Of a stretch of DNA of 26,805 nt, positions 1 through 26,805 are shown piece by piece. The number at the start of each line of letters is the position of its first letter. Positions within the stretch are counted from its first letter, which is position 1. This DNA is from Candidatus Micrarchaeota archaeon (GTDB taxonomy: Archaea; B1Sed10-29; JACOVT01), in assembly GCA_016177165.1 (NCBI GenBank), contig JACOVT010000038.1, positions 1 to 26,805 of the forward strand. Reading direction: 5' to 3'. A program made the position numbers and the translations under genes. The notes beneath the pieces are model-generated. The model made no database searches. It worked only from the letters and a program-made list of their open reading frames with translations, and was not told where the DNA came from.

Positions 1-98
1 GTGCTAACCAGCGTTCCTGCAGGAAAGCAGCCGCCCCCTGCGCGCGCTAGTCCTGTGGCGGCAAACAGCAGTAATACCAACAGGGCGTATTTTCTCAT
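1..98 (-). CDS. 5' part of a secreted Hint/intein-like domain protein (runs off the left edge; absent from the ORF track)
   Basis: Manual translation from ATG at 98 on the minus strand gives MRKYALLVLLLFAATGLARA-GGG-CFPAGTLVS(T), with no stop before position 1. It has a basic N-region, a hydrophobic core and an A-x-A cleavage site, followed by a Hint block-A motif (CFPAGTLV). The start is 4 nt after the TAA of the upstream gene. Confidence 0.8.
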   Translation of the reverse strand, partial: MRKYALLVLLLFAATGLARAGGGCFPAGTLVS

Positions 99-102
99 TG
101 TT

Positions 103-363
103 TTACCCGTGTATTCCGGCTATTATCGCCGCGCCAATAATGATTGCTATTCCAAGCACTGCAGACCCGACCACGTGGCCGAAATACTGCGCCACGGCAA
201 CGTTGCCGCGCCTTATTTCCTTGCCTTCGTCTATGTCTGGAGTCAGCCGGTTTATTATCGCCGGCAGCGCCACTGTTGCTAGCAGCATTGCGACTGCGCC
301 AATCACTATGCCCAGCACGGTAAACGCCGTCGTGAACCCGACCGTGTCGACTATCCCTGTCAT
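103..363 (-). CDS. DUF350-like small membrane protein (86 aa)
   Basis: Two hydrophobic segments flank 'LTPDIDEGKEIRRGNVAVA', which matches the DUF350 pattern (TP..D...EI..GN.AVA). A GGGGTGA SD-like motif precedes the ATG at 363, so this start is preferred over 384. Confidence 0.7.
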   Translation of the reverse strand: MTGIVDTVGFTTAFTVLGIVIGAVAMLLATVALPAIINRLTPDIDEGKEIRRGNVAVAQYFGHVVGSAVLGIAIIIGAAIIAGIHG

Positions 364-413
364 TGAATCACCCCGGAATAACAATGAAGGCCGGTTTTTA
401 TCCCTTCTGCCTG

Positions 414-3164
414 CTAGCGGTAGCGCAGCAGCGCCCCTATCCCGCCGAAGCCTTGGAGGAACTGTTTCCCTTCAGCAGTTTCGGTAGAAATAATCTCTAT
501 GCTCGCGCCCGAAGATTCGGCGAGCTGGGTCAACTCTTCCATCAGCTCGGTGTCAGACTCCACCGACTGTTTTCCGCCGCAGTGGCAGCGGTAATCGCTA
601 TCGATTTCCTTGACCACACTCTCCACGATTTTGCCACAGTTGTTGCACTTTAACAGCAGCTTGCGCATCGCCAGCTCCTCCGAAAGCAATAGAATGTCAG
701 CCTTCCGCAACTCGAGCGCTTTGCGCGTCTCTTCCTCGCCGTAGCAGGCCAGCCCGCTCGTCACGACCTCCTTCAGGAAGCGGTTGACGAGGTCCCGCTC
801 TTTGGTTATTTCCATCTTTTCAATGACCTCATCGGCGTGCTCCACCAATTCCTTGATGCCCGTCTCATCAGTATAGCCGGTGTCGACCGTCCCGCGTATC
901 TTGTTCTTGACTTCGGTCTGGAGGTACTCGCCGTTGATGAAGTCGTACTTTGTCGGGCCCGACCCGCCCGCAATGATGGCCTTGATTTTCTTGTCGGAGA
1001 ACACACCATTGCACGCATCGCCAATTCTCTTGAAGAACTCGTGCACGGCTATCTCGTGAAGCCGCTGGAAACGCATAGCACTATTGTGAAGCATGAATCC
1101 GTTTGCCACGTATGACTCTTGCCTTGGTACGTTCAGGTCGCAGAACAGGATTCCATCGGGCTCGATTTTTTGCTTTTCCACCACATATGATGGTATCAGG
1201 TCTGAATCTAGTACTTGCCTGAGGAACAGGACAATCTCTTTGCATTCGGCTGACTTTTGCGGGTCTGTTTTTTCAAGCACGCGCTGCCAGTTCTCGAACT
1301 CCCTTAAGATGACCCGTTTGAACACCTTGCGCCCCATCGAGCGCTCGTTCCTGAAGAAATTGTTGCCAGTCCGGAACGAGCGGGTGTTGAGGCCCACCTG
1401 CCTAGCCAGCCTTAGCACGTGGCTGCCGCTCATTGGAATCTGGTCTATCCGCGAAGCCTCTTCACCCCTTCGCCTAATTTTACCAAACTTTTCGCGGCTC
1501 GTAAATCCGACAAATTTTATGAAATTGTTCAAGGAATCTTCATCGTTTATCTCAAGGCTGTATTGGAGTGAAGCGCTTTTGACTTTCCAGTTTGGCGGCG
1601 AGATCTTTTCCCTGAAGGAGGTTACGATGCCGAGCCTCAACAGCATCATCCTGAGCTGTTCCATTAGTTTCTTGCTGGTCGTGGTTATGCCTATCCTTCC
1701 AGAGCGTGATTGCACGTAACCTTCCGCGTCGAACAAGCCACGCGCAAACGCTGCAACAATGCTGTTTGGGGACCGCATTGCTGATACTGGGACTTCTGCG
1801 AGGGCGCTTGGCAGCAGGGCCTCGCCGAACTTGTCACGAATGATACCCGCGAGCTCCTTGCAGCAGATAGTTAGCTGGTAGTAGTTTTTACGCGGGTTAT
1901 GCCTTATCACCCCAACCAAGCCTAATGTTAATGCTATCCTTTTGTACTCGTCGAGAACTTCCTTGCGTTCATCATAGAGGCGGATTCTGTGTTCCTCCAC
2001 GCACCCATCGCCGATGGTGTAGCCTAGCAGCTGGGCAAACTCCTCGTCAAGGTATTCAGGCATTTTGAACGTTTTCGCATTCCTGACGTATCTCTCATGG
2101 AACAGCCCCTTGTCAATGCCGTAAATCTCCAACAGCTTGTTGATCTTTTCAAAGCCGATCTTGCCAATGCCGAGCTCGACCTTTGAAAGCGTTGCCTGCG
2201 CAATGCCGAGTTTCTTTGCCACTTCTCGTTGAAGCAGCCGCTTCTCGACGCGCTGGGTAGCCAGGTGTTTGCGTCCTTCTTCCGTTAGTTCGGGGGTCGG
2301 CAGTATTTTCAGGCCAAGAGGTATTCGTTTGCCTTCAAAGTTTATTCTCTTGACCGCCATGATGGTGTCTCCCTTGGCTAACTCGCCGGCGCTTTTCAAC
2401 CCAAGGCCGCGGCCATCCAGGCTAAAGAACCAGTGTTCAGGGGTTGCCACTATCCTGGCTGACGGGTATTTTGTCCTTATGAGGTATGCACTATCTGATT
2501 TTCTCTTGAACACTTTTGCGCATTCTGCCATTGTTGTCTGATAAGTTGACTGACTAACCGAGCAAACGCGGCCAAGGGGGGCTTTTCCAATCTGGCACAC
2601 CGCACCGTCGCCAAGCTGGATGAGGGAATCGCTTGCAATGCACTGACCGCCGACGTGGTGTTTTCCCGGTATGCCTGACGTCAGTTTTCGCAGTATGTCT
2701 ACCTTCTTGCCGTGGAGAGTGGCGACGATGGCTTCCCGCTTGTCCAACACGAACAGCCCGAACGTCTCCTTGTGTTCGATCATCTCCTCAAACGGCTTGG
2801 TGAAAAACGCGGAGTCGCACCGGTAGATCGAGAGCGGCACGGGCTCTGGAGGGACGAGCATGTACTGCTCTATCTTGCCGTTGATGCTGCCGCAATAAAT
2901 CGCAACGCCGTTCTCCGGGGGTTTGGGCACCCCCTTTATCGCTCCCATAATGCTCTCCAGCGCGGACTGCACGTTCTTGCGGGTCTGCTTGGACTTGATG
3001 TTCATCGCCTGCGACGCCTCTTCTCTCAGGCGGTTGGCCACATCGGCAACGTTGGCTCCAGGTGGAATGAGCACGCTGATCAACTCGGTTCCCTCGCCGC
3101 GGATCGACTGCAGGAAGCGCAGTTTCTTCTTGAACTCGAAGAACTCTTTCGAATCGGTCTGCAT
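414..3164 (-). CDS. prf1: Peptide chain release factor aRF1 (archaeal eRF1), intein-containing precursor (916 aa; about 396 aa after splicing)
   Basis: Motifs: GTELIS, A.NIKSKQTRKNV (NIKS), Y.CD..F, GKHHVGGQ|SAMRF (GGQS once the intein is removed), a C-terminal CxxC...CxC insert and GFGGIGALLRY. Start set at ATG 3164 (MQTDSKEFFEFKK) because 3251 would overlap the divergent pyrH. Confidence 0.95.
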   Translation of the reverse strand: MQTDSKEFFEFKKKLRFLQSIRGEGTELISVLIPPGANVADVANRLREEASQAMNIKSKQTRKNVQSALESIMGAIKGVPKPPENGVAIYCGSINGKIEQYMLVPPEPVPLSIYRCDSAFFTKPFEEMIEHKETFGLFVLDKREAIVATLHGKKVDILRKLTSGIPGKHHVGGQCIASDSLIQLGDGAVCQIGKAPLGRVCSVSQSTYQTTMAECAKVFKRKSDSAYLIRTKYPSARIVATPEHWFFSLDGRGLGLKSAGELAKGDTIMAVKRINFEGKRIPLGLKILPTPELTEEGRKHLATQRVEKRLLQREVAKKLGIAQATLSKVELGIGKIGFEKINKLLEIYGIDKGLFHERYVRNAKTFKMPEYLDEEFAQLLGYTIGDGCVEEHRIRLYDERKEVLDEYKRIALTLGLVGVIRHNPRKNYYQLTICCKELAGIIRDKFGEALLPSALAEVPVSAMRSPNSIVAAFARGLFDAEGYVQSRSGRIGITTTSKKLMEQLRMMLLRLGIVTSFREKISPPNWKVKSASLQYSLEINDEDSLNNFIKFVGFTSREKFGKIRRRGEEASRIDQIPMSGSHVLRLARQVGLNTRSFRTGNNFFRNERSMGRKVFKRVILREFENWQRVLEKTDPQKSAECKEIVLFLRQVLDSDLIPSYVVEKQKIEPDGILFCDLNVPRQESYVANGFMLHNSAMRFQRLHEIAVHEFFKRIGDACNGVFSDKKIKAIIAGGSGPTKYDFINGEYLQTEVKNKIRGTVDTGYTDETGIKELVEHADEVIEKMEITKERDLVNRFLKEVVTSGLACYGEEETRKALELRKADILLLSEELAMRKLLLKCNNCGKIVESVVKEIDSDYRCHCGGKQSVESDTELMEELTQLAESSGASIEIISTETAEGKQFLQGFGGIGALLRYR
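1083..2642 (-). mobile_element. Intein (520 aa) with LAGLIDADG homing endonuclease and XRE-type HTH, inserted between Q and S of GGQ|S
   Basis: Starts at Cys1 (TGC 2642-2640, CIASDSLI). Block B ATPEHWFF, LAGLIDADG motifs LLGYTIGDG and FARGLFDAEG, block F/G FCDLNVP...YVANGFMLHN (AAT 1085-1083), and Ser at +1. Confidence 0.95.
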
Positions 3165-3166
3165 GG

Positions 3167-3196
3167 GTTTTTTAAAGCTGGCGGAGGTTAAAAAAC
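3167..3196. promoter_or_regulatory. Back-to-back TATA elements of the divergent prf1/pyrH promoters, forming a 9-bp inverted repeat
   Basis: GTTTTTTAA (3167-3175), 12 nt, then TTAAAAAAC (3188-3196), inside a 40-bp intergenic gap. Each A/T run lies about 24-30 nt upstream of the start codon it points to. Confidence 0.6.
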
Positions 3197-3204
3197 AGGT
3201 ATAC

Positions 3205-3876
3205 ATGCGCTTGGTTCTGTCGCTGGGCGGCTCGATGGTGTTTGACGGCAAGCCGCGCGTCGACTACATACGCAAAGTCGCCTCGCTGGTCACAGGCCTC
3301 AAAGCCACCGTCGGAGTAATAGTGGGTGGCGGGACGGCCGCGCGCGACTACATAGCCGCAGCAAAGGAGTTCGGCGAGGACAACTTCGACCTCGACTGGC
3401 TGGCCACGACCGTCACTTGGGCCAACGCCCGCTTGTGCGCGCCCGCCTTCGGGGGCAGGTTCTTCTACTCCATAGAGGATGCGGGTGAGTGGCTCCTCTC
3501 TGCGCCGGGCCGCACCGCGCTGCTCGGCGGGACCCACCCAAACCAGACCACTGACACAGTGGGCGCAATGCTTTCCGAGAAGATAGGCGCTGACCGCTGG
3601 GTGAACCTTTCCAACGTGGCGGCAGTGTACGACAAGGACCCCAAGAAGTTCCGGGACGCCCGCAAGTTTTCAACAATGACCCATCAGGAACTCGTCCAGC
3701 TTGCCACGGGGCTGGACAAGCGCGGTCCGGGCGAGAACTTCATAATAGACACGCCCGCCGCGCGCGTGCTCGCCCGTTCGAACATCGAGGCCCACTTCGT
3801 CAACGGCAGCGACCTGTCACAAGTCCGGCTGGCACTGCAGGGCAAGCGCCATGATGGAACGGTTGTCAAGGGCTAG
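3205..3876 (+). CDS. pyrH: Uridylate kinase (archaeal type, 223 aa)
   Basis: MRLVLSLGGS, IVGGGTAARDYI, GGTHPNQTTD, NLSNVAAVYDKDPKKF, HDGTVV. Start at ATG 3205; the longer 2923 ORF runs antisense into prf1. Confidence 0.93.
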   Translation: MRLVLSLGGSMVFDGKPRVDYIRKVASLVTGLKATVGVIVGGGTAARDYIAAAKEFGEDNFDLDWLATTVTWANARLCAPAFGGRFFYSIEDAGEWLLSAPGRTALLGGTHPNQTTDTVGAMLSEKIGADRWVNLSNVAAVYDKDPKKFRDARKFSTMTHQELVQLATGLDKRGPGENFIIDTPAARVLARSNIEAHFVNGSDLSQVRLALQGKRHDGTVVKG

Positions 3877-6524
3877 CGTTTTTCAACGACAATTTTGTGG
3901 ATTACTTCCTTGACTATTTCTATTGCCAAGAATGCGCCAACAGCGAACGCGGCGACTTCCAGCCAGTCAACAACCGCCAGCGGGTAGGTCTCGAACAATC
4001 CCGCGAGTGGCCCAAGATAGATCACAGCAAGCTGCAGCGCTAGAGCGGTTCCGCAAGCCAGCCAGAGGCTTAGCGCCGGCTTAACCCTACCCGTCAGTAT
4101 GGTGCGGTCGCTCAGTGACGAAAACGCGTCGAACAGTTCTATCAGCACTATTGTCGTGAACGCCATCGTCTGCGCTTTTGCTATTCCTTCACTGATGTTT
4201 AAGAAAAGCGCCAAAAGCGTGAACGCCGCTATTATGACGCCTGTTGCGAGTATCAGTACCTTCATCCGCCTGTTGAGTATTGCCTGGTCGGATTTTCTGG
4301 GCGGCCGGCTCATGATTCCCTTCTCTGGAGGCTGAACGCCAAGCGCGAGTGCCGGAATGCCGTCGGTGGCGAGATTGATCCAGAGCAGTTGCAACGCAGT
4401 GAATGGAAGAGGCAACGCGAACAGCGTCGCTGCAAACATTGCCGCCACCTCTCCGGCGTTTGCAGTGAGGAGATAACGCACGAAGCGCTTTATGTTGTCG
4501 AAAATCGCCCGGCCTTCCTCCACTGCCAGCACAATAGTGGTGAAGTTGTCGTCCGCAAGCACCATGTCGCTGGCCTCTTTCGTGACGTCCGTGCCTGTTA
4601 TTCCCATCGCAATCCCTATCGAAGCCTGCTTGAGGGCGGGCGCGTCATTCACGCCATCCCCTGTGACAGCGGCCTCGAAACCCAAATCCTGCAATGACCG
4701 GACTATGCGGGACTTATGCTCTGGCGACACGCGCGCAAACACGCTCACGTGCTTCACCCTCTCTGTTAACTCGCGGTCGCTCAGCTTGTCGATGTCAACG
4801 CCGGTGAGCGCGCCAGAAGTCCTTATGCCAATTTCACGCGCGACGGCTTCTGCAGTCACCGGGTTGTCTCCAGTGATCATCATCACGCGCACTCCGGCCG
4901 CAACGCACTTGCCGACCGCATCCTTGACCTCCTTGCGGGGCGGGTCGATCATCCCCTGCAGCCCGATGAACACGAAATCGCGCTCGTCCCTCTCCCCGAA
5001 ACTCTGCGCAGCTCCCTCACTGAAGGCAAAACCCAAGACGCGCAGAGCGTCTTTCGCCATGCGGCTGTTTGCCTCAAGAATTTCGCCGCGCAGCTTTGGC
5101 GTCAGTTTTGCCATCTTCCCGCCGACAAGCGCGTAAGAGCAGTGATCCAACACCACTTCGGGGGCGCCTTTCATGTAAGCCGTCAACTGTTTTCCTTCCT
5201 TGCAGACGACAGTCATGCGTTTTCTTTCCGAAGAGAAAGGAACCTCGCCCACGATCACTCTTTGCAGGCGCGTCTCCTCCCCAAAGCCGGCCTTTGCCGC
5301 GCTTATCACCAGCGCAGCCTCGGTCGGGTCGCCCATTACTCCTTTCTCGCGCACTGACGCTCGGTTGCACACAAGCCCGCACATGAGTAATCGTTCAGCT
5401 TCTCTGGTCAAGGCAGCATTCCCACCCCCACTAGCATGTTTCACAAACCCACCAGTGGTTGAATAGCCTTCGCCAGTAACTTCCCATGACTCGCCGCCGG
5501 CATAGATGCGCTCGACCATCATTTCGCCGCGAGTGAGAGTCCCTGTCTTATCCGAGCAAATGACGCTCGTCGCGCCAAGCGTTTCCACGGCGGGCAACCG
5601 CCTCACTATTGCATTGTTGCGCGCCATCTTCCTCAATCCCAGCGCAAGGGTGATCGTGACAATAGCGGGCAGCCCTTCCGGGACGGCGGCAACAGCCAGC
5701 GCCACGCCTGTTATGAACATCTCCACTGGTGGGCGCCCCCTCAAAATGCCTGTTATGGCTACAATTGCAGTGATTATTATCACGCCAATCCCGACGGTTC
5801 GGCCGAACGAGGCAAGCTTTCTTTGCAGCGGCGTCTCGCGCTCGCCCGTCTCGCTGATCTCCTTTGCTATCTTGCCGAACTCCGTTTCCATACCTGTAGC
5901 CATGACGACAGCTTTTCCGTGGCCGAACACCACGCTCGTCCCGGCAAAGCAGCAGTTGGTCATGTCGGTGATAACCGCCTCCTTGCGCAACGCGGCAACG
6001 CTCTTCTCAACAGGCGCGCTCTCCCCGGTAAGCGAGGCCTCGTTAGTCTTCAAGGAGAAGCATTCCACGAGGCGGCAGTCGGCCGGAACCTTATCGCCCT
6101 CCTCCAGCATCACGATGTCTCCCGGAACCAGTTCAATCGAGGGGACCCTTTTCTTGGCGCCATTCCGCAGGACGGTCGCCTGCGGCGCGGCAAGCTTCTT
6201 GAGGGCCTCGAGCGCGCGCTCTGCGCGGTACTCCTGCACGAAACCCAGCAACGCGTTAAGAACTAGTATAGCGCCGATGACTGCGGCGTCCACCGCCTCG
6301 CCGATAGCCAGCGAGATGCCTGCAGCGGCAATGAGTATGTATACCAAGAAGCTCCTGAACTGGCGAATGAAAATGGAAAGCTTTGAAGGCGGCTTCTCCG
6401 CTTTCAGCTCGTTGAGCCCATAGCGCCCCAGCCTGCTTGCGGCCTCAGCATCGGTCAAGCCATTCTCGCTTGCCAGCAGCACCTTTAGCGAATCCGCTGG
6501 GCCCATCCTGTAATAGTCCGGCAC
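3873..6524 (-). CDS. P-type IIA (SERCA-like) Ca2+-transporting ATPase (883 aa)
   Basis: TGES, VPEGLP, phosphorylation motif DKTGT, KGAPE, DPPR, TGD, GDGVNDAPAL, TM5 TANAGE, TM6 INLATDG. GTG start with TTTTAAA about 22-28 nt upstream. Confidence 0.93.
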   Translation of the reverse strand: MPDYYRMGPADSLKVLLASENGLTDAEAASRLGRYGLNELKAEKPPSKLSIFIRQFRSFLVYILIAAAGISLAIGEAVDAAVIGAILVLNALLGFVQEYRAERALEALKKLAAPQATVLRNGAKKRVPSIELVPGDIVMLEEGDKVPADCRLVECFSLKTNEASLTGESAPVEKSVAALRKEAVITDMTNCCFAGTSVVFGHGKAVVMATGMETEFGKIAKEISETGERETPLQRKLASFGRTVGIGVIIITAIVAITGILRGRPPVEMFITGVALAVAAVPEGLPAIVTITLALGLRKMARNNAIVRRLPAVETLGATSVICSDKTGTLTRGEMMVERIYAGGESWEVTGEGYSTTGGFVKHASGGGNAALTREAERLLMCGLVCNRASVREKGVMGDPTEAALVISAAKAGFGEETRLQRVIVGEVPFSSERKRMTVVCKEGKQLTAYMKGAPEVVLDHCSYALVGGKMAKLTPKLRGEILEANSRMAKDALRVLGFAFSEGAAQSFGERDERDFVFIGLQGMIDPPRKEVKDAVGKCVAAGVRVMMITGDNPVTAEAVAREIGIRTSGALTGVDIDKLSDRELTERVKHVSVFARVSPEHKSRIVRSLQDLGFEAAVTGDGVNDAPALKQASIGIAMGITGTDVTKEASDMVLADDNFTTIVLAVEEGRAIFDNIKRFVRYLLTANAGEVAAMFAATLFALPLPFTALQLLWINLATDGIPALALGVQPPEKGIMSRPPRKSDQAILNRRMKVLILATGVIIAAFTLLALFLNISEGIAKAQTMAFTTIVLIELFDAFSSLSDRTILTGRVKPALSLWLACGTALALQLAVIYLGPLAGLFETYPLAVVDWLEVAAFAVGAFLAIEIVKEVIHKIVVEKR

Positions 6525-6585
6525 CCGTGACTAACTCGCGTAAGATTTAAAAGCAGTCCTTGAGTAACACCCGCGGTGACGCGTA

Positions 6586-6828
6586 GTGGGCGCATTTGAA
6601 AGCAATCTCGCATCCGCGCGACTCTCATTCATGGAAAAATACAAGTACGCCTACGAGGAAGACCTCGCATTCGTGCGGGACTTCATGGGCGCCGAAGTCA
6701 CGTTTTCGCCGGACAACAGGCGCGCCCACGTCTCATGGAACAACTACGACTTCGAGGTCGAAGTCCGCAAATCCGGAAAACTCACCACCACGCCCAGCTA
6801 CAAGCCCGGCTCGATAATCGAGATCTAG
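6586..6828 (+). CDS. Small hypothetical protein (80 aa; alternative ATG at 6631)
   Basis: Fills the gap between the ATPase and dph2, has protein-like composition, and its stop overlaps the convergent dph2 stop. No recognisable family. Confidence 0.6.
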   Translation: MGAFESNLASARLSFMEKYKYAYEEDLAFVRDFMGAEVTFSPDNRRAHVSWNNYDFEVEVRKSGKLTTTPSYKPGSIIEI

Positions 6829-7751
6829 CTCAAGAGCTCCTTTATCTCTTCCGCGAGCAGCACGGGTTTCTTGTAGTTTTTCCAGTCGTCCAGCACGATG
6901 CGCGGGCAGGCCGTTATGACGAATGCGTCGAAGGGCGCGTACTCCAGCGCCTGCGGAATAATGTCGTTTAGCTCGAGCAGCGTCGCCTTTCTTCCTTTCT
7001 CTTCCAGCCATCTCTTTGCGTTGTCCGCCGCGTGCACGTTCCGCTGTCCTTTCTTTGAACAAAGAACTATCCCCCAGCTGCGCGCGTCGCTTGCTTTGCT
7101 GATTCGCAGCCATTTTTCCTTCTCCCAGATTCCGGAGGCAAATTCTTGCGCCTTGTAATCATCATTAGGGTTCACCTGAACCACGCGCTTGCCGGTTTTC
7201 TCGGCAACGCCTATCGGGTGAAACCTCCCAGAACCCACATAGATAAACTCTTGCGCTTTCTTGCAGTTGGTTGCTGCGAAGAAGTCGCAACCCAGCACCT
7301 GCCCGTCGTAATACGTGTAGTGCCCGCGCTTGCCAACCTCTACGGCAAAGCCGCGCTTCTCCAACTCTTGCTTGAGCTTTGGAAGAACGTTCAGGAACTG
7401 TATCGTGGTAACAAGGCCAACATTCTTTGCCCGCAGCTTGTGCTCGGCCGAGTCTGCGATCCGGCCCGCGTCCGCTTCCTGCCGCAGCTCCACGTAAACT
7501 GTTTTTGGTTCCTTCCTAGCATAAGGCGCGTGCGCATAATGGAGAGTTGCGTCGTACCCGCCACGCAGCACGTCACAGGCGCCGAAGCAGCGCTCTAGCG
7601 AGATAACGGCGCGGAAGCCGGCTTTCTCCAGCTCGCCCGCAATCTGCGGCCCGAACTGCTTCAAGCCTTCCGGCAGCTGTACCATGCAGCTTTTCGCCCC
7701 CATCGCAGTGAGCTCGCGCTTCACGCGGTCGAGCTCAAAATCGTACCCCAT
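6825..7751 (-). CDS. dph2: Diphthamide biosynthesis radical-SAM enzyme Dph2 (308 aa)
   Basis: QLPEGLK, CFGACD, HYAH, LVTTIQF, GQVLGCD, GSGRFHP, KKGQ, ITACPRI. All three 4Fe-4S cysteines are present. Start set at ATG 7751. Confidence 0.93.
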   Translation of the reverse strand: MGYDFELDRVKRELTAMGAKSCMVQLPEGLKQFGPQIAGELEKAGFRAVISLERCFGACDVLRGGYDATLHYAHAPYARKEPKTVYVELRQEADAGRIADSAEHKLRAKNVGLVTTIQFLNVLPKLKQELEKRGFAVEVGKRGHYTYYDGQVLGCDFFAATNCKKAQEFIYVGSGRFHPIGVAEKTGKRVVQVNPNDDYKAQEFASGIWEKEKWLRISKASDARSWGIVLCSKKGQRNVHAADNAKRWLEEKGRKATLLELNDIIPQALEYAPFDAFVITACPRIVLDDWKNYKKPVLLAEEIKELLS

Positions 7752-7755
7752 AAAC

Positions 7756-8049
7756 TCATTTCCTTTTCCTTTCTTCTTTCTCAATTGATCTCATCAGCGT
7801 TCTCCAGCGAATGGCCGACCCCCCATAAGGGGCGCCGAGATGGGTTATTACTGGAATGCGGCGCGCGGCTAGCATTGCCCGCTTGGCTGCCGCCTTGTCT
7901 GCCGCAGACTTGTAGCCCAGCATGACGAGCAGGCGGTGCCTCATCCTGCGCCTCTCTTCTTGACGCCTTGCCCTTATTTTGGCGCGCGCAAGCAGTTCAG
8001 TGTGGGAGTATGCTCTTATTTTCTTTTTCCTGCGCGGCATGGCACCCAT
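7756..8049 (-). CDS. Small Arg/Lys-rich hypothetical protein (97 aa)
   Basis: Co-directional with dph2 and ends 4 nt before its ATG. TTTTAA lies at 8078-8073, about 24 nt upstream of the ATG. Confidence 0.6.
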   Translation of the reverse strand: MGAMPRRKKKIRAYSHTELLARAKIRARRQEERRRMRHRLLVMLGYKSAADKAAAKRAMLAARRIPVITHLGAPYGGSAIRWRTLMRSIEKEERKRK

Positions 8050-8082
8050 AAATCATTTGCGGCGCGCGGGGCTTAAAAGCCC

Positions 8083-8988
8083 CTAGCCCATGACCAGCCA
8101 CGTCCCGGCAAATATGAGCACCGCGGCCGCGGCCTTGAGGGCCAGCGTGCGTCGGTCGAACTCCTCCTTGAGCAGGTGGGGGAAAAAGCGCGTGAAGCCC
8201 ACAAGCACGAATATGAGTATGATCGGCTGGATCGCCGAGATAGAGATCACTACCGAGGCGGATGCGAGCTTGAACGCCTCGTAGGTGGCGAATGCTATTA
8301 TTACCTCGAGCGTTGACATGAGCACCACGACTGCGGTCCAGCTGTGTGGGGTTCCGTGCATCTCGCGCCTGAATGTTTGGAGAATGCTGGGAACGAGCAG
8401 CATTGCAAGCAGGGCGGCAGTTCCGGATCCGAGCGTCCAGAAGATGACGCTGGCCGGCTCGAACACGCCGATTATTGACTTGGTGTAGACCAGGTAGCCT
8501 CCCCAAATGATGTTTCGCACGATCATTATTGGAAGCACTTTCGAGACCCTGCCGTTTCTGTTTTTCTTGCGCGACTCCGAGTGCCTGTATGAGGCTGCCA
8601 AGGCGCTGATGGTGAGCAGGCCTATCCCGGCGTAGACGTGGAGGGCGAGCGCCTCGCCCAAAAAGATTGCTGACAGTATTGCCGTGAAAACCGGCAGCGT
8701 GTAAACAAGGGAGACGACGCGGCTGGCCTCCTCGTTTTTCATCGAGTAGTACCACATGTAGCTGACAATCGCTTCCAGCACCCCGAAGACGGCCAGAATG
8801 GAGATTATGGTGGTGTCTGTTTTGATTGGAAGCAGCAGCGGGATTGCCAGCAGGGCTGGTATGCCAGCGGCATAGTACGCTATCTGGTATGTCAGCGGGC
8901 TGATCTTCCTAGAAATCAGTATTTTGTTTGCCGTGTTAACAACGGCATACAAGAGCGGCCGCACCAATGCAAGCAAAAACCAATTCAT
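8083..8988 (-). CDS. EamA/DMT-family transporter (301 aa)
   Basis: About 10 hydrophobic segments in two repeats; 'EEASRVVSL..TLPVFTAILSAIFLGEAL' and the C-terminal 'FF...KEEF...ALK..AAVLIFAG' are typical of DMT proteins. Confidence 0.85.
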   Translation of the reverse strand: MNWFLLALVRPLLYAVVNTANKILISRKISPLTYQIAYYAAGIPALLAIPLLLPIKTDTTIISILAVFGVLEAIVSYMWYYSMKNEEASRVVSLVYTLPVFTAILSAIFLGEALALHVYAGIGLLTISALAASYRHSESRKKNRNGRVSKVLPIMIVRNIIWGGYLVYTKSIIGVFEPASVIFWTLGSGTAALLAMLLVPSILQTFRREMHGTPHSWTAVVVLMSTLEVIIAFATYEAFKLASASVVISISAIQPIILIFVLVGFTRFFPHLLKEEFDRRTLALKAAAAVLIFAGTWLVMG

Positions 8989-9001
8989 CGTTACACACCA
9001 T

Positions 9002-9017
9002 TTTTGGTCAAGCTTTT
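9002..9017. repeat. Intergenic TTTTGGTCAAGCTTTT motif; second copy inside the tRNA-Trp intron (9169-9184)
   Basis: TTTTGGTCAAGCTTTT versus TTTTGGTAAAGCTTTT, 15/16 identical. Confidence 0.6.
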
Positions 9018-9101
9018 TTCAAGACAGGCACGACAGCGATCATGCCTTAATAGTGAAAAAGGTTGGTGGGGTCACTGGGATTTGAACCCAGACTGTTAGG
9101 T

Positions 9102-9286
9102 TTCGCCAATATCATTCCGCGCGAGCGCGGTCAGCGCTCCAGAGATTGTTCCGCGAAGACGCAAGCGCTTTTGGTAAAGCTTTTCTCGACCAAGGAGCGT
9201 CATCGGAGAAGCAAAGCTTCTCCGTGATCTCGACGAAGCTCTGCTTCGTCGCAGACGCAAGCGCGACTTCATAGCGGAAAAGGTTT
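9102..9286 (-). ncRNA. tRNA-Trp intron with a box C/D-like guide for 2'-O-methylation of C34
   Basis: Box D CTGA (9134-9131) is preceded by UCUGGAGC, complementary to pre-tRNA GCUCCAGA (9293-9286); the D-5 nucleotide pairs with C34. C'-like GATGACG at 9204-9198 and a degenerate C-like TATGAAG near 9273-9267. Intron-encoded C/D guides in tRNA-Trp are established for euryarchaea. Confidence 0.65.
9204..9251. repeat. Pair of GAAGC-N3-GCTTC hairpins inside the tRNA-Trp intron
   Basis: CGGAGAAGC-AAA-GCTTCTCCG (9204-9224) and CGACGAAGC-TCT-GCTTCGTCG (9231-9251), both perfect 9-bp stems. Confidence 0.85.
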
Positions 9287-9350
9287 CTGGAGCCTAACGT
9301 GCTGCCAGGTTACACCATAACCCCGCTGCTTGGATTATGTCTTACAGCGA

Positions 9351-9356
9351 TTTAAA
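9351..9356 (-). promoter_or_regulatory. TATA box of tRNA-Trp
   Basis: TTTAAA 27-32 nt upstream of the tRNA 5' end (9324). An equivalent TTTAAA (15257-15262) precedes tRNA-Arg. Confidence 0.6.
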
Positions 9357-9359
9357 GCC

Positions 9360-9848
9360 CTATTTTAACCACACGGCATTGGTGTCCTTTGCCTCATAGA
9401 ACGAGAAGAACGTGAGCGTCCTGCCGACTTCTGGCGCGTTCCAAAGCGTGTCCACCACCCACGAGCCGATCTCGCGCTCGTTTGCTCCGCGCACCTTTAG
9501 TATGACGTCCCACTCGCCGGTAACCACATGGGCTTCCTCCACTTCTGGTAGTTGGGCGAGAGAATCGCCGATGTTTTTTGGTTTGATCCTGTCTCGCTTT
9601 GAGAACGGCCTCGGCACCCGCCTGACCAACACGAATGCAGTTGTCGGCATGCCTACCTTGTAGTGGTCCACTATTGCCGAGAATCCCTTGATTATTCCGG
9701 TTTCCACAAGCTTCCTGATCCGCTGGTGGACTGTCGTCGCAGGCATCTTGAGCTTGCGTCCCAATTCTCTCGTTGACTGCCTGCAGTTCTTCTGCAGTTC
9801 TTCCAGTATGGTCTTATCAGCCTCATCTAAATTGTACAAAAATATCAC
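9360..9848 (-). CDS. Lrp/AsnC-family transcriptional regulator (162 aa)
   Basis: LDEADKTILEELQKNCR.S.RELG..L......VHQRIRKL...GII.GF HTH, followed by the RAM domain 'PEVEEAHVVTGEWDVILKV...V.RTLT'. Confidence 0.92.
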   Translation of the reverse strand: MIFLYNLDEADKTILEELQKNCRQSTRELGRKLKMPATTVHQRIRKLVETGIIKGFSAIVDHYKVGMPTTAFVLVRRVPRPFSKRDRIKPKNIGDSLAQLPEVEEAHVVTGEWDVILKVRGANEREIGSWVVDTLWNAPEVGRTLTFFSFYEAKDTNAVWLK

Positions 9849-9853
9849 CCATT

Positions 9854-9870
9854 AACGTACAATGTACGTT
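9854..9870. promoter_or_regulatory. Perfect 8-1-8 palindrome, candidate Lrp operator
   Basis: AACGTACA-A-TGTACGTT lies between the lrp start and a minus-strand TTTATATA (9892-9885). Confidence 0.55.
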
Positions 9871-9930
9871 TAAGTGGCTATATGTATATAAATCTTACTG
9901 GTTGGTGGTTAAAAAAGCAAACATTAATAT

Positions 9931-12900
9931 ATGGGTTGTTCATATATCATCATGGCCGGCTGGACCGCCACCCATTCGAGCCTTGCCTTCGTCAATCTTG
10001 TAGGGCTCCTTCTGGTCTTTTGCCTGATTGTCATCGGCTTTCTCACACCTGTTGGTGTAGCGTCACATGGAAACTCAAAGAAATCCGACCCACCTAATAT
10101 CGGTAAGGACAAGCTCTGTTCATCGCTTCCAGACTCTGGCGGGAAGTGCGATTTTCCTTTGAACAGGTCCGGCAATGTTGGAGGAACCAACCTAAAGCAG
10201 TACAACACCACTGTTCAAACAATCTACGAGTACTTGAGGATCGAGAAGCTGACCCTCAAGAACGGCAAGCCGGACGCGACCATGGAATTCTACGTCAATG
10301 GGAAGCTGAAGCTCTCGTTCAGGGCGAACAGCGCTTCCGCGAACAACTACTGGATTGATGGAAACAAGCTCAAGGTAAGGCAGCAAGTCAAGCTACCCCC
10401 GGGAAACAACCTTCTGGCCGTCAGGGTGGTTGACAACTTCGCCAGCACATCGGCGCAAAAGGATATGGCATACGTTTTCTACCCAAATCACGCCCCAACA
10501 TTGCAAATGGTTACCCCGTCCAACAAAGACTATTGGAGCGGAACCAAAACAATCAAGTGGGATGCCAAGGATATAGACGACGACCCGCTGGCATTCACCG
10601 TGGAATACTCAACAGATGGAAAAACATTCACCACGCTAGCGGCAAACATTGCAGATAGCAGGTACGTCTGGGACACCAAGAGTGTTCCAGACAACGACTC
10701 GTACACGATCAGAGTTGCGGTTTCTGACGGAATGGCCAAGGTCGCCAACTTCACCACGCTTACGGTAGACAACATGCCACCAAAGGTGGCGCTGGCGCTC
10801 GAGCCGCTGCTTTCAGAGTACCTTGTTACCTCACCCCTGCCGGTAGAACACTTTGAGGCCGACCCGCAAGTCAGCGGCAAGCCTTCCGGGATTGCTTCCA
10901 CGTCATGGGACATCGACGGTATGGCCATGCAGGACATGAATATTAGTGACTGGATCGGCAAGCACAAACTAACCCTTACAATAGCAGACCGCGCAGGCAA
11001 CAAGAACTCCGCTTCTGTCGAGTTTGTTGGTATCACTCCTGAAGGCTGCACTACTATTGATTGCGGCGAACAGGCTGCATTGGAAGCCAATTCTAATGGC
11101 AAGATGTTCAAGGGCGCTACTGTGAAAACCACTGCCCAAGAACTGCAGGCTCTCCAAGAGGCCGCATCACAGCAGCCGCACACCCTCCTTCTAAGGTCTG
11201 GAAGCTTTACACCTGGGAAGGGAATAGATGACGCGCTTTCAAAAAAGAACGGAAGCGATGGTTACACATACGCGTACTTAATGTTCAACAAAACAGCTTC
11301 AAGCGCTGACTTAGACTCGCTGCGCTCGTTGGGCGTCAAGCTGCTCAGCTCGCATGACTATTACTCATATTCGGCCCGGATTCCTATGCAGAACATTTCA
11401 AAGATAGCCGGCCTGAACTCGATTTACTGGATGGGATACCTGCCAGCCGACTACAAGCTAGACCCAGTTCTGCAGAAAGCCCTAGACCCGAACAAGACTT
11501 TCGACGATGCCACGAATGAGAACTACAAGCTGTTTGAGGACTATCTCAAAGCAAACGGCCTATCGCTCGACAACATTACGGTATCGGTTAGCACATACCA
11601 GCTCGACCTCTCTGGCGACTTTGGCGAGAAGCTCGGGCAGGCGGGCCTTACCGGCGAACACGAGGATGAAACTCTGGCCGTATTCTATGGCACTGCGAGC
11701 ATTGATGCAGCCAAAAAGATGGCTGGCCTCGGGTTTGTAAACTACGTTAATGTTGTTCTGGGCGGGTCAACGGCGTTGCTCGAAAGCTCGCCAACGATCG
11801 GAGCGGACTATCTTAGCTTCGTCAACGGTCAGATAATGAACGGCGCAGGTGTGCGCGTCGGCATAATAGACAGCGGCTATGACAATGATCACCCATGGCT
11901 GCCGAATTATGGTTCCTGCAGGAACTTCTTGGACAACAATAACGACTGTTCTGACACCCACGGCCATGGAAATTACGTTGCAGGCATCCTGCTGGGACAG
12001 GACGCTAGGCATAGAGGGATAGCCTATGGTGTAACTGGCCCGAAAATAGCCAAGGTGACAGACTCGAGCGGAAACTTCAATGATGCGACAGTGCTTTCTG
12101 CAATGGACTGGATGGCCCAAGACCCGGTTCCGAGCGTGGTGAGCGTTAGTCTTGCAGATCCCATGTTGAAGTGCACTGGCACGGACGACCTAAGCAGACG
12201 GTTGGACAGCAAGGTGTCACAAAACGGCCAAGTGTATGTTGTTGCTGCCGGAAACAACGGCAATATTGGCGCTCAAAGGGTAGGCATGCCGGGGTGTGCC
12301 AAGAACGCAATAACAGTTGGAGCCACCACTGACTACGACACAACCGACTCGGTATGGATGGAAAGCCAACGGGGAAGCAGCTATGGGCCTACAGGGGATG
12401 GAAGGATAAAGCCAGACCTGGTGGCTCCGGGCTGCCTGATTGAGTCGGCGTGGATGAACGGCGGGTCATACGCTGATTGCGGGACCAGCGCCGCCGCGCC
12501 CCACGTTTCTGGCGTGGTGGCAACGCTATTGCAGCACTACGACTGGCTGCACGGGTACCCGGAGCTTGTCAAAGCGCTGCTAATGGCGACCTCAATAAAC
12601 AGTCAATCATGGCCCATTAACAAGTACGGGGCTGGGAAAGTCGACGCGCTGGCAGCAAACTGGTTGTTTGACTACCAGTCTGGTTACAGGTGGAAAACGG
12701 GCTACGGCACGTTTACCGACACTGACCATTGGCACCACTTGGATTTAGTAGTACCATCGGACGCCGCCAAGCTGGTCATTTACCTCACTTGGATGGAACC
12801 GCCCGCGGACGCCGCAAGCGACCATGCCGTGCTGAACAACCTCGACTTGTACTTGGACAGGGAACCATTGCAGGATTCTGGCAACGGTTATGATTGGGAT

Positions 12901-14313
12901 TGGAAATCAGAGTCGTTCAAAGACAATGTGGAGCGGATAATAGTCAATTCCCCCAGTTCCGGCAATTACCAGATAAAGATATTCCCTGTCTCTCTGGATG
13001 TCGGCAGGGCGCCTACCCAGAAGTATGCGGTGGCGTACATGATCGTGAGGGGTCCCACATCACCTTCCCTCGATGTCGGCGTGGACGCGCCCAGCGTGGT
13101 GAATGCTGGCCAATCGTTCACTTTCAAGGCCACGCTTGCCCCGGCGTCATACATGGCATCAGGGGTATACTCTAAGATAACAGTGCCGCAGGATGTTTTG
13201 ATACAGTCAGCCACTACCACGCGCAAGGATGGCACTGTGCGTCACTATGACGGCGCTGCCGGAGTCAACCTTGGAAACATACTATTCTATACTGGTTACG
13301 AACGTACTGTAACATGGTCGTTGAGCGCCAGCTCGTATGGCCAAAAGACCATCAGCTTGGATGTCTGCGGTAGCAACTCTGACTGCCGCGTTGTTGAAAC
13401 AACCGTGAGGGTGAACGCGCCGCCGGCAGCCGGTTTTACGTTCTCTCCAGCCAGCCCGACCACAGCAGACTCTGTACTATTTACAGACACTTCAACAGAC
13501 GACGCTGGCGTGGCATCTTGGAGCTGGAGCTTCGGGGACGGCTCGTCGTCAAGCGAGCGCAACCCATTCCACAGGTACGCGAGCGCAGGCGCCTATTCGG
13601 TAACGCTGACAGTAACGGATGGGAGCGGCGCCACAAGCACCAAAAGCACCCAGATTTCCGTTTCCGACCCCGTAACGCCGCCACCTCCGCCACCAGAAAC
13701 ACTTCTTTCAGAAGACTTTGAGGATGGAAACGCGAACGGGTGGAACTCCCTATCCGGCTCGATGAGTGTCATTGCCGGAAACCTTGATGGTTCTGGCAGC
13801 TATGTCCTAAAGGTCACTTCGGATGGAGACACGCCTTCCGGCGTCCTATACTCCGGCGGCACTGGTTGGCTGAACTATAATATTGACGTGCAGTTTAGGG
13901 AGATAGAAACCAACGATCCGGGCGGCGACCCTTTGGGATCCGACCCCAACACTTATGTCAATGTTTACTTCTACCAACAGTCGGCCTCAAATGCAAACAA
14001 TGGGTATAAGCTGCACATTCGAGGAAGGCAAGGAACCACTTCTCTCTTTAAGGTAGTAAATGGGGCTGATACTCAACTTATTACGACCTGTGGCTCGTTC
14101 GACCAGAATCAGCTGCGAAAGATAAAAATCAAGACAACACCCGCGGCAATAGAATACGTGATTACAGACCATAATGGAAACAGTTGTTACAGCGGACTTC
14201 CAATCGAAGACTCCACATTCAGGAGTGGTGCGGTTGGTGTTGCCGCCCATACGGGGGTTGCCGGGACTTATGTCACGACATTGTTTGACAACATTGTTGT
14301 CAAACCCAACTAG
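9931..14313 (+). CDS. Large secreted or membrane-anchored S8 (subtilisin, KP-43-like) serine protease with Ig-like, PKD and C-terminal lectin-like domains (1460 aa)
   Basis: N-terminal hydrophobic segment; triad VGIIDSG, DTHGHGNYVAG and CGTSAAAPHVSG; AAGN, CAKNAITVGA and GRIKPDLVAPG; a KP-43-like beta-barrel (LTW...NNLDL...DNVERI); PKD (WSWSFGDG...HRYASAGAYSVTLTVTD); a Pro linker; and a terminal LLSEDFEDG..GW beta-sandwich. The exact start (9931 or 9952) is uncertain. Confidence 0.9.
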   Translation: MGCSYIIMAGWTATHSSLAFVNLVGLLLVFCLIVIGFLTPVGVASHGNSKKSDPPNIGKDKLCSSLPDSGGKCDFPLNRSGNVGGTNLKQYNTTVQTIYEYLRIEKLTLKNGKPDATMEFYVNGKLKLSFRANSASANNYWIDGNKLKVRQQVKLPPGNNLLAVRVVDNFASTSAQKDMAYVFYPNHAPTLQMVTPSNKDYWSGTKTIKWDAKDIDDDPLAFTVEYSTDGKTFTTLAANIADSRYVWDTKSVPDNDSYTIRVAVSDGMAKVANFTTLTVDNMPPKVALALEPLLSEYLVTSPLPVEHFEADPQVSGKPSGIASTSWDIDGMAMQDMNISDWIGKHKLTLTIADRAGNKNSASVEFVGITPEGCTTIDCGEQAALEANSNGKMFKGATVKTTAQELQALQEAASQQPHTLLLRSGSFTPGKGIDDALSKKNGSDGYTYAYLMFNKTASSADLDSLRSLGVKLLSSHDYYSYSARIPMQNISKIAGLNSIYWMGYLPADYKLDPVLQKALDPNKTFDDATNENYKLFEDYLKANGLSLDNITVSVSTYQLDLSGDFGEKLGQAGLTGEHEDETLAVFYGTASIDAAKKMAGLGFVNYVNVVLGGSTALLESSPTIGADYLSFVNGQIMNGAGVRVGIIDSGYDNDHPWLPNYGSCRNFLDNNNDCSDTHGHGNYVAGILLGQDARHRGIAYGVTGPKIAKVTDSSGNFNDATVLSAMDWMAQDPVPSVVSVSLADPMLKCTGTDDLSRRLDSKVSQNGQVYVVAAGNNGNIGAQRVGMPGCAKNAITVGATTDYDTTDSVWMESQRGSSYGPTGDGRIKPDLVAPGCLIESAWMNGGSYADCGTSAAAPHVSGVVATLLQHYDWLHGYPELVKALLMATSINSQSWPINKYGAGKVDALAANWLFDYQSGYRWKTGYGTFTDTDHWHHLDLVVPSDAAKLVIYLTWMEPPADAASDHAVLNNLDLYLDREPLQDSGNGYDWDWKSESFKDNVERIIVNSPSSGNYQIKIFPVSLDVGRAPTQKYAVAYMIVRGPTSPSLDVGVDAPSVVNAGQSFTFKATLAPASYMASGVYSKITVPQDVLIQSATTTRKDGTVRHYDGAAGVNLGNILFYTGYERTVTWSLSASSYGQKTISLDVCGSNSDCRVVETTVRVNAPPAAGFTFSPASPTTADSVLFTDTSTDDAGVASWSWSFGDGSSSSERNPFHRYASAGAYSVTLTVTDGSGATSTKSTQISVSDPVTPPPPPPETLLSEDFEDGNANGWNSLSGSMSVIAGNLDGSGSYVLKVTSDGDTPSGVLYSGGTGWLNYNIDVQFREIETNDPGGDPLGSDPNTYVNVYFYQQSASNANNGYKLHIRGRQGTTSLFKVVNGADTQLITTCGSFDQNQLRKIKIKTTPAAIEYVITDHNGNSCYSGLPIEDSTFRSGAVGVAAHTGVAGTYVTTLFDNIVVKPN

Positions 14314-14364
14314 GTTTGCGCGAATGGCGTTCTTTTTAAGGTGCTGCCTGCCTAAGTTGGGTTG

Positions 14365-15021
14365 ATGGCGCGTCCAATGGTGGTATCGTGGGAGGCTTTC
14401 CCGCGAGCAGTGCTGTTCGCCATCATGCTGCTTTTCTTGGCTGTTGTCGCCTACGTGAGCATGGGCACTGGCGGCTGGGTAACGTACAACGCCGACATGC
14501 TCCCTAACGAGTCCGGCTGGATGCTAAGCACATACAGCAAGGACCCGAACCTGCAGACGATACGTGAGGGGGTTCTGGATTATTTGAAGCCGGTCGCTGC
14601 CCACCACTATACCTACCGGAATGTTGGCGATCTTAGCAACGCGGCCGGCACGATCTTGGAGGCAAGGGTTAGGGTGGTGCAAGGCGGGATGAGCCCTGGT
14701 TATGCGGAGGTTCCGCCGTTCTATTATGGGGCTTATTTGGCCATAAGTGACGGTTCCAAGCACGCCGGGCTTTCAGTGGGGGATGGATACGTGCAGCTTG
14801 GCAGGCAGCTCTTCAAGCTGGACACGTTGGGAGGCTTCCACACCTACCGGTTGGAGTTGAAGGGCAATCTTGCCAGTGCATACGTTGACGGCAAGCTCGT
14901 GGCTGCCTCGATACCGGTTGACTCCGGCGACAAGAGGATAGAATGGGGTGTTTCTTCCAGCAGCAACACCGGCTATGCCGAGTCGCTGTGGGATTACGTG
15001 AAGTACAAGATAGGCATTTGA
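14365..15021 (+). CDS. Membrane-anchored LamG/concanavalin-like beta-sandwich protein (218 aa)
   Basis: An N-terminal TM helix, then 'FHTYRLEL.GN.ASAYVDG.LV' and 'WDYVKY', typical of LamG-like folds. Co-directional with the protease. Confidence 0.6.
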   Translation: MARPMVVSWEAFPRAVLFAIMLLFLAVVAYVSMGTGGWVTYNADMLPNESGWMLSTYSKDPNLQTIREGVLDYLKPVAAHHYTYRNVGDLSNAAGTILEARVRVVQGGMSPGYAEVPPFYYGAYLAISDGSKHAGLSVGDGYVQLGRQLFKLDTLGGFHTYRLELKGNLASAYVDGKLVAASIPVDSGDKRIEWGVSSSSNTGYAESLWDYVKYKIGI

Positions 15022-15089
15022 ATAGCTAGCCTCCAGCGCCTCATTTGACAACTTGGAGCGAATTGTGGTTCGCTGGCGTTCGAATCGTG

Positions 15090-15233
15090 TGGCGGGCCTG
15101 GAGGGATTCGAACCCCCGACCACCGGCTCTCTCCAGTTTTCCCAGGTTTTTCCCGACTTGCGAGCGCAAGCGAGCGACACCGCGGAAAAAGCTGTAGGAC
15201 GCCGCTGCTCTATCCAGGCTGAGCTACAGGCCC
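15090..15233 (-). tRNA. trnR: tRNA-Arg(CCT), CCA-encoded, with a 66-nt intron at 37/38 (15129-15194); atypical G32 and G27-G43
   Basis: GGGCCTG/CAGGCCC acceptor, D-arm GCTC-AGCCTGGATA-GAGC, anticodon CCT (15198-15196), T-arm GGGGG-TTCGAAT-CCCTC, GCCA end, BHB-like bulges TA|C and AG|A. Confidence 0.85.
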
Positions 15234-15277
15234 GCAAATAGGTTTGGTTTGCCTGCTTTAAATGAGAATGTAGGCTG

Positions 15278-16027
15278 CTAGAGCAGCAGGTTCTTGAAGT
15301 TCTGCGCCACGTAGGGGGACTGGATCCATGCGCCGATTTCCTGCTTTTCCTCCTCTGGCGTGAGGAACAGCATCACGTGGTCGTCGACTATCATCATCCT
15401 GTGCAGGTCGCTCTTTTTCACGACTTCTCCCACGTGTCTTGCCCGCTTTTCGAGCAGGTCGTCCGCTAGTGGAGAGATTATGCTTATCTTGACTCCGCGT
15501 TTCTTTGCGCTAAGGAGGGTGTCCTCATATGCCGCGAGCTTGCGCTTGAGCCCTGCCGGGGATGATGCTATTAGTATGGAGCTGTGCGCGTTCTGTATGA
15601 GCGACTCGATCTTGGCGTGTATGTTTTCAGAGTCGCGGAGCACCCAGACGAAGTCGCCTGAGTCGGCTTGCTGCTGCGAGGTATCGAGGAGGCGTACGTG
15701 TTCGGTGAGTTGGGTGCGTATCTTGTCCATTTCTGACAGTTCTTTTTGGAAGTCCCGCTGCCTGAACTCCTTTAGAGAAGAGAAGGCTTCGCTCACGGTG
15801 AGGGCGCGGAACTTGGAGGGACGTCCGGGCTGGGTGCTCACGAACCCCTTCTTTCCGAGCTTGTCAAGTACGTCATAAGTGCGCGGGCGGGGTATGCCTG
15901 CAAGGTCGCTGAGCTCTGATGCGCTCGTAGGCCCGCCGCCAAGCAGGGCCAGGTACACGCGAGATTCGTACTGGTTGAGCCCTATCCTGCGCAGTAGTGC
16001 TAGTGCGTCCCCGTTCACGAGTTTCAT
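15278..16027 (-). CDS. TrmB-family transcriptional regulator (249 aa)
   Basis: GLNQYESRVYLALL...A.ELS..AGIPRPRTYDVL..L.KKGFV...GRP..FRA wHTH, a coiled coil, and a PLD-like effector domain (MMIVDD). ATG at 16027 is preferred over TTG at 16090. Confidence 0.88.
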   Translation of the reverse strand: MKLVNGDALALLRRIGLNQYESRVYLALLGGGPTSASELSDLAGIPRPRTYDVLDKLGKKGFVSTQPGRPSKFRALTVSEAFSSLKEFRQRDFQKELSEMDKIRTQLTEHVRLLDTSQQQADSGDFVWVLRDSENIHAKIESLIQNAHSSILIASSPAGLKRKLAAYEDTLLSAKKRGVKISIISPLADDLLEKRARHVGEVVKKSDLHRMMIVDDHVMLFLTPEEEKQEIGAWIQSPYVAQNFKNLLL

Positions 16028-16136
16028 ACTACTGGGAAGTGGTTTATAAACCTCGGTCTTTGGATCCACGTAGCTATTTAAGAACAGCAACCTTTAAATA
16101 TGTTATCACTTAGAAATAGTTACAATTAGGGATTTG

Positions 16137-17699
16137 ATGCTTAGGAAAACCCTTTTGATCTTGGTGCTGGCGGCAACTGCGCTTGCCAGCGTCAGCATCA
16201 CCTCGACAGAACAGTCCAAGACCGTGGCAAAACCCGACTTGGCGACGTTCTCGCTGCAGCTGAACGGCACCGGTTATTTCACTTTCGGCATTGACACCCC
16301 GCTCGACGTGTCCTTCTCACAAAAAACCATCAACCTGACCGGCACACCCCAGACGGTCCTCATGTTCGTTCTTACCAAGTTCGTTGACCCGGGCGTCTAC
16401 ATAATAACATTCAAGGCAACAGACGAGTCGTTTTCAACCACATCATACAAGTTCTTCCTAGAGGTCGAGGAAGGCACGCCCGACCTGATGATCTCGCCAG
16501 TCTACTCCCGCATTTCCGCGCTGCAGGGCGAACAGGCAAAACTCTCGTTCATCGTGCGCAACGAGGCAAACCAGGAAGTCAGGAACGTGATACTTCACGG
16601 CGACATATCTGACAAGTTCAACCCGGTCTACCCGGAAGTGTTTGACCTCGAGCCGCGCGAGTCAAAGACGGTCGACGTCCATGTCACCATCCCGCAGGAC
16701 TACCCTGCAGGCAAGTACAAGTTCACGGTGTCTGCCGCGCTCGGCAGCCTGGAACATGATGCAAGCACAGAACTGGTTGTAAAAAAGCGCGCCGAAGTCG
16801 CCGGCACGCTCACCGCAGAGCTGCTGCTTCCATGGGAACCGCTCAAGAGGAACGGCGAGACCGTCGGGTACACTCTCTTCCTCAGGGTAAAGAACCAAGG
16901 CTCCATGACCATGGATGGCGCCGAAGTGGTTTTCCAAGGCTTCCCGCCCGGGTGGGCCTTCAGCGGGGACACGCGTTTCTCAATCCGGCCGTTTGACGTG
17001 CGCGACCTAGCGCTTAACATCGAGCCAAACGGCGACTTCTCGGAGCACACTGGAGACATCGTGCTTGTAAAGGACTTGGAGACGATAACGCGCGCGCCAG
17101 TGACGCTCGCAGGCTTTAAGGTGGGAGTGTCAGCTTCGGGGCTGGCCACTCTCGGAGGCTTGGGAGGTTCGCTCACGGTCGGAGTGCTTTTCGTGGTGGT
17201 CATAGTTCTCGTGCTGCTTTTCGTGAGGCAGCGCAACAAGAAGACCGACCGCAAAGAGGACGACCACATCAAGCAATACTTGGAATCGCTTGTCTCAAAA
17301 GCCAAGGGCGAAATGCAAAAGGAAGCAAAGCCCGTCATGCCGGCCGCGCCGGTCCAAAAACCGGCCGCTGCAAACCAGTCCGGCAGCCGGCCTGAACAGA
17401 GGGCAAAGCAGCCTGAAGGCGACGTAGAGGAAGAGATCAGCGAAGTCACGGAAGAGCCGCAGCAAGAGTTCGAGGAATTCTCAGAAACCCTTGCAGAACC
17501 GGCTGCAGCAGAGCCAGAGTCCACCACTGTTACTGTTGAGACTGGCGAAGAATCACCAACAGAAGAGGAAGTCGAAGAGCTTTCAGAAGAGCCCGACGAG
17601 GACCAGCCGCTGGCGAGGCTAGTGAAAAAGGCATCCCAAGCCCCGCGCAGAAGGGTGGTCCGTCGAGTCGTGCGCAGGAAAGTCCGCGGTCGCAAGTAA
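16137..17699 (+). CDS. Secreted/type-I membrane protein with CARDB/NEW3-like Ig repeats and a charged cytoplasmic tail (520 aa)
   Basis: Signal peptide MLRKTLLILVLAATALA; Ig motifs (VRNE.N..V.NV.L...L.P.E...V.V.V.IP..YPAG.Y; VKNQG..TMDGAEV...GFP.GW); TM helix LTVGVLFVVVIVLVLLFV; a Glu-rich segment; and the Arg-rich end RRRVVRRVVRRKVRGRK. Confidence 0.8.
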   Translation: MLRKTLLILVLAATALASVSITSTEQSKTVAKPDLATFSLQLNGTGYFTFGIDTPLDVSFSQKTINLTGTPQTVLMFVLTKFVDPGVYIITFKATDESFSTTSYKFFLEVEEGTPDLMISPVYSRISALQGEQAKLSFIVRNEANQEVRNVILHGDISDKFNPVYPEVFDLEPRESKTVDVHVTIPQDYPAGKYKFTVSAALGSLEHDASTELVVKKRAEVAGTLTAELLLPWEPLKRNGETVGYTLFLRVKNQGSMTMDGAEVVFQGFPPGWAFSGDTRFSIRPFDVRDLALNIEPNGDFSEHTGDIVLVKDLETITRAPVTLAGFKVGVSASGLATLGGLGGSLTVGVLFVVVIVLVLLFVRQRNKKTDRKEDDHIKQYLESLVSKAKGEMQKEAKPVMPAAPVQKPAAANQSGSRPEQRAKQPEGDVEEEISEVTEEPQQEFEEFSETLAEPAAAEPESTTVTVETGEESPTEEEVEELSEEPDEDQPLARLVKKASQAPRRRVVRRVVRRKVRGRK

Positions 17700-17791
17700 C
17701 TTTTTAACGGGCAGCAACCTAATACCCGGCGGTAAGCATAGTCCCGCGCCTTCCCCACCGGCCTTAAAAACTCCCGTCTCCTTTTCACCGC

Positions 17792-18787
17792 GTGCTAGTA
17801 AGCAACGGTGGCGCAGTGCGGCTAGTGCTAAACAGCGGCGAAACACTCTTCCTAGACGCCACGTTCCGCTGCCGTTCCGGCATCGCGGGCGTCTCTCACG
17901 GCCATTCGGATCACTTGCGCAAGCACTCGACTCAAACGATAGCAACCAACCAAACAGCGCTGTTGTTTCCATCCTACTTTAACAACCCAGGGCTCGAGTA
18001 CGGCCAGCAACTAAAGATTGGCGATGCCCTCGTTTCCTTGCACGACGCGGGCCACGTGCTTGGGTCGGCCCAGTTCCGCATAGAAGAGGATGATAATGTC
18101 GTTGTATACACTGGCGACATGAAGGCCTCTCCCTCATTCCTTTTTGGGGGGGCTGAGCAGCCCGAGTGTGACACCCTCGTTATCGACTCGACCTTTGGAT
18201 CGCCCGAGTACAGTTTTCCGCCAGCATCGGACGTGGCGGAATCAATCAAGTCATGGGTTTCCACCCACTCTGACTCGAACGTGGTGTTCGGCGCCTACCC
18301 GCTCGGGAAAACTCAAGAGCTTGTTTCCATCCTAAATGGCATAGGCGTGCAGCCGATAATCTCGCGGCGCGCCTCCCACTTCTCGCACGTGTGCGACTGG
18401 TCAGGATTGAGGCAGGAGTTTCTTGAAAGCGGCACGCCCGAGGCAGAGCTTTCGCGCGCGCACGCATGCGTGGAAATAGTTTCCCCCTCACTGCTTCAGC
18501 GTTCCGCCGCCATCACCCGCAGCGAGAACGGCAAACGCACCCTTACAGCGCTAGCCACCGGCTGGGCCGGCTCTCCGCTAGCCAGTGGATGCGACAGGGC
18601 GTTCCCATTGTCGGGACATTCTGATTTTAGCGAGCTCTTGGAATACGCTGCCAGTTCGGGCGCAAAGCGCGTGCTAACAGTCCACGGGTTTGACCGCGAG
18701 CTGGCCGCCCATTTGCGAAAGCGCGGCATCAACGCACGCCCATTACACCTTGCCGGCGGAGCGCAGGCCAGAATAAGCGATTGGTAG
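17792..18787 (+). CDS. MBL-fold/beta-CASP-like (CPSF/Artemis-related) nuclease (331 aa)
   Basis: SHGHSDH, HDAGHVLGSA, YTGD, IDSTFG, AYPLGKTQEL, LSGHSDFSEL and HGF motifs. GTG start with CTTAAAAA about 22-29 nt upstream. Confidence 0.88.
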   Translation: MLVSNGGAVRLVLNSGETLFLDATFRCRSGIAGVSHGHSDHLRKHSTQTIATNQTALLFPSYFNNPGLEYGQQLKIGDALVSLHDAGHVLGSAQFRIEEDDNVVVYTGDMKASPSFLFGGAEQPECDTLVIDSTFGSPEYSFPPASDVAESIKSWVSTHSDSNVVFGAYPLGKTQELVSILNGIGVQPIISRRASHFSHVCDWSGLRQEFLESGTPEAELSRAHACVEIVSPSLLQRSAAITRSENGKRTLTALATGWAGSPLASGCDRAFPLSGHSDFSELLEYAASSGAKRVLTVHGFDRELAAHLRKRGINARPLHLAGGAQARISDW

Positions 18788-18790
18788 CGG

Positions 18791-19006
18791 CTACCTGAAG
18801 AACCTGAGGCTTCCGCCAGCCGCGCGCCTTTGTTTGTGCATGGTGGTGAGGCCAGTGGAAGGATGCCAGCCCGTGTGGCTAGGGTGGTGCCTCCGCAATC
18901 CGGTTGCCTGCCTTCTCAACCTTGCTGCCAGCACTCTGGCTCTTGCAAATTGTGCCGCCATCATGGCAGGATGCTTGGAACCTTTCGTTTTCTTGAAAAA
19001 TGTCAT
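18791..19006 (-). CDS. Small basic hypothetical protein (71 aa)
   Basis: Minus-strand TATAAAAA lies about 22-29 nt upstream of the ATG at 19006, and the ORF ends 3 nt from the convergent nuclease stop. No family recognised. Confidence 0.5.
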   Translation of the reverse strand: MTFFKKTKGSKHPAMMAAQFARARVLAARLRRQATGLRRHHPSHTGWHPSTGLTTMHKQRRAAGGSLRFFR

Positions 19007-19087
19007 TGGTTATTTACGCTCGGCCAAGTTTTTATATGGTGGGGATGCCCAGGAAAGCGTTTTAAATGAACCAGTCGTTGTCAGAGC

Positions 19088-19531
19088 ATGGTCCAAACCA
19101 TCCGGCGCGTTCGCGTGACCGGCGTGCCGCGCCTCGTGGTGCTGCGCGCGGTCGAGTCAATCGGCCTCGCGCTCATAGCAGACGCCAAGCAGAGGTTCGG
19201 TTCATCCGGCTTCAAGAGCGACCTGCGCGTAGACGAGAAAAGAGGATACGTGGAGTCGTTCATCAAGTTCTGGCCGTACAAGTACGACTTCATATGGCGG
19301 GTCGAAGGAGAGAAGCAGCTCAACGTTACTCTAGACTGCCGCACTGGCGGTAGCTGGTATGAATTCGCGTTCGACATAGCCCAGAAGGCGAGGACGCTCA
19401 CCGAGTCCCAATGGAGCGCGCTGCTCAACTTCTGCATGGGCTACCTGACCGCCGGAGCCGTTGCAAAAGGGGGCGTGAAGCAAGCGCGCAAGCACATCAC
19501 CCGGGCAAAAGGCGGAATCATTCACAGCTAG
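19088..19531 (+). CDS. Hypothetical protein (147 aa)
   Basis: TTTTAAA about 22-28 nt upstream, host-like codon usage and alternating beta-strand patterns. No confident family. Confidence 0.7.
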   Translation: MVQTIRRVRVTGVPRLVVLRAVESIGLALIADAKQRFGSSGFKSDLRVDEKRGYVESFIKFWPYKYDFIWRVEGEKQLNVTLDCRTGGSWYEFAFDIAQKARTLTESQWSALLNFCMGYLTAGAVAKGGVKQARKHITRAKGGIIHS

Positions 19532-19569
19532 CAGCTTAAATACGGGCTGCTCTTACTACAAGTGATACA

Positions 19570-19791
19570 ATGAGAGGACGTTCCCAACCCCAAAGGTGCT
19601 ACTACTGTGGCGGGCTATACCCGATAGACACAATGTCACGCTCGTTCAAGCGTCGCTTCTCCTACTTTGACGATCGCGCTGGAATAAGCTACGCAGGCCC
19701 TTCCGAGACGATATACGTCTGCCCCAAGTGCGGCCGCCGCCGCCACGTCCGCGACATGCGCCCCCACCGTGGAAGACCAAAGAAACGCTAA
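19570..19791 (+). CDS. Ribosomal protein eS26-like Zn-binding protein (73 aa)
   Basis: RGxxQPxRCxxCxxxxPxDxxxxxFxxR has the same spacing as the eS26 N-terminal motif recalled from eukaryotic RPS26 ([28 protein letters not shown]). A second CxxC is followed by VR and a basic tail. Confidence 0.65.
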   Translation: MRGRSQPQRCYYCGGLYPIDTMSRSFKRRFSYFDDRAGISYAGPSETIYVCPKCGRRRHVRDMRPHRGRPKKR

Positions 19792-19857
19792 GTCGCTGTG
19801 TAGCTGTTGAGCGGCTTTACCCCTCCCCTTGTCCTGCGGGATGGTGCCGTCATTCGG

Positions 19858-20940
19858 TCACTTCACGTAAACCGTGAGCGACAGGACAATCTCGAAGACG
19901 ATGAGCAGCACTATTAGGAACTCGAGCCAGACGTTGCGCTGGGCGTCCACGCGCGCCAAGGCGAGCGAGTAGAAGTCCTCGACCTCGTCCAACTTGCGCT
20001 CGACGTCGGCGTGCCATTCCTTCAGGCGCAGCTTGTCCGACGCTAGCGCGTAGAGTTTTCCAATATACCAGTCGCCGATAAAGGAAGACATGTTGTAAAT
20101 GTCGCTCACCACGTCCGTCACCTCGAGGCGCAGCTCGGCAATGTCGCGCGCGGTCTCGCTGATCCGTGCCGGTTTCAGCAGCAGGCCAGCCCGCGGGGAT
20201 ATTATCTCGCGCACTTGCGAGTAAGTCCGGTCGCTCTCCTTGATCAGCAGGTCGTTGTACGTCCGCAACTCTAAGAGTTGGGCGTTCGCCAACTCCAAGA
20301 TAGTTAACACGTCCCTCTCGTCATGCGGTTCTATCACCACTGCGCCCGTAAAACCGATGACTGCCAAGTCGTCATGGTAGTAGCTTATAGCCGACTCGCT
20401 CACGCGCTTTACTTCCTCATCGCTCAGCAGCGAGACGTCCCCCTCCTCGCGCAAGAGCGCAGCTATCACGCGCTCGTTCTCCTTGAGGACCTGGCCAGCA
20501 TCGATGCCCTCGTTCTTGATCACGATCACCTTGTAGTCTTCCGGCTCGACGTGGTGGTCGTAAGTGCTCTCCAAAGCTTCTTTCAAGTCGGACAGTATTC
20601 TGGATGATATCTCCACGGCTTTCTTTTCCAGCCCGATGGGCTTGTCTTTCAGCAGAGAACGCAACTCACCGTCAAAGCTTCTCCTGAACAGCACGCTCAC
20701 GACGCCCACGGCGAACACCCTTGCGGTTACCTCATACTGGGTTCCTTCAATCGTCTGTTTGCCGATGGGTATCTCGAGAGGCGCTGGCGTCACGCGGATG
20801 TATTCCGGCGTCAGCTTTGAGTAGACCAGCTGCTGTTCCCTTGGTTTCTTGTTCAACACCCGTTCAACGCGCTCTAGGGCGAACTCGCCGCCAGCATCAA
20901 AAAGGTAGTAATTGTTCACGTAGCCGGACAACACCTTCAT
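19858..20940 (-). CDS. RMD1/DUF155-family membrane protein (360 aa)
   Basis: 'ISYYHDDLAVI', 'ELANAQLLELRTYNDLL', 'GDWYIGKLY', 'W..DVERKL', and C-terminal 'LEFLIVLLIVFEIV'. Confidence 0.7.
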   Translation of the reverse strand: MKVLSGYVNNYYLFDAGGEFALERVERVLNKKPREQQLVYSKLTPEYIRVTPAPLEIPIGKQTIEGTQYEVTARVFAVGVVSVLFRRSFDGELRSLLKDKPIGLEKKAVEISSRILSDLKEALESTYDHHVEPEDYKVIVIKNEGIDAGQVLKENERVIAALLREEGDVSLLSDEEVKRVSESAISYYHDDLAVIGFTGAVVIEPHDERDVLTILELANAQLLELRTYNDLLIKESDRTYSQVREIISPRAGLLLKPARISETARDIAELRLEVTDVVSDIYNMSSFIGDWYIGKLYALASDKLRLKEWHADVERKLDEVEDFYSLALARVDAQRNVWLEFLIVLLIVFEIVLSLTVYVK

Positions 20941-22145
20941 GCGCCCACTGCCTGTTTTCTCTTGCTCTTCCTTTCAATGGCCAACATCCCGATGGTGTAT
21001 ATTATCACCGTGACCACTATGACGGTGAAAACTATGTCGGCGAACGCCTCGGTGCCCGCGACCCCCCTCGAAGCGGGCAGGTATGCCAATACAGCTGCCG
21101 TCAATCCGCGGGGCAGCATGATGGTCATTATGCTCCGGTCAAAAGGCGTCAGGTCGCGGTTCCGGTGGGTCGAGACACGCACCGCTACCGCGCGCGCAGC
21201 AAGCAGCGCCAATGCTATCGCGCCCCCGATTGCAAGCGCGCGGTAGTCCTTTATCGACACGATGATGCCGATGTACACGAAAAAGAAGGTGCGCGTGATG
21301 AATGATATGAATGAGTGGAAGTGGCGCGTGGTCTGATCCAGCGCAAACGGCTTTTGGATCTTGAACGTCCGCAGCACCTGCCGCGCATTGCCCAGCACCA
21401 CCCCGAACAGGAGCGCTGCAAGCGCGCCATTGCCCTGCATTAGTTCCACCCCGGAATAGAGCAGGAAAAGCAGCGACAAGGTGACCACGTACGAGAACTC
21501 TATCCTTGCCAGGCGGTGGTAGAGCGGCAGCCACGCTAGCCCTACGAGTATTCCGATGATCGCCCCTATGGAGAACTGGCCGACGAGCGTGCGCGCCGCG
21601 GTCAGCAGGTCTGCCGAACCGGCGAGCGCAAGCTGGCTTATTACTATGAACATGATTATGACAAGCACGTCGTTGATCGCCGTCTCAAGAGAGATCAGCG
21701 CTTTGGCAGCCTTGCTGGTGCCGGCAATGCGCGAGATACCTGACATGACTATGGCCGAGTTGGTGCCGCCGACAACAACTCCCATCAACAGCGAGTTTAT
21801 CACCGAGTATCCTGCAATGAACATAACCGAGGCGGCAGCAACCGCCGACAGGAAAAACGCGGCGAGAGTCAAAGCAACGCTGCTCTTTGCCTCGCTGAAC
21901 ATGCTGTACATGTCCATCCCGAGGCCGCCTTCGAACACGATGATGGCTATTGCAACAGCCGCGAAAAGCTCGACTATCCCGATGAACTGCTGCGGGTTGG
22001 CCACCCCGAACACGGGACCAAGCAGGAGTCCGAGGGCAAGCAGCCAGAGCACGCTCGGAACGTTAGTCTTGCGAAACACGAGTTCTCCTAAGAACCCGAG
22101 CAATAGTATCATCCCTACAGAAGCGAGTGCAACCTCTACCCCCAT
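20937..22145 (-). CDS. CPA1 (NhaP-like) cation:proton antiporter (402 aa)
   Basis: About 12-13 TM segments; 'IIVFEGGL', 'GGTNSAIV', 'LETAINDV' (CPA1 E...ND motif), 'FFFVYIG', 'LPRGLTAAVLA'. Confidence 0.9.
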   Translation of the reverse strand: MGVEVALASVGMILLLGFLGELVFRKTNVPSVLWLLALGLLLGPVFGVANPQQFIGIVELFAAVAIAIIVFEGGLGMDMYSMFSEAKSSVALTLAAFFLSAVAAASVMFIAGYSVINSLLMGVVVGGTNSAIVMSGISRIAGTSKAAKALISLETAINDVLVIIMFIVISQLALAGSADLLTAARTLVGQFSIGAIIGILVGLAWLPLYHRLARIEFSYVVTLSLLFLLYSGVELMQGNGALAALLFGVVLGNARQVLRTFKIQKPFALDQTTRHFHSFISFITRTFFFVYIGIIVSIKDYRALAIGGAIALALLAARAVAVRVSTHRNRDLTPFDRSIMTIMLPRGLTAAVLAYLPASRGVAGTEAFADIVFTVIVVTVIIYTIGMLAIERKSKRKQAVGA

Positions 22146-22197
22146 GAATAGGTTTAGCCAGTGAAGGCTTAAATATTACAAGCCCCTACTAATCCAG

Positions 22198-22512
22198 ATG
22201 GTTTTCTGCGGTTTGTGCAAACAGAACCGCGAGTCCAAATGCCGTTGGACAATAAAGGAACACGCAGTAGACAATTCCCTACTAAAGGACTTGCGAGTTT
22301 GCCATGGGTGCGCCACCTCGCTGGTGCGCAAAATGCTGATAGAGATCAACCCGCAAGAGGCAGCCAACGACACTATCGTGCTTTCCCGCACCGGCCTCAT
22401 CGACAGCGTGATGCTCAACAAGGACGACGAGCTCGAGGTCGCCATATCGATGGACGTGGCCAAAGCTAGGAAGATAGTCGAGGAAATACTCGCGGCTGCC
22501 GAGAAAAAATAA
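22198..22512 (+). CDS. Hypothetical protein with two CxxC pairs, putative Zn ribbon (104 aa)
   Basis: CGLC ... CHGC; CTTAAATA about 25-30 nt upstream. Confidence 0.65.
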   Translation: MVFCGLCKQNRESKCRWTIKEHAVDNSLLKDLRVCHGCATSLVRKMLIEINPQEAANDTIVLSRTGLIDSVMLNKDDELEVAISMDVAKARKIVEEILAAAEKK

Positions 22513-22561
22513 CAAGCCGGAAAAACAGGAGTAGAACCGCCAGAAGTGACTGTCGCAGGTG

Positions 22562-22656
22562 ACAGGAATGCCCGCTCGCAAAGCAGTTAACAGGAATGCC
22601 CGCTCGCAAACAGCACGGCCATCGATTAACCAGCACGGCCATCGATTAACCAGCAC
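22562..22656. repeat. Two abutting tandem duplications (28-bp period and 20-bp period)
   Basis: ACAGGAATGCCCGCTCGCAAA at 22562-22582 and 22590-22610; CAGCACGGCCATCGATTAAC at 22611-22630 and 22631-22650, plus CAGCAC at 22651-22656. Confidence 0.9.
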
Positions 22657-22688
22657 TCTATTACCCAGCAAGCGGCTTGCCATGGTCG

Positions 22689-22934
22689 CTACTTTTTACG
22701 TTTTGCCTTGATCTCCTCGTGCCCGTCCAAGAACGGCATGAGCTCCCTAATGAACTGCTCCTTGACCAGCCTGGGCGGCGGGAAAGGCGCCCAGTACAGG
22801 CGTGACACTCGTCCCCTGCGCAGGGCACCGATGCACTTGCAGTACGGCCGCATGCGTTCCTTTACCACCATTGCAGGGTAAACCGACCAGCCAAGGTCTG
22901 ACAAGCCGTCGACGTCAGCCATGCCACCACTCAC
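22689..22934 (-). CDS. Small hypothetical protein (81 aa; alternative ATG at 22922)
   Basis: The GTG start overlaps the upstream TGA stop (GTGA), suggesting translational coupling. Confidence 0.55.
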   Translation of the reverse strand: MSGGMADVDGLSDLGWSVYPAMVVKERMRPYCKCIGALRRGRVSRLYWAPFPPPRLVKEQFIRELMPFLDGHEEIKAKRKK

Positions 22935-23200
22935 TTGATGAAAAACCGTATCATTGCGCCTATGATGAACGCAAAAATCGCCAAGTTGGTGACGAGTATC
23001 ATGTAGAGCATGCGCCTGTTCTCGCGCGCATGGCGCGCGACTTCCCGCTTGTGCTGCTCGTAGTCGTGCAAAAGCACCTCGAGCTTGCGTATCTCCTCAA
23101 GCAGCTCATGCGAGGACACGGCGCCGGCAGCCGGCCTGAACTGCCGCTGCGGCTCTGCAGGTTGTACCAGTTCTTTCAATGGTTTCTTTTGGAATGACAT
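22931..23200 (-). CDS. Coiled-coil protein with a single C-terminal TM anchor (89 aa)
   Basis: Helical 'ELLEEIRKLEVLLHDYEQHKREVARHARENRR' followed by 'MLYMILVTNLAIFAFIIGAMI' and a basic end. Confidence 0.7.
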   Translation of the reverse strand: MSFQKKPLKELVQPAEPQRQFRPAAGAVSSHELLEEIRKLEVLLHDYEQHKREVARHARENRRMLYMILVTNLAIFAFIIGAMIRFFIK

Positions 23201-23266
23201 GAGAACACTCGTTGCTGCTGTTGGGACTCATTGTCGTTTATTAAACATTACTGTGAAAATAACATC

Positions 23267-23704
23267 ATGCAAACGAGACGCAATCGCAGGTTCGGGGTGG
23301 GAAGTAAAGACGCCACAAAGGTCCGACAGGCGGCCCGCATGATAACGGGCGCTGGACGCCCGCGAGAGTTGGAAGTTGAAGCACTAATAGAACTGCCGCT
23401 CAGGTTGCGCATTCCACAAGTTAGGACTTCACGCAGCACTGGAAGCAGCTGGTGGCTGCTCAGGCGCGTCATCCCGGCAGTCAGGTCAGGGAAGGCCATT
23501 CCAATAGCTCCATCGCCGCGCCTAAAAGGCGTACTTAGAAGAACCGGCGTCAAAGTGCCGACCACCGGTTTCATTAGAGTTAACCCATCGCAGGCCGAGA
23601 GCGCCGCAGCTGCTGGCTTCCACCTAGTAGGCGGAGCCTACGTCATACTCAAGCCCAATCAGCTGAGCGACCTCAGAAGGCGCGGCCTGATTGGCAGAGA
23701 ATAG
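23267..23704 (+). CDS. Arg-rich hypothetical protein (145 aa)
   Basis: TTTATTAAA about 22-30 nt upstream of the ATG at 23267. No recognisable family. Confidence 0.6.
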   Translation: MQTRRNRRFGVGSKDATKVRQAARMITGAGRPRELEVEALIELPLRLRIPQVRTSRSTGSSWWLLRRVIPAVRSGKAIPIAPSPRLKGVLRRTGVKVPTTGFIRVNPSQAESAAAAGFHLVGGAYVILKPNQLSDLRRRGLIGRE

Positions 23705-23721
23705 AGAAGTGAGAGCGGCGG

Positions 23722-25122
23722 CTAGTTTCCGGCAAGGGTGCTGGCGAGCCCAATGTATGATTCAGGGGTCAGGCGCTTCAGGCGGGCCTTGAGCTCTTCG
23801 CTGACCTGAAGGCCATCCACGAATCTTGACAGGTCTTGCATCGTAACACGTTTTCCGCGCGTGACCTCCCTGAGCTTCTCATAAGGCATCTCGACGCCCT
23901 CGCGCCGGAGTATCGTCTGTATGGCTTCTGAAACAACCTCCGGATGGTTCCGCAGAGCTTCGGCCACCTTGGCCTCGTTGACTGACACCTTGCCAAGGCC
24001 CTTTACGGCCGAGTTGTAGGCTATCACGCAATGACCTAGAGCAACGCCAATGTTTCTTAGGACGGTCGCGTCAGATAGGTCCCTTTGCAGCCTTGAGATT
24101 GGCAGCTTGGAGGAGAAGTGGTGTAGCAGCGCGTTTGCTATGCCCAGGTTTCCTTCGCAGTTCTCGAAGTCGATCGGGTTCACCTTGTGCGGCATCGTGG
24201 ACGACCCGACCTCGCCTGCAACAGGCTTCTGGACCAGCCAGTCGTCGCTTATGTATCTCCAGGCGTCCTGCGCTAGCCCGATTACCACCGTGTTTAACCG
24301 GTGGATGTTGTCAAACAGCTCGGCGTACGAGTCATGTGGTTCAATCTGTGTGGTGACCAGGTTTGGGGCGAGCCGCACTCGCCTGCCAGAGTTGAGCGTT
24401 TCCACGAATTGCCTGGTGAAAGCCACCCAGTCGACATCAGGGCACGCGGCCTGGTGCGCGTTATAATTCCCAGTCGCGCCATTCAGCTTTACCAGCAGCT
24501 CGGTTGACTCTAGCTGGTCGACTTGTCTCTTCACGCGCGAGGCGAACACCCTGAACTCCTTTCCAAAAGTGGTGGGCGAGGCCGGCTGGCCGTGGGTCCG
24601 CGCAAGTATGGCGACGTTCCTGTAAAGTAATGCAAGCTCGTCGAGCCTCTCGTAGAGCGCTTTTGCGGCCGGTATCAGTACCTTTTCCAGGCTGTCGCTC
24701 ATCATCATAGAGTGCGCGATGTTTTTCGTGTCGTCGGAAGTAAGCGCGAAATGCACCCATTCGAGCGAGTCGCTGAGCGACGTCCCACCTAGCTTTTCCT
24801 TGATGTAATACTCGATGGCCTTGAGGTCATGGTTGGTCGGCCTCATCCCATCGTGGCCCCCTACCTCAATGTCCTTCACGATGGCAGCGTCCGCGGCAGA
24901 GATGGCGCCCACTGAACGTATGCGTAGCTTCTCCTCTTCGGTGAACCTCCTGAGGCCCGTGCCGCTGGTTTCGGAAAGCGCTATCAGGTAGGCGCATTCG
25001 ACCATCGTGCGGTACTTGATCAGCGCCCTTTCACTGAAAAACTCCGCTAGCGGCTCTACCTGGCCCCGGTAGCGGCCGTCTATCGGGCTTATCGCGTCCA
25101 ACGTCTCCATTACGCTCAGCAT
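23722..25122 (-). CDS. purB: Adenylosuccinate lyase, E. coli-type (about 462-466 aa)
   Basis: AISPIDGRY, TNHDLKAIEY, HFALTSDD, ARTHGQPA, NGATGNYNAH, TTQIEPHD, SSTMPHKVNPIDFEN, QRDLSD.TVLRN. Start at ATG 25122 or 25110; the track's 25341 start overlaps purA. Confidence 0.93.
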   Translation of the reverse strand: MLSVMETLDAISPIDGRYRGQVEPLAEFFSERALIKYRTMVECAYLIALSETSGTGLRRFTEEEKLRIRSVGAISAADAAIVKDIEVGGHDGMRPTNHDLKAIEYYIKEKLGGTSLSDSLEWVHFALTSDDTKNIAHSMMMSDSLEKVLIPAAKALYERLDELALLYRNVAILARTHGQPASPTTFGKEFRVFASRVKRQVDQLESTELLVKLNGATGNYNAHQAACPDVDWVAFTRQFVETLNSGRRVRLAPNLVTTQIEPHDSYAELFDNIHRLNTVVIGLAQDAWRYISDDWLVQKPVAGEVGSSTMPHKVNPIDFENCEGNLGIANALLHHFSSKLPISRLQRDLSDATVLRNIGVALGHCVIAYNSAVKGLGKVSVNEAKVAEALRNHPEVVSEAIQTILRREGVEMPYEKLREVTRGKRVTMQDLSRFVDGLQVSEELKARLKRLTPESYIGLASTLAGN

Positions 25123-25182
25123 TCTAATTAAATGCCCATTGTATAAATAATCAAACCATGTAAGTATTGGCGGGGTGGCTAT

Positions 25183-26568
25183 ATGGGTCTTGTCACGATA
25201 GTGGGTGCCCTTTGGGGAGATGAGGGCAAGGGGAAAATTACTGACGTTGTCAACGAGCAGGCAGACCTGATAGTCAAGACCAACGGCGGGGCCAACGCAG
25301 GCACCACTTTCGTGATTGATGGCAAGAAGCACGTGCTCCACCTGCTGCCTTCAGGAGTGCTGCGCGGGAAACGCTCGCTCCTTGCGCAAGGCATTGTAAT
25401 GAGGCCAGAACAGCTGTGCAAGGAACTTGAGGAGTTTGACTGGAAAGTCAGCATAGGCATCGACCCGAGGCTGCACGTCACTCTCCCTTACCACCTCGCG
25501 CTTGATTATGCTCGGGAAAAGGCAGCCGACCTGAAGGCAAAGGGCGACAACAAGACTGTAGGGGGCGCGATAGGCACGACCCTTTCAGGAATAGGCCCCA
25601 CCTACGAGCAGCAGAAGAGCCGGGCAGGTATCCGCTTCTGCGAGCTCGCTGGCGACGAGGAGAAACTCAAGAAAAGGGTTGAAGAGAACTACAATTACGT
25701 TAAGGGAATAATAGCACAATCAGGCCTGGACGTGGTGATGCCCGACCGGAAACAGGTCGACGGAAAGTACGTCGTGAACGAGGTGCCGCTCACGCCGGAG
25801 TACTGCCAGCAAGTGGCGGTCGAATCCGGCCGCAAGCTTGGCAAGTACCTTTCCGACGTGTCGCTGGAAGTAATCGAGGCGCTAGGCGCTGGCAAGAACG
25901 TGGTGTTCCAAGGCGCCCAAGGAACCATGCTCGACATCGGTTTCGGCAACTACCCAAAAGTCACGAGCTCTGAGACCCGCGCGCCGGCCGCCTACGCGGC
26001 CGTGGGCATACCGCCTGTTCCAATGCGCGTTATCGGCATTGTCAAGGCCTACCCGACAAAAGTCGGCTCCGGTCCTGTCGTGACCTGCCTTGACGGTGGC
26101 AGGTGGCCCGTCGACGAGGCCTGCTCTGATGACATAGCCAAGACAATACGCAAGCGCGCCAACGAGAGAGGCGCGACTACCGGCAGGGCCCGGCGGATCG
26201 GCTGGCCCGACATGGTCGTGCTGAAGTATTCCAGCCAGCTCAACGGCTTCACCAACATAGCCCTGACCCTCTTGGACGTGCTGCACGACATAGACCCGAT
26301 AAAGGTATGCGTGGAATACGAAATAGATGGCAAGAGGACCGACGCCTACCCGTCATGGGATCTGGACGCGCTGGCAAGGGCAAAGCCGGTTTACAAGGAG
26401 CTGCCCGGCTTCGGCGACATTACTGGCGTAAGGGAGTACGGCCAACTGCCTGATGGGGCAAAACAATACATACGGCTGATCGAGCAGGCAACCGGCGCGC
26501 CGGTCTCCATAATATCCGTGGGCCCGGATAGAGAGCAGACCATACTAAGGGATTTCAAACCCTTCTAA
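25183..26568 (+). CDS. purA: Adenylosuccinate synthetase-family protein (461 aa) with atypical active-site residues
   Basis: WGDEGKGK, LHLLPSG, IGTT.SGIGP, GAQG...YP.VTSS, GATTGR.RR.GW, LDVL, SVGPDREQT. The His41-equivalent position is Thr (NAGTT). Confidence 0.88.
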   Translation: MGLVTIVGALWGDEGKGKITDVVNEQADLIVKTNGGANAGTTFVIDGKKHVLHLLPSGVLRGKRSLLAQGIVMRPEQLCKELEEFDWKVSIGIDPRLHVTLPYHLALDYAREKAADLKAKGDNKTVGGAIGTTLSGIGPTYEQQKSRAGIRFCELAGDEEKLKKRVEENYNYVKGIIAQSGLDVVMPDRKQVDGKYVVNEVPLTPEYCQQVAVESGRKLGKYLSDVSLEVIEALGAGKNVVFQGAQGTMLDIGFGNYPKVTSSETRAPAAYAAVGIPPVPMRVIGIVKAYPTKVGSGPVVTCLDGGRWPVDEACSDDIAKTIRKRANERGATTGRARRIGWPDMVVLKYSSQLNGFTNIALTLLDVLHDIDPIKVCVEYEIDGKRTDAYPSWDLDALARAKPVYKELPGFGDITGVREYGQLPDGAKQYIRLIEQATGAPVSIISVGPDREQTILRDFKPF

Positions 26569-26640
26569 TTCTGGAAGTGCTGAAATCAGGAAAAGCCTCG
26601 GGAAAACGAATGATATTTCAAGTGTTTTCTTTGGGACACA

Positions 26641-26720
26641 AGAAGAAGCCTAGCTTCTTCTGTGCAGAGGAAGCTTGGCTTCCTCAAGCACCTTGTACTT
26701 TTCTTTTCTAAAAAGAAAAG
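26641..26720. repeat. Intergenic cluster of three 3-nt-loop hairpins; the T-rich third hairpin may act as a terminator
   Basis: AGAAGAAGC-CTA-GCTTCTTCT (26641-26661), GAGGAAGC-TTG-GCTTCCTC (26667-26685), CTTTTCTTTT-CTA-AAAAGAAAAG (26698-26720). Confidence 0.8.
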
Positions 26721-26724
26721 GACA

Positions 26725-26805
26725 GTGCGGGAGACAGGATTCGAACTCTGCGGAGAAACTGTGGTTGCTGTGGTTCTCCGTCGTTCGAATCCTAGAGGTG
26801 CGGGA
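26725..26805 (-). repeat. tRNA 3'-end-like duplication with an internal palindrome; probably just downstream of a tRNA outside the window
   Basis: The minus strand reads TCCCGCAC...GTTCGAATCCTGTCTCCCGCAC. GTGCGGGA is directly repeated at 26725 and 26798. Inverted repeats: GGATTCGAAC/GTTCGAATCC and CGGAGAA/TTCTCCG. Confidence 0.6.

Follow-up and report, generated by a model that had tools for sequence, protein, structure and literature searches.

Bacterial intein-like (BIL) domains were described in 2003, and their purpose has been an open question since. To our knowledge, the BUBL loci of Tetrahymena are the only described tandem arrays of BIL-type Hint domains. In these eukaryotic, cytoplasmic systems, the BIL domains alternate with ubiquitin-like domains. 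We also know of no described Tim44-like or DUF350 protein that carries a Hint domain. By definition, BIL domains have no +1 nucleophile and mostly perform N- and C-terminal cleavage, and the A-type domains keep the terminal His-Asn (PMC7664689 and PMC7765530, and Amitai 2003, Dassa 2004, and Aranko 2013 as cited there). The Tetrahymena BIL2 domain reportedly splices via an isopeptide bond to the ε-amine of Lys (PMC8616854). DUF350/YjfL proteins are reported from envelope-stress (PSP-associated) operons, a DUF350 context for which the same source mentions neither Tim44 nor Hint (PMC11237479).

Herein, we describe an archaeal gene that encodes four BIL-like Hint units head to tail between a predicted signal peptide and a Tim44-like domain. 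The stretch of DNA analyzed (the window, 26,805 nucleotides) is the entire contig C105 of an 847-kb, 108-contig, 79%-complete genome of a Candidatus Micrarchaeota archaeon (GCA_016177165.1). A preliminary description of the window had proposed an exported N-terminus followed by three glycines and a Cys-initiated Hint block A, running off the contig edge. Translation of window positions 98-1 on the minus strand bore this out, giving MRKYALLVLLLFAATGLARAGGGCFPAGTLVS plus 2 bases of the next codon, stop-free and open at the contig end. On this strand, the coding sequence starts with ATG at 98-96; the three Gly codons occupy 38-30, and the Cys24 codon occupies 29-27. The features at this end of the window are:

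1 to 98, minus strand: first 32 codons (plus 2 nt) of the Hint-array/Tim44-like membrane protein gene, based on a 14-nt in-frame overlap with contig C59 and on matching homolog N-termini
39 to 98, minus strand: predicted signal peptide, residues 1-20 (MRKY, hydrophobic core, ARA), based on composition and also seen in more than 100 homologs
30 to 44, minus strand: R-A-G-G-G, a conserved basic and oligo-Gly element ahead of Cys1 that parallels the K-G(1-3) ahead of Hints 2-4
1 to 29, minus strand: Cys1 (29-27) and block A (CFPAGTLVS) of the first Hint unit, which covers joined-protein residues 24-156, based on translation and the Hint-unit consensus
103 to 363, minus strand: DUF350 (YjfL-type) small membrane protein of 86 aa with its ATG at 363, based on a Pfam DUF350 score of 29.8 bits (cutoff 26)
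414 to 3251, minus strand: aRF1 with a LAGLIDADG/HTH intein at GGQ (intein at about 1083-2642), based on domain matches

The signal peptide was called manually from the composition of the N-terminus: MRKY forms the n-region, the hydrophobic core comprises 13 residues, and positions -3 and -1 are small. Two predicted cleavage sites are compatible with this composition, one after ...GLA, which would leave RAGGG, and one after ...ARA, which would leave GGG. More than 100 homologs have a signal peptide that ends in (A)R(A)GGG(G) and is followed immediately by Cys-[F/L]-x-x-G-T. Since so many homologs start in the same way, the signal peptide-GGG-Cys pattern is not due to chance.

The gene continues on another contig of the same assembly. 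Window positions 1-14 match the final 14 bases of C59 exactly, on the same strand and in frame, and the remainder of the gene is a 5'-open ORF at G000:C59:9739-12096 (minus strand), which starts TLVSTPSGEN... and encodes the remaining 786 residues. The overlapping 14-mer occurs only at these two contig ends in the genome, and 17 contig pairs of the assembly have exact terminal overlaps of 10-29 nt. Based on these two results, terminal overlaps mark assembly-graph neighbors. The joined Hint unit 1 has 133 residues, compared with a family median of 132, and shows the usual consensus. The same N-terminus was found in an Aenigmarchaeota homolog, with ...FARAGGG followed by CFLPGTEVSTPTG. Logan contigs from two independent groundwater-metagenome runs overlap the window without mismatch and pass position 1 by 766 and 533 nt, respectively; they show that the sequence continues, not that C59 is the continuation. 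The gene is split by an assembly break between C105 and C59, and the joined product has 814 residues. Extending the contig leftward, as the preliminary description had advised, gave no early stop, and both block B (TTEHP, residues 87-91) and the terminal His-Asn (residues 155-156) are present on C59. An overlap of just 14 nt in a gene of repeated domains could in principle mislead, and repeat-associated assembly breaks can collapse copies. However, the genome holds a single family copy and no other 5'-truncated member, the 14-mer is unique to the two ends, unit 1 is normal in length and consensus, homologs share both the N-terminus and the DUF350 neighbor, and the metagenome contigs cross position 1. 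We consider it very improbable that the two pieces are different genes or that further Hint copies lie between them. The split Hint gene links two contigs of this genome. The assembly could be scaffolded further from its end overlaps, for example at C45/C46, C5/C29, C5/C44, C9/C75, C14/C108, and C57/C91.

The joined protein consists of a signal peptide, R-A-G-G-G (residues 19-23), four tandem Hints of about 133 residues, a Gly/Ser linker, one TM helix, and a Tim44-like domain. In each Hint unit, the Cys follows Gly and the unit ends in VHN. The units are located in the joined protein as follows:

Residues 24-156: Hint unit 1, block B TTEHP
Residues 159-290: Hint unit 2, block B TGEHP
Residues 295-428: Hint unit 3, block B TAEHP
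Residues 432-563: Hint unit 4, block B TGEHP

The junctions between the Hints consist only of K-G, K-G-G-G, and K-G-G, respectively (2-4 residues). C-terminal to the last His-Asn, the protein continues with K-G-G-S, the Gly/Ser linker, the TM helix, a basic stretch (RVMRKGR), and the Tim44-like domain. Pfam gave PT-HINT at 1.5e-48 over four stretches and Tim44 at 7e-12, both above threshold, and the C-terminal part alone matched Tim44 at 8e-13 (49 bits vs a threshold of 29.6). Most bacterial members carry a pair of Tim44-like domains; the present protein carries one. AlphaFold2 modeling of the C59-encoded part (786 residues) gave a mean pLDDT of 84 and a pTM of 0.35. The separate domains were confident, and confidence was low at the K-Gly junctions and in the linker; in the model, a helix spans 558-583 and an alpha/beta domain spans 598-781. 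Charge distribution and the positive-inside rule suggest a type-I membrane protein with the Hint array outside and the Tim44-like domain in the cytoplasm.

Between the last Hint and the TM helix, the archaeal-like subgroup retains S-S-S-C-K-x-x-E-C-S, in which the two Cys are separated by five residues (joined-protein residues 576-582, on C59, and also in homolog P0130) and which could be a disulfide or metal site. Three Aenigmarchaeota proteins (P0006, P0007, and P0009) have an extra exported region of about 250 residues here, without a Pfam match, which is missing in this protein.

The Hint units most closely resemble a BIL domain. A profile of 131 units searched against the PDB returned 2LWY, the C. 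thermocellum bacterial intein-like domain, first at 7e-25, followed by RecA mini-inteins at about 1e-16, Tetrahymena BIL2 at about 2e-15, and Hedgehog at about 8e-8. The AlphaFold2 model of Hint 2 had a pLDDT of 95.2 and a pTM of 0.88. With this model, Foldseek gave 2LWY as the best match (TM 0.85, 30% identity), and other matches included mini-inteins up to TM 0.91, BIL2 at 0.87, and Hedgehog at 0.82-0.85. The NCBIfam intein N- and C-terminal models also match the units. A Hedgehog-type Hog assignment was rejected: every unit ends in His-Asn, passes straight into the next unit or the linker, and lacks a recognition region. The preliminary description had pointed to block F/G, with His-Asn followed by Cys, Ser, or Thr, and to an endonuclease as features to look for. 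The His-Asn was found in all four units, but the residue after it is Lys in each, not Cys, Ser, or Thr. The units, at about 133 aa, contain neither an endonuclease nor a remnant of one.

Conservation across the family was assessed by a census with an HMM built from Hint cores only, the termini being unused for selection. The census comprised 463 units in 120 proteins. Gly-Cys was present at the N-end of 457 units, and the 6 exceptions were truncated gene calls or split hits. His-Asn was present at the C-end of 461 units, and the next residue was Lys in 461 of 461. In block B, Thr was conserved at 99.6% and His at 100%, while mean identity between units was about 36-38%. Although they are external to the fold, the flanking Gly(-1) and Lys-Gly(+1,+2) are as fixed as the catalytic residues. 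This degree of conservation bears on the possibility that the Hints do not process at all and serve as a stable, beads-on-a-string binding or spacer ectodomain. Four independent, well-folded domains on flexible links, as predicted here, would suit such a role, as would the old, separately conserved lineages of positions 1, 2, and 3/4 in bacterial members. However, the acyl-shift and Asn-cyclization residues are essentially invariant over 463 units with about 36% overall identity, and Gly(-1) and Lys(+1) are also invariant although they are outside the fold and surface positions otherwise vary freely. A nonprocessing array is in our view quite improbable.

The order of the units was compared in 93 four-unit proteins. 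In 342 of 368 comparisons, the nearest unit of another protein was one from the same position in the array, and identity was 55% between same-position units vs 36% within a protein. In a maximum-likelihood tree, positions 1, 2, and 3/4 of bacterial members fell into well-supported clades. The tree also indicated duplication or homogenization within genes in the subgroup closest to this archaeon, where the four units of one Aenigmarchaeota protein formed a single clade. The four units of the present protein fell on long, unresolved branches. Since units have been duplicated or homogenized within genes, copy number is dynamic in the archaeal-like subgroup. The same result ruled out a fixed order everywhere.

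A search of 5.8 billion proteins found at least 931 homologs of the same architecture, and a scan of species genomes found at least 176 carrier species, mostly bacteria. The carrier groups include Verrucomicrobiota, Planctomycetota, Desulfobacterota/Syntrophales, Lentisphaerae, Elusimicrobiota, Nitrospirota, Acidobacteria, and Coxiellaceae; the cultured Legionella massiliensis LegA and one Micrarchaeia archaeon also carry the gene. Family members have 1-6 Hint units in direct succession at a single, fixed site. The nearest relatives of this protein are from Aenigmarchaeota, at 45% identity. We searched 40 related archaeal genomes, which share the order, class, or domain of this archaeon; no orthologue was found in any of them, and only intein-level matches were obtained. 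This observation indicates that the module is sporadic in this lineage and leaves vertical inheritance there unsupported. In the Micrarchaeia relative (L088:2923-5793, 956 aa, 40% identity), the first junction reads HNKG/S, and its second unit may have Ser1 in place of Cys1 or may be decaying.

Relatives without Hints were obtained with the part of the protein that follows the array. A word-based search with the linker/TM/Tim44 part returned only gene fragments on contigs of about 1 kb and no Hint-less relatives. An exhaustive search with the same part gave 618 representatives with 0, 1, 2, 3, or 4 Hints. Some of these are complete proteins of 230-300 residues that have no Hint at all; their signal peptide, which ends ...ARAGGG.., leads into about 10 Gly-rich residues, then the TM helix and the Tim44-like domain. 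The preliminary description had called for homologs that lack the insert at ARAGGG, and these proteins (signal peptide ...ARAGGGG..., Gly-rich tail, TM, Tim44-like) are of that kind. The present protein with its Hints deleted would read ...ARAGGG/KG/KGGG/KGG/KGGS...TM, with slashes at the deletion points. The Hint-less relatives are distant (about 30% identity, with a single Tim44-like domain) and are not alleles of this gene. Based on their match to the protein with its Hints deleted, the Hints sit in an exported oligo-Gly tail that also occurs alone. Several of the Hint-less tails have no Lys or Arg past the first Arg, so the invariant Lys belongs to the Hint and not to the tail.

These results suggest that the units are A-type BIL-like modules, putatively self-processing, and neither canonical inteins nor polymorphic toxins; the resemblance of the Hint-less relatives to this protein minus its Hints supports this assignment. 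The preliminary description had offered, as one of two readings, that an intein has entered the Gly-rich N-terminus of an exported protein. The Gly-rich exported site was supported by the Hint-less relatives, but the true intein was not: Lys occupies +1 in 461 of 461 units, an endonuclease is missing, and BIL domains are the best matches in sequence and fold. Canonical (class 1) mini-inteins, as selfish elements that happen to occupy an exported protein, would explain the HINT fold, Cys1, TxxH, and His-Asn, the NCBIfam intein matches, the existence of Hint-less relatives, and the within-gene duplication of units in the subgroup nearest this protein. They would not be expected to have Lys and never Cys, Ser, or Thr at +1, to lack any endonuclease or remnant, to match BIL domains and Pfam PT-HINT better than intein profiles, or to keep a fixed order in bacterial arrays. 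We regard this explanation as highly doubtful.

The neighboring genes provide further context. The DUF350 stop codon is 4 nt ahead of the Hint gene ATG on the same strand, and the two genes are at least co-oriented and may be co-transcribed. A DUF350-like ORF is also directly upstream in Aenigmarchaeota, Planctomycetota, and Deltaproteobacteria loci, and DUF350 is upstream in at least 64 of 78 named loci. Beside the distant Hint-less relatives, no DUF350 was called in the 3 loci sampled, where one 91-aa upstream ORF is dissimilar to DUF350. In a deltaproteobacterial relative, a LemA gene (L005:4569-5126) lies two genes upstream of the DUF350-like/Hint-Tim44 pair; no LemA gene was found in this window. 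The preliminary description was also correct in counting two Hint domains within about 3 kb, since aRF1 (414-3251, minus strand) has a LAGLIDADG intein at its GGQ motif. This intein sits exactly after GGQ, with the junctions GGQ/C ... HN/S. It is a canonical intein, separate from the Hint/DUF350 module, and provides an internal contrast 1 kb from the array.

Downstream of the Hint gene on C59 is TruD, and no toxin or immunity gene was found at the locus. This arrangement is relevant to public annotation of the relatives, which would make the units pre-toxin HINT domains of a polymorphic toxin. PT-HINT is indeed the top Pfam family, and several NCBI homolog names say so. However, the Hints are followed by a TM helix and a Tim44-like domain and not by a toxin domain, no N-terminal RHS, filament, or secretion domain is present, and the adjacent genes are TruD and DUF350 instead of an immunity gene. 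A polymorphic toxin is in our judgment extremely improbable. The other window genes are archaeal housekeeping genes (Dph2, TrmB, subtilase, PurB, and PurA). The subtilase (Peptidase_S8) has PKD domains and 1460 residues (window 9931-14313, plus strand) and is probably a secreted or surface protease. ARAGORN found no tRNA in the window, while the preliminary description had placed intron-containing tRNA-Trp and tRNA-Arg at 9102-9286 and 15090-15233, respectively; large or atypical introns may defeat ARAGORN at these positions.

All four units contain the complete residue set for an N-S acyl shift (Cys1 and block B) and for Asn cyclization (His-Asn). The Hints probably, though far from certainly, process and remove themselves outside the membrane. 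In the proposed mechanism, the Hint array would be exported while the Tim44-like domain would stay cytoplasmic. At each Hint, an N-S acyl shift at Gly/Cys would generate a glycyl thioester outside the membrane, and Asn cyclization would cut at Asn/Lys. Once the Hints were gone, a short basic/oligo-Gly tail would be left on a TM-Tim44-like protein, which is the form that the Hint-less relatives encode directly. The amine of the +1 Lys could take over the thioester, which would lead to Lys-dependent rejoining as in Tetrahymena BIL2; cutting without rejoining would be the alternative. The second reading of the preliminary description, an extracytoplasmic module that activates only a triglycine as a thioester, would be consistent with the conserved Gly/Cys junction and the intact catalytic residues. 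Each of the two readings captures part of the picture; neither could include the four tandem Hints, the C-terminal TM helix and Tim44-like domain, or the conserved pairing with the upstream DUF350 gene, which lie beyond the sequence on which they were based.

Based on its conservation, the invariant +1 Lys most likely takes part in the chemistry. Neither plain cleavage nor aminolysis by an α-amine explains this invariance, which suggests that the Lys amine captures the thioester. By analogy with BIL2, we tentatively raise the possibility that the +1 Lys is the splice nucleophile, its ε-amine taking up the glycyl thioester before Asn cyclization releases each exported Hint, that the array excises with the oligo-Gly pieces joined by isopeptide bonds, and that the host keeps this reaction as a maturation or sensing step of the DUF350/Tim44-like module. 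Conserved catalytic residues would also be expected of selfish excising elements and are thus no proof of a benefit to the host. From the occurrence of DUF350/YjfL in envelope-stress operons (PMC11237479), we would guess that the mature DUF350/Tim44-like pair has a role in membrane or envelope homeostasis.

The same chemistry could instead serve conjugation or anchoring. Here, instead of reacting intramolecularly, the glycyl thioesters would be handed to an external acceptor; candidates are a lipid head-group, an amine of the cell wall or S-layer, and a Lys on a second copy of the protein. As a result, upstream Hint-K-Gly(n) fragments would be covalently attached or polymerized, comparable to Hedgehog-cholesterol and to the ubiquitin-like domains of Tetrahymena BUBL. 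The Hedgehog-like site GG/CF, the structural match to the Hedgehog Hint (TM 0.82-0.85), the conjugation of BIL2 to Lys of other proteins (PMC8616854), and the presence of a thioester-forming end and a Lys on every unit are compatible with this reading. However, only 3-5 residues precede Hint 1, leaving nothing substantial to deliver; there is no sterol- or adduct-recognition region and no ubiquitin-like cargo between units; and the Hint-less relatives point to a protein freed of its Hints as the functional product. We consider conjugation, the main competing explanation, unlikely, and self-removal of the Hints outside the membrane remains our preferred reading.

For this conserved architecture with BIL-type, putatively autoprocessing Hint units, we found no description in the literature. 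A literature search returned no paper joining Tim44 with Hint domains, none on prokaryotic Tim44-like domains of this kind, and no description of the family. Where homologs are named, the names are generic ("TIM44-like domain-containing" and "polymorphic toxin-type HINT domain-containing"). Protein-atlas clusters with Tim44 and PT-HINT carry the automatic name "DNA polymerase II large subunit family protein", an error that stems from intein similarity. Our findings correct the public labels of the relatives, both polymorphic-toxin HINT and "DNA polymerase II large subunit". New in this instance are the split gene, the combination of four Hints with but one Tim44-like domain, the small archaeal genome, and relatives without the module. 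The family is a natural test case for the purpose of BIL domains, with up to six intact units, almost nothing between them, and fixed Gly and Lys-Gly flanks. Hint-less relatives for comparison and a cultured carrier, Legionella massiliensis LegA, are further assets. If the Lys does rejoin the flanks, this would be a new prokaryotic splicing chemistry acting outside the cytoplasm, and it could serve as a ligation tool without a Cys, Ser, or Thr scar.

Compared with known systems, the protein combines features that have been described separately. It is like Tim44/TimA-type and DUF350 (YjfL) proteins in that its C-terminal domain and its partner pass the respective Pfam thresholds. With Hedgehog Hog, it shares the G-G/C-F cleavage-site motif and, putatively here, the extracytoplasmic setting and a thioester on the Gly carboxyl. 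Hog, however, does not end in His-Asn, includes a region for sterol recognition, and releases a large N-terminal signaling domain, none of which applies here. Canonical mini-inteins (Npu/Ssp DnaB and Mtu RecA) resemble the units in fold (TM up to 0.91), size, Cys1/TxxH/HN, and the existence of element-free relatives. Unlike these, the present units have Lys in place of the +1 nucleophile, occupy an exported host instead of a cytoplasmic nucleic-acid enzyme, are arranged in tandem, and have no homing endonuclease.

The closest counterparts are BIL-type. Tetrahymena BUBL also has tandem BIL-type Hints, and its BIL2 domain (PDB 6Y75/6TMM) is a structural match at TM 0.87. In contrast to BUBL, there is no ubiquitin-like cargo here but just K-Gly(n), and the array is predicted to be exported and tethered to a TM/Tim44-like protein. 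With A-type BIL/PT-HINT (PF07591), the units share the HINT fold, Cys1, block B TxxH, the terminal His-Asn, the lack of a +1 Cys, Ser, or Thr, and exported hosts. Known BIL domains are single and occur in hypervariable regions of non-conserved secreted bacterial proteins, whereas these units are in tandem at a fixed site of a conserved membrane family. They further differ from known BIL domains in their invariant Gly(-1) and Lys-Gly(+1,+2), in having almost no extein between them, in the existence of Hint-less relatives, and in including archaeal as well as bacterial members.

Follow-up and report, generated by a model that had tools for sequence, protein, structure and literature searches.

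How does an archaeal release factor work when the loop that carries its catalytic GGQ motif is interrupted by 520 additional residues, and does the insertion serve the cell or only itself? The question is raised by a locus in a 26,805-nucleotide contig of a Candidatus Micrarchaeota archaeon (JACOVT010000038.1; this whole stretch is referred to below as the window). On its reverse strand lies a gene (414..3164 (-)) that codes for 916 amino acids from an ATG at 3164 to a stop codon at 414-416. The open frame runs on upstream to a TTG at 3251 (ORF 414..3251 (-)), but the ATG at 3164 is the likely start codon, in agreement with the public gene call and with the N-termini of homologues. Translation of the ORF, Pfam searches, an AlphaFold model and Foldseek comparisons together identify the product as a precursor of the class-I release factor aRF1. 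The frame is uninterrupted, and eRF1_1, eRF1_2 and eRF1_3 match (1e-12 to 1e-27), the insert dividing eRF1_2 into two. The N-extein (aa 1-174; 2643..3164 (-)) contains domain 1 with the motifs NIKS and YxCxxxF (here YRCDSAF) and the start of domain 2 up to GGQ, corresponding to eRF1_2 profile positions 2-42. The C-extein (417..1082 (-)) supplies the remainder of domain 2 (eRF1_2 positions 41-132) and domain 3 (eRF1_3), within which there is a Zn-ribbon insert. The model aligned with the aRF1/eRF1 structures 4af1 and 5lzt at TMt 0.59-0.79.

The translated junctions read ...GKHHVGGQ/CIASD...MLHN/SAMRF, where the slashes mark the borders of the insert. The ORF is thus confirmed as an aRF1 with an intein flanked by Gln(-1) of GGQ and by Ser(+1), exactly at the GGQ/S position that the original prediction had named. 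The range given there (1083-2651) takes in more than the intein, which occupies 1083..2642 (-); the remaining 9 nt are the GGQ codons (2643..2651 (-)), of which the Gln codon at 2643-2645 encodes the -1 extein residue. On the other side, the terminal Asn codon of the intein (1083-1085) is followed by the AGT codon of Ser(+1) (1080..1082 (-)), the residue that is the nucleophile of the C-extein and completes GGQS. Translating the coordinates also established that C1, TxxH, HN and S+1 are all intact, as had been claimed. The N-terminal splicing region (2433..2642 (-)) comprises block A, CIASDSLIQLGDG (2604-2642 (-), with the C1 codon at 2640-2642), and block B, TPEH (2433-2444 (-)), whereas the C-terminal splicing blocks F/G (...FCDLNVP...FMLHN; 1083..1148 (-)) contribute Asp502, His519 and Asn520.

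Two further modules lie within the intein. The double-motif LAGLIDADG homing endonuclease domain (1509..2045 (-)) is matched twice by LAGLIDADG_3, and its motifs are AQLLGYTIGDG (2004-2036 (-), Asp212) and AFARGLFDAEG (1719-1751 (-), Asp305). Between the splicing and endonuclease parts is an XRE-type helix-turn-helix (HTH) module (2112..2258 (-)), the PDB sequence matches of which are transcriptional regulators; in the AlphaFold model of the precursor (pLDDT 90.1) this region forms a five-helix bundle at residues 295-359. Pfam scored the intein at 2.8e-29 for LAGLIDADG_3, 1.7e-9 for Intein_splicing and 8.5e-9 for HTH_3. Foldseek indicated a HINT fold by matching intein crystal structures (E 7e-23), the nearest being the HEN-associated TliVMA intein (TMt 0.71-0.79; 0.71 for 7qss), and phmmer retrieved 7qsu, 7qss, 2cw7 and 1dq3, that is, VMA inteins, PI-PkoII and PI-PfuI. 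The motif and domain evidence far exceeds what chance would give, and the homing-endonuclease intein of the original prediction is accordingly borne out by splicing blocks, profile matches and fold alike.

To place these residues in a family context, conservation was counted per alignment column over the 90 large (>=400 aa) aRF1 inteins. C1, the block-B His, both LAGLIDADG Asp residues, the block-F Asp and the terminal His-Asn were invariant in all 90, and the first residue of block B was T or S in every one; S+1 was invariant in the aRF1 intein alignment (A2). With Cys1, TxxH, the block-F Asp, His-Asn, Ser+1 and the HINT fold all present, the element is by its sequence a class-1 intein of the ordinary self-splicing type carrying a homing endonuclease, and splicing activity is predicted. 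Likewise, the endonuclease is of the double-motif LAGLIDADG type with both catalytic Asp residues intact, and is predicted to cleave DNA.

The same insertion turned out to be widespread. In the database, an intein occupies the GGQ/S site in about 105 clusters of aRF1 with DPANN names; the junction reads GGQ/C in 98 of the 107 intein-bearing aRF1 clusters and GGM/C or GGW/C at the same place in 8 more. The window's phylum has 6 filled genomes among 31 species, and another DPANN phylum at least 68 among 335. Empty alleles are equally clear, as 24 aRF1 genes of the window's phylum lack the intein and have the matches to the N- and C-exteins abutting at the GGQ/S codon boundary. The inteins themselves fall into size classes of about 500-575 aa and 400-499 aa, one of 271 aa, and minis of 138-141 aa; the HTH module was absent from the 400-499-aa inteins inspected (for instance that of genome G029). 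Full, HTH-less, degraded, mini and empty alleles together represent every stage of a homing cycle. In a run of genomes from the other DPANN phylum, ORFs of ~538-544 aa suggest that mini-inteins at GGQ/S have been retained in many of them. A second intein site, at the stop-codon-reading motif YxCxxxF, was seen in other metagenomic aRF1s.

These numbers bear on the novelty that the original prediction had put in question. The site is common, and some of the genes already bear the JGI pipeline product name "eRF1/intein/homing endonuclease", so the insertion as such is not new to databases; a search of the full-text literature returned no published description of a natural aRF1/eRF1 intein. PMC5871332, on a giant virus, mentions both inteins and eRF1 but reports no intein within the latter. 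A translation factor as host is not without precedent: Novikova et al. 2016 (PMC4760082) tabulate 15 archaeal inteins in aIF2/IF-2 (aIF5B-type). The same source describes few inteins in core translation components, and its main text names none in a release factor.

With regard to mobility, filled and empty alleles had been proposed for mapping in DPANN, and both were found, scattered on the host tree. On the maximum-likelihood tree of the exteins the six filled tips require 6 changes, no fewer than with shuffled labels (mean 5.7), and filled/empty sister pairs are strongly supported (G019/G030, which belong to the same genus, and G027/G021). To explain the pattern by a single gain, at least 9 losses, all of them precise, would have to be assumed across the 25 tips. 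Elsewhere in the aRF1 intein family, there are pairs whose inteins resemble each other more closely than the exteins do (58% vs 39% identity), and there are nearly identical hosts whose inteins lie far apart (extein 80%, intein 39%). The six inteins of the window's phylum share 33-44% identity, with one pair at 63%; since even this closest DNA pair is only 63% identical in protein, synonymous sites are saturated. The comparison of intein and extein pairs gave no near-identical intein in a distant host for the window's lineage, the closest being P0002 (intein 49%, extein 57%). GC3 is 0.615 in the intein against 0.77 in its own extein, a value that is low relative to the host gene only, as the 16th percentile of the genome is no outlier. 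Judged from these sequences, the comparison shows that the six inteins of the phylum are old and divergent, with no sign of recent transfer into the window's lineage, and within the phylum vertical descent with many losses and repeated gains fit roughly equally well. The patchy, changing distribution is nonetheless that expected of a selfish mobile element.

We therefore consider it very likely that the insert is a selfish mobile class-1 intein, equipped with an XRE-HTH module and a double-motif LAGLIDADG endonuclease, that has settled at GGQ/S of the essential aRF1, which is among the most conserved sites of this factor in both DNA and protein. The whole precursor would be translated first and the intein would then excise itself, by an N-S acyl shift at Cys1, transesterification to Ser+1 and cyclisation of Asn520. 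This would restore ...HVGGQSAMRF... and set free a 520-aa HTH-endonuclease. As the GGQ loop is expected to reach the peptidyl-transferase centre properly in spliced aRF1 only, termination would need efficient splicing, which is probably constitutive. The unspliced precursor keeps domains 1 (stop-codon-reading) and 3 and could be a dominant-negative binder of the A-site, and such an effect would select for fast splicing. After related cells exchange DNA, the endonuclease is predicted to cut intein-free aRF1 alleles at the GGQ/S-coding site, whereupon repair of the cut allele would copy the intein in (homing). The element would persist because imprecise loss would wreck an essential gene.

The genome as a whole agrees with this picture. 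Whole-genome searches of the assembly (78.9% complete, 108 contigs) found a single aRF1 (eRF1_2) locus, and since no other turned up at this level of completeness, the claim that mature aRF1 needs intein splicing, and termination with it, is probably right. The genome is also rich in inteins, with others in MCM, RadA, RtcB, TopA, PolII-DP2 and CDC48. It also encodes a HemK-related archaeal Gln methyltransferase homologue, which makes methylation of the Gln after splicing plausible.

An alternative put forward in the original prediction is that the intein has been recruited as a conditional splicing switch responding to redox state, metal or temperature, so that stress withholds active aRF1, or lets a dominant-negative precursor accumulate, and thereby tunes termination. 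Placed in the catalytic loop of a factor that is essential and single-copy, an intein would indeed be a potent control point, stress-responsive inteins have precedents (e.g. the RadA intein study cited in PMC4760082), and the apparent retention of mini-inteins at GGQ/S in many genomes of another DPANN phylum would suit such a role. However, the five extein residues on each side (HVGGQ/SAMRF) include no Cys; with Ser at +1, the known C1-C(+1) and C1-C(-3) disulfide traps are impossible here. Nor are the additional Cys residues of the window's intein (16, 27, 41 and others) conserved: the 90 inteins have no second conserved Cys, no column except C1 exceeds 53%, and the better-conserved columns coincide with no Cys of the window. 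The invariant endonuclease active site and the patchy distribution, down to filled and empty sister species, are the signature of a mobile parasite, and the filled genomes are scattered rather than fixed throughout a clade. Patchiness together with conserved endonuclease residues typifies selfish elements rather than domesticated regulators. As a precursor that binds stop codons is probably toxic, fast constitutive splicing should moreover be favoured. Taken together, we regard a conditional switch as very unlikely. We hold out similarly little prospect for the proposal that splicing is rate-limiting or stress-sensitive and that unspliced precursor on A-site stop codons acts as a natural dominant-negative release factor; if this poor candidate were true, tiny-genome archaea would possess a post-translational brake on termination, with stalling, readthrough or hibernation as outcomes. 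Once excised, the XRE-HTH endonuclease might in addition bind DNA as a regulator.

The opposite possibility is that homing has been lost and that the intein is a fixed, immobile remnant, trapped because imprecise deletion from an essential gene is impossible, and inherited vertically. The deep divergence of the phylum's inteins agrees with this, and so does the fact that intein types roughly follow their hosts (520 aa in the window's order, 571-572 aa in sister families) and that the window's lineage shares no near-identical intein with a distant host, P0002 being the closest. Still, invariance of the LAGLIDADG Asp residues and surrounding motifs in 90 of 90 large inteins would be unexpected for an endonuclease long dead, decay being exemplified by the degraded and mini forms instead, and vertical descent alone carries the cost of the many precise losses given above as well as failing to account for inteins that are closer than their exteins elsewhere in the family. 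We thus give a remnant a slim chance. That the gene is non-functional or an assembly artefact (a pseudogene or chimera), with the true release factor in the unassembled 21%, draws on the incompleteness and fragmentation of the genome, but its probability is close to nil: the frame is intact, as is every motif of exteins and intein, the structure model is confident, and the architecture is repeated in about 105 independent clusters as well as in three genomes that are 92-98% complete (G007, G018 and G019) and likewise show no second aRF1 match.

The class-I release factor thereby joins the list of intein hosts, the point of insertion being its catalytic GGQ loop. Core translation factors have been thought intein-poor, and the aRF1 case widens the rule by which the best-conserved functional motifs are the ones that inteins home to. 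Intein biology also gains a natural system, with alleles of the filled, empty, degraded and mini kinds spread over hundreds of DPANN species; the dominant-negative precursor predicted there makes it a strong test of the speed that native splicing must reach. For annotation, aRF1 genes of ~900 aa are to be expected in DPANN and should not be taken for fusions, "HTH-domain proteins" or "LAGLIDADG endonucleases", misleading names that several public records of such genes bear.

Among known systems, the best structural and sequence match to the intein part is to the Thermococcales V-ATPase A-subunit inteins (TliVMA 7qss/7qsu and PhoVMA 7qst; phmmer 1.8e-15). They share with the aRF1 intein a class-1 HINT domain with a nested double-motif LAGLIDADG endonuclease and insertion into an essential protein at a conserved catalytic region, but differ in host protein and site, identity is just 15-18%, and the XRE-type HTH is an addition of the aRF1 intein. 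PI-PfuI (1dq3), PI-PkoII (2cw7) and PI-SceI (1vde, 1lws) have the same bifunctional splicing and LAGLIDADG architecture and likewise carry additional DNA-binding parts, which in them extend the recognition site; their hosts are RNR, DNA polymerase and VMA1, whereas here the host is a translation factor. The accessory DNA-binding parts of these three are presumably not matched by the HTH_3 model. For a core translation factor as host, the aIF2/IF-2 inteins tabulated in PMC4760082 are the precedent, although that host is an initiation GTPase and aRF1 a release factor. Finally, intein-free aRF1/eRF1 proteins (4af1, 3agk, 1dt9, 5lzt/5lzu) have the same three eRF1 domains with NIKS, YxCxxxF and GGQ as the exteins, and the sequence predicted after splicing aligns colinearly with intein-free aRF1 from 24 genomes of the window's phylum. 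Compared with these canonical factors, the GGQ loop described here is broken by 520 aa and needs splicing to be rebuilt.

The window's aRF1 gene is found on the minus strand as an open reading frame with a large insert (414..3251), within which translation and motif search placed an intein of exactly 520 aa at 1083-2642, flanked by the Gln(-1) codon (2643-2645) and the Ser(+1) codon (1080-1082), all on the same strand. The junctions read ...GKHHVGGQ/CIASD ... FMLHN/SAMRF... (a slash marks a splice junction), and the original prediction of an intein between Gln and Ser of GGQS, including the position of the Gln codon, proved exact on translation. The start is likely ATG at 3164, giving a precursor of 916 aa, since this agrees with the public gene call and with homologue N-termini. 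The host gene encodes an archaeal class-I release factor: Pfam eRF1_1, eRF1_2 and eRF1_3 are all matched, the eRF1_2 match falling in two stretches parted by the insert, which itself matches Intein_splicing and two LAGLIDADG_3 stretches (2.8e-29) as well as an XRE-type HTH_3 (8.5e-9). In translated coordinates (minus strand), block A reads CIASDSLIQLGDG, block B TPEH, the two LAGLIDADG motifs ..GYTIGDG and ..GLFDAEG, and blocks F/G ..FCDLNVP..FMLHN. The whole precursor was modelled with AlphaFold2 on a 68-sequence alignment, with a mean pLDDT of 90.1. In Foldseek searches against the PDB its host part matched aRF1/eRF1 (4af1, 5lzt, 3agk; target TM-score 0.59-0.79) and its intein part the homing-endonuclease-associated TliVMA intein (7qss, 7qsu; 0.71-0.79), followed by PI-PkoII, PI-PfuI and PI-SceI. 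When only the intein was compared with PDB chains by sequence, the same intein families came up, and its residues ~124-192 matched small HTH regulators. Because sequence motifs, model and PDB matches agree, the insert is securely assigned to the class-1 inteins, as one in which a double-motif LAGLIDADG endonuclease is nested and an HTH module is added.

The XRE-type HTH (2112-2258, minus strand), nested in the LAGLIDADG intein, probably serves the endonuclease as an accessory domain for DNA recognition. Its Gln, Q312 in precursor numbering, does not vary across 68 aRF1 inteins, and a second HTH-like insert lies near the C-terminal splicing region in the 571-572-aa inteins of three genomes of the phylum (G018, G019, G027). 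XRE-type HTHs within LAGLIDADG inteins also occur in protein clusters P0108, P0114 and P0117; the other hosts are a beta-CASP RNase, MCM and UvrB, in records with DPANN or Asgard names. The window's own genome (G000, 847 kb) is intein-rich: besides aRF1, the genes for MCM, RadA, RtcB (divided between two contig ends), topoisomerase IA, PolII DP2 and CDC48 are interrupted (loci L051-L057; contigs C32, C64, C49+C14, C73, C102, C22), and in the TopA intein an HTH (HTH_31) adjoins the LAGLIDADG domain. Another open frame, of 786 aa and lying at the end of a contig (L058, G000:C59:9739-12096), encodes three PT-HINT/Hint modules and then a Tim44-like domain; it is not a classical intein.

Whole-genome searches of the assembly (847 kb, 78.9% complete) gave one eRF1_2-bearing locus. 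The GGQ loop must enter the peptidyl-transferase centre, as established from eRF1 ribosome structures, and such structures were among the matches of the precursor model; a 520-aa insert at the loop tip would therefore have to be removed for aRF1 catalysis. Methylation of the Gln after splicing is plausible, since a HemK-related archaeal methyltransferase is present (TIGR00537, 119 bits, over cut-off). As the unspliced precursor retains domains 1 and 3, it might act as a dominant-negative A-site binder, which would select for fast splicing. The original prediction had also offered the intein as a conditional switch on aRF1. We regard such a regulatory role as very improbable, and the claim is left without support. 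The sequence shows none of the hallmarks of known conditional inteins: no Cys lies within five residues of either junction (the +1 residue is Ser), the aRF1 intein family has no second conserved Cys, and none of the window intein's other eight Cys falls in a conserved Cys column; moreover, on the extein tree, clade-wide fixation is absent in the window's phylum.

The distribution of the insert instead indicates a mobile element. With the precursor as query against 5.8 billion protein clusters, we retrieved 107 aRF1 proteins with intein domains (505-1447 aa), whose source names, where given, are all of DPANN type (Micrarchaeota, Diapherotrites/Iainarchaeum, Aenigmatarchaeota, Nanoarchaeota); several were already named as intein-bearing by JGI's pipeline. 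The junction is GGQ/C in 98 of the 107, eight more have GGM or GGW ahead of the intein at the same position, and in P0078 the N-junction is degenerate. Among 31 species-representative genomes of the window's phylum, 6 are filled (intein present), 24 are precisely empty and 1 had no aRF1 match. In a second DPANN phylum, one that includes an NCBI-named Aenigmatarchaeota genome, aRF1 was matched in 335 genomes, and in at least 68 of them the match crosses the junction; in about two dozen of these 68 or more the ORFs are ~534-572 aa, a length that fits mini-inteins. With about one species in five carrying it, the insertion is frequent. Of the 6 filled alleles (window 1080-1082 and the L004-L008 junctions), 5 use AGY for the +1 Ser, with AGY and TCN mixed among empty ones; this hints weakly at a target preference of the endonuclease or at common ancestry, in a sample too small to interpret. 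Three metagenomic aRF1 proteins (P0069, P0074, P0076; 1187-1447 aa) carry a second intein (..YLY[MQ]/C...HN/CDDH[YF]H...) in the domain-1 motif for stop-codon recognition, YxCxxxF, directly ahead of its conserved Cys, which acts as the +1 nucleophile; there are thus two or more intein sites in aRF1, and the two seen here both lie within functional motifs.

By size, 71 of the aRF1 inteins are of at least 500 aa, 25 of 400-499 aa (the one inspected, in G029, lacks the HTH), one of 271 aa and six are mini-inteins of 138-141 aa; together with the empty alleles, these forms cover the homing cycle in all its stages. C1, the block-B His, both LAGLIDADG aspartates, the block-F Asp and the His-Asn pair are invariant in the 90 inteins of at least 400 aa, which points to sustained selection on splicing and endonuclease activity alike. 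On the maximum-likelihood extein tree of the window's phylum, the six filled genes give six state changes, no fewer than under shuffled labels (mean 5.7). Filled and empty genes form well-supported sister pairs (G019/G030, of the same genus, and G027/G021), and descent from one ancestral gain would take nine or more precise losses. The correlation between intein and extein identity over 90 clusters is only moderate (r = 0.68); the two are discordant in some pairs (inteins 58% vs exteins 39%; near-identical hosts, extein 80% vs intein 39%), which indicates horizontal transfer and independent invasions. GC3 in the window is 0.615 for the intein and 0.77 for its extein, with a genome mean of 0.674. 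The six inteins of the window's phylum share 33-44% identity and are old, with no sign of recent arrival in the window's lineage. Judged by sequence, the insert is an ordinary mobile intein, and its site is common and visible in databases.

In five species (three genera) of family f3 in the window's order (G002, G009, G012, G016, G017; loci L016, L020, L021, L024, L025), the only aRF1 found reads ..SKHTKGGW/SQ[KR]RFER.., with an empty intein site and a TGG codon in place of the 'universal' GGQ Gln; eRF1_2 whole-genome searches gave this gene and only a weak Pelota-like match. Among the best 120 database matches, GGWSQ occurs in 13 clusters and GGFSQ in 7, and GGM/../SQ and GGW/../SQ forms with an intein exist too. 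TIGR00537 scores over cut-off in 0/6 f3 genomes vs 21/25 elsewhere in the phylum, a single phylogenetic event and so not a statistic. Since archaeal Vms1-like release factors have GGxSQ as their catalytic motif (Burroughs and Aravind, PMC6514570), the analogy suggests that the second Gln could take over catalysis. This family-wide GGW-SQ in an apparently sole aRF1, together with the missing Gln methyltransferase, looks more surprising than the intein. Within the window's order, query residues ~835-870, a Cys-rich Zn-ribbon insert present in domain 3 of the window's own aRF1, are missing from several aRF1 (among G001, G003, G004, G008, G011, G013 and G015; ORFs ~360-450 aa), and the insert is a presence/absence polymorphism inside one order. 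NCBI titles four genomes Iainarchaeum, 'Nanobdellati archaeon', 'archaeon' and Diapherotrites (G018, G007, G027, G029; L043, L044, L046, L048) and other members of the genome set Micrarchaeota or Micrarchaeia; GTDB-based grouping puts all four in the window's phylum, and G007 also in its order. For DPANN MAGs, source names are no reliable guide to taxonomy.

As to novelty, which the original prediction had left to be checked, a full-text literature search turned up no account of an intein occurring naturally in aRF1/eRF1, and hence no earlier publication of the GGQ/S site, though the site is common, present in databases and pipeline-labelled. Few inteins are known in core translation components according to a 2016 survey, which has aIF2 among the archaeal intein hosts (PMC4760082).

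Follow-up and report, generated by a model that had tools for sequence, protein, structure and literature searches.

The 185-nt intron of the tRNA-Trp(CCA) gene considered here is probably a composite, consisting of an ancestral guide core and an inserted copy of a genome-specific repeat. The guide core occupies the 3' quarter of the intron, and the 5' two thirds are repeat-derived and are not shared with the orthologous introns of related genomes. By the window we mean the whole stretch of DNA that was analysed (26,805 nt), to which all unlabelled positions refer. The features are collected in Table 1.

The interrupted tRNA-Trp gene

With introns allowed, ARAGORN calls the tRNA-Trp(CCA) gene at c[9064,9324], and given a splice site at 37/38 the intron on the minus strand is exactly 9102-9286, which bears out the length and identity assigned to it in a preliminary description of this DNA. 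Neither the default ARAGORN scan nor the Rfam tRNA model calls the gene, and an Rfam search of the intron at E <= 10 returned chance matches only and no family. That the gene is missed by standard tRNA finders, and that many others in this genome are mislabelled, matters for the annotation of DPANN archaea.

An assembly artefact, in which hairpin repeats produced a chimeric join within the tRNA gene, is of practically negligible probability. Copies of the repeat do often sit at contig ends, and read depth is raised over 9228-9258, the latter because the hairpin is also present at other loci. Against such a join, one 9.7-kb contig in run X1 crosses the whole tRNA-Trp region, three other samples provide zero-difference contigs (8800-9151, 9159-9600, 8987-9218, 9226-9549 and 9116-9273), and the joined exons give a perfect cloverleaf. 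Contigs of four samples match the window across the intron with no difference. The runs in which the intron sequence was found are DNA metagenomes, with no RNA run among them.

Putative promoters of the form TTTAAA(T/A) are seen in this genome upstream of the tRNA-Trp gene (9356-9350) and of an ORF on contig C15. A reading of GAGAAAAGCTTTACCAAAA as a BRE/TATA promoter inside the gene, by which the tRNA would be cis-split, was dropped: the promoters here read TTTAAA(T/A) and lie ~30 nt upstream, the distance from GAGAAAAGCTTTACCAAAA to the starts downstream varies inconsistently, and the D-loop intron versions have no TATA-like sequence. As a possible half of a bulge-helix-bulge, the tRNA 3' end and trailer (CACCA-ACC-UUUUU / AAAAA-UGGUG) can pair with a 3-nt bulge, but the cut predicted there misses the CCA end.

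Table 1. Positions in the window of the tRNA-Trp gene, its intron and associated elements
Feature	Position	Strand	Basis or remark
TATA-box-like TTTAAAT (putative), ~29 nt before tRNA position 1	9350..9356	-	Sequence reading, inference only
tRNA-Trp(CCA) gene, CCA encoded	9064..9324	-	ARAGORN -i; cloverleaf stems checked
5' exon	9324..9287	-	
Intron	9286..9102	-	
3' exon	9101..9064	-	
Copy of genome-specific, tRNA-associated repeat unit	9165..9286	-	nhmmer, BLAST, colinear alignments to C88 and C15
UUCCGC, 5' strand of predicted closing stem of insert domain	9274..9279	-	Predicted folds
Direct-repeat copy 1, GCGCUUGCGUCU	9253..9264	-	Junction of core hairpin and left end of twin module
Twin palindromic-hairpin module TCTG-hairpin-AGATCT-hairpin-CAGA	9200..9259	-	Indel polymorphism
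Direct-repeat copy 2	9157..9168	-	Just 3' of repeat unit
Guide UCUGGAGC, complement of tRNA G31-A38	9136..9143	-	8-nt perfect duplex with 9286-9293
Box D, CUGA	9131..9134	-	Invariant in all aligned relatives; unchanged in variant allele
Closing hairpin CCGCG-CUCG-CGCGG, putative canonical K-turn stem	9117..9130	-	Stem covariation in relatives
Box C-like AAUGAUAU	9109..9116	-	Bulge A-A-U, tandem G-A, U, then A for consensus G
BHB 3' half: GGCG opposite C32-C35, then bulge A-A/A38 (putative)	9101..9107	-	Sequence reading
Short repeat-unit copy lacking twin hairpins, directly downstream of tRNA 3' end	8990..9063	-	Direct repeat D1, 79% over 24 nt; alignment

The guide module and its conservation

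A Cm34 guide in the tRNA-Trp intron is known in Euryarchaeota and suspected in Sulfolobus. The module found here (9143..9109) comprises, in this order, UCUGGAGC, a single G, CUGA, a 5-bp hairpin and AAUGAUA. The box D and the 8-nt antisense reported in the preliminary description are confirmed, and since just one G separates them, the partner of C34 is the fifth nucleotide ahead of box D; a D box with a guide upstream of it and a target at D-5 is the arrangement that marks box C/D guides. CUGA is present once in the intron, and an in-register guide of >= 6 bp accompanied by CUGA arose in 2 of 20000 intron shuffles. The pairing, of only 8 bp, is the sole Watson-Crick duplex of >= 6 bp that the intron can form with the mature tRNA, which leaves no guide for position 39; nor is there a duplex of >= 6 bp between the intron and the 3' exon, and the earlier observations that antisense to this exon is lacking and that position 39 is C both hold.

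The box C-like AAUGAUA (9116..9110) and the closing hairpin, which would complete a K-turn, had been overlooked in the preliminary description. When its geometry is worked out by hand with the K-turn numbering of PMC6009581, AAUGAUA contains the K-turn bulge and GA, with A in place of the consensus G and hence no pairing with the C of CUGA. The sequence of box D, hairpin and box C taken together fits a K-turn. A second K-motif (C'/D'), which also belongs to the definition of a C/D guide, was not found in the intron. Archaeal C/D RNPs normally have two K-motifs. Two candidates for the second were rejected, namely UUCCGC-UAU-GAAG / CUUC-GCGGAA, which offers a 3-nt bulge but fills the positions required for G.A with Watson-Crick pairs, and CGAUGA at pre-tRNA 120-125, whose GAUGA (121-125), the only one elsewhere in the intron, is part of the repeat consensus and has no partner box D. 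The evidence supports the interpretation of the module as a box C/D-type guide reduced to a lone target, C34.

Among the 31 genomes of the class, to which a phylum-wide search added none, the pattern GGAGC(G/U)-CUGA-hairpin-(A/G)AUGAU recurs in tRNA-Trp introns of G002, G016, G017 (f3), G003 (f4), G004 (f5), G006 (f7) and G039, that is, in one distant DPANN genome (G039) and, within the order, in four further families. The tRNA-Trp gene is matched once per genome and reversed controls gave 0 matches; one extra match, in G007, lies outside any tRNA. The register of D-5 to C34 is the same in every lineage, and the AUGA of box C is invariant among the aligned relatives, whereas the flanks and the hairpin sequences vary. 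As the closing hairpins are too variable in length for MAFFT columns, their covariation was tabulated by hand, and within the order the stem reads GCC/GGC, GCA/UGC, GCGC/GCGC and GCAA/UUGC, covarying in four other lineages. A variant allele also occurs in run X1 as a 204-nt contig (~88% identical), in which 18 positions and 2 indels differ over the 98 aligned intron nucleotides of 9102-9199 (~20% diverged); its guide and box D are identical to those of the window, and its closing stem differs by a C to U change giving a U.G pair and by a loop longer by 3 nt. The conserved GGAGC(G/U) and CUGA of the relatives, the compensatory changes in their closing stems and the unchanged module of the variant allele uphold the earlier proposal of a single-target guide. 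In the distant genome G041, locus L024 carries a canonical C-D'-C'-D version with guides to positions 34 and 39.

The guide module is single-copy in its genome and without a paralog; a genome scan for D-hairpin-C modules yielded only this one above chance, and a strict regex found no canonical C-D'-C'-D sRNA, so that use of the C/D system in this organism has to be deduced from its protein genes alone. These are present above Pfam cut-offs: L7Ae at C101:5679-5957, Nop5 at C27:7909-8586 and fibrillarin at C37:3265-3900. The genome also encodes splicing endonuclease, as two EndA-domain genes (C33 and C41), and the RNA ligase RtcB (C14).

The repeat-derived insert

The repeat unit is laid out as a 5' arm AAACCUUUUCCGC, a core hairpin, the twin hairpins and the motif GUCGAGAAAAGCUUUACCAAAA. 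An nhmmer search with a single-sequence query gave 15 other matches (E = 1.6e-8 to 1.5e-3), and after one profile round there were ~19 loci elsewhere in the genome, at least 13 of the 19 lying inside tRNA genes or <100 nt from them. Positions 39-160 of the pre-tRNA match contigs C15, C88, C26, C35, C19, C14, C11, C71, C1, C41, C79 and C72; the alignment is colinear with the D-loop intron on C88 and with others, and the intron thus resembles introns of other tRNA genes of the same genome, as paralogous introns do. The unit abuts tRNA 3' ends on C15 and at 9063 in the window, and nested insertions are seen at C71 and C1.

Both 9-bp hairpins of the preliminary description are found, at 9231-9251 and 9204-9224 with 6 nt between them, and its 12-mer direct repeat (9157-9168 and 9253-9264) is exact and, lengthened to 20 nt, still 85% identical. 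The description had overlooked the membership of these hairpins in a genome-wide, tRNA-associated family and the recurrence of the expansion in other lineages. The stems are perfectly compensated with a conserved GAAGC/GCUUC apex, and GAAGC-N3/4-GCTTC occurs 32 times in the genome, while the control has 3 and relatives have 0-14. In the variant allele exactly 9200-9259 (60 nt) is skipped, with CGC in its place. Further twin modules occur elsewhere. The 12 nt of 9157-9168 carry 5 changes in that allele, so that copy 2 of the direct repeat is not conserved, and no differences are listed for 9169-9199. Both the ~19 matching loci and the 60 nt missing from the co-occurring allele agree with the enlargement by repeats that had been proposed.

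This 79% complete genome has a single Y1 transposase gene (C54:11303-11665), which is interrupted by an in-frame TGA; as none of the family hairpins lies beside it, a link to RAYTs was rejected. A search of the genome for a reverse transcriptase found none. For two purine-rich segments of this intron family, the 'middle' and the '3' arm', a triplex or a mirror repeat was considered as a speculation.

Comparable growth is seen elsewhere: the 215-nt Trp intron of G039 matches 20 other loci of that genome, 5 of the 14 fetched adjoining tRNAs, and in the f10 lineage repeat-derived inserts lie within the K-turn hairpin. Repeat expansion of the Trp intron has arisen independently in related lineages, and in three lineages the same intron has been enlarged by unrelated repeats with its guide core kept.

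Precursor folding, a model and its alternatives

Two alternative structures are predicted for the precursor, a cis guide-anticodon duplex and a bulge-helix-bulge (BHB) splicing fold. The fold of the whole pre-tRNA has z = -5.2; its MFE structure (-111 kcal/mol) combines the cis guide duplex with a closed insert domain, and the BHB-constrained fold (-102.1 kcal/mol) lies only 9 kcal/mol above it. The BHB is of a relaxed form, with three pairs, a U33.C mismatch and the bulges A36-G37/A and A-A/A38; GGCG of the window is replaced by GGAG in the variant allele, which gives a perfect helix. The basal stem TTCCGC/GCGGAA noted earlier is present, with the amendment that two partners are possible for UUCCGC: GCGGAA at 9149-9154 in the MFE fold, and 9115-9120 in the BHB-constrained fold, where it forms the inner helix h'.

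We infer that the ancestral core was a ~55-nt tRNA-Trp intron bearing a single-guide C/D-type module in the order guide-D-hairpin-C. Its D and C boxes would make one K-turn bound by L7Ae, whereupon Nop5 and fibrillarin would 2'-O-methylate C34 of tRNA-Trp, either in cis on the precursor, whose predicted ground state is the guide-anticodon duplex, or in trans from the excised, probably circularised, intron. A copy of the repeat unit, whose other copies reside in further tRNA introns and in 3' flanks of tRNA genes, would have entered the stretch that leads from the 5' splice site to the guide, and the twin palindromic-hairpin module would have landed later, within the apical loop of this copy. 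The insert of ~130 nt is predicted to fold as a self-contained domain closed by UUCCGC/GCGGAA, so that the splice sites, the slightly relaxed BHB and the guide module would stay together, and it would be tolerated as a passenger that splicing removes.

The preliminary description had raised the possibility of a switchable guide, in which CGCUCC at 9199..9194 masks GGAGCG and turns methylation on or off. This perfect 6-nt complement does exist and is kept in the variant allele, but we regard such regulation as very improbable: CGCUCC belongs to the repeat consensus, recurring in a tRNA-Ser intron (C1) and, as a similar motif, on C60 and C15, none of which has a guide; in G004, G006 and G003 the orthologous introns are short and bear the same guide without it; it is never paired with the guide in MFE, centroid or constrained folds; and a 6-mer complement within 185 nt is not rare. 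It is also rather improbable that the K-turn and anticodon complement constitute an L7Ae-dependent chaperone of pre-tRNA folding or splicing, or a decaying relic, with no role in guiding methylation. The lone K-turn without C'/D', the degenerate box C, the 8-bp guide, the failure to detect any other C/D sRNA and the competition of the BHB fold with the cis duplex would suit such a role, yet no lineage departs from the exact D-5 register to C34, a genome of 0.85 Mb still encodes fibrillarin and Nop5, and the arrangement matches the Cm34 guide demonstrated by experiment for euryarchaeal tRNA-Trp introns (as cited in PMC3326292).

As for the insert, we think it unlikely that the repeat unit and twin hairpins have a function in tRNA transcription units, as RNA or as DNA, rather than being passengers or selfish DNA; processing, termination or protein-binding signals, or the protection of tRNA genes from integrating elements, are examples of what such a function might be. 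Their strong enrichment in and beside tRNA genes, seen here and, with unrelated sequences, in G039, speaks for function, as do the compensated stems with their conserved apex and the units adjoining tRNA 3' ends on C15 and at 9063; this tight association in two phyla-level lineages could point to a function of the inserts. On the other hand, a co-occurring strain does without the twin module, the burst in copy number is confined to this lineage, the sequences are not kept between lineages, the nested insertions (C71, C1) resemble parasitic spread, and palindromes that are the same on both strands are consistent with propagation at the DNA level. It is conceivable, though we hold it only tentatively, that the ~120-nt unit and the twin module are an active mobile element of tRNA units that spreads in a hairpin- or BHB-directed manner without a transposase of its own; with equal reserve, it might be specialised for 3' trailers, flanks and introns in various positions, the presence/absence polymorphism between co-occurring strains being a view of it in movement. 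Were the mobile-element reading true, the DPANN tRNA-Trp intron would be a recurrent landing pad, and the D-hairpin-C guide may work as an excised circular intron, in which case arbitrary cargo elsewhere in the circle would be tolerated.

Comparison with known systems and wider implications

The intron has its closest counterpart in the C/D guide of the pre-tRNA-Trp intron of Haloferax volcanii and other Euryarchaeota (Clouet d'Orval 2001 and Singh 2004, as cited in PMC3326292 and PMC4090602). Shared with it are the intron at 37/38 of tRNA-Trp(CCA), the anticodon-loop antisense with C34 five nucleotides upstream of CUGA, C and D boxes able to form a K-turn (predicted here), a host with L7Ae, Nop5 and fibrillarin, and probably the release of an intron circle by EndA and RtcB. 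Unlike the euryarchaeal guide, the present one has a single guide and none for position 39, its D and C boxes are adjacent via a closed hairpin rather than at the intron ends with separate C'/D', and its box C reads AAUGAUA; the intron measures 185 nt against ~60-105 nt, two thirds of it are repeat-derived, and the host is a DPANN archaeon (Micrarchaeota). As far as the system of 2010 is summarised in PMC4090602, the broad-specificity endonuclease set-up is similar, with two EndA paralogs here; in contrast to that system, the unit described here also forms the 3' flank of complete tRNA genes and lies in other intergenic DNA, includes a separately mobile twin-hairpin module, and entered an existing, putatively functional intron without making a new one.

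In ARMAN-2/Micrarchaeota most tRNA genes are interrupted, with introns in the D-arm, the T-arm and other positions (PMC3239211), and the present genome, of the same phylum, likewise has mostly interrupted tRNA genes. It contains, however, repeat-built introns 100-200 nt long, as against the short ones described in that study (examples of 13-25 nt), and two separate EndA-domain genes stand in place of the epsilon2 three-unit EndA (PMC3239211). Short perfect palindromes, often paired, in non-coding DNA, lineage-specific bursts and nested insertions recall bacterial REP/REPIN/BIME sequences and archaeal MITE-like elements (the MITE-like sRNA relatives of Pyrobaculum, PMC6009581); unlike REP/REPIN/BIME, the elements here have no associated RAYT and strongly prefer tRNA introns and flanks, and the twin module spans only ~57 nt. 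Finally, the boxes depart from the canonical 5'-C...D-3' order by a permutation, as in the circularly permuted C/D sRNAs sR56/sR57 of Pyrobaculum (PMC6009581), and in both cases a connection of the permutation with circular RNA is plausible; sR56/sR57 are free-standing and double-guide, whereas the module here would be a single hairpin-closed K-turn within a tRNA intron.

The locus suggests that genome-reduced DPANN archaea still keep an intron-encoded Cm34 guide, pared down to one guide and one K-turn closed by a hairpin. If active, it would be a natural minimal 'half-mer' C/D RNA with a bearing on the number of K-motifs per archaeal C/D RNP. A tRNA intron may also be a safe harbour for lineage-specific repeats. 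One insertion is polymorphic within the source community, which is from groundwater, and the alleles with and without the insert offer a concrete system for studying the growth and movement of archaeal tRNA introns.

The tRNA-Trp gene and its guide module

ARAGORN with introns allowed places a tRNA-Trp(CCA) gene at c[9064,9324], on the minus strand, with a 185-nt intron. The gene was missed by the default ARAGORN scan, by the Rfam tRNA model run on the window and by a whole-genome Rfam search. All four cloverleaf stems are intact, and a TTTAAAT motif lies about 29 nt upstream. The interval 9102-9286, proposed as the intron in a preliminary description made from the sequence alone, is exactly that predicted by ARAGORN. 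At the other end of the gene, CACCA-ACC-UUUUU and an AAAAA-UGGUG some 60 nt further on can form a helix with a 3-nt bulge, and the five-U run may be a terminator.

The host assembly, from groundwater metagenomes, totals 847 kb in 108 contigs and is 79% complete; the window is its contig C105. A 9.7-kb contig in metagenome run X1 spans the tRNA-Trp region, and contigs from three further samples cover parts of it with no differences (8800-9151, 9159-9600, 8987-9218, 9226-9549 and 9116-9273). All these samples are from one study, and the assembly may itself derive from X1.

The 3' quarter of the intron is a guide module with a single guide, in which the fifth nucleotide before box D is the partner of C34. 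The preliminary description had recognized box D and the 8-nt complementarity to the anticodon loop, both of which are present, and had missed box C and the closing stem. With K-turn numbering taken from PMC6009581, the D/C module appears to fit K-turn geometry: a canonical stem directly follows box D, and the opposite strand offers a 3-nt bulge and then the tandem GA. The sole departure of box C from RUGAUGA is an A for the G that would pair with the C of CUGA.

Features of the tRNA-Trp precursor and its trailer (precursor positions p1-261, where p is 9325 minus the window coordinate)
Feature	Precursor position	Window position	Strand	Remark
5' exon	p1-38		minus	
Intron	p39-223	9286..9102	minus	
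3' exon	p224-261		minus	CCA encoded
Guide		9143..9136	minus	UCUGGAGC
Spacer		9135	minus	G
Box D		9134..9131	minus	CUGA
Closing hairpin		9130..9117	minus	CCGCG-CUCG-CGCGG
Bulge nucleotides		9116..9114	minus	A-A-U
Tandem G-A		9113..9112	minus	
Rest of box C		9111..9110	minus	U-A
Short repeat-unit copy, 3' trailer		8990-9063	minus	directly downstream of tRNA-Trp

The suggestion that the guide has been reduced to one target is borne out, as, apart from the C34 guide, intron and mature tRNA share no Watson-Crick duplex of at least 6 bp; the reported lack of a 3'-exon antisense and the C at position 39 hold likewise. A second guide has no room, since the gap between box C and the 3' splice site is only 8 nt. 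A module scan of the host genome found no other D-hairpin-C module above chance. The host encodes fibrillarin, Nop5, L7Ae, two EndA-domain proteins and RtcB, and the intron is predicted to bind L7Ae, direct Cm34 formation, be spliced and circularise.

The closest genomes compared were 17 of the same order, belonging to other families. Among them, the guide-D-hairpin-C arrangement recurs in the tRNA-Trp introns of G004 (family f5; 62 nt, closing stem GCC/GGC), G006 (f7; 47 nt, GCA/UGC), G003 (f4; 73 nt, GCGC/GCGC) and three f3 genomes, G002, G016 and G017 (GCAA/UUGC); the distant G039 (f21) shares it in a 215-nt intron with a short, K-loop-like loop in place of the stem. The stem sequence varies by lineage yet pairs each time, the first pair being C:G in the window and G:C in the other genomes, and GGAGC, CUGA and AUGA are invariant across the aligned introns. 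The module pattern matches tRNA-Trp once per genome and has no matches in a reversed control; one extra match, in G007, lies outside any tRNA and is probably coding sequence. In contrast, the Trp intron of a more distant archaeon (G041) is a textbook C-D'-C'-D RNA that targets both position 34 and position 39, and in f10, of the same class as the host, the order is guide39-CUGA-stem-AUGACGA-guide34. The order of the host genome appears to have kept the C34 guide only.

Besides its guide-bearing intron, the f3 tRNA-Trp (L031/L033; G016, G002) has an apparent second intron in the T-arm region. The 61-67-nt tRNA-Arg(CCU) introns of f10 (L003, L008; G021, G027) resemble canonical C/D sRNAs (GAUGA ... 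CUGA ... AUGAUGA ...). In several relatives tRNA-Arg(CCU) is directly upstream of tRNA-Trp; in the window the two are 6 kb apart.

A tRNA-associated repeat in the 5' two thirds of the intron

The segment p39-160 (9286..9165) is missing from the short orthologous introns. Searched alone with BLAST and nhmmer, it gave 15 further matches in the host genome (E 1.6e-8 to 1.5e-3), rising to about 19 other loci after one profile round, which upholds the earlier proposal of enlargement by repeat insertion. Along about 120 nt this repeat unit aligns colinearly with the D-loop intron in a tRNA gene of contig C88; it is also colinear with the stretch that immediately follows tRNA-Met on C15. Of the 19 loci, at least 13 fall in a tRNA gene or no more than 100 nt from one, and several others are at contig ends. 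The repeats, which may be passengers or may play some part in tRNA transcription units, could be linked to neither a transposase nor a reverse transcriptase. The host has a single IS200/IS605-type Y1 transposase gene (C54:11303-11665, minus strand), which has an in-frame TGA early in its sequence; the hairpin adjoining it is of a different type, and none of the GAAGC family occurs there.

The two 9-bp hairpins described earlier are perfect (9204-9224 and 9231-9251). Perfect hairpins with apex GAAGC/GCUUC or CGAAC/GUUCG occur 34-50 times in the genome, usually paired 6 nt apart within a dyad TCTG-hairpin-AGATCT-hairpin-CAGA, and nested copies are found on C71 and C1. GAAGC-N3/4-GCTTC occurs 32 times in the host genome versus 3 in a reversed control and 0-14 in 30 relatives; the expansion is a lineage-specific burst. 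Another twin-hairpin module lies near the contig end (26641-26685; AGAAGAAGC.../GAGGAAGC..., 5 nt apart).

A 204-nt contig in run X1 represents a diverged, co-occurring variant allele of the tRNA-Trp gene, differing over 9102-9199 at 18 positions and two indels. Its guide and box D are unchanged, its closing hairpin has a C to U change, with pairing kept as U.G, and three extra loop nucleotides, and box C is altered at the U.U position only. Because the variant lacks exactly 9200-9259, with CGC in its place, and its core hairpin is restored to a plain GCGC-loop-GCGC like that of a tRNA-Ser intron on C1, the twin module was either inserted into, or lost from, the loop of the repeat unit's core hairpin, and is dispensable. 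The 12-mer direct repeat noted previously is exact and extends to 20 nt at 85%. As it spans the junction of core hairpin and twin module, and 5 of the 12 nt of its second copy are altered in the variant, we read it as an incidental product of duplication or conversion between repeat pieces rather than a functional element.

Comparable enlargement is seen elsewhere. The genome of G039, which is of a different class and 98% complete, has 20 other loci that are 81-92% identical to the 5' part of its 215-nt Trp intron; of the 14 examined, 5 have a tRNA gene no more than about 120 nt away. Its guide-D-loop-C module is at the intron 3' end, as in the window. Two f10 introns (153 and 190 nt) carry extra sequence inside the K-turn closing hairpin that matches dispersed loci in G030 and G019. 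Three lineages (the host, G039 and f10) have thus enlarged the Trp intron with unrelated repeats at permissive sites, keeping the guide core.

Alternative folds of the precursor

The unconstrained fold of the pre-tRNA has a minimum free energy of -111 kcal/mol (z = -5.2) and has the guide base-paired in cis to the anticodon loop. Constraining cloverleaf and K-turn hairpin costs 1 kcal/mol, and constraining cloverleaf and bulge-helix-bulge gives -102.1 kcal/mol. Both bulges of the bulge-helix-bulge have the expected 3 nt, and its central helix contains a single U.C mismatch; in the variant allele this helix is a perfect GGAG. Work on Haloferax pre-tRNA-Trp reportedly leads one to expect competition between guide-target and splicing folds in this class of intron. 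The proposed basal stem UUCCGC/GCGGAA holds in part: in the splicing fold UUCCGC pairs with 9115-9120 as the inner helix of the motif, but in the minimum-energy fold UUCCGC (9274-9279), extended by GAAG/CUUC, pairs with GCGGAA at 9149-9154, closing the insert of roughly 130 nt into a domain of its own. The idea of a guide switched by CGCUCC found no favor, as the folds never pair this motif with the guide and it belongs to the repeat consensus.

Other interrupted tRNA genes of the host

About 20 of the 26 ARAGORN tRNA calls in the host genome contain introns, of up to 199 nt. Many form one family, with a 5' arm RRCYUUUUYCCGC, the core hairpin, GUCGAGAAAAA... and a 3' arm complementing the 5' arm. 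These genes are akin to the highly disrupted tRNA genes known in Micrarchaeota (PMC3239211), and the family to the paralogous tRNA intron families of Thermoproteales (PMC4090602). A member within the window is the 73-nt intron at 37/38 of the tRNA at 15093-15233 (minus strand), comprising AGCUUUUUCCGC..., the core hairpin and then ...GGGAAAAACCUGGGAAAAC; the anticodon loop identifies this tRNA as Arg(CCU), the ARAGORN label Phe being wrong.

Family introns are also found in the D-loop of many tRNAs (e.g. C60:264-404, C84:11099-11282, C31:9231-9370 and C1:11335-11466), where by eye they show a strict hBHBh' junction (...UCUA-GG|A-GCUUUUUCC ... GGAAAAAGC-UGGA-AA|A...); ARAGORN forces them into the anticodon loop, giving wrong anticodons. 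A tRNA at C88:1-215 (minus strand), apparently Val(UAC), has two long family introns, in the D-loop and at 37/38, the latter starting almost identically to the Trp intron (AGCCUUUUCCGCUAUGAAGG) and being cut off by the end of the contig. At C19:11065-11153 and C36:441-532 are two tRNA-like genes that share the same acceptor stem and have long variable arms. ARAGORN assigns them the anticodons GAA and GUC, odd for type II tRNAs; they are possibly mis-folded calls or unusual tRNAs. Elsewhere in the window, the nearest named relatives of the encoded Dph2 are from Candidatus Micrarchaeota MAGs, and aRF1 (414-3251, minus strand) is interrupted by an intein with a LAGLIDADG homing endonuclease (Pfam).

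Follow-up and report, generated by a model that had tools for sequence, protein, structure and literature searches.

Transposed (paralogous) tRNA introns of the Thermoproteales (Fujishima et al., 2010, as summarised in PMC4090602) imply that archaeal introns can be gained at the DNA level within the constraints of the splice motif, by a mechanism that the same 2014 review, in its account of intron transposition, calls unknown (PMC4090602). In Asgard archaea, tests of copying, mobile elements and reverse transcription in a 2026 preprint pointed to no general intron route (10.64898/2026.10.13.758758). Here we describe two nested palindromic repeats in a stretch of 26,805 nucleotides (the window) from the 847-kb genome of a DPANN archaeon with a tiny genome (G000). 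Since one of them itself constitutes many of the tRNA introns and harbours the other, they offer a concrete handle on archaeal tRNA intron gain. Our literature search on DPANN and Micrarchaeota returned nothing specific to these hairpin repeats.

Results

Four copies of a dispersed hairpin repeat

The four hairpins with the core GAAGC-N3-GCTTC that an earlier note on this DNA had reported lie where it placed them, as does a recurring CGGAGAA/TTCTCCG stem, and all four are genuine copies of a palindromic repeat dispersed in the genome. Their outer stems (CGGA/TCCG, CGAC/GTCG, AGAA/TTCT and GAG/CTC) are compensated, as had been claimed. One pair sits in a tRNA intron, that of tRNA-Trp, as the note had it; the other, which it had read as plain intergenic DNA, instead occupies the 3' trailer of a minus-strand tRNA.

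9198..9257, minus strand: hairpin-pair cassette TCTG-hp-AGATCA-hp-ATGA (hp, hairpin); top match of covariance model R1 (74.5 bits, E 1.6e-19)
9204-9224: hairpin CGGAGAAGC-aaa in the tRNA-Trp intron, perfect stem
9231-9251: hairpin CGACGAAGC-tct in the tRNA-Trp intron, 6 nt from the hairpin at 9204-9224, perfect stem
26635..26692: cassette of two hairpins within the trailer of the tRNA whose 3' end is at about 26727; R1 E-values 7.6e-6 (minus) and 1.3e-5 (plus), excluded from the seed
26641-26661: hairpin AGAAGAAGC-cta in the tRNA trailer, perfect stem
26667-26685: hairpin GAGGAAGC-ttg in the tRNA trailer, 5 nt from the hairpin at 26641-26661, perfect stem
26698..26720: T/A-rich hairpin of 10 bp directly past the tRNA 3' end (hairpin scan), likely a bidirectional stop signal
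26727..26805, minus strand: 3' portion of a tRNA truncated by the contig end (read from the sequence)
26751-26757 and 26774-26780: CGGAGAA pairing with TTCTCCG

The CGGAGAA/TTCTCCG hairpin (26751-26780) is the core of a T-loop intron in the truncated tRNA, and T-loop introns of like design with AGCGAAC-type hairpins occur at C42, C2 and C1.

Across the genome the core GAAGC-N3-GCTTC is found 19 times against about one copy expected from base composition, and perfect hairpin pairs 2-10 nt apart number 33 as against 1-6 in five Markov simulations, which bears out the earlier expectation of a count above chance. This core is the most frequent form of a wider family with more than 50 related hairpins. 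Its unit is a perfect stem of 8-9 bp with a purine-rich 5' arm and a loop of 3-4 nt, and has TCT(G)...(C)AGA on its two sides; within the stem, GAA/TTC is conserved. Units stand singly, as abutted pairs (the commonest arrangement, usually TCTG-hp-AGATCT-hp-CAGA) or in arrays of up to five, and doublets are tandem units that differ in sequence, with no constant order of the two hairpin types. Stem pairing is 96-99% over the family, and 13 of the 18 stem pairs show two-sided changes. G.U accounts for one of the 11 non-Watson-Crick stem pairs, and its scarcity among these 11 informative pairs argues weakly against selection on the stems as RNA only. The model R1, whose seed excluded the copy at 26.6 kb, recovers 24 loci in this genome, three held-out copies among them. 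A search of Rfam at E-values up to 1 matched only tRNA, RNase P and SRP RNA, with no ribozyme or other family on the modules; hammerhead and kink-turn readings of the hairpin flanks were tried by eye and dropped.

Concentration at tRNA genes

The proposed enrichment at tRNA genes and introns is pronounced: 15 of the 24 R1 loci lie in or within 150 nt of a tRNA gene, where 0.39 would be expected (P ~2e-21), and in the relative G007 the figure is 10 of 16 (P ~6e-15). The hairpin repeat in G000 is confined almost entirely to the discarded parts of tRNA genes, namely introns, leaders and trailers. Taken together, the two nested repeats form whole introns at three tRNA loops, inserts within an older guide-bearing intron, free copies in tRNA trailers and leaders and in other intergenic gaps and, in a relative, a part of RNase P RNA. 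Default ARAGORN found no tRNA in the window, so introns had to be permitted, and several of the resulting isotype and intron calls were wrong (for instance Phe for 15093-15233). In practice, standard tRNA finders overlook or mis-assign most of the tRNA genes affected by the repeats. About a dozen contig ends of the assembly lie in these repeats.

A scaffold repeat that hosts the hairpin pair

The hairpin pair is, in this genome, cargo nested in a second repeat, the scaffold, which has inverted ends CTTTTTCCG...CGGAAAAAG and about 28 copies (28 when ends of both types are counted by motif scan). Its copies in the window, and the tRNA gene that carries the longest of them, are as follows.

9001..9062, minus strand: scaffold short form, 62 nt, in the tRNA-Trp 3' trailer, with one central hairpin and no GAAGC pair
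9064..9324, minus strand: tRNA-Trp(CCA) (ARAGORN with introns, sequence reading and alignment to the G007 orthologue)
9064-9101, minus strand: tRNA-Trp(CCA) 3' exon, CCA encoded
9102-9286, minus strand: tRNA-Trp(CCA) intron, 185 nt
9131..9143, minus strand: box C/D guide TCTGGAGCG and D box CTGA (read from the sequence)
9169..9283, minus strand: scaffold long form, 115 nt, type B ends CCTTTTCC ... AAAAGCTTTACCAAAA, directly past the 5' splice site (nhmmer family, short/long alignment)
9287-9324, minus strand: tRNA-Trp(CCA) 5' exon
15137..15191, minus strand: scaffold short form, 55 nt, type A ends (motif scan and sequence)
26590..26606, plus strand: scaffold end motif GAAAAGCCTCGGGAAAA, adjoining the trailer hairpins and inverted relative to the tRNA (motif scan)

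The scaffold makes D-loop introns, anticodon-loop introns and tRNA trailers. It comes in a short form of 53-62 nt and a long one of 88-148 nt, which align at both ends and are set apart by a hairpin-bearing block of about 55 nt; the trailer copy at 9001..9062 has both ends in common with the tRNA-Trp intron copy and is without a 54-nt block. The block enters the central hairpin of the scaffold at different points (C41 vs C88). With its terminal inverted repeats, its length of 53-148 nt and the absence of an ORF, the scaffold has these features of a MITE. The repeat is lineage-specific: an 18-base end motif occurs 20 times here as against none for the reversed control, and 0-2 times per genome in the 17 other genomes of the order.

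The D-arm intron of tRNA-Pro(CGG) (C11) is identical at 86 of 88 positions (98%) to a copy (C14) that stands outside any intact tRNA, and the identity stops exactly at the inverted ends; C14 has a tRNA-like 5' fragment, for which a search found no matching 3' half. Similarly, a 79-nt nested-hairpin block is shared by two different tRNA introns (76 of 79 identical), and hairpins lie within hairpins at C1 and C71. Such near-identical copies at unrelated sites, nested insertions and patchiness among relatives uphold the earlier description of the hairpins as a REP-like family.

The inserts interrupt tRNA genes that are canonical once the insert is taken out: Rfam tRNA alignments span inserts of 73, 120 and about 185 nt, the scaffold copy at 15137..15191 being most of the 73-nt intron in the tRNA at 15093-15233, and in tRNA-Pro the acceptor halves on either side of the insert complement each other. 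Read by eye, helices of 4 bp (for instance TCCA/TGGA) with a 3-nt 5' bulge adjoin the scaffold end helix, with a relaxed 3' side, and in predicted folds the element is a separate domain. Two genes with the endonuclease catalytic domain (PF01974) are present in the genome, and an enzyme of the two-subunit type cleaves non-canonical introns (PMC5829648). The scaffold inserts would, judging from these sequence features, be spliced out as introns. Introns had earlier been pictured as neutral landing sites for the hairpins; the tie to tRNA introns stands, whereas mere neutrality does not, for the scaffold is the whole of several introns, with the pair nested inside it.

The tRNA-Trp intron and its relatives

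In the tRNA-Trp intron, TCTGGAGCG-CTGA pairs with G31-A38 of the tRNA, the antisense element ends one nt before the CTGA D box, and C34 is the fifth paired position, five nt upstream of that box. For the C box (canonically RTGATGA) there are degenerate candidates only, ATGAAG towards the 5' end and AATGATAT towards the 3' end. Its closest known counterpart is the archaeal tRNA-Trp box C/D guide intron of the Haloferax volcanii type, which it resembles in a guide and D box predicted to place C34 at the methylation position, and from which it differs in having no evident guide for position 39. Comparison of orthologous introns, which the earlier note had recommended, was informative here: the tRNA-Trp intron of G007, at 64 nt, keeps the guide and the downstream AATGATAT and is without the repeat module. 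The guide region is the old, conserved part of the intron. The intron has about three times the length of its G007 orthologue because the repeat module separates the guide from the 5' splice site.

The comparison set comprised 18 genomes of the order, G000 included, of which four (G000, G007, G012 and G015) carry the repeat; the hairpin-pair model had no match in the other 14. The pair traits, namely the GAA/TTC core, the AGRYCT spacer and the TCTG/CAGA flanks, are common to genomes of four families. In G007 (92% complete, ~16 hairpin loci) tRNA-Pro(CGG) lacks the D-arm intron and tRNA-Gly(GCC) the hairpin pair; the pairs stand instead in a T-loop intron, in the trailers of other tRNAs and in the P3 loop of RNase P, P3 being short in G000. 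Hairpin trailers follow only about 13 of the 34 tRNAs in G007, most of the others having plain T runs. Searches for the orthologous locus in close relatives gave only bacterial-like matches with PurA as query and, with the EamA neighbour, no match in the metagenome collection; an exact DNA pattern matched 12 contigs, all by chance within bacterial coding sequence.

Discussion

We favor, with a probability of roughly 0.55, the view that the GAAGC hairpins are a non-coding, DNA-level repeat family of REP/BIME- or MITE-like kind, with the pair nested in a spliceable scaffold element. A scaffold of 53-62 nt with inverted ends hosts the hairpin pair; where it lands in a tRNA body it would supply the inner helix and adjoining bulge of a relaxed bulge-helix-bulge motif and, by completing that motif, could allow the whole insert to be excised as an intron by a two-subunit splicing endonuclease. 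The scaffold is also present immediately before or after tRNA genes and, in a few cases, in intergenic gaps elsewhere. Copies would have spread via insertion, and the perfect stems may persist since either spread or harmless folding requires the hairpin. Several observations count against this or sit uneasily with it: the searches detailed below linked no transposase to the family and revealed no consistent target-site duplication; the near-perfect stems with a conserved GAA/TTC core and spacer over four families could instead mean function; G000 is the sole member of its family among the genomes compared; and the intronic scaffold copies are all in the sense orientation, which is unexpected for random DNA insertion unless a single orientation is tolerated.

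More tentatively, and at rather less than even odds, small palindromic repeats might be a means by which DPANN archaea gain tRNA introns, acting as portable elements that are spliceable at once and are later lengthened by nested hairpin cassettes. When such an element lands in a tRNA loop, its inverted ends would provide the splice motif with its inner helix. The tRNA-Pro(CGG) D-arm intron, with its non-intron twin and its absence from the G007 orthologue, would then be a recent gain. The short and long forms, the 98%-identical intron/non-intron pair and the varied settings make intron gain by palindromic-repeat insertion directly testable.

An unlikely alternative, though the best of those remaining, is that the hairpins act at stable-RNA genes as functional signals in RNA or DNA, serving as a stop, in 3'-end processing or as a protein platform, which were inherited in the order under selection and duplicated with tRNA flanks, with no insertion. 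The sequence held in common by four families (core, spacer and flanks), the paired stems with many two-sided changes and the single orientation of the intronic copies would all suit such a signal, as would the T runs that flank the modules and the position of pairs 3' of tRNA, SRP RNA and some protein genes. However, hairpins are borne by a minority of tRNA genes, with different carriers in G000 and G007; 14 of the 18 genomes have no match; copies occur in introns at three loops and in the P3 loop of RNase P, places at which a stop signal would do harm; the position of the block within the scaffold varies; and there is no G.U excess.

It is improbable that, as had first been suggested, the hairpins are REP-like sequences and a HUH tyrosine nuclease (RAYT or IS200/IS605 TnpA) from another part of the genome moves them in the form of single-stranded DNA. 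G000 does have a Y1_Tnp gene (C54), and the two-hairpin cassette, which is without a clear target duplication, stands directly 5' of TCGT in the two readable cases. Such an arrangement is characteristic of IS200/IS605 ends and of the short elements derived from them. Yet this sole Y1_Tnp is interrupted by an in-frame TGA near its start and lies at a contig end in AT-rich DNA between hairpins unlike the GAAGC type, and G007, for all its loci, has no Y1_Tnp match, nor do G012 and G015. Furthermore, the palindromes are perfect, without REP-typical bulges or a conserved 5' tetranucleotide, and the order of hairpin types varies. Among the transposase families searched (Y1_Tnp, TnpB and DDE_Tnp_1) none is common to the carrier genomes and none was found in G007. 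A scan for flanking direct repeats gave no consistent target-site duplication: there are isolated 12-nt cases at the Trp intron and at G007 L038 and possible ones of 3-4 nt, and other long repeats proved to be neighbouring tRNA sequence.

Equally improbable is an origin with no transposition, in which gene conversion between tRNA-gene flanks made the copies alike and template switching or repair in extruded hairpins made or kept the palindromes: the lack of any transposase or target duplication found, the Watson-Crick pairing of the stems on both strands, with hardly any intermediates, the many scaffold copies at one D-loop position beside conserved tRNA sequence and the hairpin nesting would fit it, but copies lie at sites without homology to one another (the RNase P P3 loop, 3' of SRP RNA, intergenic gaps and three tRNA loops), identity breaks off at the element ends and not within tRNA sequence, and local origin leaves the sequence common to several families unexplained.

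Set beside known systems, the repeat family resembles bacterial REP/BIME elements (REPINs with RAYT) in its short palindromes, present in dozens of copies as pairs or arrays in non-coding DNA, and in its compensated stems, co-transcription with neighbouring genes and patchiness among relatives. It differs in its archaeal host and in its sites, mostly tRNA introns, leaders and trailers. REP doublets consist of two inverted, imperfect REPs with a conserved GTAG-type head, and a cognate RAYT is usually flanked by the same REPs; here perfect palindromes abut one another in tandem, the head is absent and no such RAYT was found. Prokaryotic MITEs share with the scaffold a length of 53-148 nt, non-coding content, inverted ends of 8-9 bp and a single long hairpin fold, along with near-identical, sharply bounded copies and nested insertions; the differences are that neither a clear target-site duplication nor a parent insertion sequence with the same ends was found, and that the scaffold ends would serve in addition as the inner helix in a splice motif. 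Finally, as opposed to the transposed tRNA introns of the Thermoproteales (PMC4090602), the shared sequence here is palindromic with inverted ends, occurs also outside tRNA bodies, hosts a second, nested hairpin repeat and resides in a DPANN archaeon.

The hairpin family and its association with tRNA genes

The coordinates and stems given in the earlier note for the four GAAGC-N3-GCTTC hairpins of the window are correct throughout. Its siting holds for the first two, which lie inside the 185-nt intron of tRNA-Trp(CCA); the second pair (26641-26685), which it had called intergenic, lies 40-85 nt past the 3' end of a minus-strand tRNA truncated by the contig edge, and both hairpin sites are thus tRNA-associated. 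The window is contig C105 of the source genome (G000; 847 kb in 108 contigs, 79% complete, 55% G+C) and holds four members of a repeat system, in which hairpin pairs occur as the cargo of a second, enclosing repeat, here termed the scaffold or module. It also encodes PurA (25183-26568), whose best-matching relatives in a collection of species-representative genomes come from bacteria (Streptococcus and others, at ~42% identity), suggesting, on sequence similarity, a bacterial origin for the gene in this archaeon.

Features in the window
9001-9062: short-form scaffold in the tRNA-Trp trailer
9064-9324, minus strand: tRNA-Trp(CCA) with a 185-nt intron
9169-9283: long-form scaffold in the Trp intron
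15040-15092 and 26727-26805: arrangements with an inverted T-loop copy (also on contigs C42, C2 and C1)
15137-15191: short-form scaffold accounting for the bulk of an intron (tRNA at 15093-15233)
26.6 kb: trailer hairpin pair and, at 26590, an end motif

The genome-wide count of GAAGC-N3-GCTTC hairpins called for earlier comes out well above chance, with 19 copies against ~1 expected from composition, most of them with the stem extended by 3-4 extra base pairs. More generally, perfect hairpins with a stem of at least 8 bp number 142, as against ~36-49 in Markov simulations, and hairpin pairs spaced 2-10 nt apart number 33, as against 1-6 simulated. Members of the wider family combine a purine-rich 5' arm (e.g. 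CGGAGAAGC, CAACGAAGC, CGGCGAAC, CGAGAAAGC), a loop of 3-4 nt and flanks of the form TCT(G)...(C)AGA; the recurrent 6-nt spacer AGATCT is the product of two abutted units. In an alignment of 19 copies, pairing reaches 96% in one stem and 99% in the other, figures inflated by the origin of these copies in a perfect-stem scan; two-sided changes are seen at 13 of the 18 stem pairs, far above shuffled and slid controls.

The suspected enrichment at tRNA genes is likewise recovered with R1, a covariance model of the hairpin pair seeded with 15 copies. Of the three held-out copies, the 26.6-kb pair and C34 score E ~1e-5 and E 7e-11, and C19b only E ~0.05. Fifteen of the 24 R1 loci in the source genome lie within, or at most 150 nt from, a tRNA gene, where 0.39 would be expected (P ~2e-21), some of the underlying tRNAs having been called manually once the hairpins were known; the remaining loci are intergenic. 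In one case, a single hairpin lies downstream of the SRP RNA. As ~12 repeat copies sit at contig ends, the assembly breaks in the hairpin repeat, and the true copy numbers are probably higher than those counted.

A scaffold repeat enclosing the hairpin pairs

An nhmmer search from one copy converges on a ~112-nt module that matches itself on both strands. The module is bounded by two inverted repeats, CTTTTTCCG and CGGAAAAAG, with GAGAAAAACCT standing ahead of CGGAAAAAG; AAAAGCTTTACCAAAA represents an alternative type of end. In the source genome there are 20 occurrences of the 18-base end motif, as against none in a reversed control and 0-2 in each of the other 17 genomes of the order; with both end types counted, the source genome has 28. 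The short forms (53-62 nt) carry a single imperfect hairpin at their centre; the long forms (88-148 nt) contain the hairpin pair or larger arrays. Alignments of the two (A6 and A7) show both ends in common and a difference of a ~55-nt block, which lies 5' of the central loop on contig C41 and 3' of it on contig C88; hence, the block entered the scaffold at least twice.

Evidence for spread comes from near-identical copies. First, the copy in the intron of tRNA-Pro(CGG) on contig C11 and one on contig C14 are identical at 86 of 88 positions, the identity stopping exactly at the inverted ends. Second, the introns of two different tRNAs share a 79-nt block in which hairpins are nested inside one another, with 76 of 79 positions identical. 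The 88-nt element on C14 is joined to a tRNA-like 5' fragment consisting of the acceptor strand, D-stem and AG (C14:1636-1740) and is followed by a terminator-like hairpin and then a convergent gene. The fragment, for which the source assembly yielded no 3' half, may be an orphan or may belong to a split tRNA as its 5' half.

The scaffold as a tRNA intron

The scaffold occupies the D-loop, directly after ...AG, in at least 12 tRNA genes of the source genome, and the anticodon loop in those for Trp, Gly(GCC) and Val and in the tRNA at 15093-15233. Exon nucleotides ahead of the junction can pair with those past the element's 3' end (e.g. TCCA/TGGA), leaving a 3-nt bulge beside the helix of the scaffold's inverted ends. 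Judged by eye and from predicted folds, in which the element forms an independent domain, the junction is a predicted relaxed bulge-helix-bulge motif. Two separate genes encode the catalytic domain of the tRNA-splicing endonuclease:

C33:1256-1516: catalytic domain, in an ORF of 215 aa
C41:3694-3945: catalytic domain, in an ORF of 173 aa

The two-subunit type of this enzyme cuts non-canonical introns (PMC5829648), and the gene pair suggests that this type is present here. One of the two genes lies 800 nt from a module-bearing tRNA-Gly(GCC).

The T-loop introns of this genome have single hairpins of the GAAGC-hairpin family as their core, among them the CGGAGAA/TTCTCCG stem at 26751-26780. In addition, an inverted T-loop copy, a hairpin of the GCGAAC type and a second T-arm/acceptor 3' strand lie after or within several tRNAs. 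These arrangements are probably T-loop introns misplaced by Rfam and ARAGORN, and the annotated 3' ends of the tRNAs concerned may accordingly be wrong.

Distribution in related genomes

In the collection the order comprises 18 genomes, with G000 the sole member of its family. Beyond G000, R1 matches G007 (~16 loci), G012 (three) and G015 (one), the four carriers representing four families, and it has no match in the other 14 genomes of the order. Ten of the 16 G007 loci are tRNA-linked (P ~6e-15), with pairs lying, as part of trains of 4-6 hairpins, 12-36 nt past several tRNA genes, and also in one T-loop and one D-loop intron. Such trailers occur on only ~13 of the 34 G007 tRNAs, most others having plain T runs. 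In G007 the pair is further found inside RNase P RNA, whose P3 loop contains it as an insert of 59 nt; the P3 of G000 is short.

Orthologous introns, whose comparison had been proposed earlier, differ in the presence of the insert: G007 Gly(GCC) is without the hairpin pair, Pro(CGG) is without the D-arm intron, and the 64-nt Trp intron keeps the guide TCTGGAGCG and the downstream AATGATAT without the module. The G000 Trp intron without its module has a box C/D-like layout carrying a C34 guide. A 12-nt direct repeat (9157-9168 and 9253-9264) encloses 84 nt of this intron with both hairpins; without the 84 nt and one 12-nt copy, the intron has C-box-like, 12-nt, D'-like, C'-like, 12-nt guide, D-box spacing.

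Two further loci were observed in the relatives. At L038 of G007 (C8:39980-40150), a ~150-nt hairpin-rich insert, which shares homology with the D-loop intron of a different tRNA of G007, has a perfect 12-nt direct repeat on both sides and no recognised tRNA adjoining it. At L048 of G012 (250-420), a 41-nt unit that contains an AGGAGAA/TTCTCCT hairpin is present in 2-3 tandem copies, which stand directly ahead of a GAAGC-type hairpin pair.

Nature of the elements

The reading of these hairpins as a REP-like, tRNA-associated family is supported, and can be widened to two layers of repeats, one nested in the other, that build introns. Read on the sense strand of the tRNA, the 11 non-Watson-Crick stem pairs include a single G.U, and the hairpin units are perfect palindromes, which therefore fold alike on both strands; in this small sample, the scarcity of G.U and the strand-symmetric folding lean towards a DNA-level constraint or origin. 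A purely selfish nature is argued against by the sense orientation of all scaffold copies within introns and by the conservation of hairpin features across four families.

As for movement, the architecture is compatible with single-strand transposition: there are two hairpins, a clear duplication is lacking, and in both of the readable cases the insertion point lies just 5' of TCGT. No enzyme found supports this route, however, and mobilisation by a HUH (RAYT/TnpA-like) nuclease, as first suggested, is not supported: the only Y1_Tnp of G000 (IS200/IS605-type TnpA, E 7e-32; C54:11276-11740, outside the window at a contig end) is interrupted by an in-frame TGA after ~10 codons, its own flanking hairpins are imperfect and unlike the GAAGC type, and the search for Y1_Tnp had no match in G007, G012, G015 or a further 36 relatives, and one in an unrelated genome. 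Of the four carriers, G012 alone has a TnpB match, and DDE_Tnp_1 was found in no carrier. The C54 neighbourhood is AT-rich, and the adjoining 1.3-kb AT-rich ORF looks foreign.

Our literature search found no paper on the GAAGC hairpin family, and a 2026 preprint still calls open the route by which tRNA introns arrive (10.64898/2026.10.13.758758). The nearest described systems are the transposed tRNA introns of Thermoproteales, of unknown mechanism (PMC4090602), together with the bacterial REP/BIME elements and prokaryotic MITEs.

Follow-up and report, generated by a model that had tools for sequence, protein, structure and literature searches.

Adenylosuccinate synthetase (AdSS, PurA) is considered to use His41 as its catalytic acid, and the residue counts as essential to the enzyme. 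To our knowledge, it shows practically no variation across enzymes as far apart as the bacterial and the human ones, and Kang et al. reportedly found in 1997 that the H41N mutant of E. coli PurA is essentially inactive. A natural replacement of a different catalytic residue is found in PurZ, an enzyme of phage Z-clusters in which Ser replaces Asp13, dGMP is bound, and the equivalent of R303 has moved off C2' (PMC12884076, PMC8342488). In PurA, R303 contacts the 2'-OH and aspartate (PMC8342488), and the equivalents of K331, D333, and S414-G416 contact GDP (PMC11276676). Here, we describe a PurA homologue in which Thr occupies the His41 site, and compare it with these systems.

A PurA homologue without His41

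The window that we analyzed is a whole contig of 26,805 nucleotides (JACOVT010000038.1) from a Candidatus Micrarchaeota archaeon; the host is a tiny groundwater archaeon. The open reading frame at 25183-26568 on the plus strand translates without interruption into 461 aa (P0001). Pfam PF00709 matches the protein at full length with 421 bits, from position 2 to position 416 of the 416 in the profile. Of the two NCBIfam equivalog models, NF002223 scores just above its cut-off (408.5 against 402) and TIGR00184 below (385 against 395.55). The AF2 model (pLDDT 93.3, pTM 0.91) superimposes by Foldseek on solved AdSS structures (4m9d, 1cg1, 1cg3) with TM 0.86-0.94. A short archaeal PurA of the Pyrococcus horikoshii type (about 340 aa) can be eliminated, given the length of P0001, which 2d7u and 5k7x match only in part (157 bits, over two stretches). 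Membership in PurZ was likewise rejected: the NF038379 score of 71 bits falls short of the cut-off (300), TM is about 0.55 to 6fm1, 7odx, and 7vf6, and Asp13 is present. The features of the gene, numbered by alignment to E. coli PurA from NC_000913.3, are as follows.

25183-26568, plus strand: purA-like open reading frame (P0001, 461 aa), a homologue of long-type adenylosuccinate synthetase without His41
25210-25236, plus strand: LWGDEGKGK, with Q10L ahead of an intact P-loop that has Asp13 and Lys16
25276-25278, plus strand: Lys32, which is Arg32 in each His-type PurA examined
25285-25308, plus strand: GGANAGTT (residues 35-42), with Thr41 at the catalytic His41 site and Asn38 and Gly40 retained
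25573-25590, plus strand: GTTLSG, with IMP-binding Thr128/Thr129 retained and G130L and R131S
25603-25623, plus strand: YEQQKSR, with D139Q, K140Q, and V141K, Arg143 retained, within the predicted dimer interface
25909-25923, plus strand: QGAQG, with E221Q and Gln224 retained
25930-25983, plus strand: LDIGFGNYPKVTSSETRA, with D231G, H232F, T234N, Y237K, N242E, and T244R, Thr239 retained, mostly in the predicted dimer interface
26056-26118, plus strand: TKVGSGPVVT, with R272K, then the 11-residue insert CLDGGRWPVDE
26170-26196, plus strand: GATTGRARR, the aspartate/IMP-ribose loop, intact (T300, T301, R303, R305)
26266-26277, plus strand: TLLD, with K331L (26269-26271) and the guanine-specificity residue Asp333 retained
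26515-26526, plus strand: SVGP, the guanine-binding motif S414-x-G-P, intact

An initial annotation, made from the letters of the window, had reported that the His41 equivalent is missing, and the alignment bears this out: Thr41 is encoded by ACC at 25303-25305, two base changes from CAC, 28 residues after Asp13. Every substitution that it listed is also present (LWGD, YEQQKSR, QGAQG, TKVG, TLLD, and LDIGFG, which combines D231G and H232F), and GATTGRARR is intact as described; its list omitted R32K and R131S, both of which P0001 carries. All of the IMP-contacting residues are retained (N38, T128/T129, R143 in trans, Q224, T239, V273, and R303). The aspartate loop GATTGRxRR is intact, with the supporting R131 replaced by Ser, and guanine recognition keeps D333 and SVGP, with Leu at K331. 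The retention of these IMP, aspartate, and guanine determinants speaks against the altered NTP donor or nucleotide substrate that the annotation had put forward.

The substitutions differ in how widely they are shared. R272K and the 11-residue insert are common to the whole DPANN PurA clade, including its His41 forms; because these two features and H232F are shared with His41 sister PurAs, they are unconnected with the loss of His. At position 10, Gln is 95% conserved in other PurAs; the Thr41 core has L or I there. K331L is private to the genome of P0001, the remaining Thr41 core having Arg at this position and the Asn/Thr intermediate lineages still having Lys; TLLD also occurs in one ordinary His41 PurA (P0040).

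Distribution and covariation of the His-less forms

In our first sample, none of the 246 other PurAs departs from R32, H41, or E221, and all three are kept in the ∼260 His-type PurAs examined in total. Every His-less member, with Thr or Asn at position 41, also carries R32K and E221Q (22/22). The same trio was predicted beforehand for a second search, which added 15 further His41 sequences, all with R32 and E221 (15/15), and five new non-His sequences, all with K32 and Q221 (5/5). This covariation suggests that residues 10, 32, 41, and 221 are in physical contact. The coordinated active-site changes proposed in the initial annotation therefore hold in part: R32K and E221Q do accompany the loss of His41, but about half of the changes that it listed are DPANN-wide or lie in the dimer interface.

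The search for other Thr41 ("NAGTT") homologues that it had suggested found 15, which are 61-100% identical, and the members together use all four Thr codons (ACC, ACG, ACA, and ACT). Asn41 is present in P0016, P0272, P0273, and P0281; codon 41 of P0016 is AAC, a one-step intermediate between CAC and ACC. The non-His forms fall into one supported clade (99/96 in one tree, SH-aLRT 98 in another), inside which the Asn and Thr forms are interleaved and whose stem branch is long (0.43-0.49). As read from these trees, the loss of His41 is an event that happened once, inside a DPANN-archaeal PurA clade, and the alignments indicate that the trio Arg32/His41/Glu221 was replaced as a unit by Lys32/Thr-or-Asn41/Gln221 in this small monophyletic group.

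In the Thr41 core, dN/dS is 0.13-0.16, a ratio usable in three pairs only, with dS saturated for most others. With gene GC as low as 0.33 and as high as 0.58, the motifs are nonetheless fixed. Mean column identity is 81%, and the catalytic apparatus (Asp13, Lys16, Asn38, Gln224, and the Arg303/305 loop) is strongly conserved over the 22 sequences. By these measures, the His-less clade is under purifying selection, which, together with the open frame, rules out pseudogene decay. A sequencing or assembly error at codon 41 is ruled out as well, since contigs from two of four groundwater runs (X1 and X2) cover 25303-25305 and contain no variant. Both findings uphold the earlier view of a real, selected PurA-family variant and dispose of the read-level error and simple decay that had been named as ways in which it could fail.

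No Thr41 PurA was found in the 30 other genomes of the phylum of G000, the genome of P0001, in searches at the order, class, and phylum levels; the PurAs that these relatives do have are of the canonical form (R32, H41), with no more than 41-50% identity to P0001. This pattern suggests that Thr41 purA may have moved among DPANN lineages. A scan of the genome collection with P0001 was dominated by the ubiquitous WGDEGKGK pattern; its matches were all ordinary bacterial PurAs, so that it is uninformative on the clade. In public records, the proteins of the clade carry the plain name "adenylosuccinate synthase".

Predicted dimer

The homodimer model of P0001 reaches an ipSAE of 0.88, with 0.00 for the best of three controls, a pass that may reflect likeness to known structures because AdSS dimers have already been solved. 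Of 30 proteins solved as one-chain pairs, 20 attain the ipSAE mark, as does 1 of 23 proteins known as single chains from their structures. Between runs, 97% or more of the contacts agree, and the pLDDT of the partner is at least 87. Residues 141-148 belong to the predicted interface, with contacts 145-145' and 147-258' in the YEQQKSR region, as do residues 252-254, 257-258, 260, 262, 264, and 266-269 in the LDIGFGNYPKVTSSETRA region. D139Q, K140Q, D231G, and N242E are predicted to sit in this interface, outside the catalytic center.

Genomic context and purine metabolism

The uninterrupted purA frame is paired, as initially annotated, with an intact purB, which is its divergent neighbor.

23722-25110, minus strand: purB, 462 aa, a canonical E. 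coli-type adenylosuccinate lyase
25111-25182, no strand assigned: purB-purA intergenic region, 72 bp, AT-rich and divergent, as read from sequence

PurB, for which the start codon was checked, scores 609 bits against NF006764 (cut-off 446) and 454 bits to 2pts; its active site is of the canonical type, and THGQPA and GSSTMPHKVNP are both intact. The remaining neighbors are genes of an archaeal chromosome, with nothing seen that resembles a phage or Z-cluster setting (datZ, mazZ).

In G000, G041, and G042, a PurA of the kind described here is the sole PF00709 match per genome, so that a second PurA was not found by this search. PurC, AIRS_C, GMP synthase, and IMPDH were not found in these three genomes either; genes for de novo purine synthesis, guaA, and guaB are among these absences, which are provisional because G000 is 79% complete. 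A single weak IMPDH match (27.7 bits, covering 99 profile positions) lies in a 361-aa ORF of G000 and was not counted as GuaB, and PurB was not found in G042. A purine phosphoribosyltransferase gene adjoins that for PRPP synthase in G000. We provisionally read the genomes with a His-less PurA as relying on salvage alone for their purines, a setting where the two enzymes would make sense as the route from IMP to AMP. The canonical PurB and the fit of salvage-only genomes with this route argue against the non-standard purine nucleotide that had been envisaged as the joint product of the two enzymes.

Proposed function and alternatives

The explanation that we favor, with reasonable rather than strong confidence, is that P0001 is the functioning adenylosuccinate synthetase of a salvage-only DPANN archaeon and still converts salvaged IMP into adenylosuccinate, through a phosphoryl-transfer site that works without His. 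The protein is probably functional with a rebuilt catalytic center, rather than the product of a broken gene or part of a new pathway. The reaction would be kept (IMP + L-Asp + GTP → adenylosuccinate + GDP + Pi, via 6-phosphoryl-IMP, with Asp13 as the base), and residue 41 would now serve only as a hydrogen-bond donor toward the phosphoryl group in transfer, a role that fits the interchange of Asn and Thr at this position. Loss of the (protonated) imidazole may be offset by removal of the Glu221 carboxylate and re-tuning of residue 32, the transition state being stabilized by Lys16, Mg2+, and possibly Lys32. A second round of changes, within the Thr41 core, would have remodeled the dimer interface (D139Q, K140Q, V141K/R, D231x, N242E), the support of the aspartate loop (R131S), and the guanine lid (K331R/L). 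The purine phosphoribosyltransferase and PRPP synthase would supply IMP, and PurB would then release AMP. The altered mechanism proposed in the initial annotation survives here, in that the loss of His41 with coordinated changes implies a changed catalytic arrangement. Given that His41 counts as the catalytic acid and that the H41N mutant is reported to be essentially inactive, turnover could be very slow in an enzyme with Thr or Asn. Specificity may also have shifted to some degree, since R131S and K331R/L affect the aspartate-loop and guanine sites.

Further points against this explanation are the TIGR00184 score below its cut-off, the lack of a PurB match in G042, and the long stem branch, which is also what neofunctionalization would leave. 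Indeed, the loss of an otherwise invariant His41 along with R32K and E221Q, the changes in the aspartate-loop support and guanine lid, the marginal or failed equivalog scores, and the precedent of PurZ that the fold can switch substrate (PMC12884076) could all be accommodated by a ligase that uses the PurA scaffold with another phosphoryl donor, 6-oxopurine nucleotide, or amino acid, PurB then freeing a non-standard nucleotide. We consider such a ligase unlikely, however, because all direct determinants for IMP (including R303 and V273 for the ribose 2'-OH), aspartate (T300, T301, R303, and R305), and guanine (D333 and SVGP) are retained, and because K331 is still Lys in the Asn/Thr intermediates, which unties the loss of His from the donor site. 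The active-site motifs of PurB are canonical, the surroundings of the gene do not resemble a phage or Z-cluster, and in three genomes with no second, ordinary PurA the step from IMP to AMP would be left without an enzyme. The broader proposal that the clade is a mechanistically distinct PurA-fold ligase class, in which the acid or electrostatic role has moved (e.g., to Lys32) or the donor, nucleotide, or amino-acid specificity has shifted to give a non-AMP product with PurB, strikes us as rather unlikely.

A catalytically impaired or inactive PurA that is retained for some other function (nucleotide binding, regulation, or as a partner of PurB), or a very slow enzyme tolerated by slow-growing symbionts without real compensation, would agree with the reported near-inactivity of E. 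coli H41N, given that the natural clade has Asn41 forms, and with the reliance of DPANN archaea on hosts for many metabolites. It is nonetheless quite improbable in view of the strong conservation of the whole catalytic apparatus over 22 sequences, the dN/dS of about 0.14, and the co-retention of an intact PurB, which would have no other source of substrate since PurC was not found; the repeated, specific pairing of K32 with Q221 also looks like compensation rather than drift. That codon 41 reflects a sequencing or assembly error, or that the gene is a decaying pseudogene, has a negligible probability: the independent contigs of X1 and X2 agree at 25303-25305, 22 homologues from many assemblies share the His-less state, and the frame is open and under purifying selection.

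The His-less PurA clade is a new variant within the already known PurA family. As a natural, selected clade without His41, always with Arg32 and Glu221 changed, it is a ready-made experiment, and it points to a three-residue network around the phosphoryl-transfer site that is not flagged in the accessible literature. If the replacements at 32 and 221 are compensatory, a viable His-less enzyme should need the triple swap, not H41N alone. The clade also matters for annotation, as DPANN metabolic reconstructions depend on the "adenylosuccinate synthase" name of its proteins.

Comparison with known systems

P0001 is most readily compared with long-type PurA, EC 6.3.4.4 (E. coli, PDB 1ADE and 1CG0/1CG1; Bacillus anthracis, 4M9D), to which it is alike in sequence (37-38% identity, full-length PF00709) and in fold (TM 0.86-0.94, rmsd 1.8-2.0 Å). 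The two share the Asp13/Lys16 P-loop, the determinants for IMP, aspartate, and guanine, PurB as the next enzyme, and a homodimer, predicted for P0001, in which Arg143 extends into the partner subunit. Long-type PurA has Arg32/His41/Glu221, whereas P0001 has Lys/Thr/Gln and differs further by Q10L, R131S, K331L, a remodeled dimer interface, and the 11-residue insert after Thr280. The His41-bearing DPANN sisters (P0017-P0025 and P0275-P0291), some of which are labeled Nanoarchaeota, Woesearchaeota, or Undinarchaeales by their sources, are 46-51% identical to P0001. They share with it the insert, R272K, H232F, T234N, and Y237K, and often the same divergent FAD-dependent (PF21688) neighbor, but they retain Arg32, His41, Glu221, Gln10, Asp139, and Lys331, which P0001 does not.

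Phage PurZ/PurZ0 (succino-amino-deoxyadenylate synthase; PDB 6FM1, 7ODX, and 7VF6) resembles P0001 in being a PurA fold with a naturally replaced canonical catalytic residue. Unlike PurZ, P0001 retains Asp13 and R303 and is encoded in chromosomal archaeal DNA, and the retained Asp13 agrees with the initial description of a solution different from that of PurZ. The H41N mutant of E. coli PurA has a natural counterpart in the Asn41 of P0016, P0272, P0273, and P0281; the mutant, however, is without R32K and E221Q, which all of the natural His-less forms have.

Identity and Active Site of the PurA-like Protein

The purA-like gene lies among the following features of the window.

25183-26568, plus strand: purA-like ORF (P0001), 461 residues, uninterrupted translation
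23722-25110, minus strand: purB, a canonical E. coli-type adenylosuccinate lyase gene, divergent neighbour of purA
414-3251, minus strand: aRF1, split by an intein that carries an HTH domain and a LAGLIDADG homing endonuclease

The profile PF00709 (adenylosuccinate synthetase) covers P0001 end to end (421 bits, profile positions 2-416 of 416). Among the NCBI curated models, P0001 scores narrowly above the cut-off of the PurA equivalog NF002223 (408.5 vs 402) and narrowly below that of TIGR00184 (385 vs 395.55). Its closest solved relatives are long-type bacterial enzymes, from B. anthracis (4m0g, E 1e-86) and E. coli (1ade, E 1e-77), and the confident AlphaFold model (pLDDT 93.3, pTM 0.91, 77 homologues as input) superposes on ligated AdSS structures with a TM of 0.86-0.94 and an rmsd of ∼2 Å.

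When aligned with E. coli PurA from NC_000913.3, P0001 carries H41T (ACC codon at 25303-25305) along with Q10L, D139Q, K140Q, V141K, E221Q, D231G, H232F, R272K, and K331L. The initial annotation of an unbroken ORF with a set of substitutions is thus borne out in full; R32K and G130L/R131S are further changes absent from its list. Retained are Asp13, Lys16, Asn38, Gly40, Thr128/129, Arg143, Arg147, Gln224, Thr239, Val273, Thr300/301, Arg303, Arg305, Asp333, and Ser414-x-Gly-Pro. At residue 331, the other members of the Thr41 core (the inner group that includes P0001) have Arg and the Asn/Thr intermediate lineages have Lys, with Leu confined among them to P0001; the TLLD motif is also found in P0040, an ordinary His41 PurA.

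Sequencing error and gene decay can be ruled out as the source of Thr41. When contigs of four groundwater metagenome runs from one study were compared with the locus, codon 41 was covered in two runs (X1 and X2) without a variant in either, and the sole differences fell at 24972, 25018, and 26523-26534. All four Thr codons are used for Thr41 among six Thr41-group genes, whose GC spans 0.33 to 0.58, and dN/dS is 0.13-0.16 where synonymous sites are unsaturated. Neither the read-level error at 25303 nor the elevated dN/dS that might have undercut the initial annotation is therefore present.

The active-site label applied to these changes holds only in part. P0001 is predicted to form a homodimer, with an ipSAE of 0.88 against 0.00 for the best of three controls, a mark reached by 20/30 proteins solved as same-chain pairs and 1/23 solved as single chains, although AdSS dimers have already been solved and the pass may reflect resemblance to known structures. 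At least 97% of contacts are shared between runs, with a partner pLDDT of at least 87. Because the predicted interface takes in residues 141-148, 252-254, 257-264, and 266-269, the changes D139Q, K140Q, V141K, D231G, N242E, and T244R would belong to the subunit interface, which would remove D139Q, K140Q, and D231G from the catalytic site; R272K is a trait of the whole DPANN PurA clade, as is an 11-residue insert. Arg147 (E. coli Arg143) touches partner residue 258, as expected of a residue that completes the neighbouring subunit's active site, the role of its equivalent in the H. pylori enzyme (PMC11276676, PMC11571797).

A Single Loss of His41 and a Co-changing Trio

A search of 5.8 billion proteins returned 14 top relatives at 61-100% identity, every one with NAGT(T/S), followed by DPANN archaeal PurAs at 46-52% and then ordinary bacterial PurAs at ≤44%. 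In a 50-sequence tree (IQ-TREE, LG+C20), a DPANN PurA clade (support 100/98), marked also by the insert, R272K, H232F, T234N, and Y237K, encloses a clade with Thr or Asn at 41 (99/96), within which the Thr41 core is nested (100/100) and has a long stem branch (0.43). The core is a single representative in a library of 1.84 billion proteins at 50% identity, where the following match, P0122, is another Thr41 form; used as a seed, P0122 yielded five further full-length non-His sequences. The non-His clade is again monophyletic in the second tree (SH-aLRT 98), with an Undinarchaeales-type His41 pair as sister, so the NAGTT homologues, whose grouping the initial annotation proposed to examine, do fall in a supported clade, together with Asn41 forms. 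Asn41 and Thr41 are intermixed in the basal group of this non-His clade, and codon 41 of P0016 is AAC, one base change from CAC (His) on one side and from ACC (Thr) on the other. Together, these observations point to a single loss of His41, followed by two or more exchanges of Asn and Thr at residue 41.

We scanned every E. coli PurA position over 261 PurAs, with P0266 set aside. Only three positions are invariant among the 246 PurAs outside the non-His group yet changed throughout that group: Arg32 to Lys, His41 to Thr/Asn, and Glu221 to Gln. Set as a prediction, this co-change was checked on the new sequences of the P0122-seeded search; Lys32 and Gln221 occur together in five of five new non-His proteins (the fragment P0148 also has Gln221), and each of the 15 new His41 proteins retains Arg32 and Glu221. 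Among the sampled PurAs, no mixed combination of the three residues turned up. As the sequences are related, this is one event faithfully kept, not 22 independent ones. Gln10 to Leu/Ile accompanies the trio in part of the clade, and we propose that residues 10, 32, 41, and 221 make up a single network where the phosphoryl group is transferred.

A different departure from the His41 rule is P0266, a long-branch homologue outside the DPANN clade with GGNNSGRT (Arg at 41) and Ala32, yet with Glu221 kept.

Genomic Context and Possible Horizontal Transfer

The window's gene content is archaeal (aRF1 with its intein, diphthamide synthase, TrmB regulators), and the source genome, G000, is a DPANN-type groundwater assembly of 847 kb, with a completeness of 79%. 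The PurB is intact, as initially annotated (NF006764, 609 bits; 454 bits to 2pts; THGQPA and GSSTMPHKVNP motifs whole). The gene purB is divergent from purA in the window and on the P0004 contigs, and elsewhere the divergent gene encodes an uncharacterised FAD-dependent protein (PF21688), which is not tied to the loss of His because it stands beside His41 and non-His purA alike. This ∼450-residue protein (FAD-depend_C), which weakly resembles the aminoacetone-oxidase family, is the divergent neighbour of DPANN-clade purA in 6/9 contexts and was not found in G000 (79% complete). Its copies, beside His41 or non-His purA, and other genes that lie near Thr41 purA are as follows.

L033:4509-5891, L032:4510-5877, L034:4575-5900, minus strand: PF21688 protein
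L036:4551-5903, L131:4498-5874, L133:4560-5897, minus strand: PF21688 protein
L131:7395-8834, plus strand: archaeal-type PEP carboxylase (PF14010), immediately downstream of purA
L032:7429-8448, plus strand: PPDK_N/PEP-utilising protein, immediately downstream of purA
L132:4486-5928, plus strand: purA preceded immediately, in the same orientation, by genes for an RdgB/HAM1 non-canonical purine NTP pyrophosphatase and a phosphoesterase

The PEP-related neighbours may provide a link to oxaloacetate and aspartate supply. RdgB/HAM1 yields IMP/XMP from ITP/XTP, and its arrangement with purA hints at an IMP-supplying gene cluster.

The PurAs detected within the small phylum of G000 have the canonical residues R32 and H41 and share just 41-50% identity with P0001 (L004-L010, from G018-G026 of the same class), and none was seen in the 17 other genomes of its order. 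For these reasons, the His-less purA, and perhaps purB too, looks to have been acquired horizontally. G000's closest relatives (75% identity) come from MAGs labelled Nanoarchaeota by their sources, and G041 and G042, two other genomes with Thr41 PurA, lie outside the 31 genomes of G000's phylum, which suggests that purA may have been transferred among DPANN lineages.

Probable Function of the His-less PurA

Arg303 touches the ribose 2′-OH of IMP and the aspartate substrate (PMC8342488). GDP is contacted by the counterparts of Lys331, Asp333, and Ser414-Gly416, and Asp13 and the carbonyl of Gly40 bind the metal (PMC11276676). Lys331 alone among these contacts is altered in P0001; apart from this change, the direct determinants of the three substrates are kept. 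The gene is the sole PF00709 match in each of G000, G041, and G042, in which no PurC, AIR-synthase-type domain, or GMP synthase and no convincing IMPDH was found. The likely salvage entry point of G000 is a phosphoribosyltransferase whose best matches, the XPRT and HGPRT models, all score under their cut-offs.

G000:C15:1266-2649 (L120): purine phosphoribosyltransferase, 163 residues, beside PRPP synthase

If purine metabolism is salvage-only, as it appears, PurA would be the only source of PurB's substrate. The kept determinants, this salvage context, and a canonical PurB make hypoxanthine → IMP → adenylosuccinate → AMP, via a PurA with a rebuilt catalytic centre, the simplest reading of the sequences. 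Thr or Asn at 41 could still hydrogen-bond the transferred phosphoryl group, neutralization of Glu221 would remove a negative charge left without its counterpart once the imidazolium was lost, and Lys32 is perhaps freed to help.

The initial annotation inferred an altered mechanism, NTP donor, or nucleotide substrate. For a changed substrate or donor speak R131S, K331R/L, and the long stem; the retained determinants, the absence of a second PurA that could stand in, and a PurB of the usual kind make it rather unlikely. A dead or very slow enzyme is more improbable still: although H41N reportedly abolishes the activity of E. coli PurA, the preserved catalytic apparatus and the particular changes that accompany the loss of His favour compensation. 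By sequence, P0001 appears to be a sole PurA with the rest of its site complete. Public records name the non-His PurAs plainly adenylosuccinate synthase, and no description of a PurA clade without His41 turned up in our literature search; the case offers enzymologists an exact and inexpensive experimental test. P0001 is far from PurZ, the phage enzyme of the PurA fold, both by score (NF038379, 71 vs a cut-off of 300) and by structure (TM ∼0.55).
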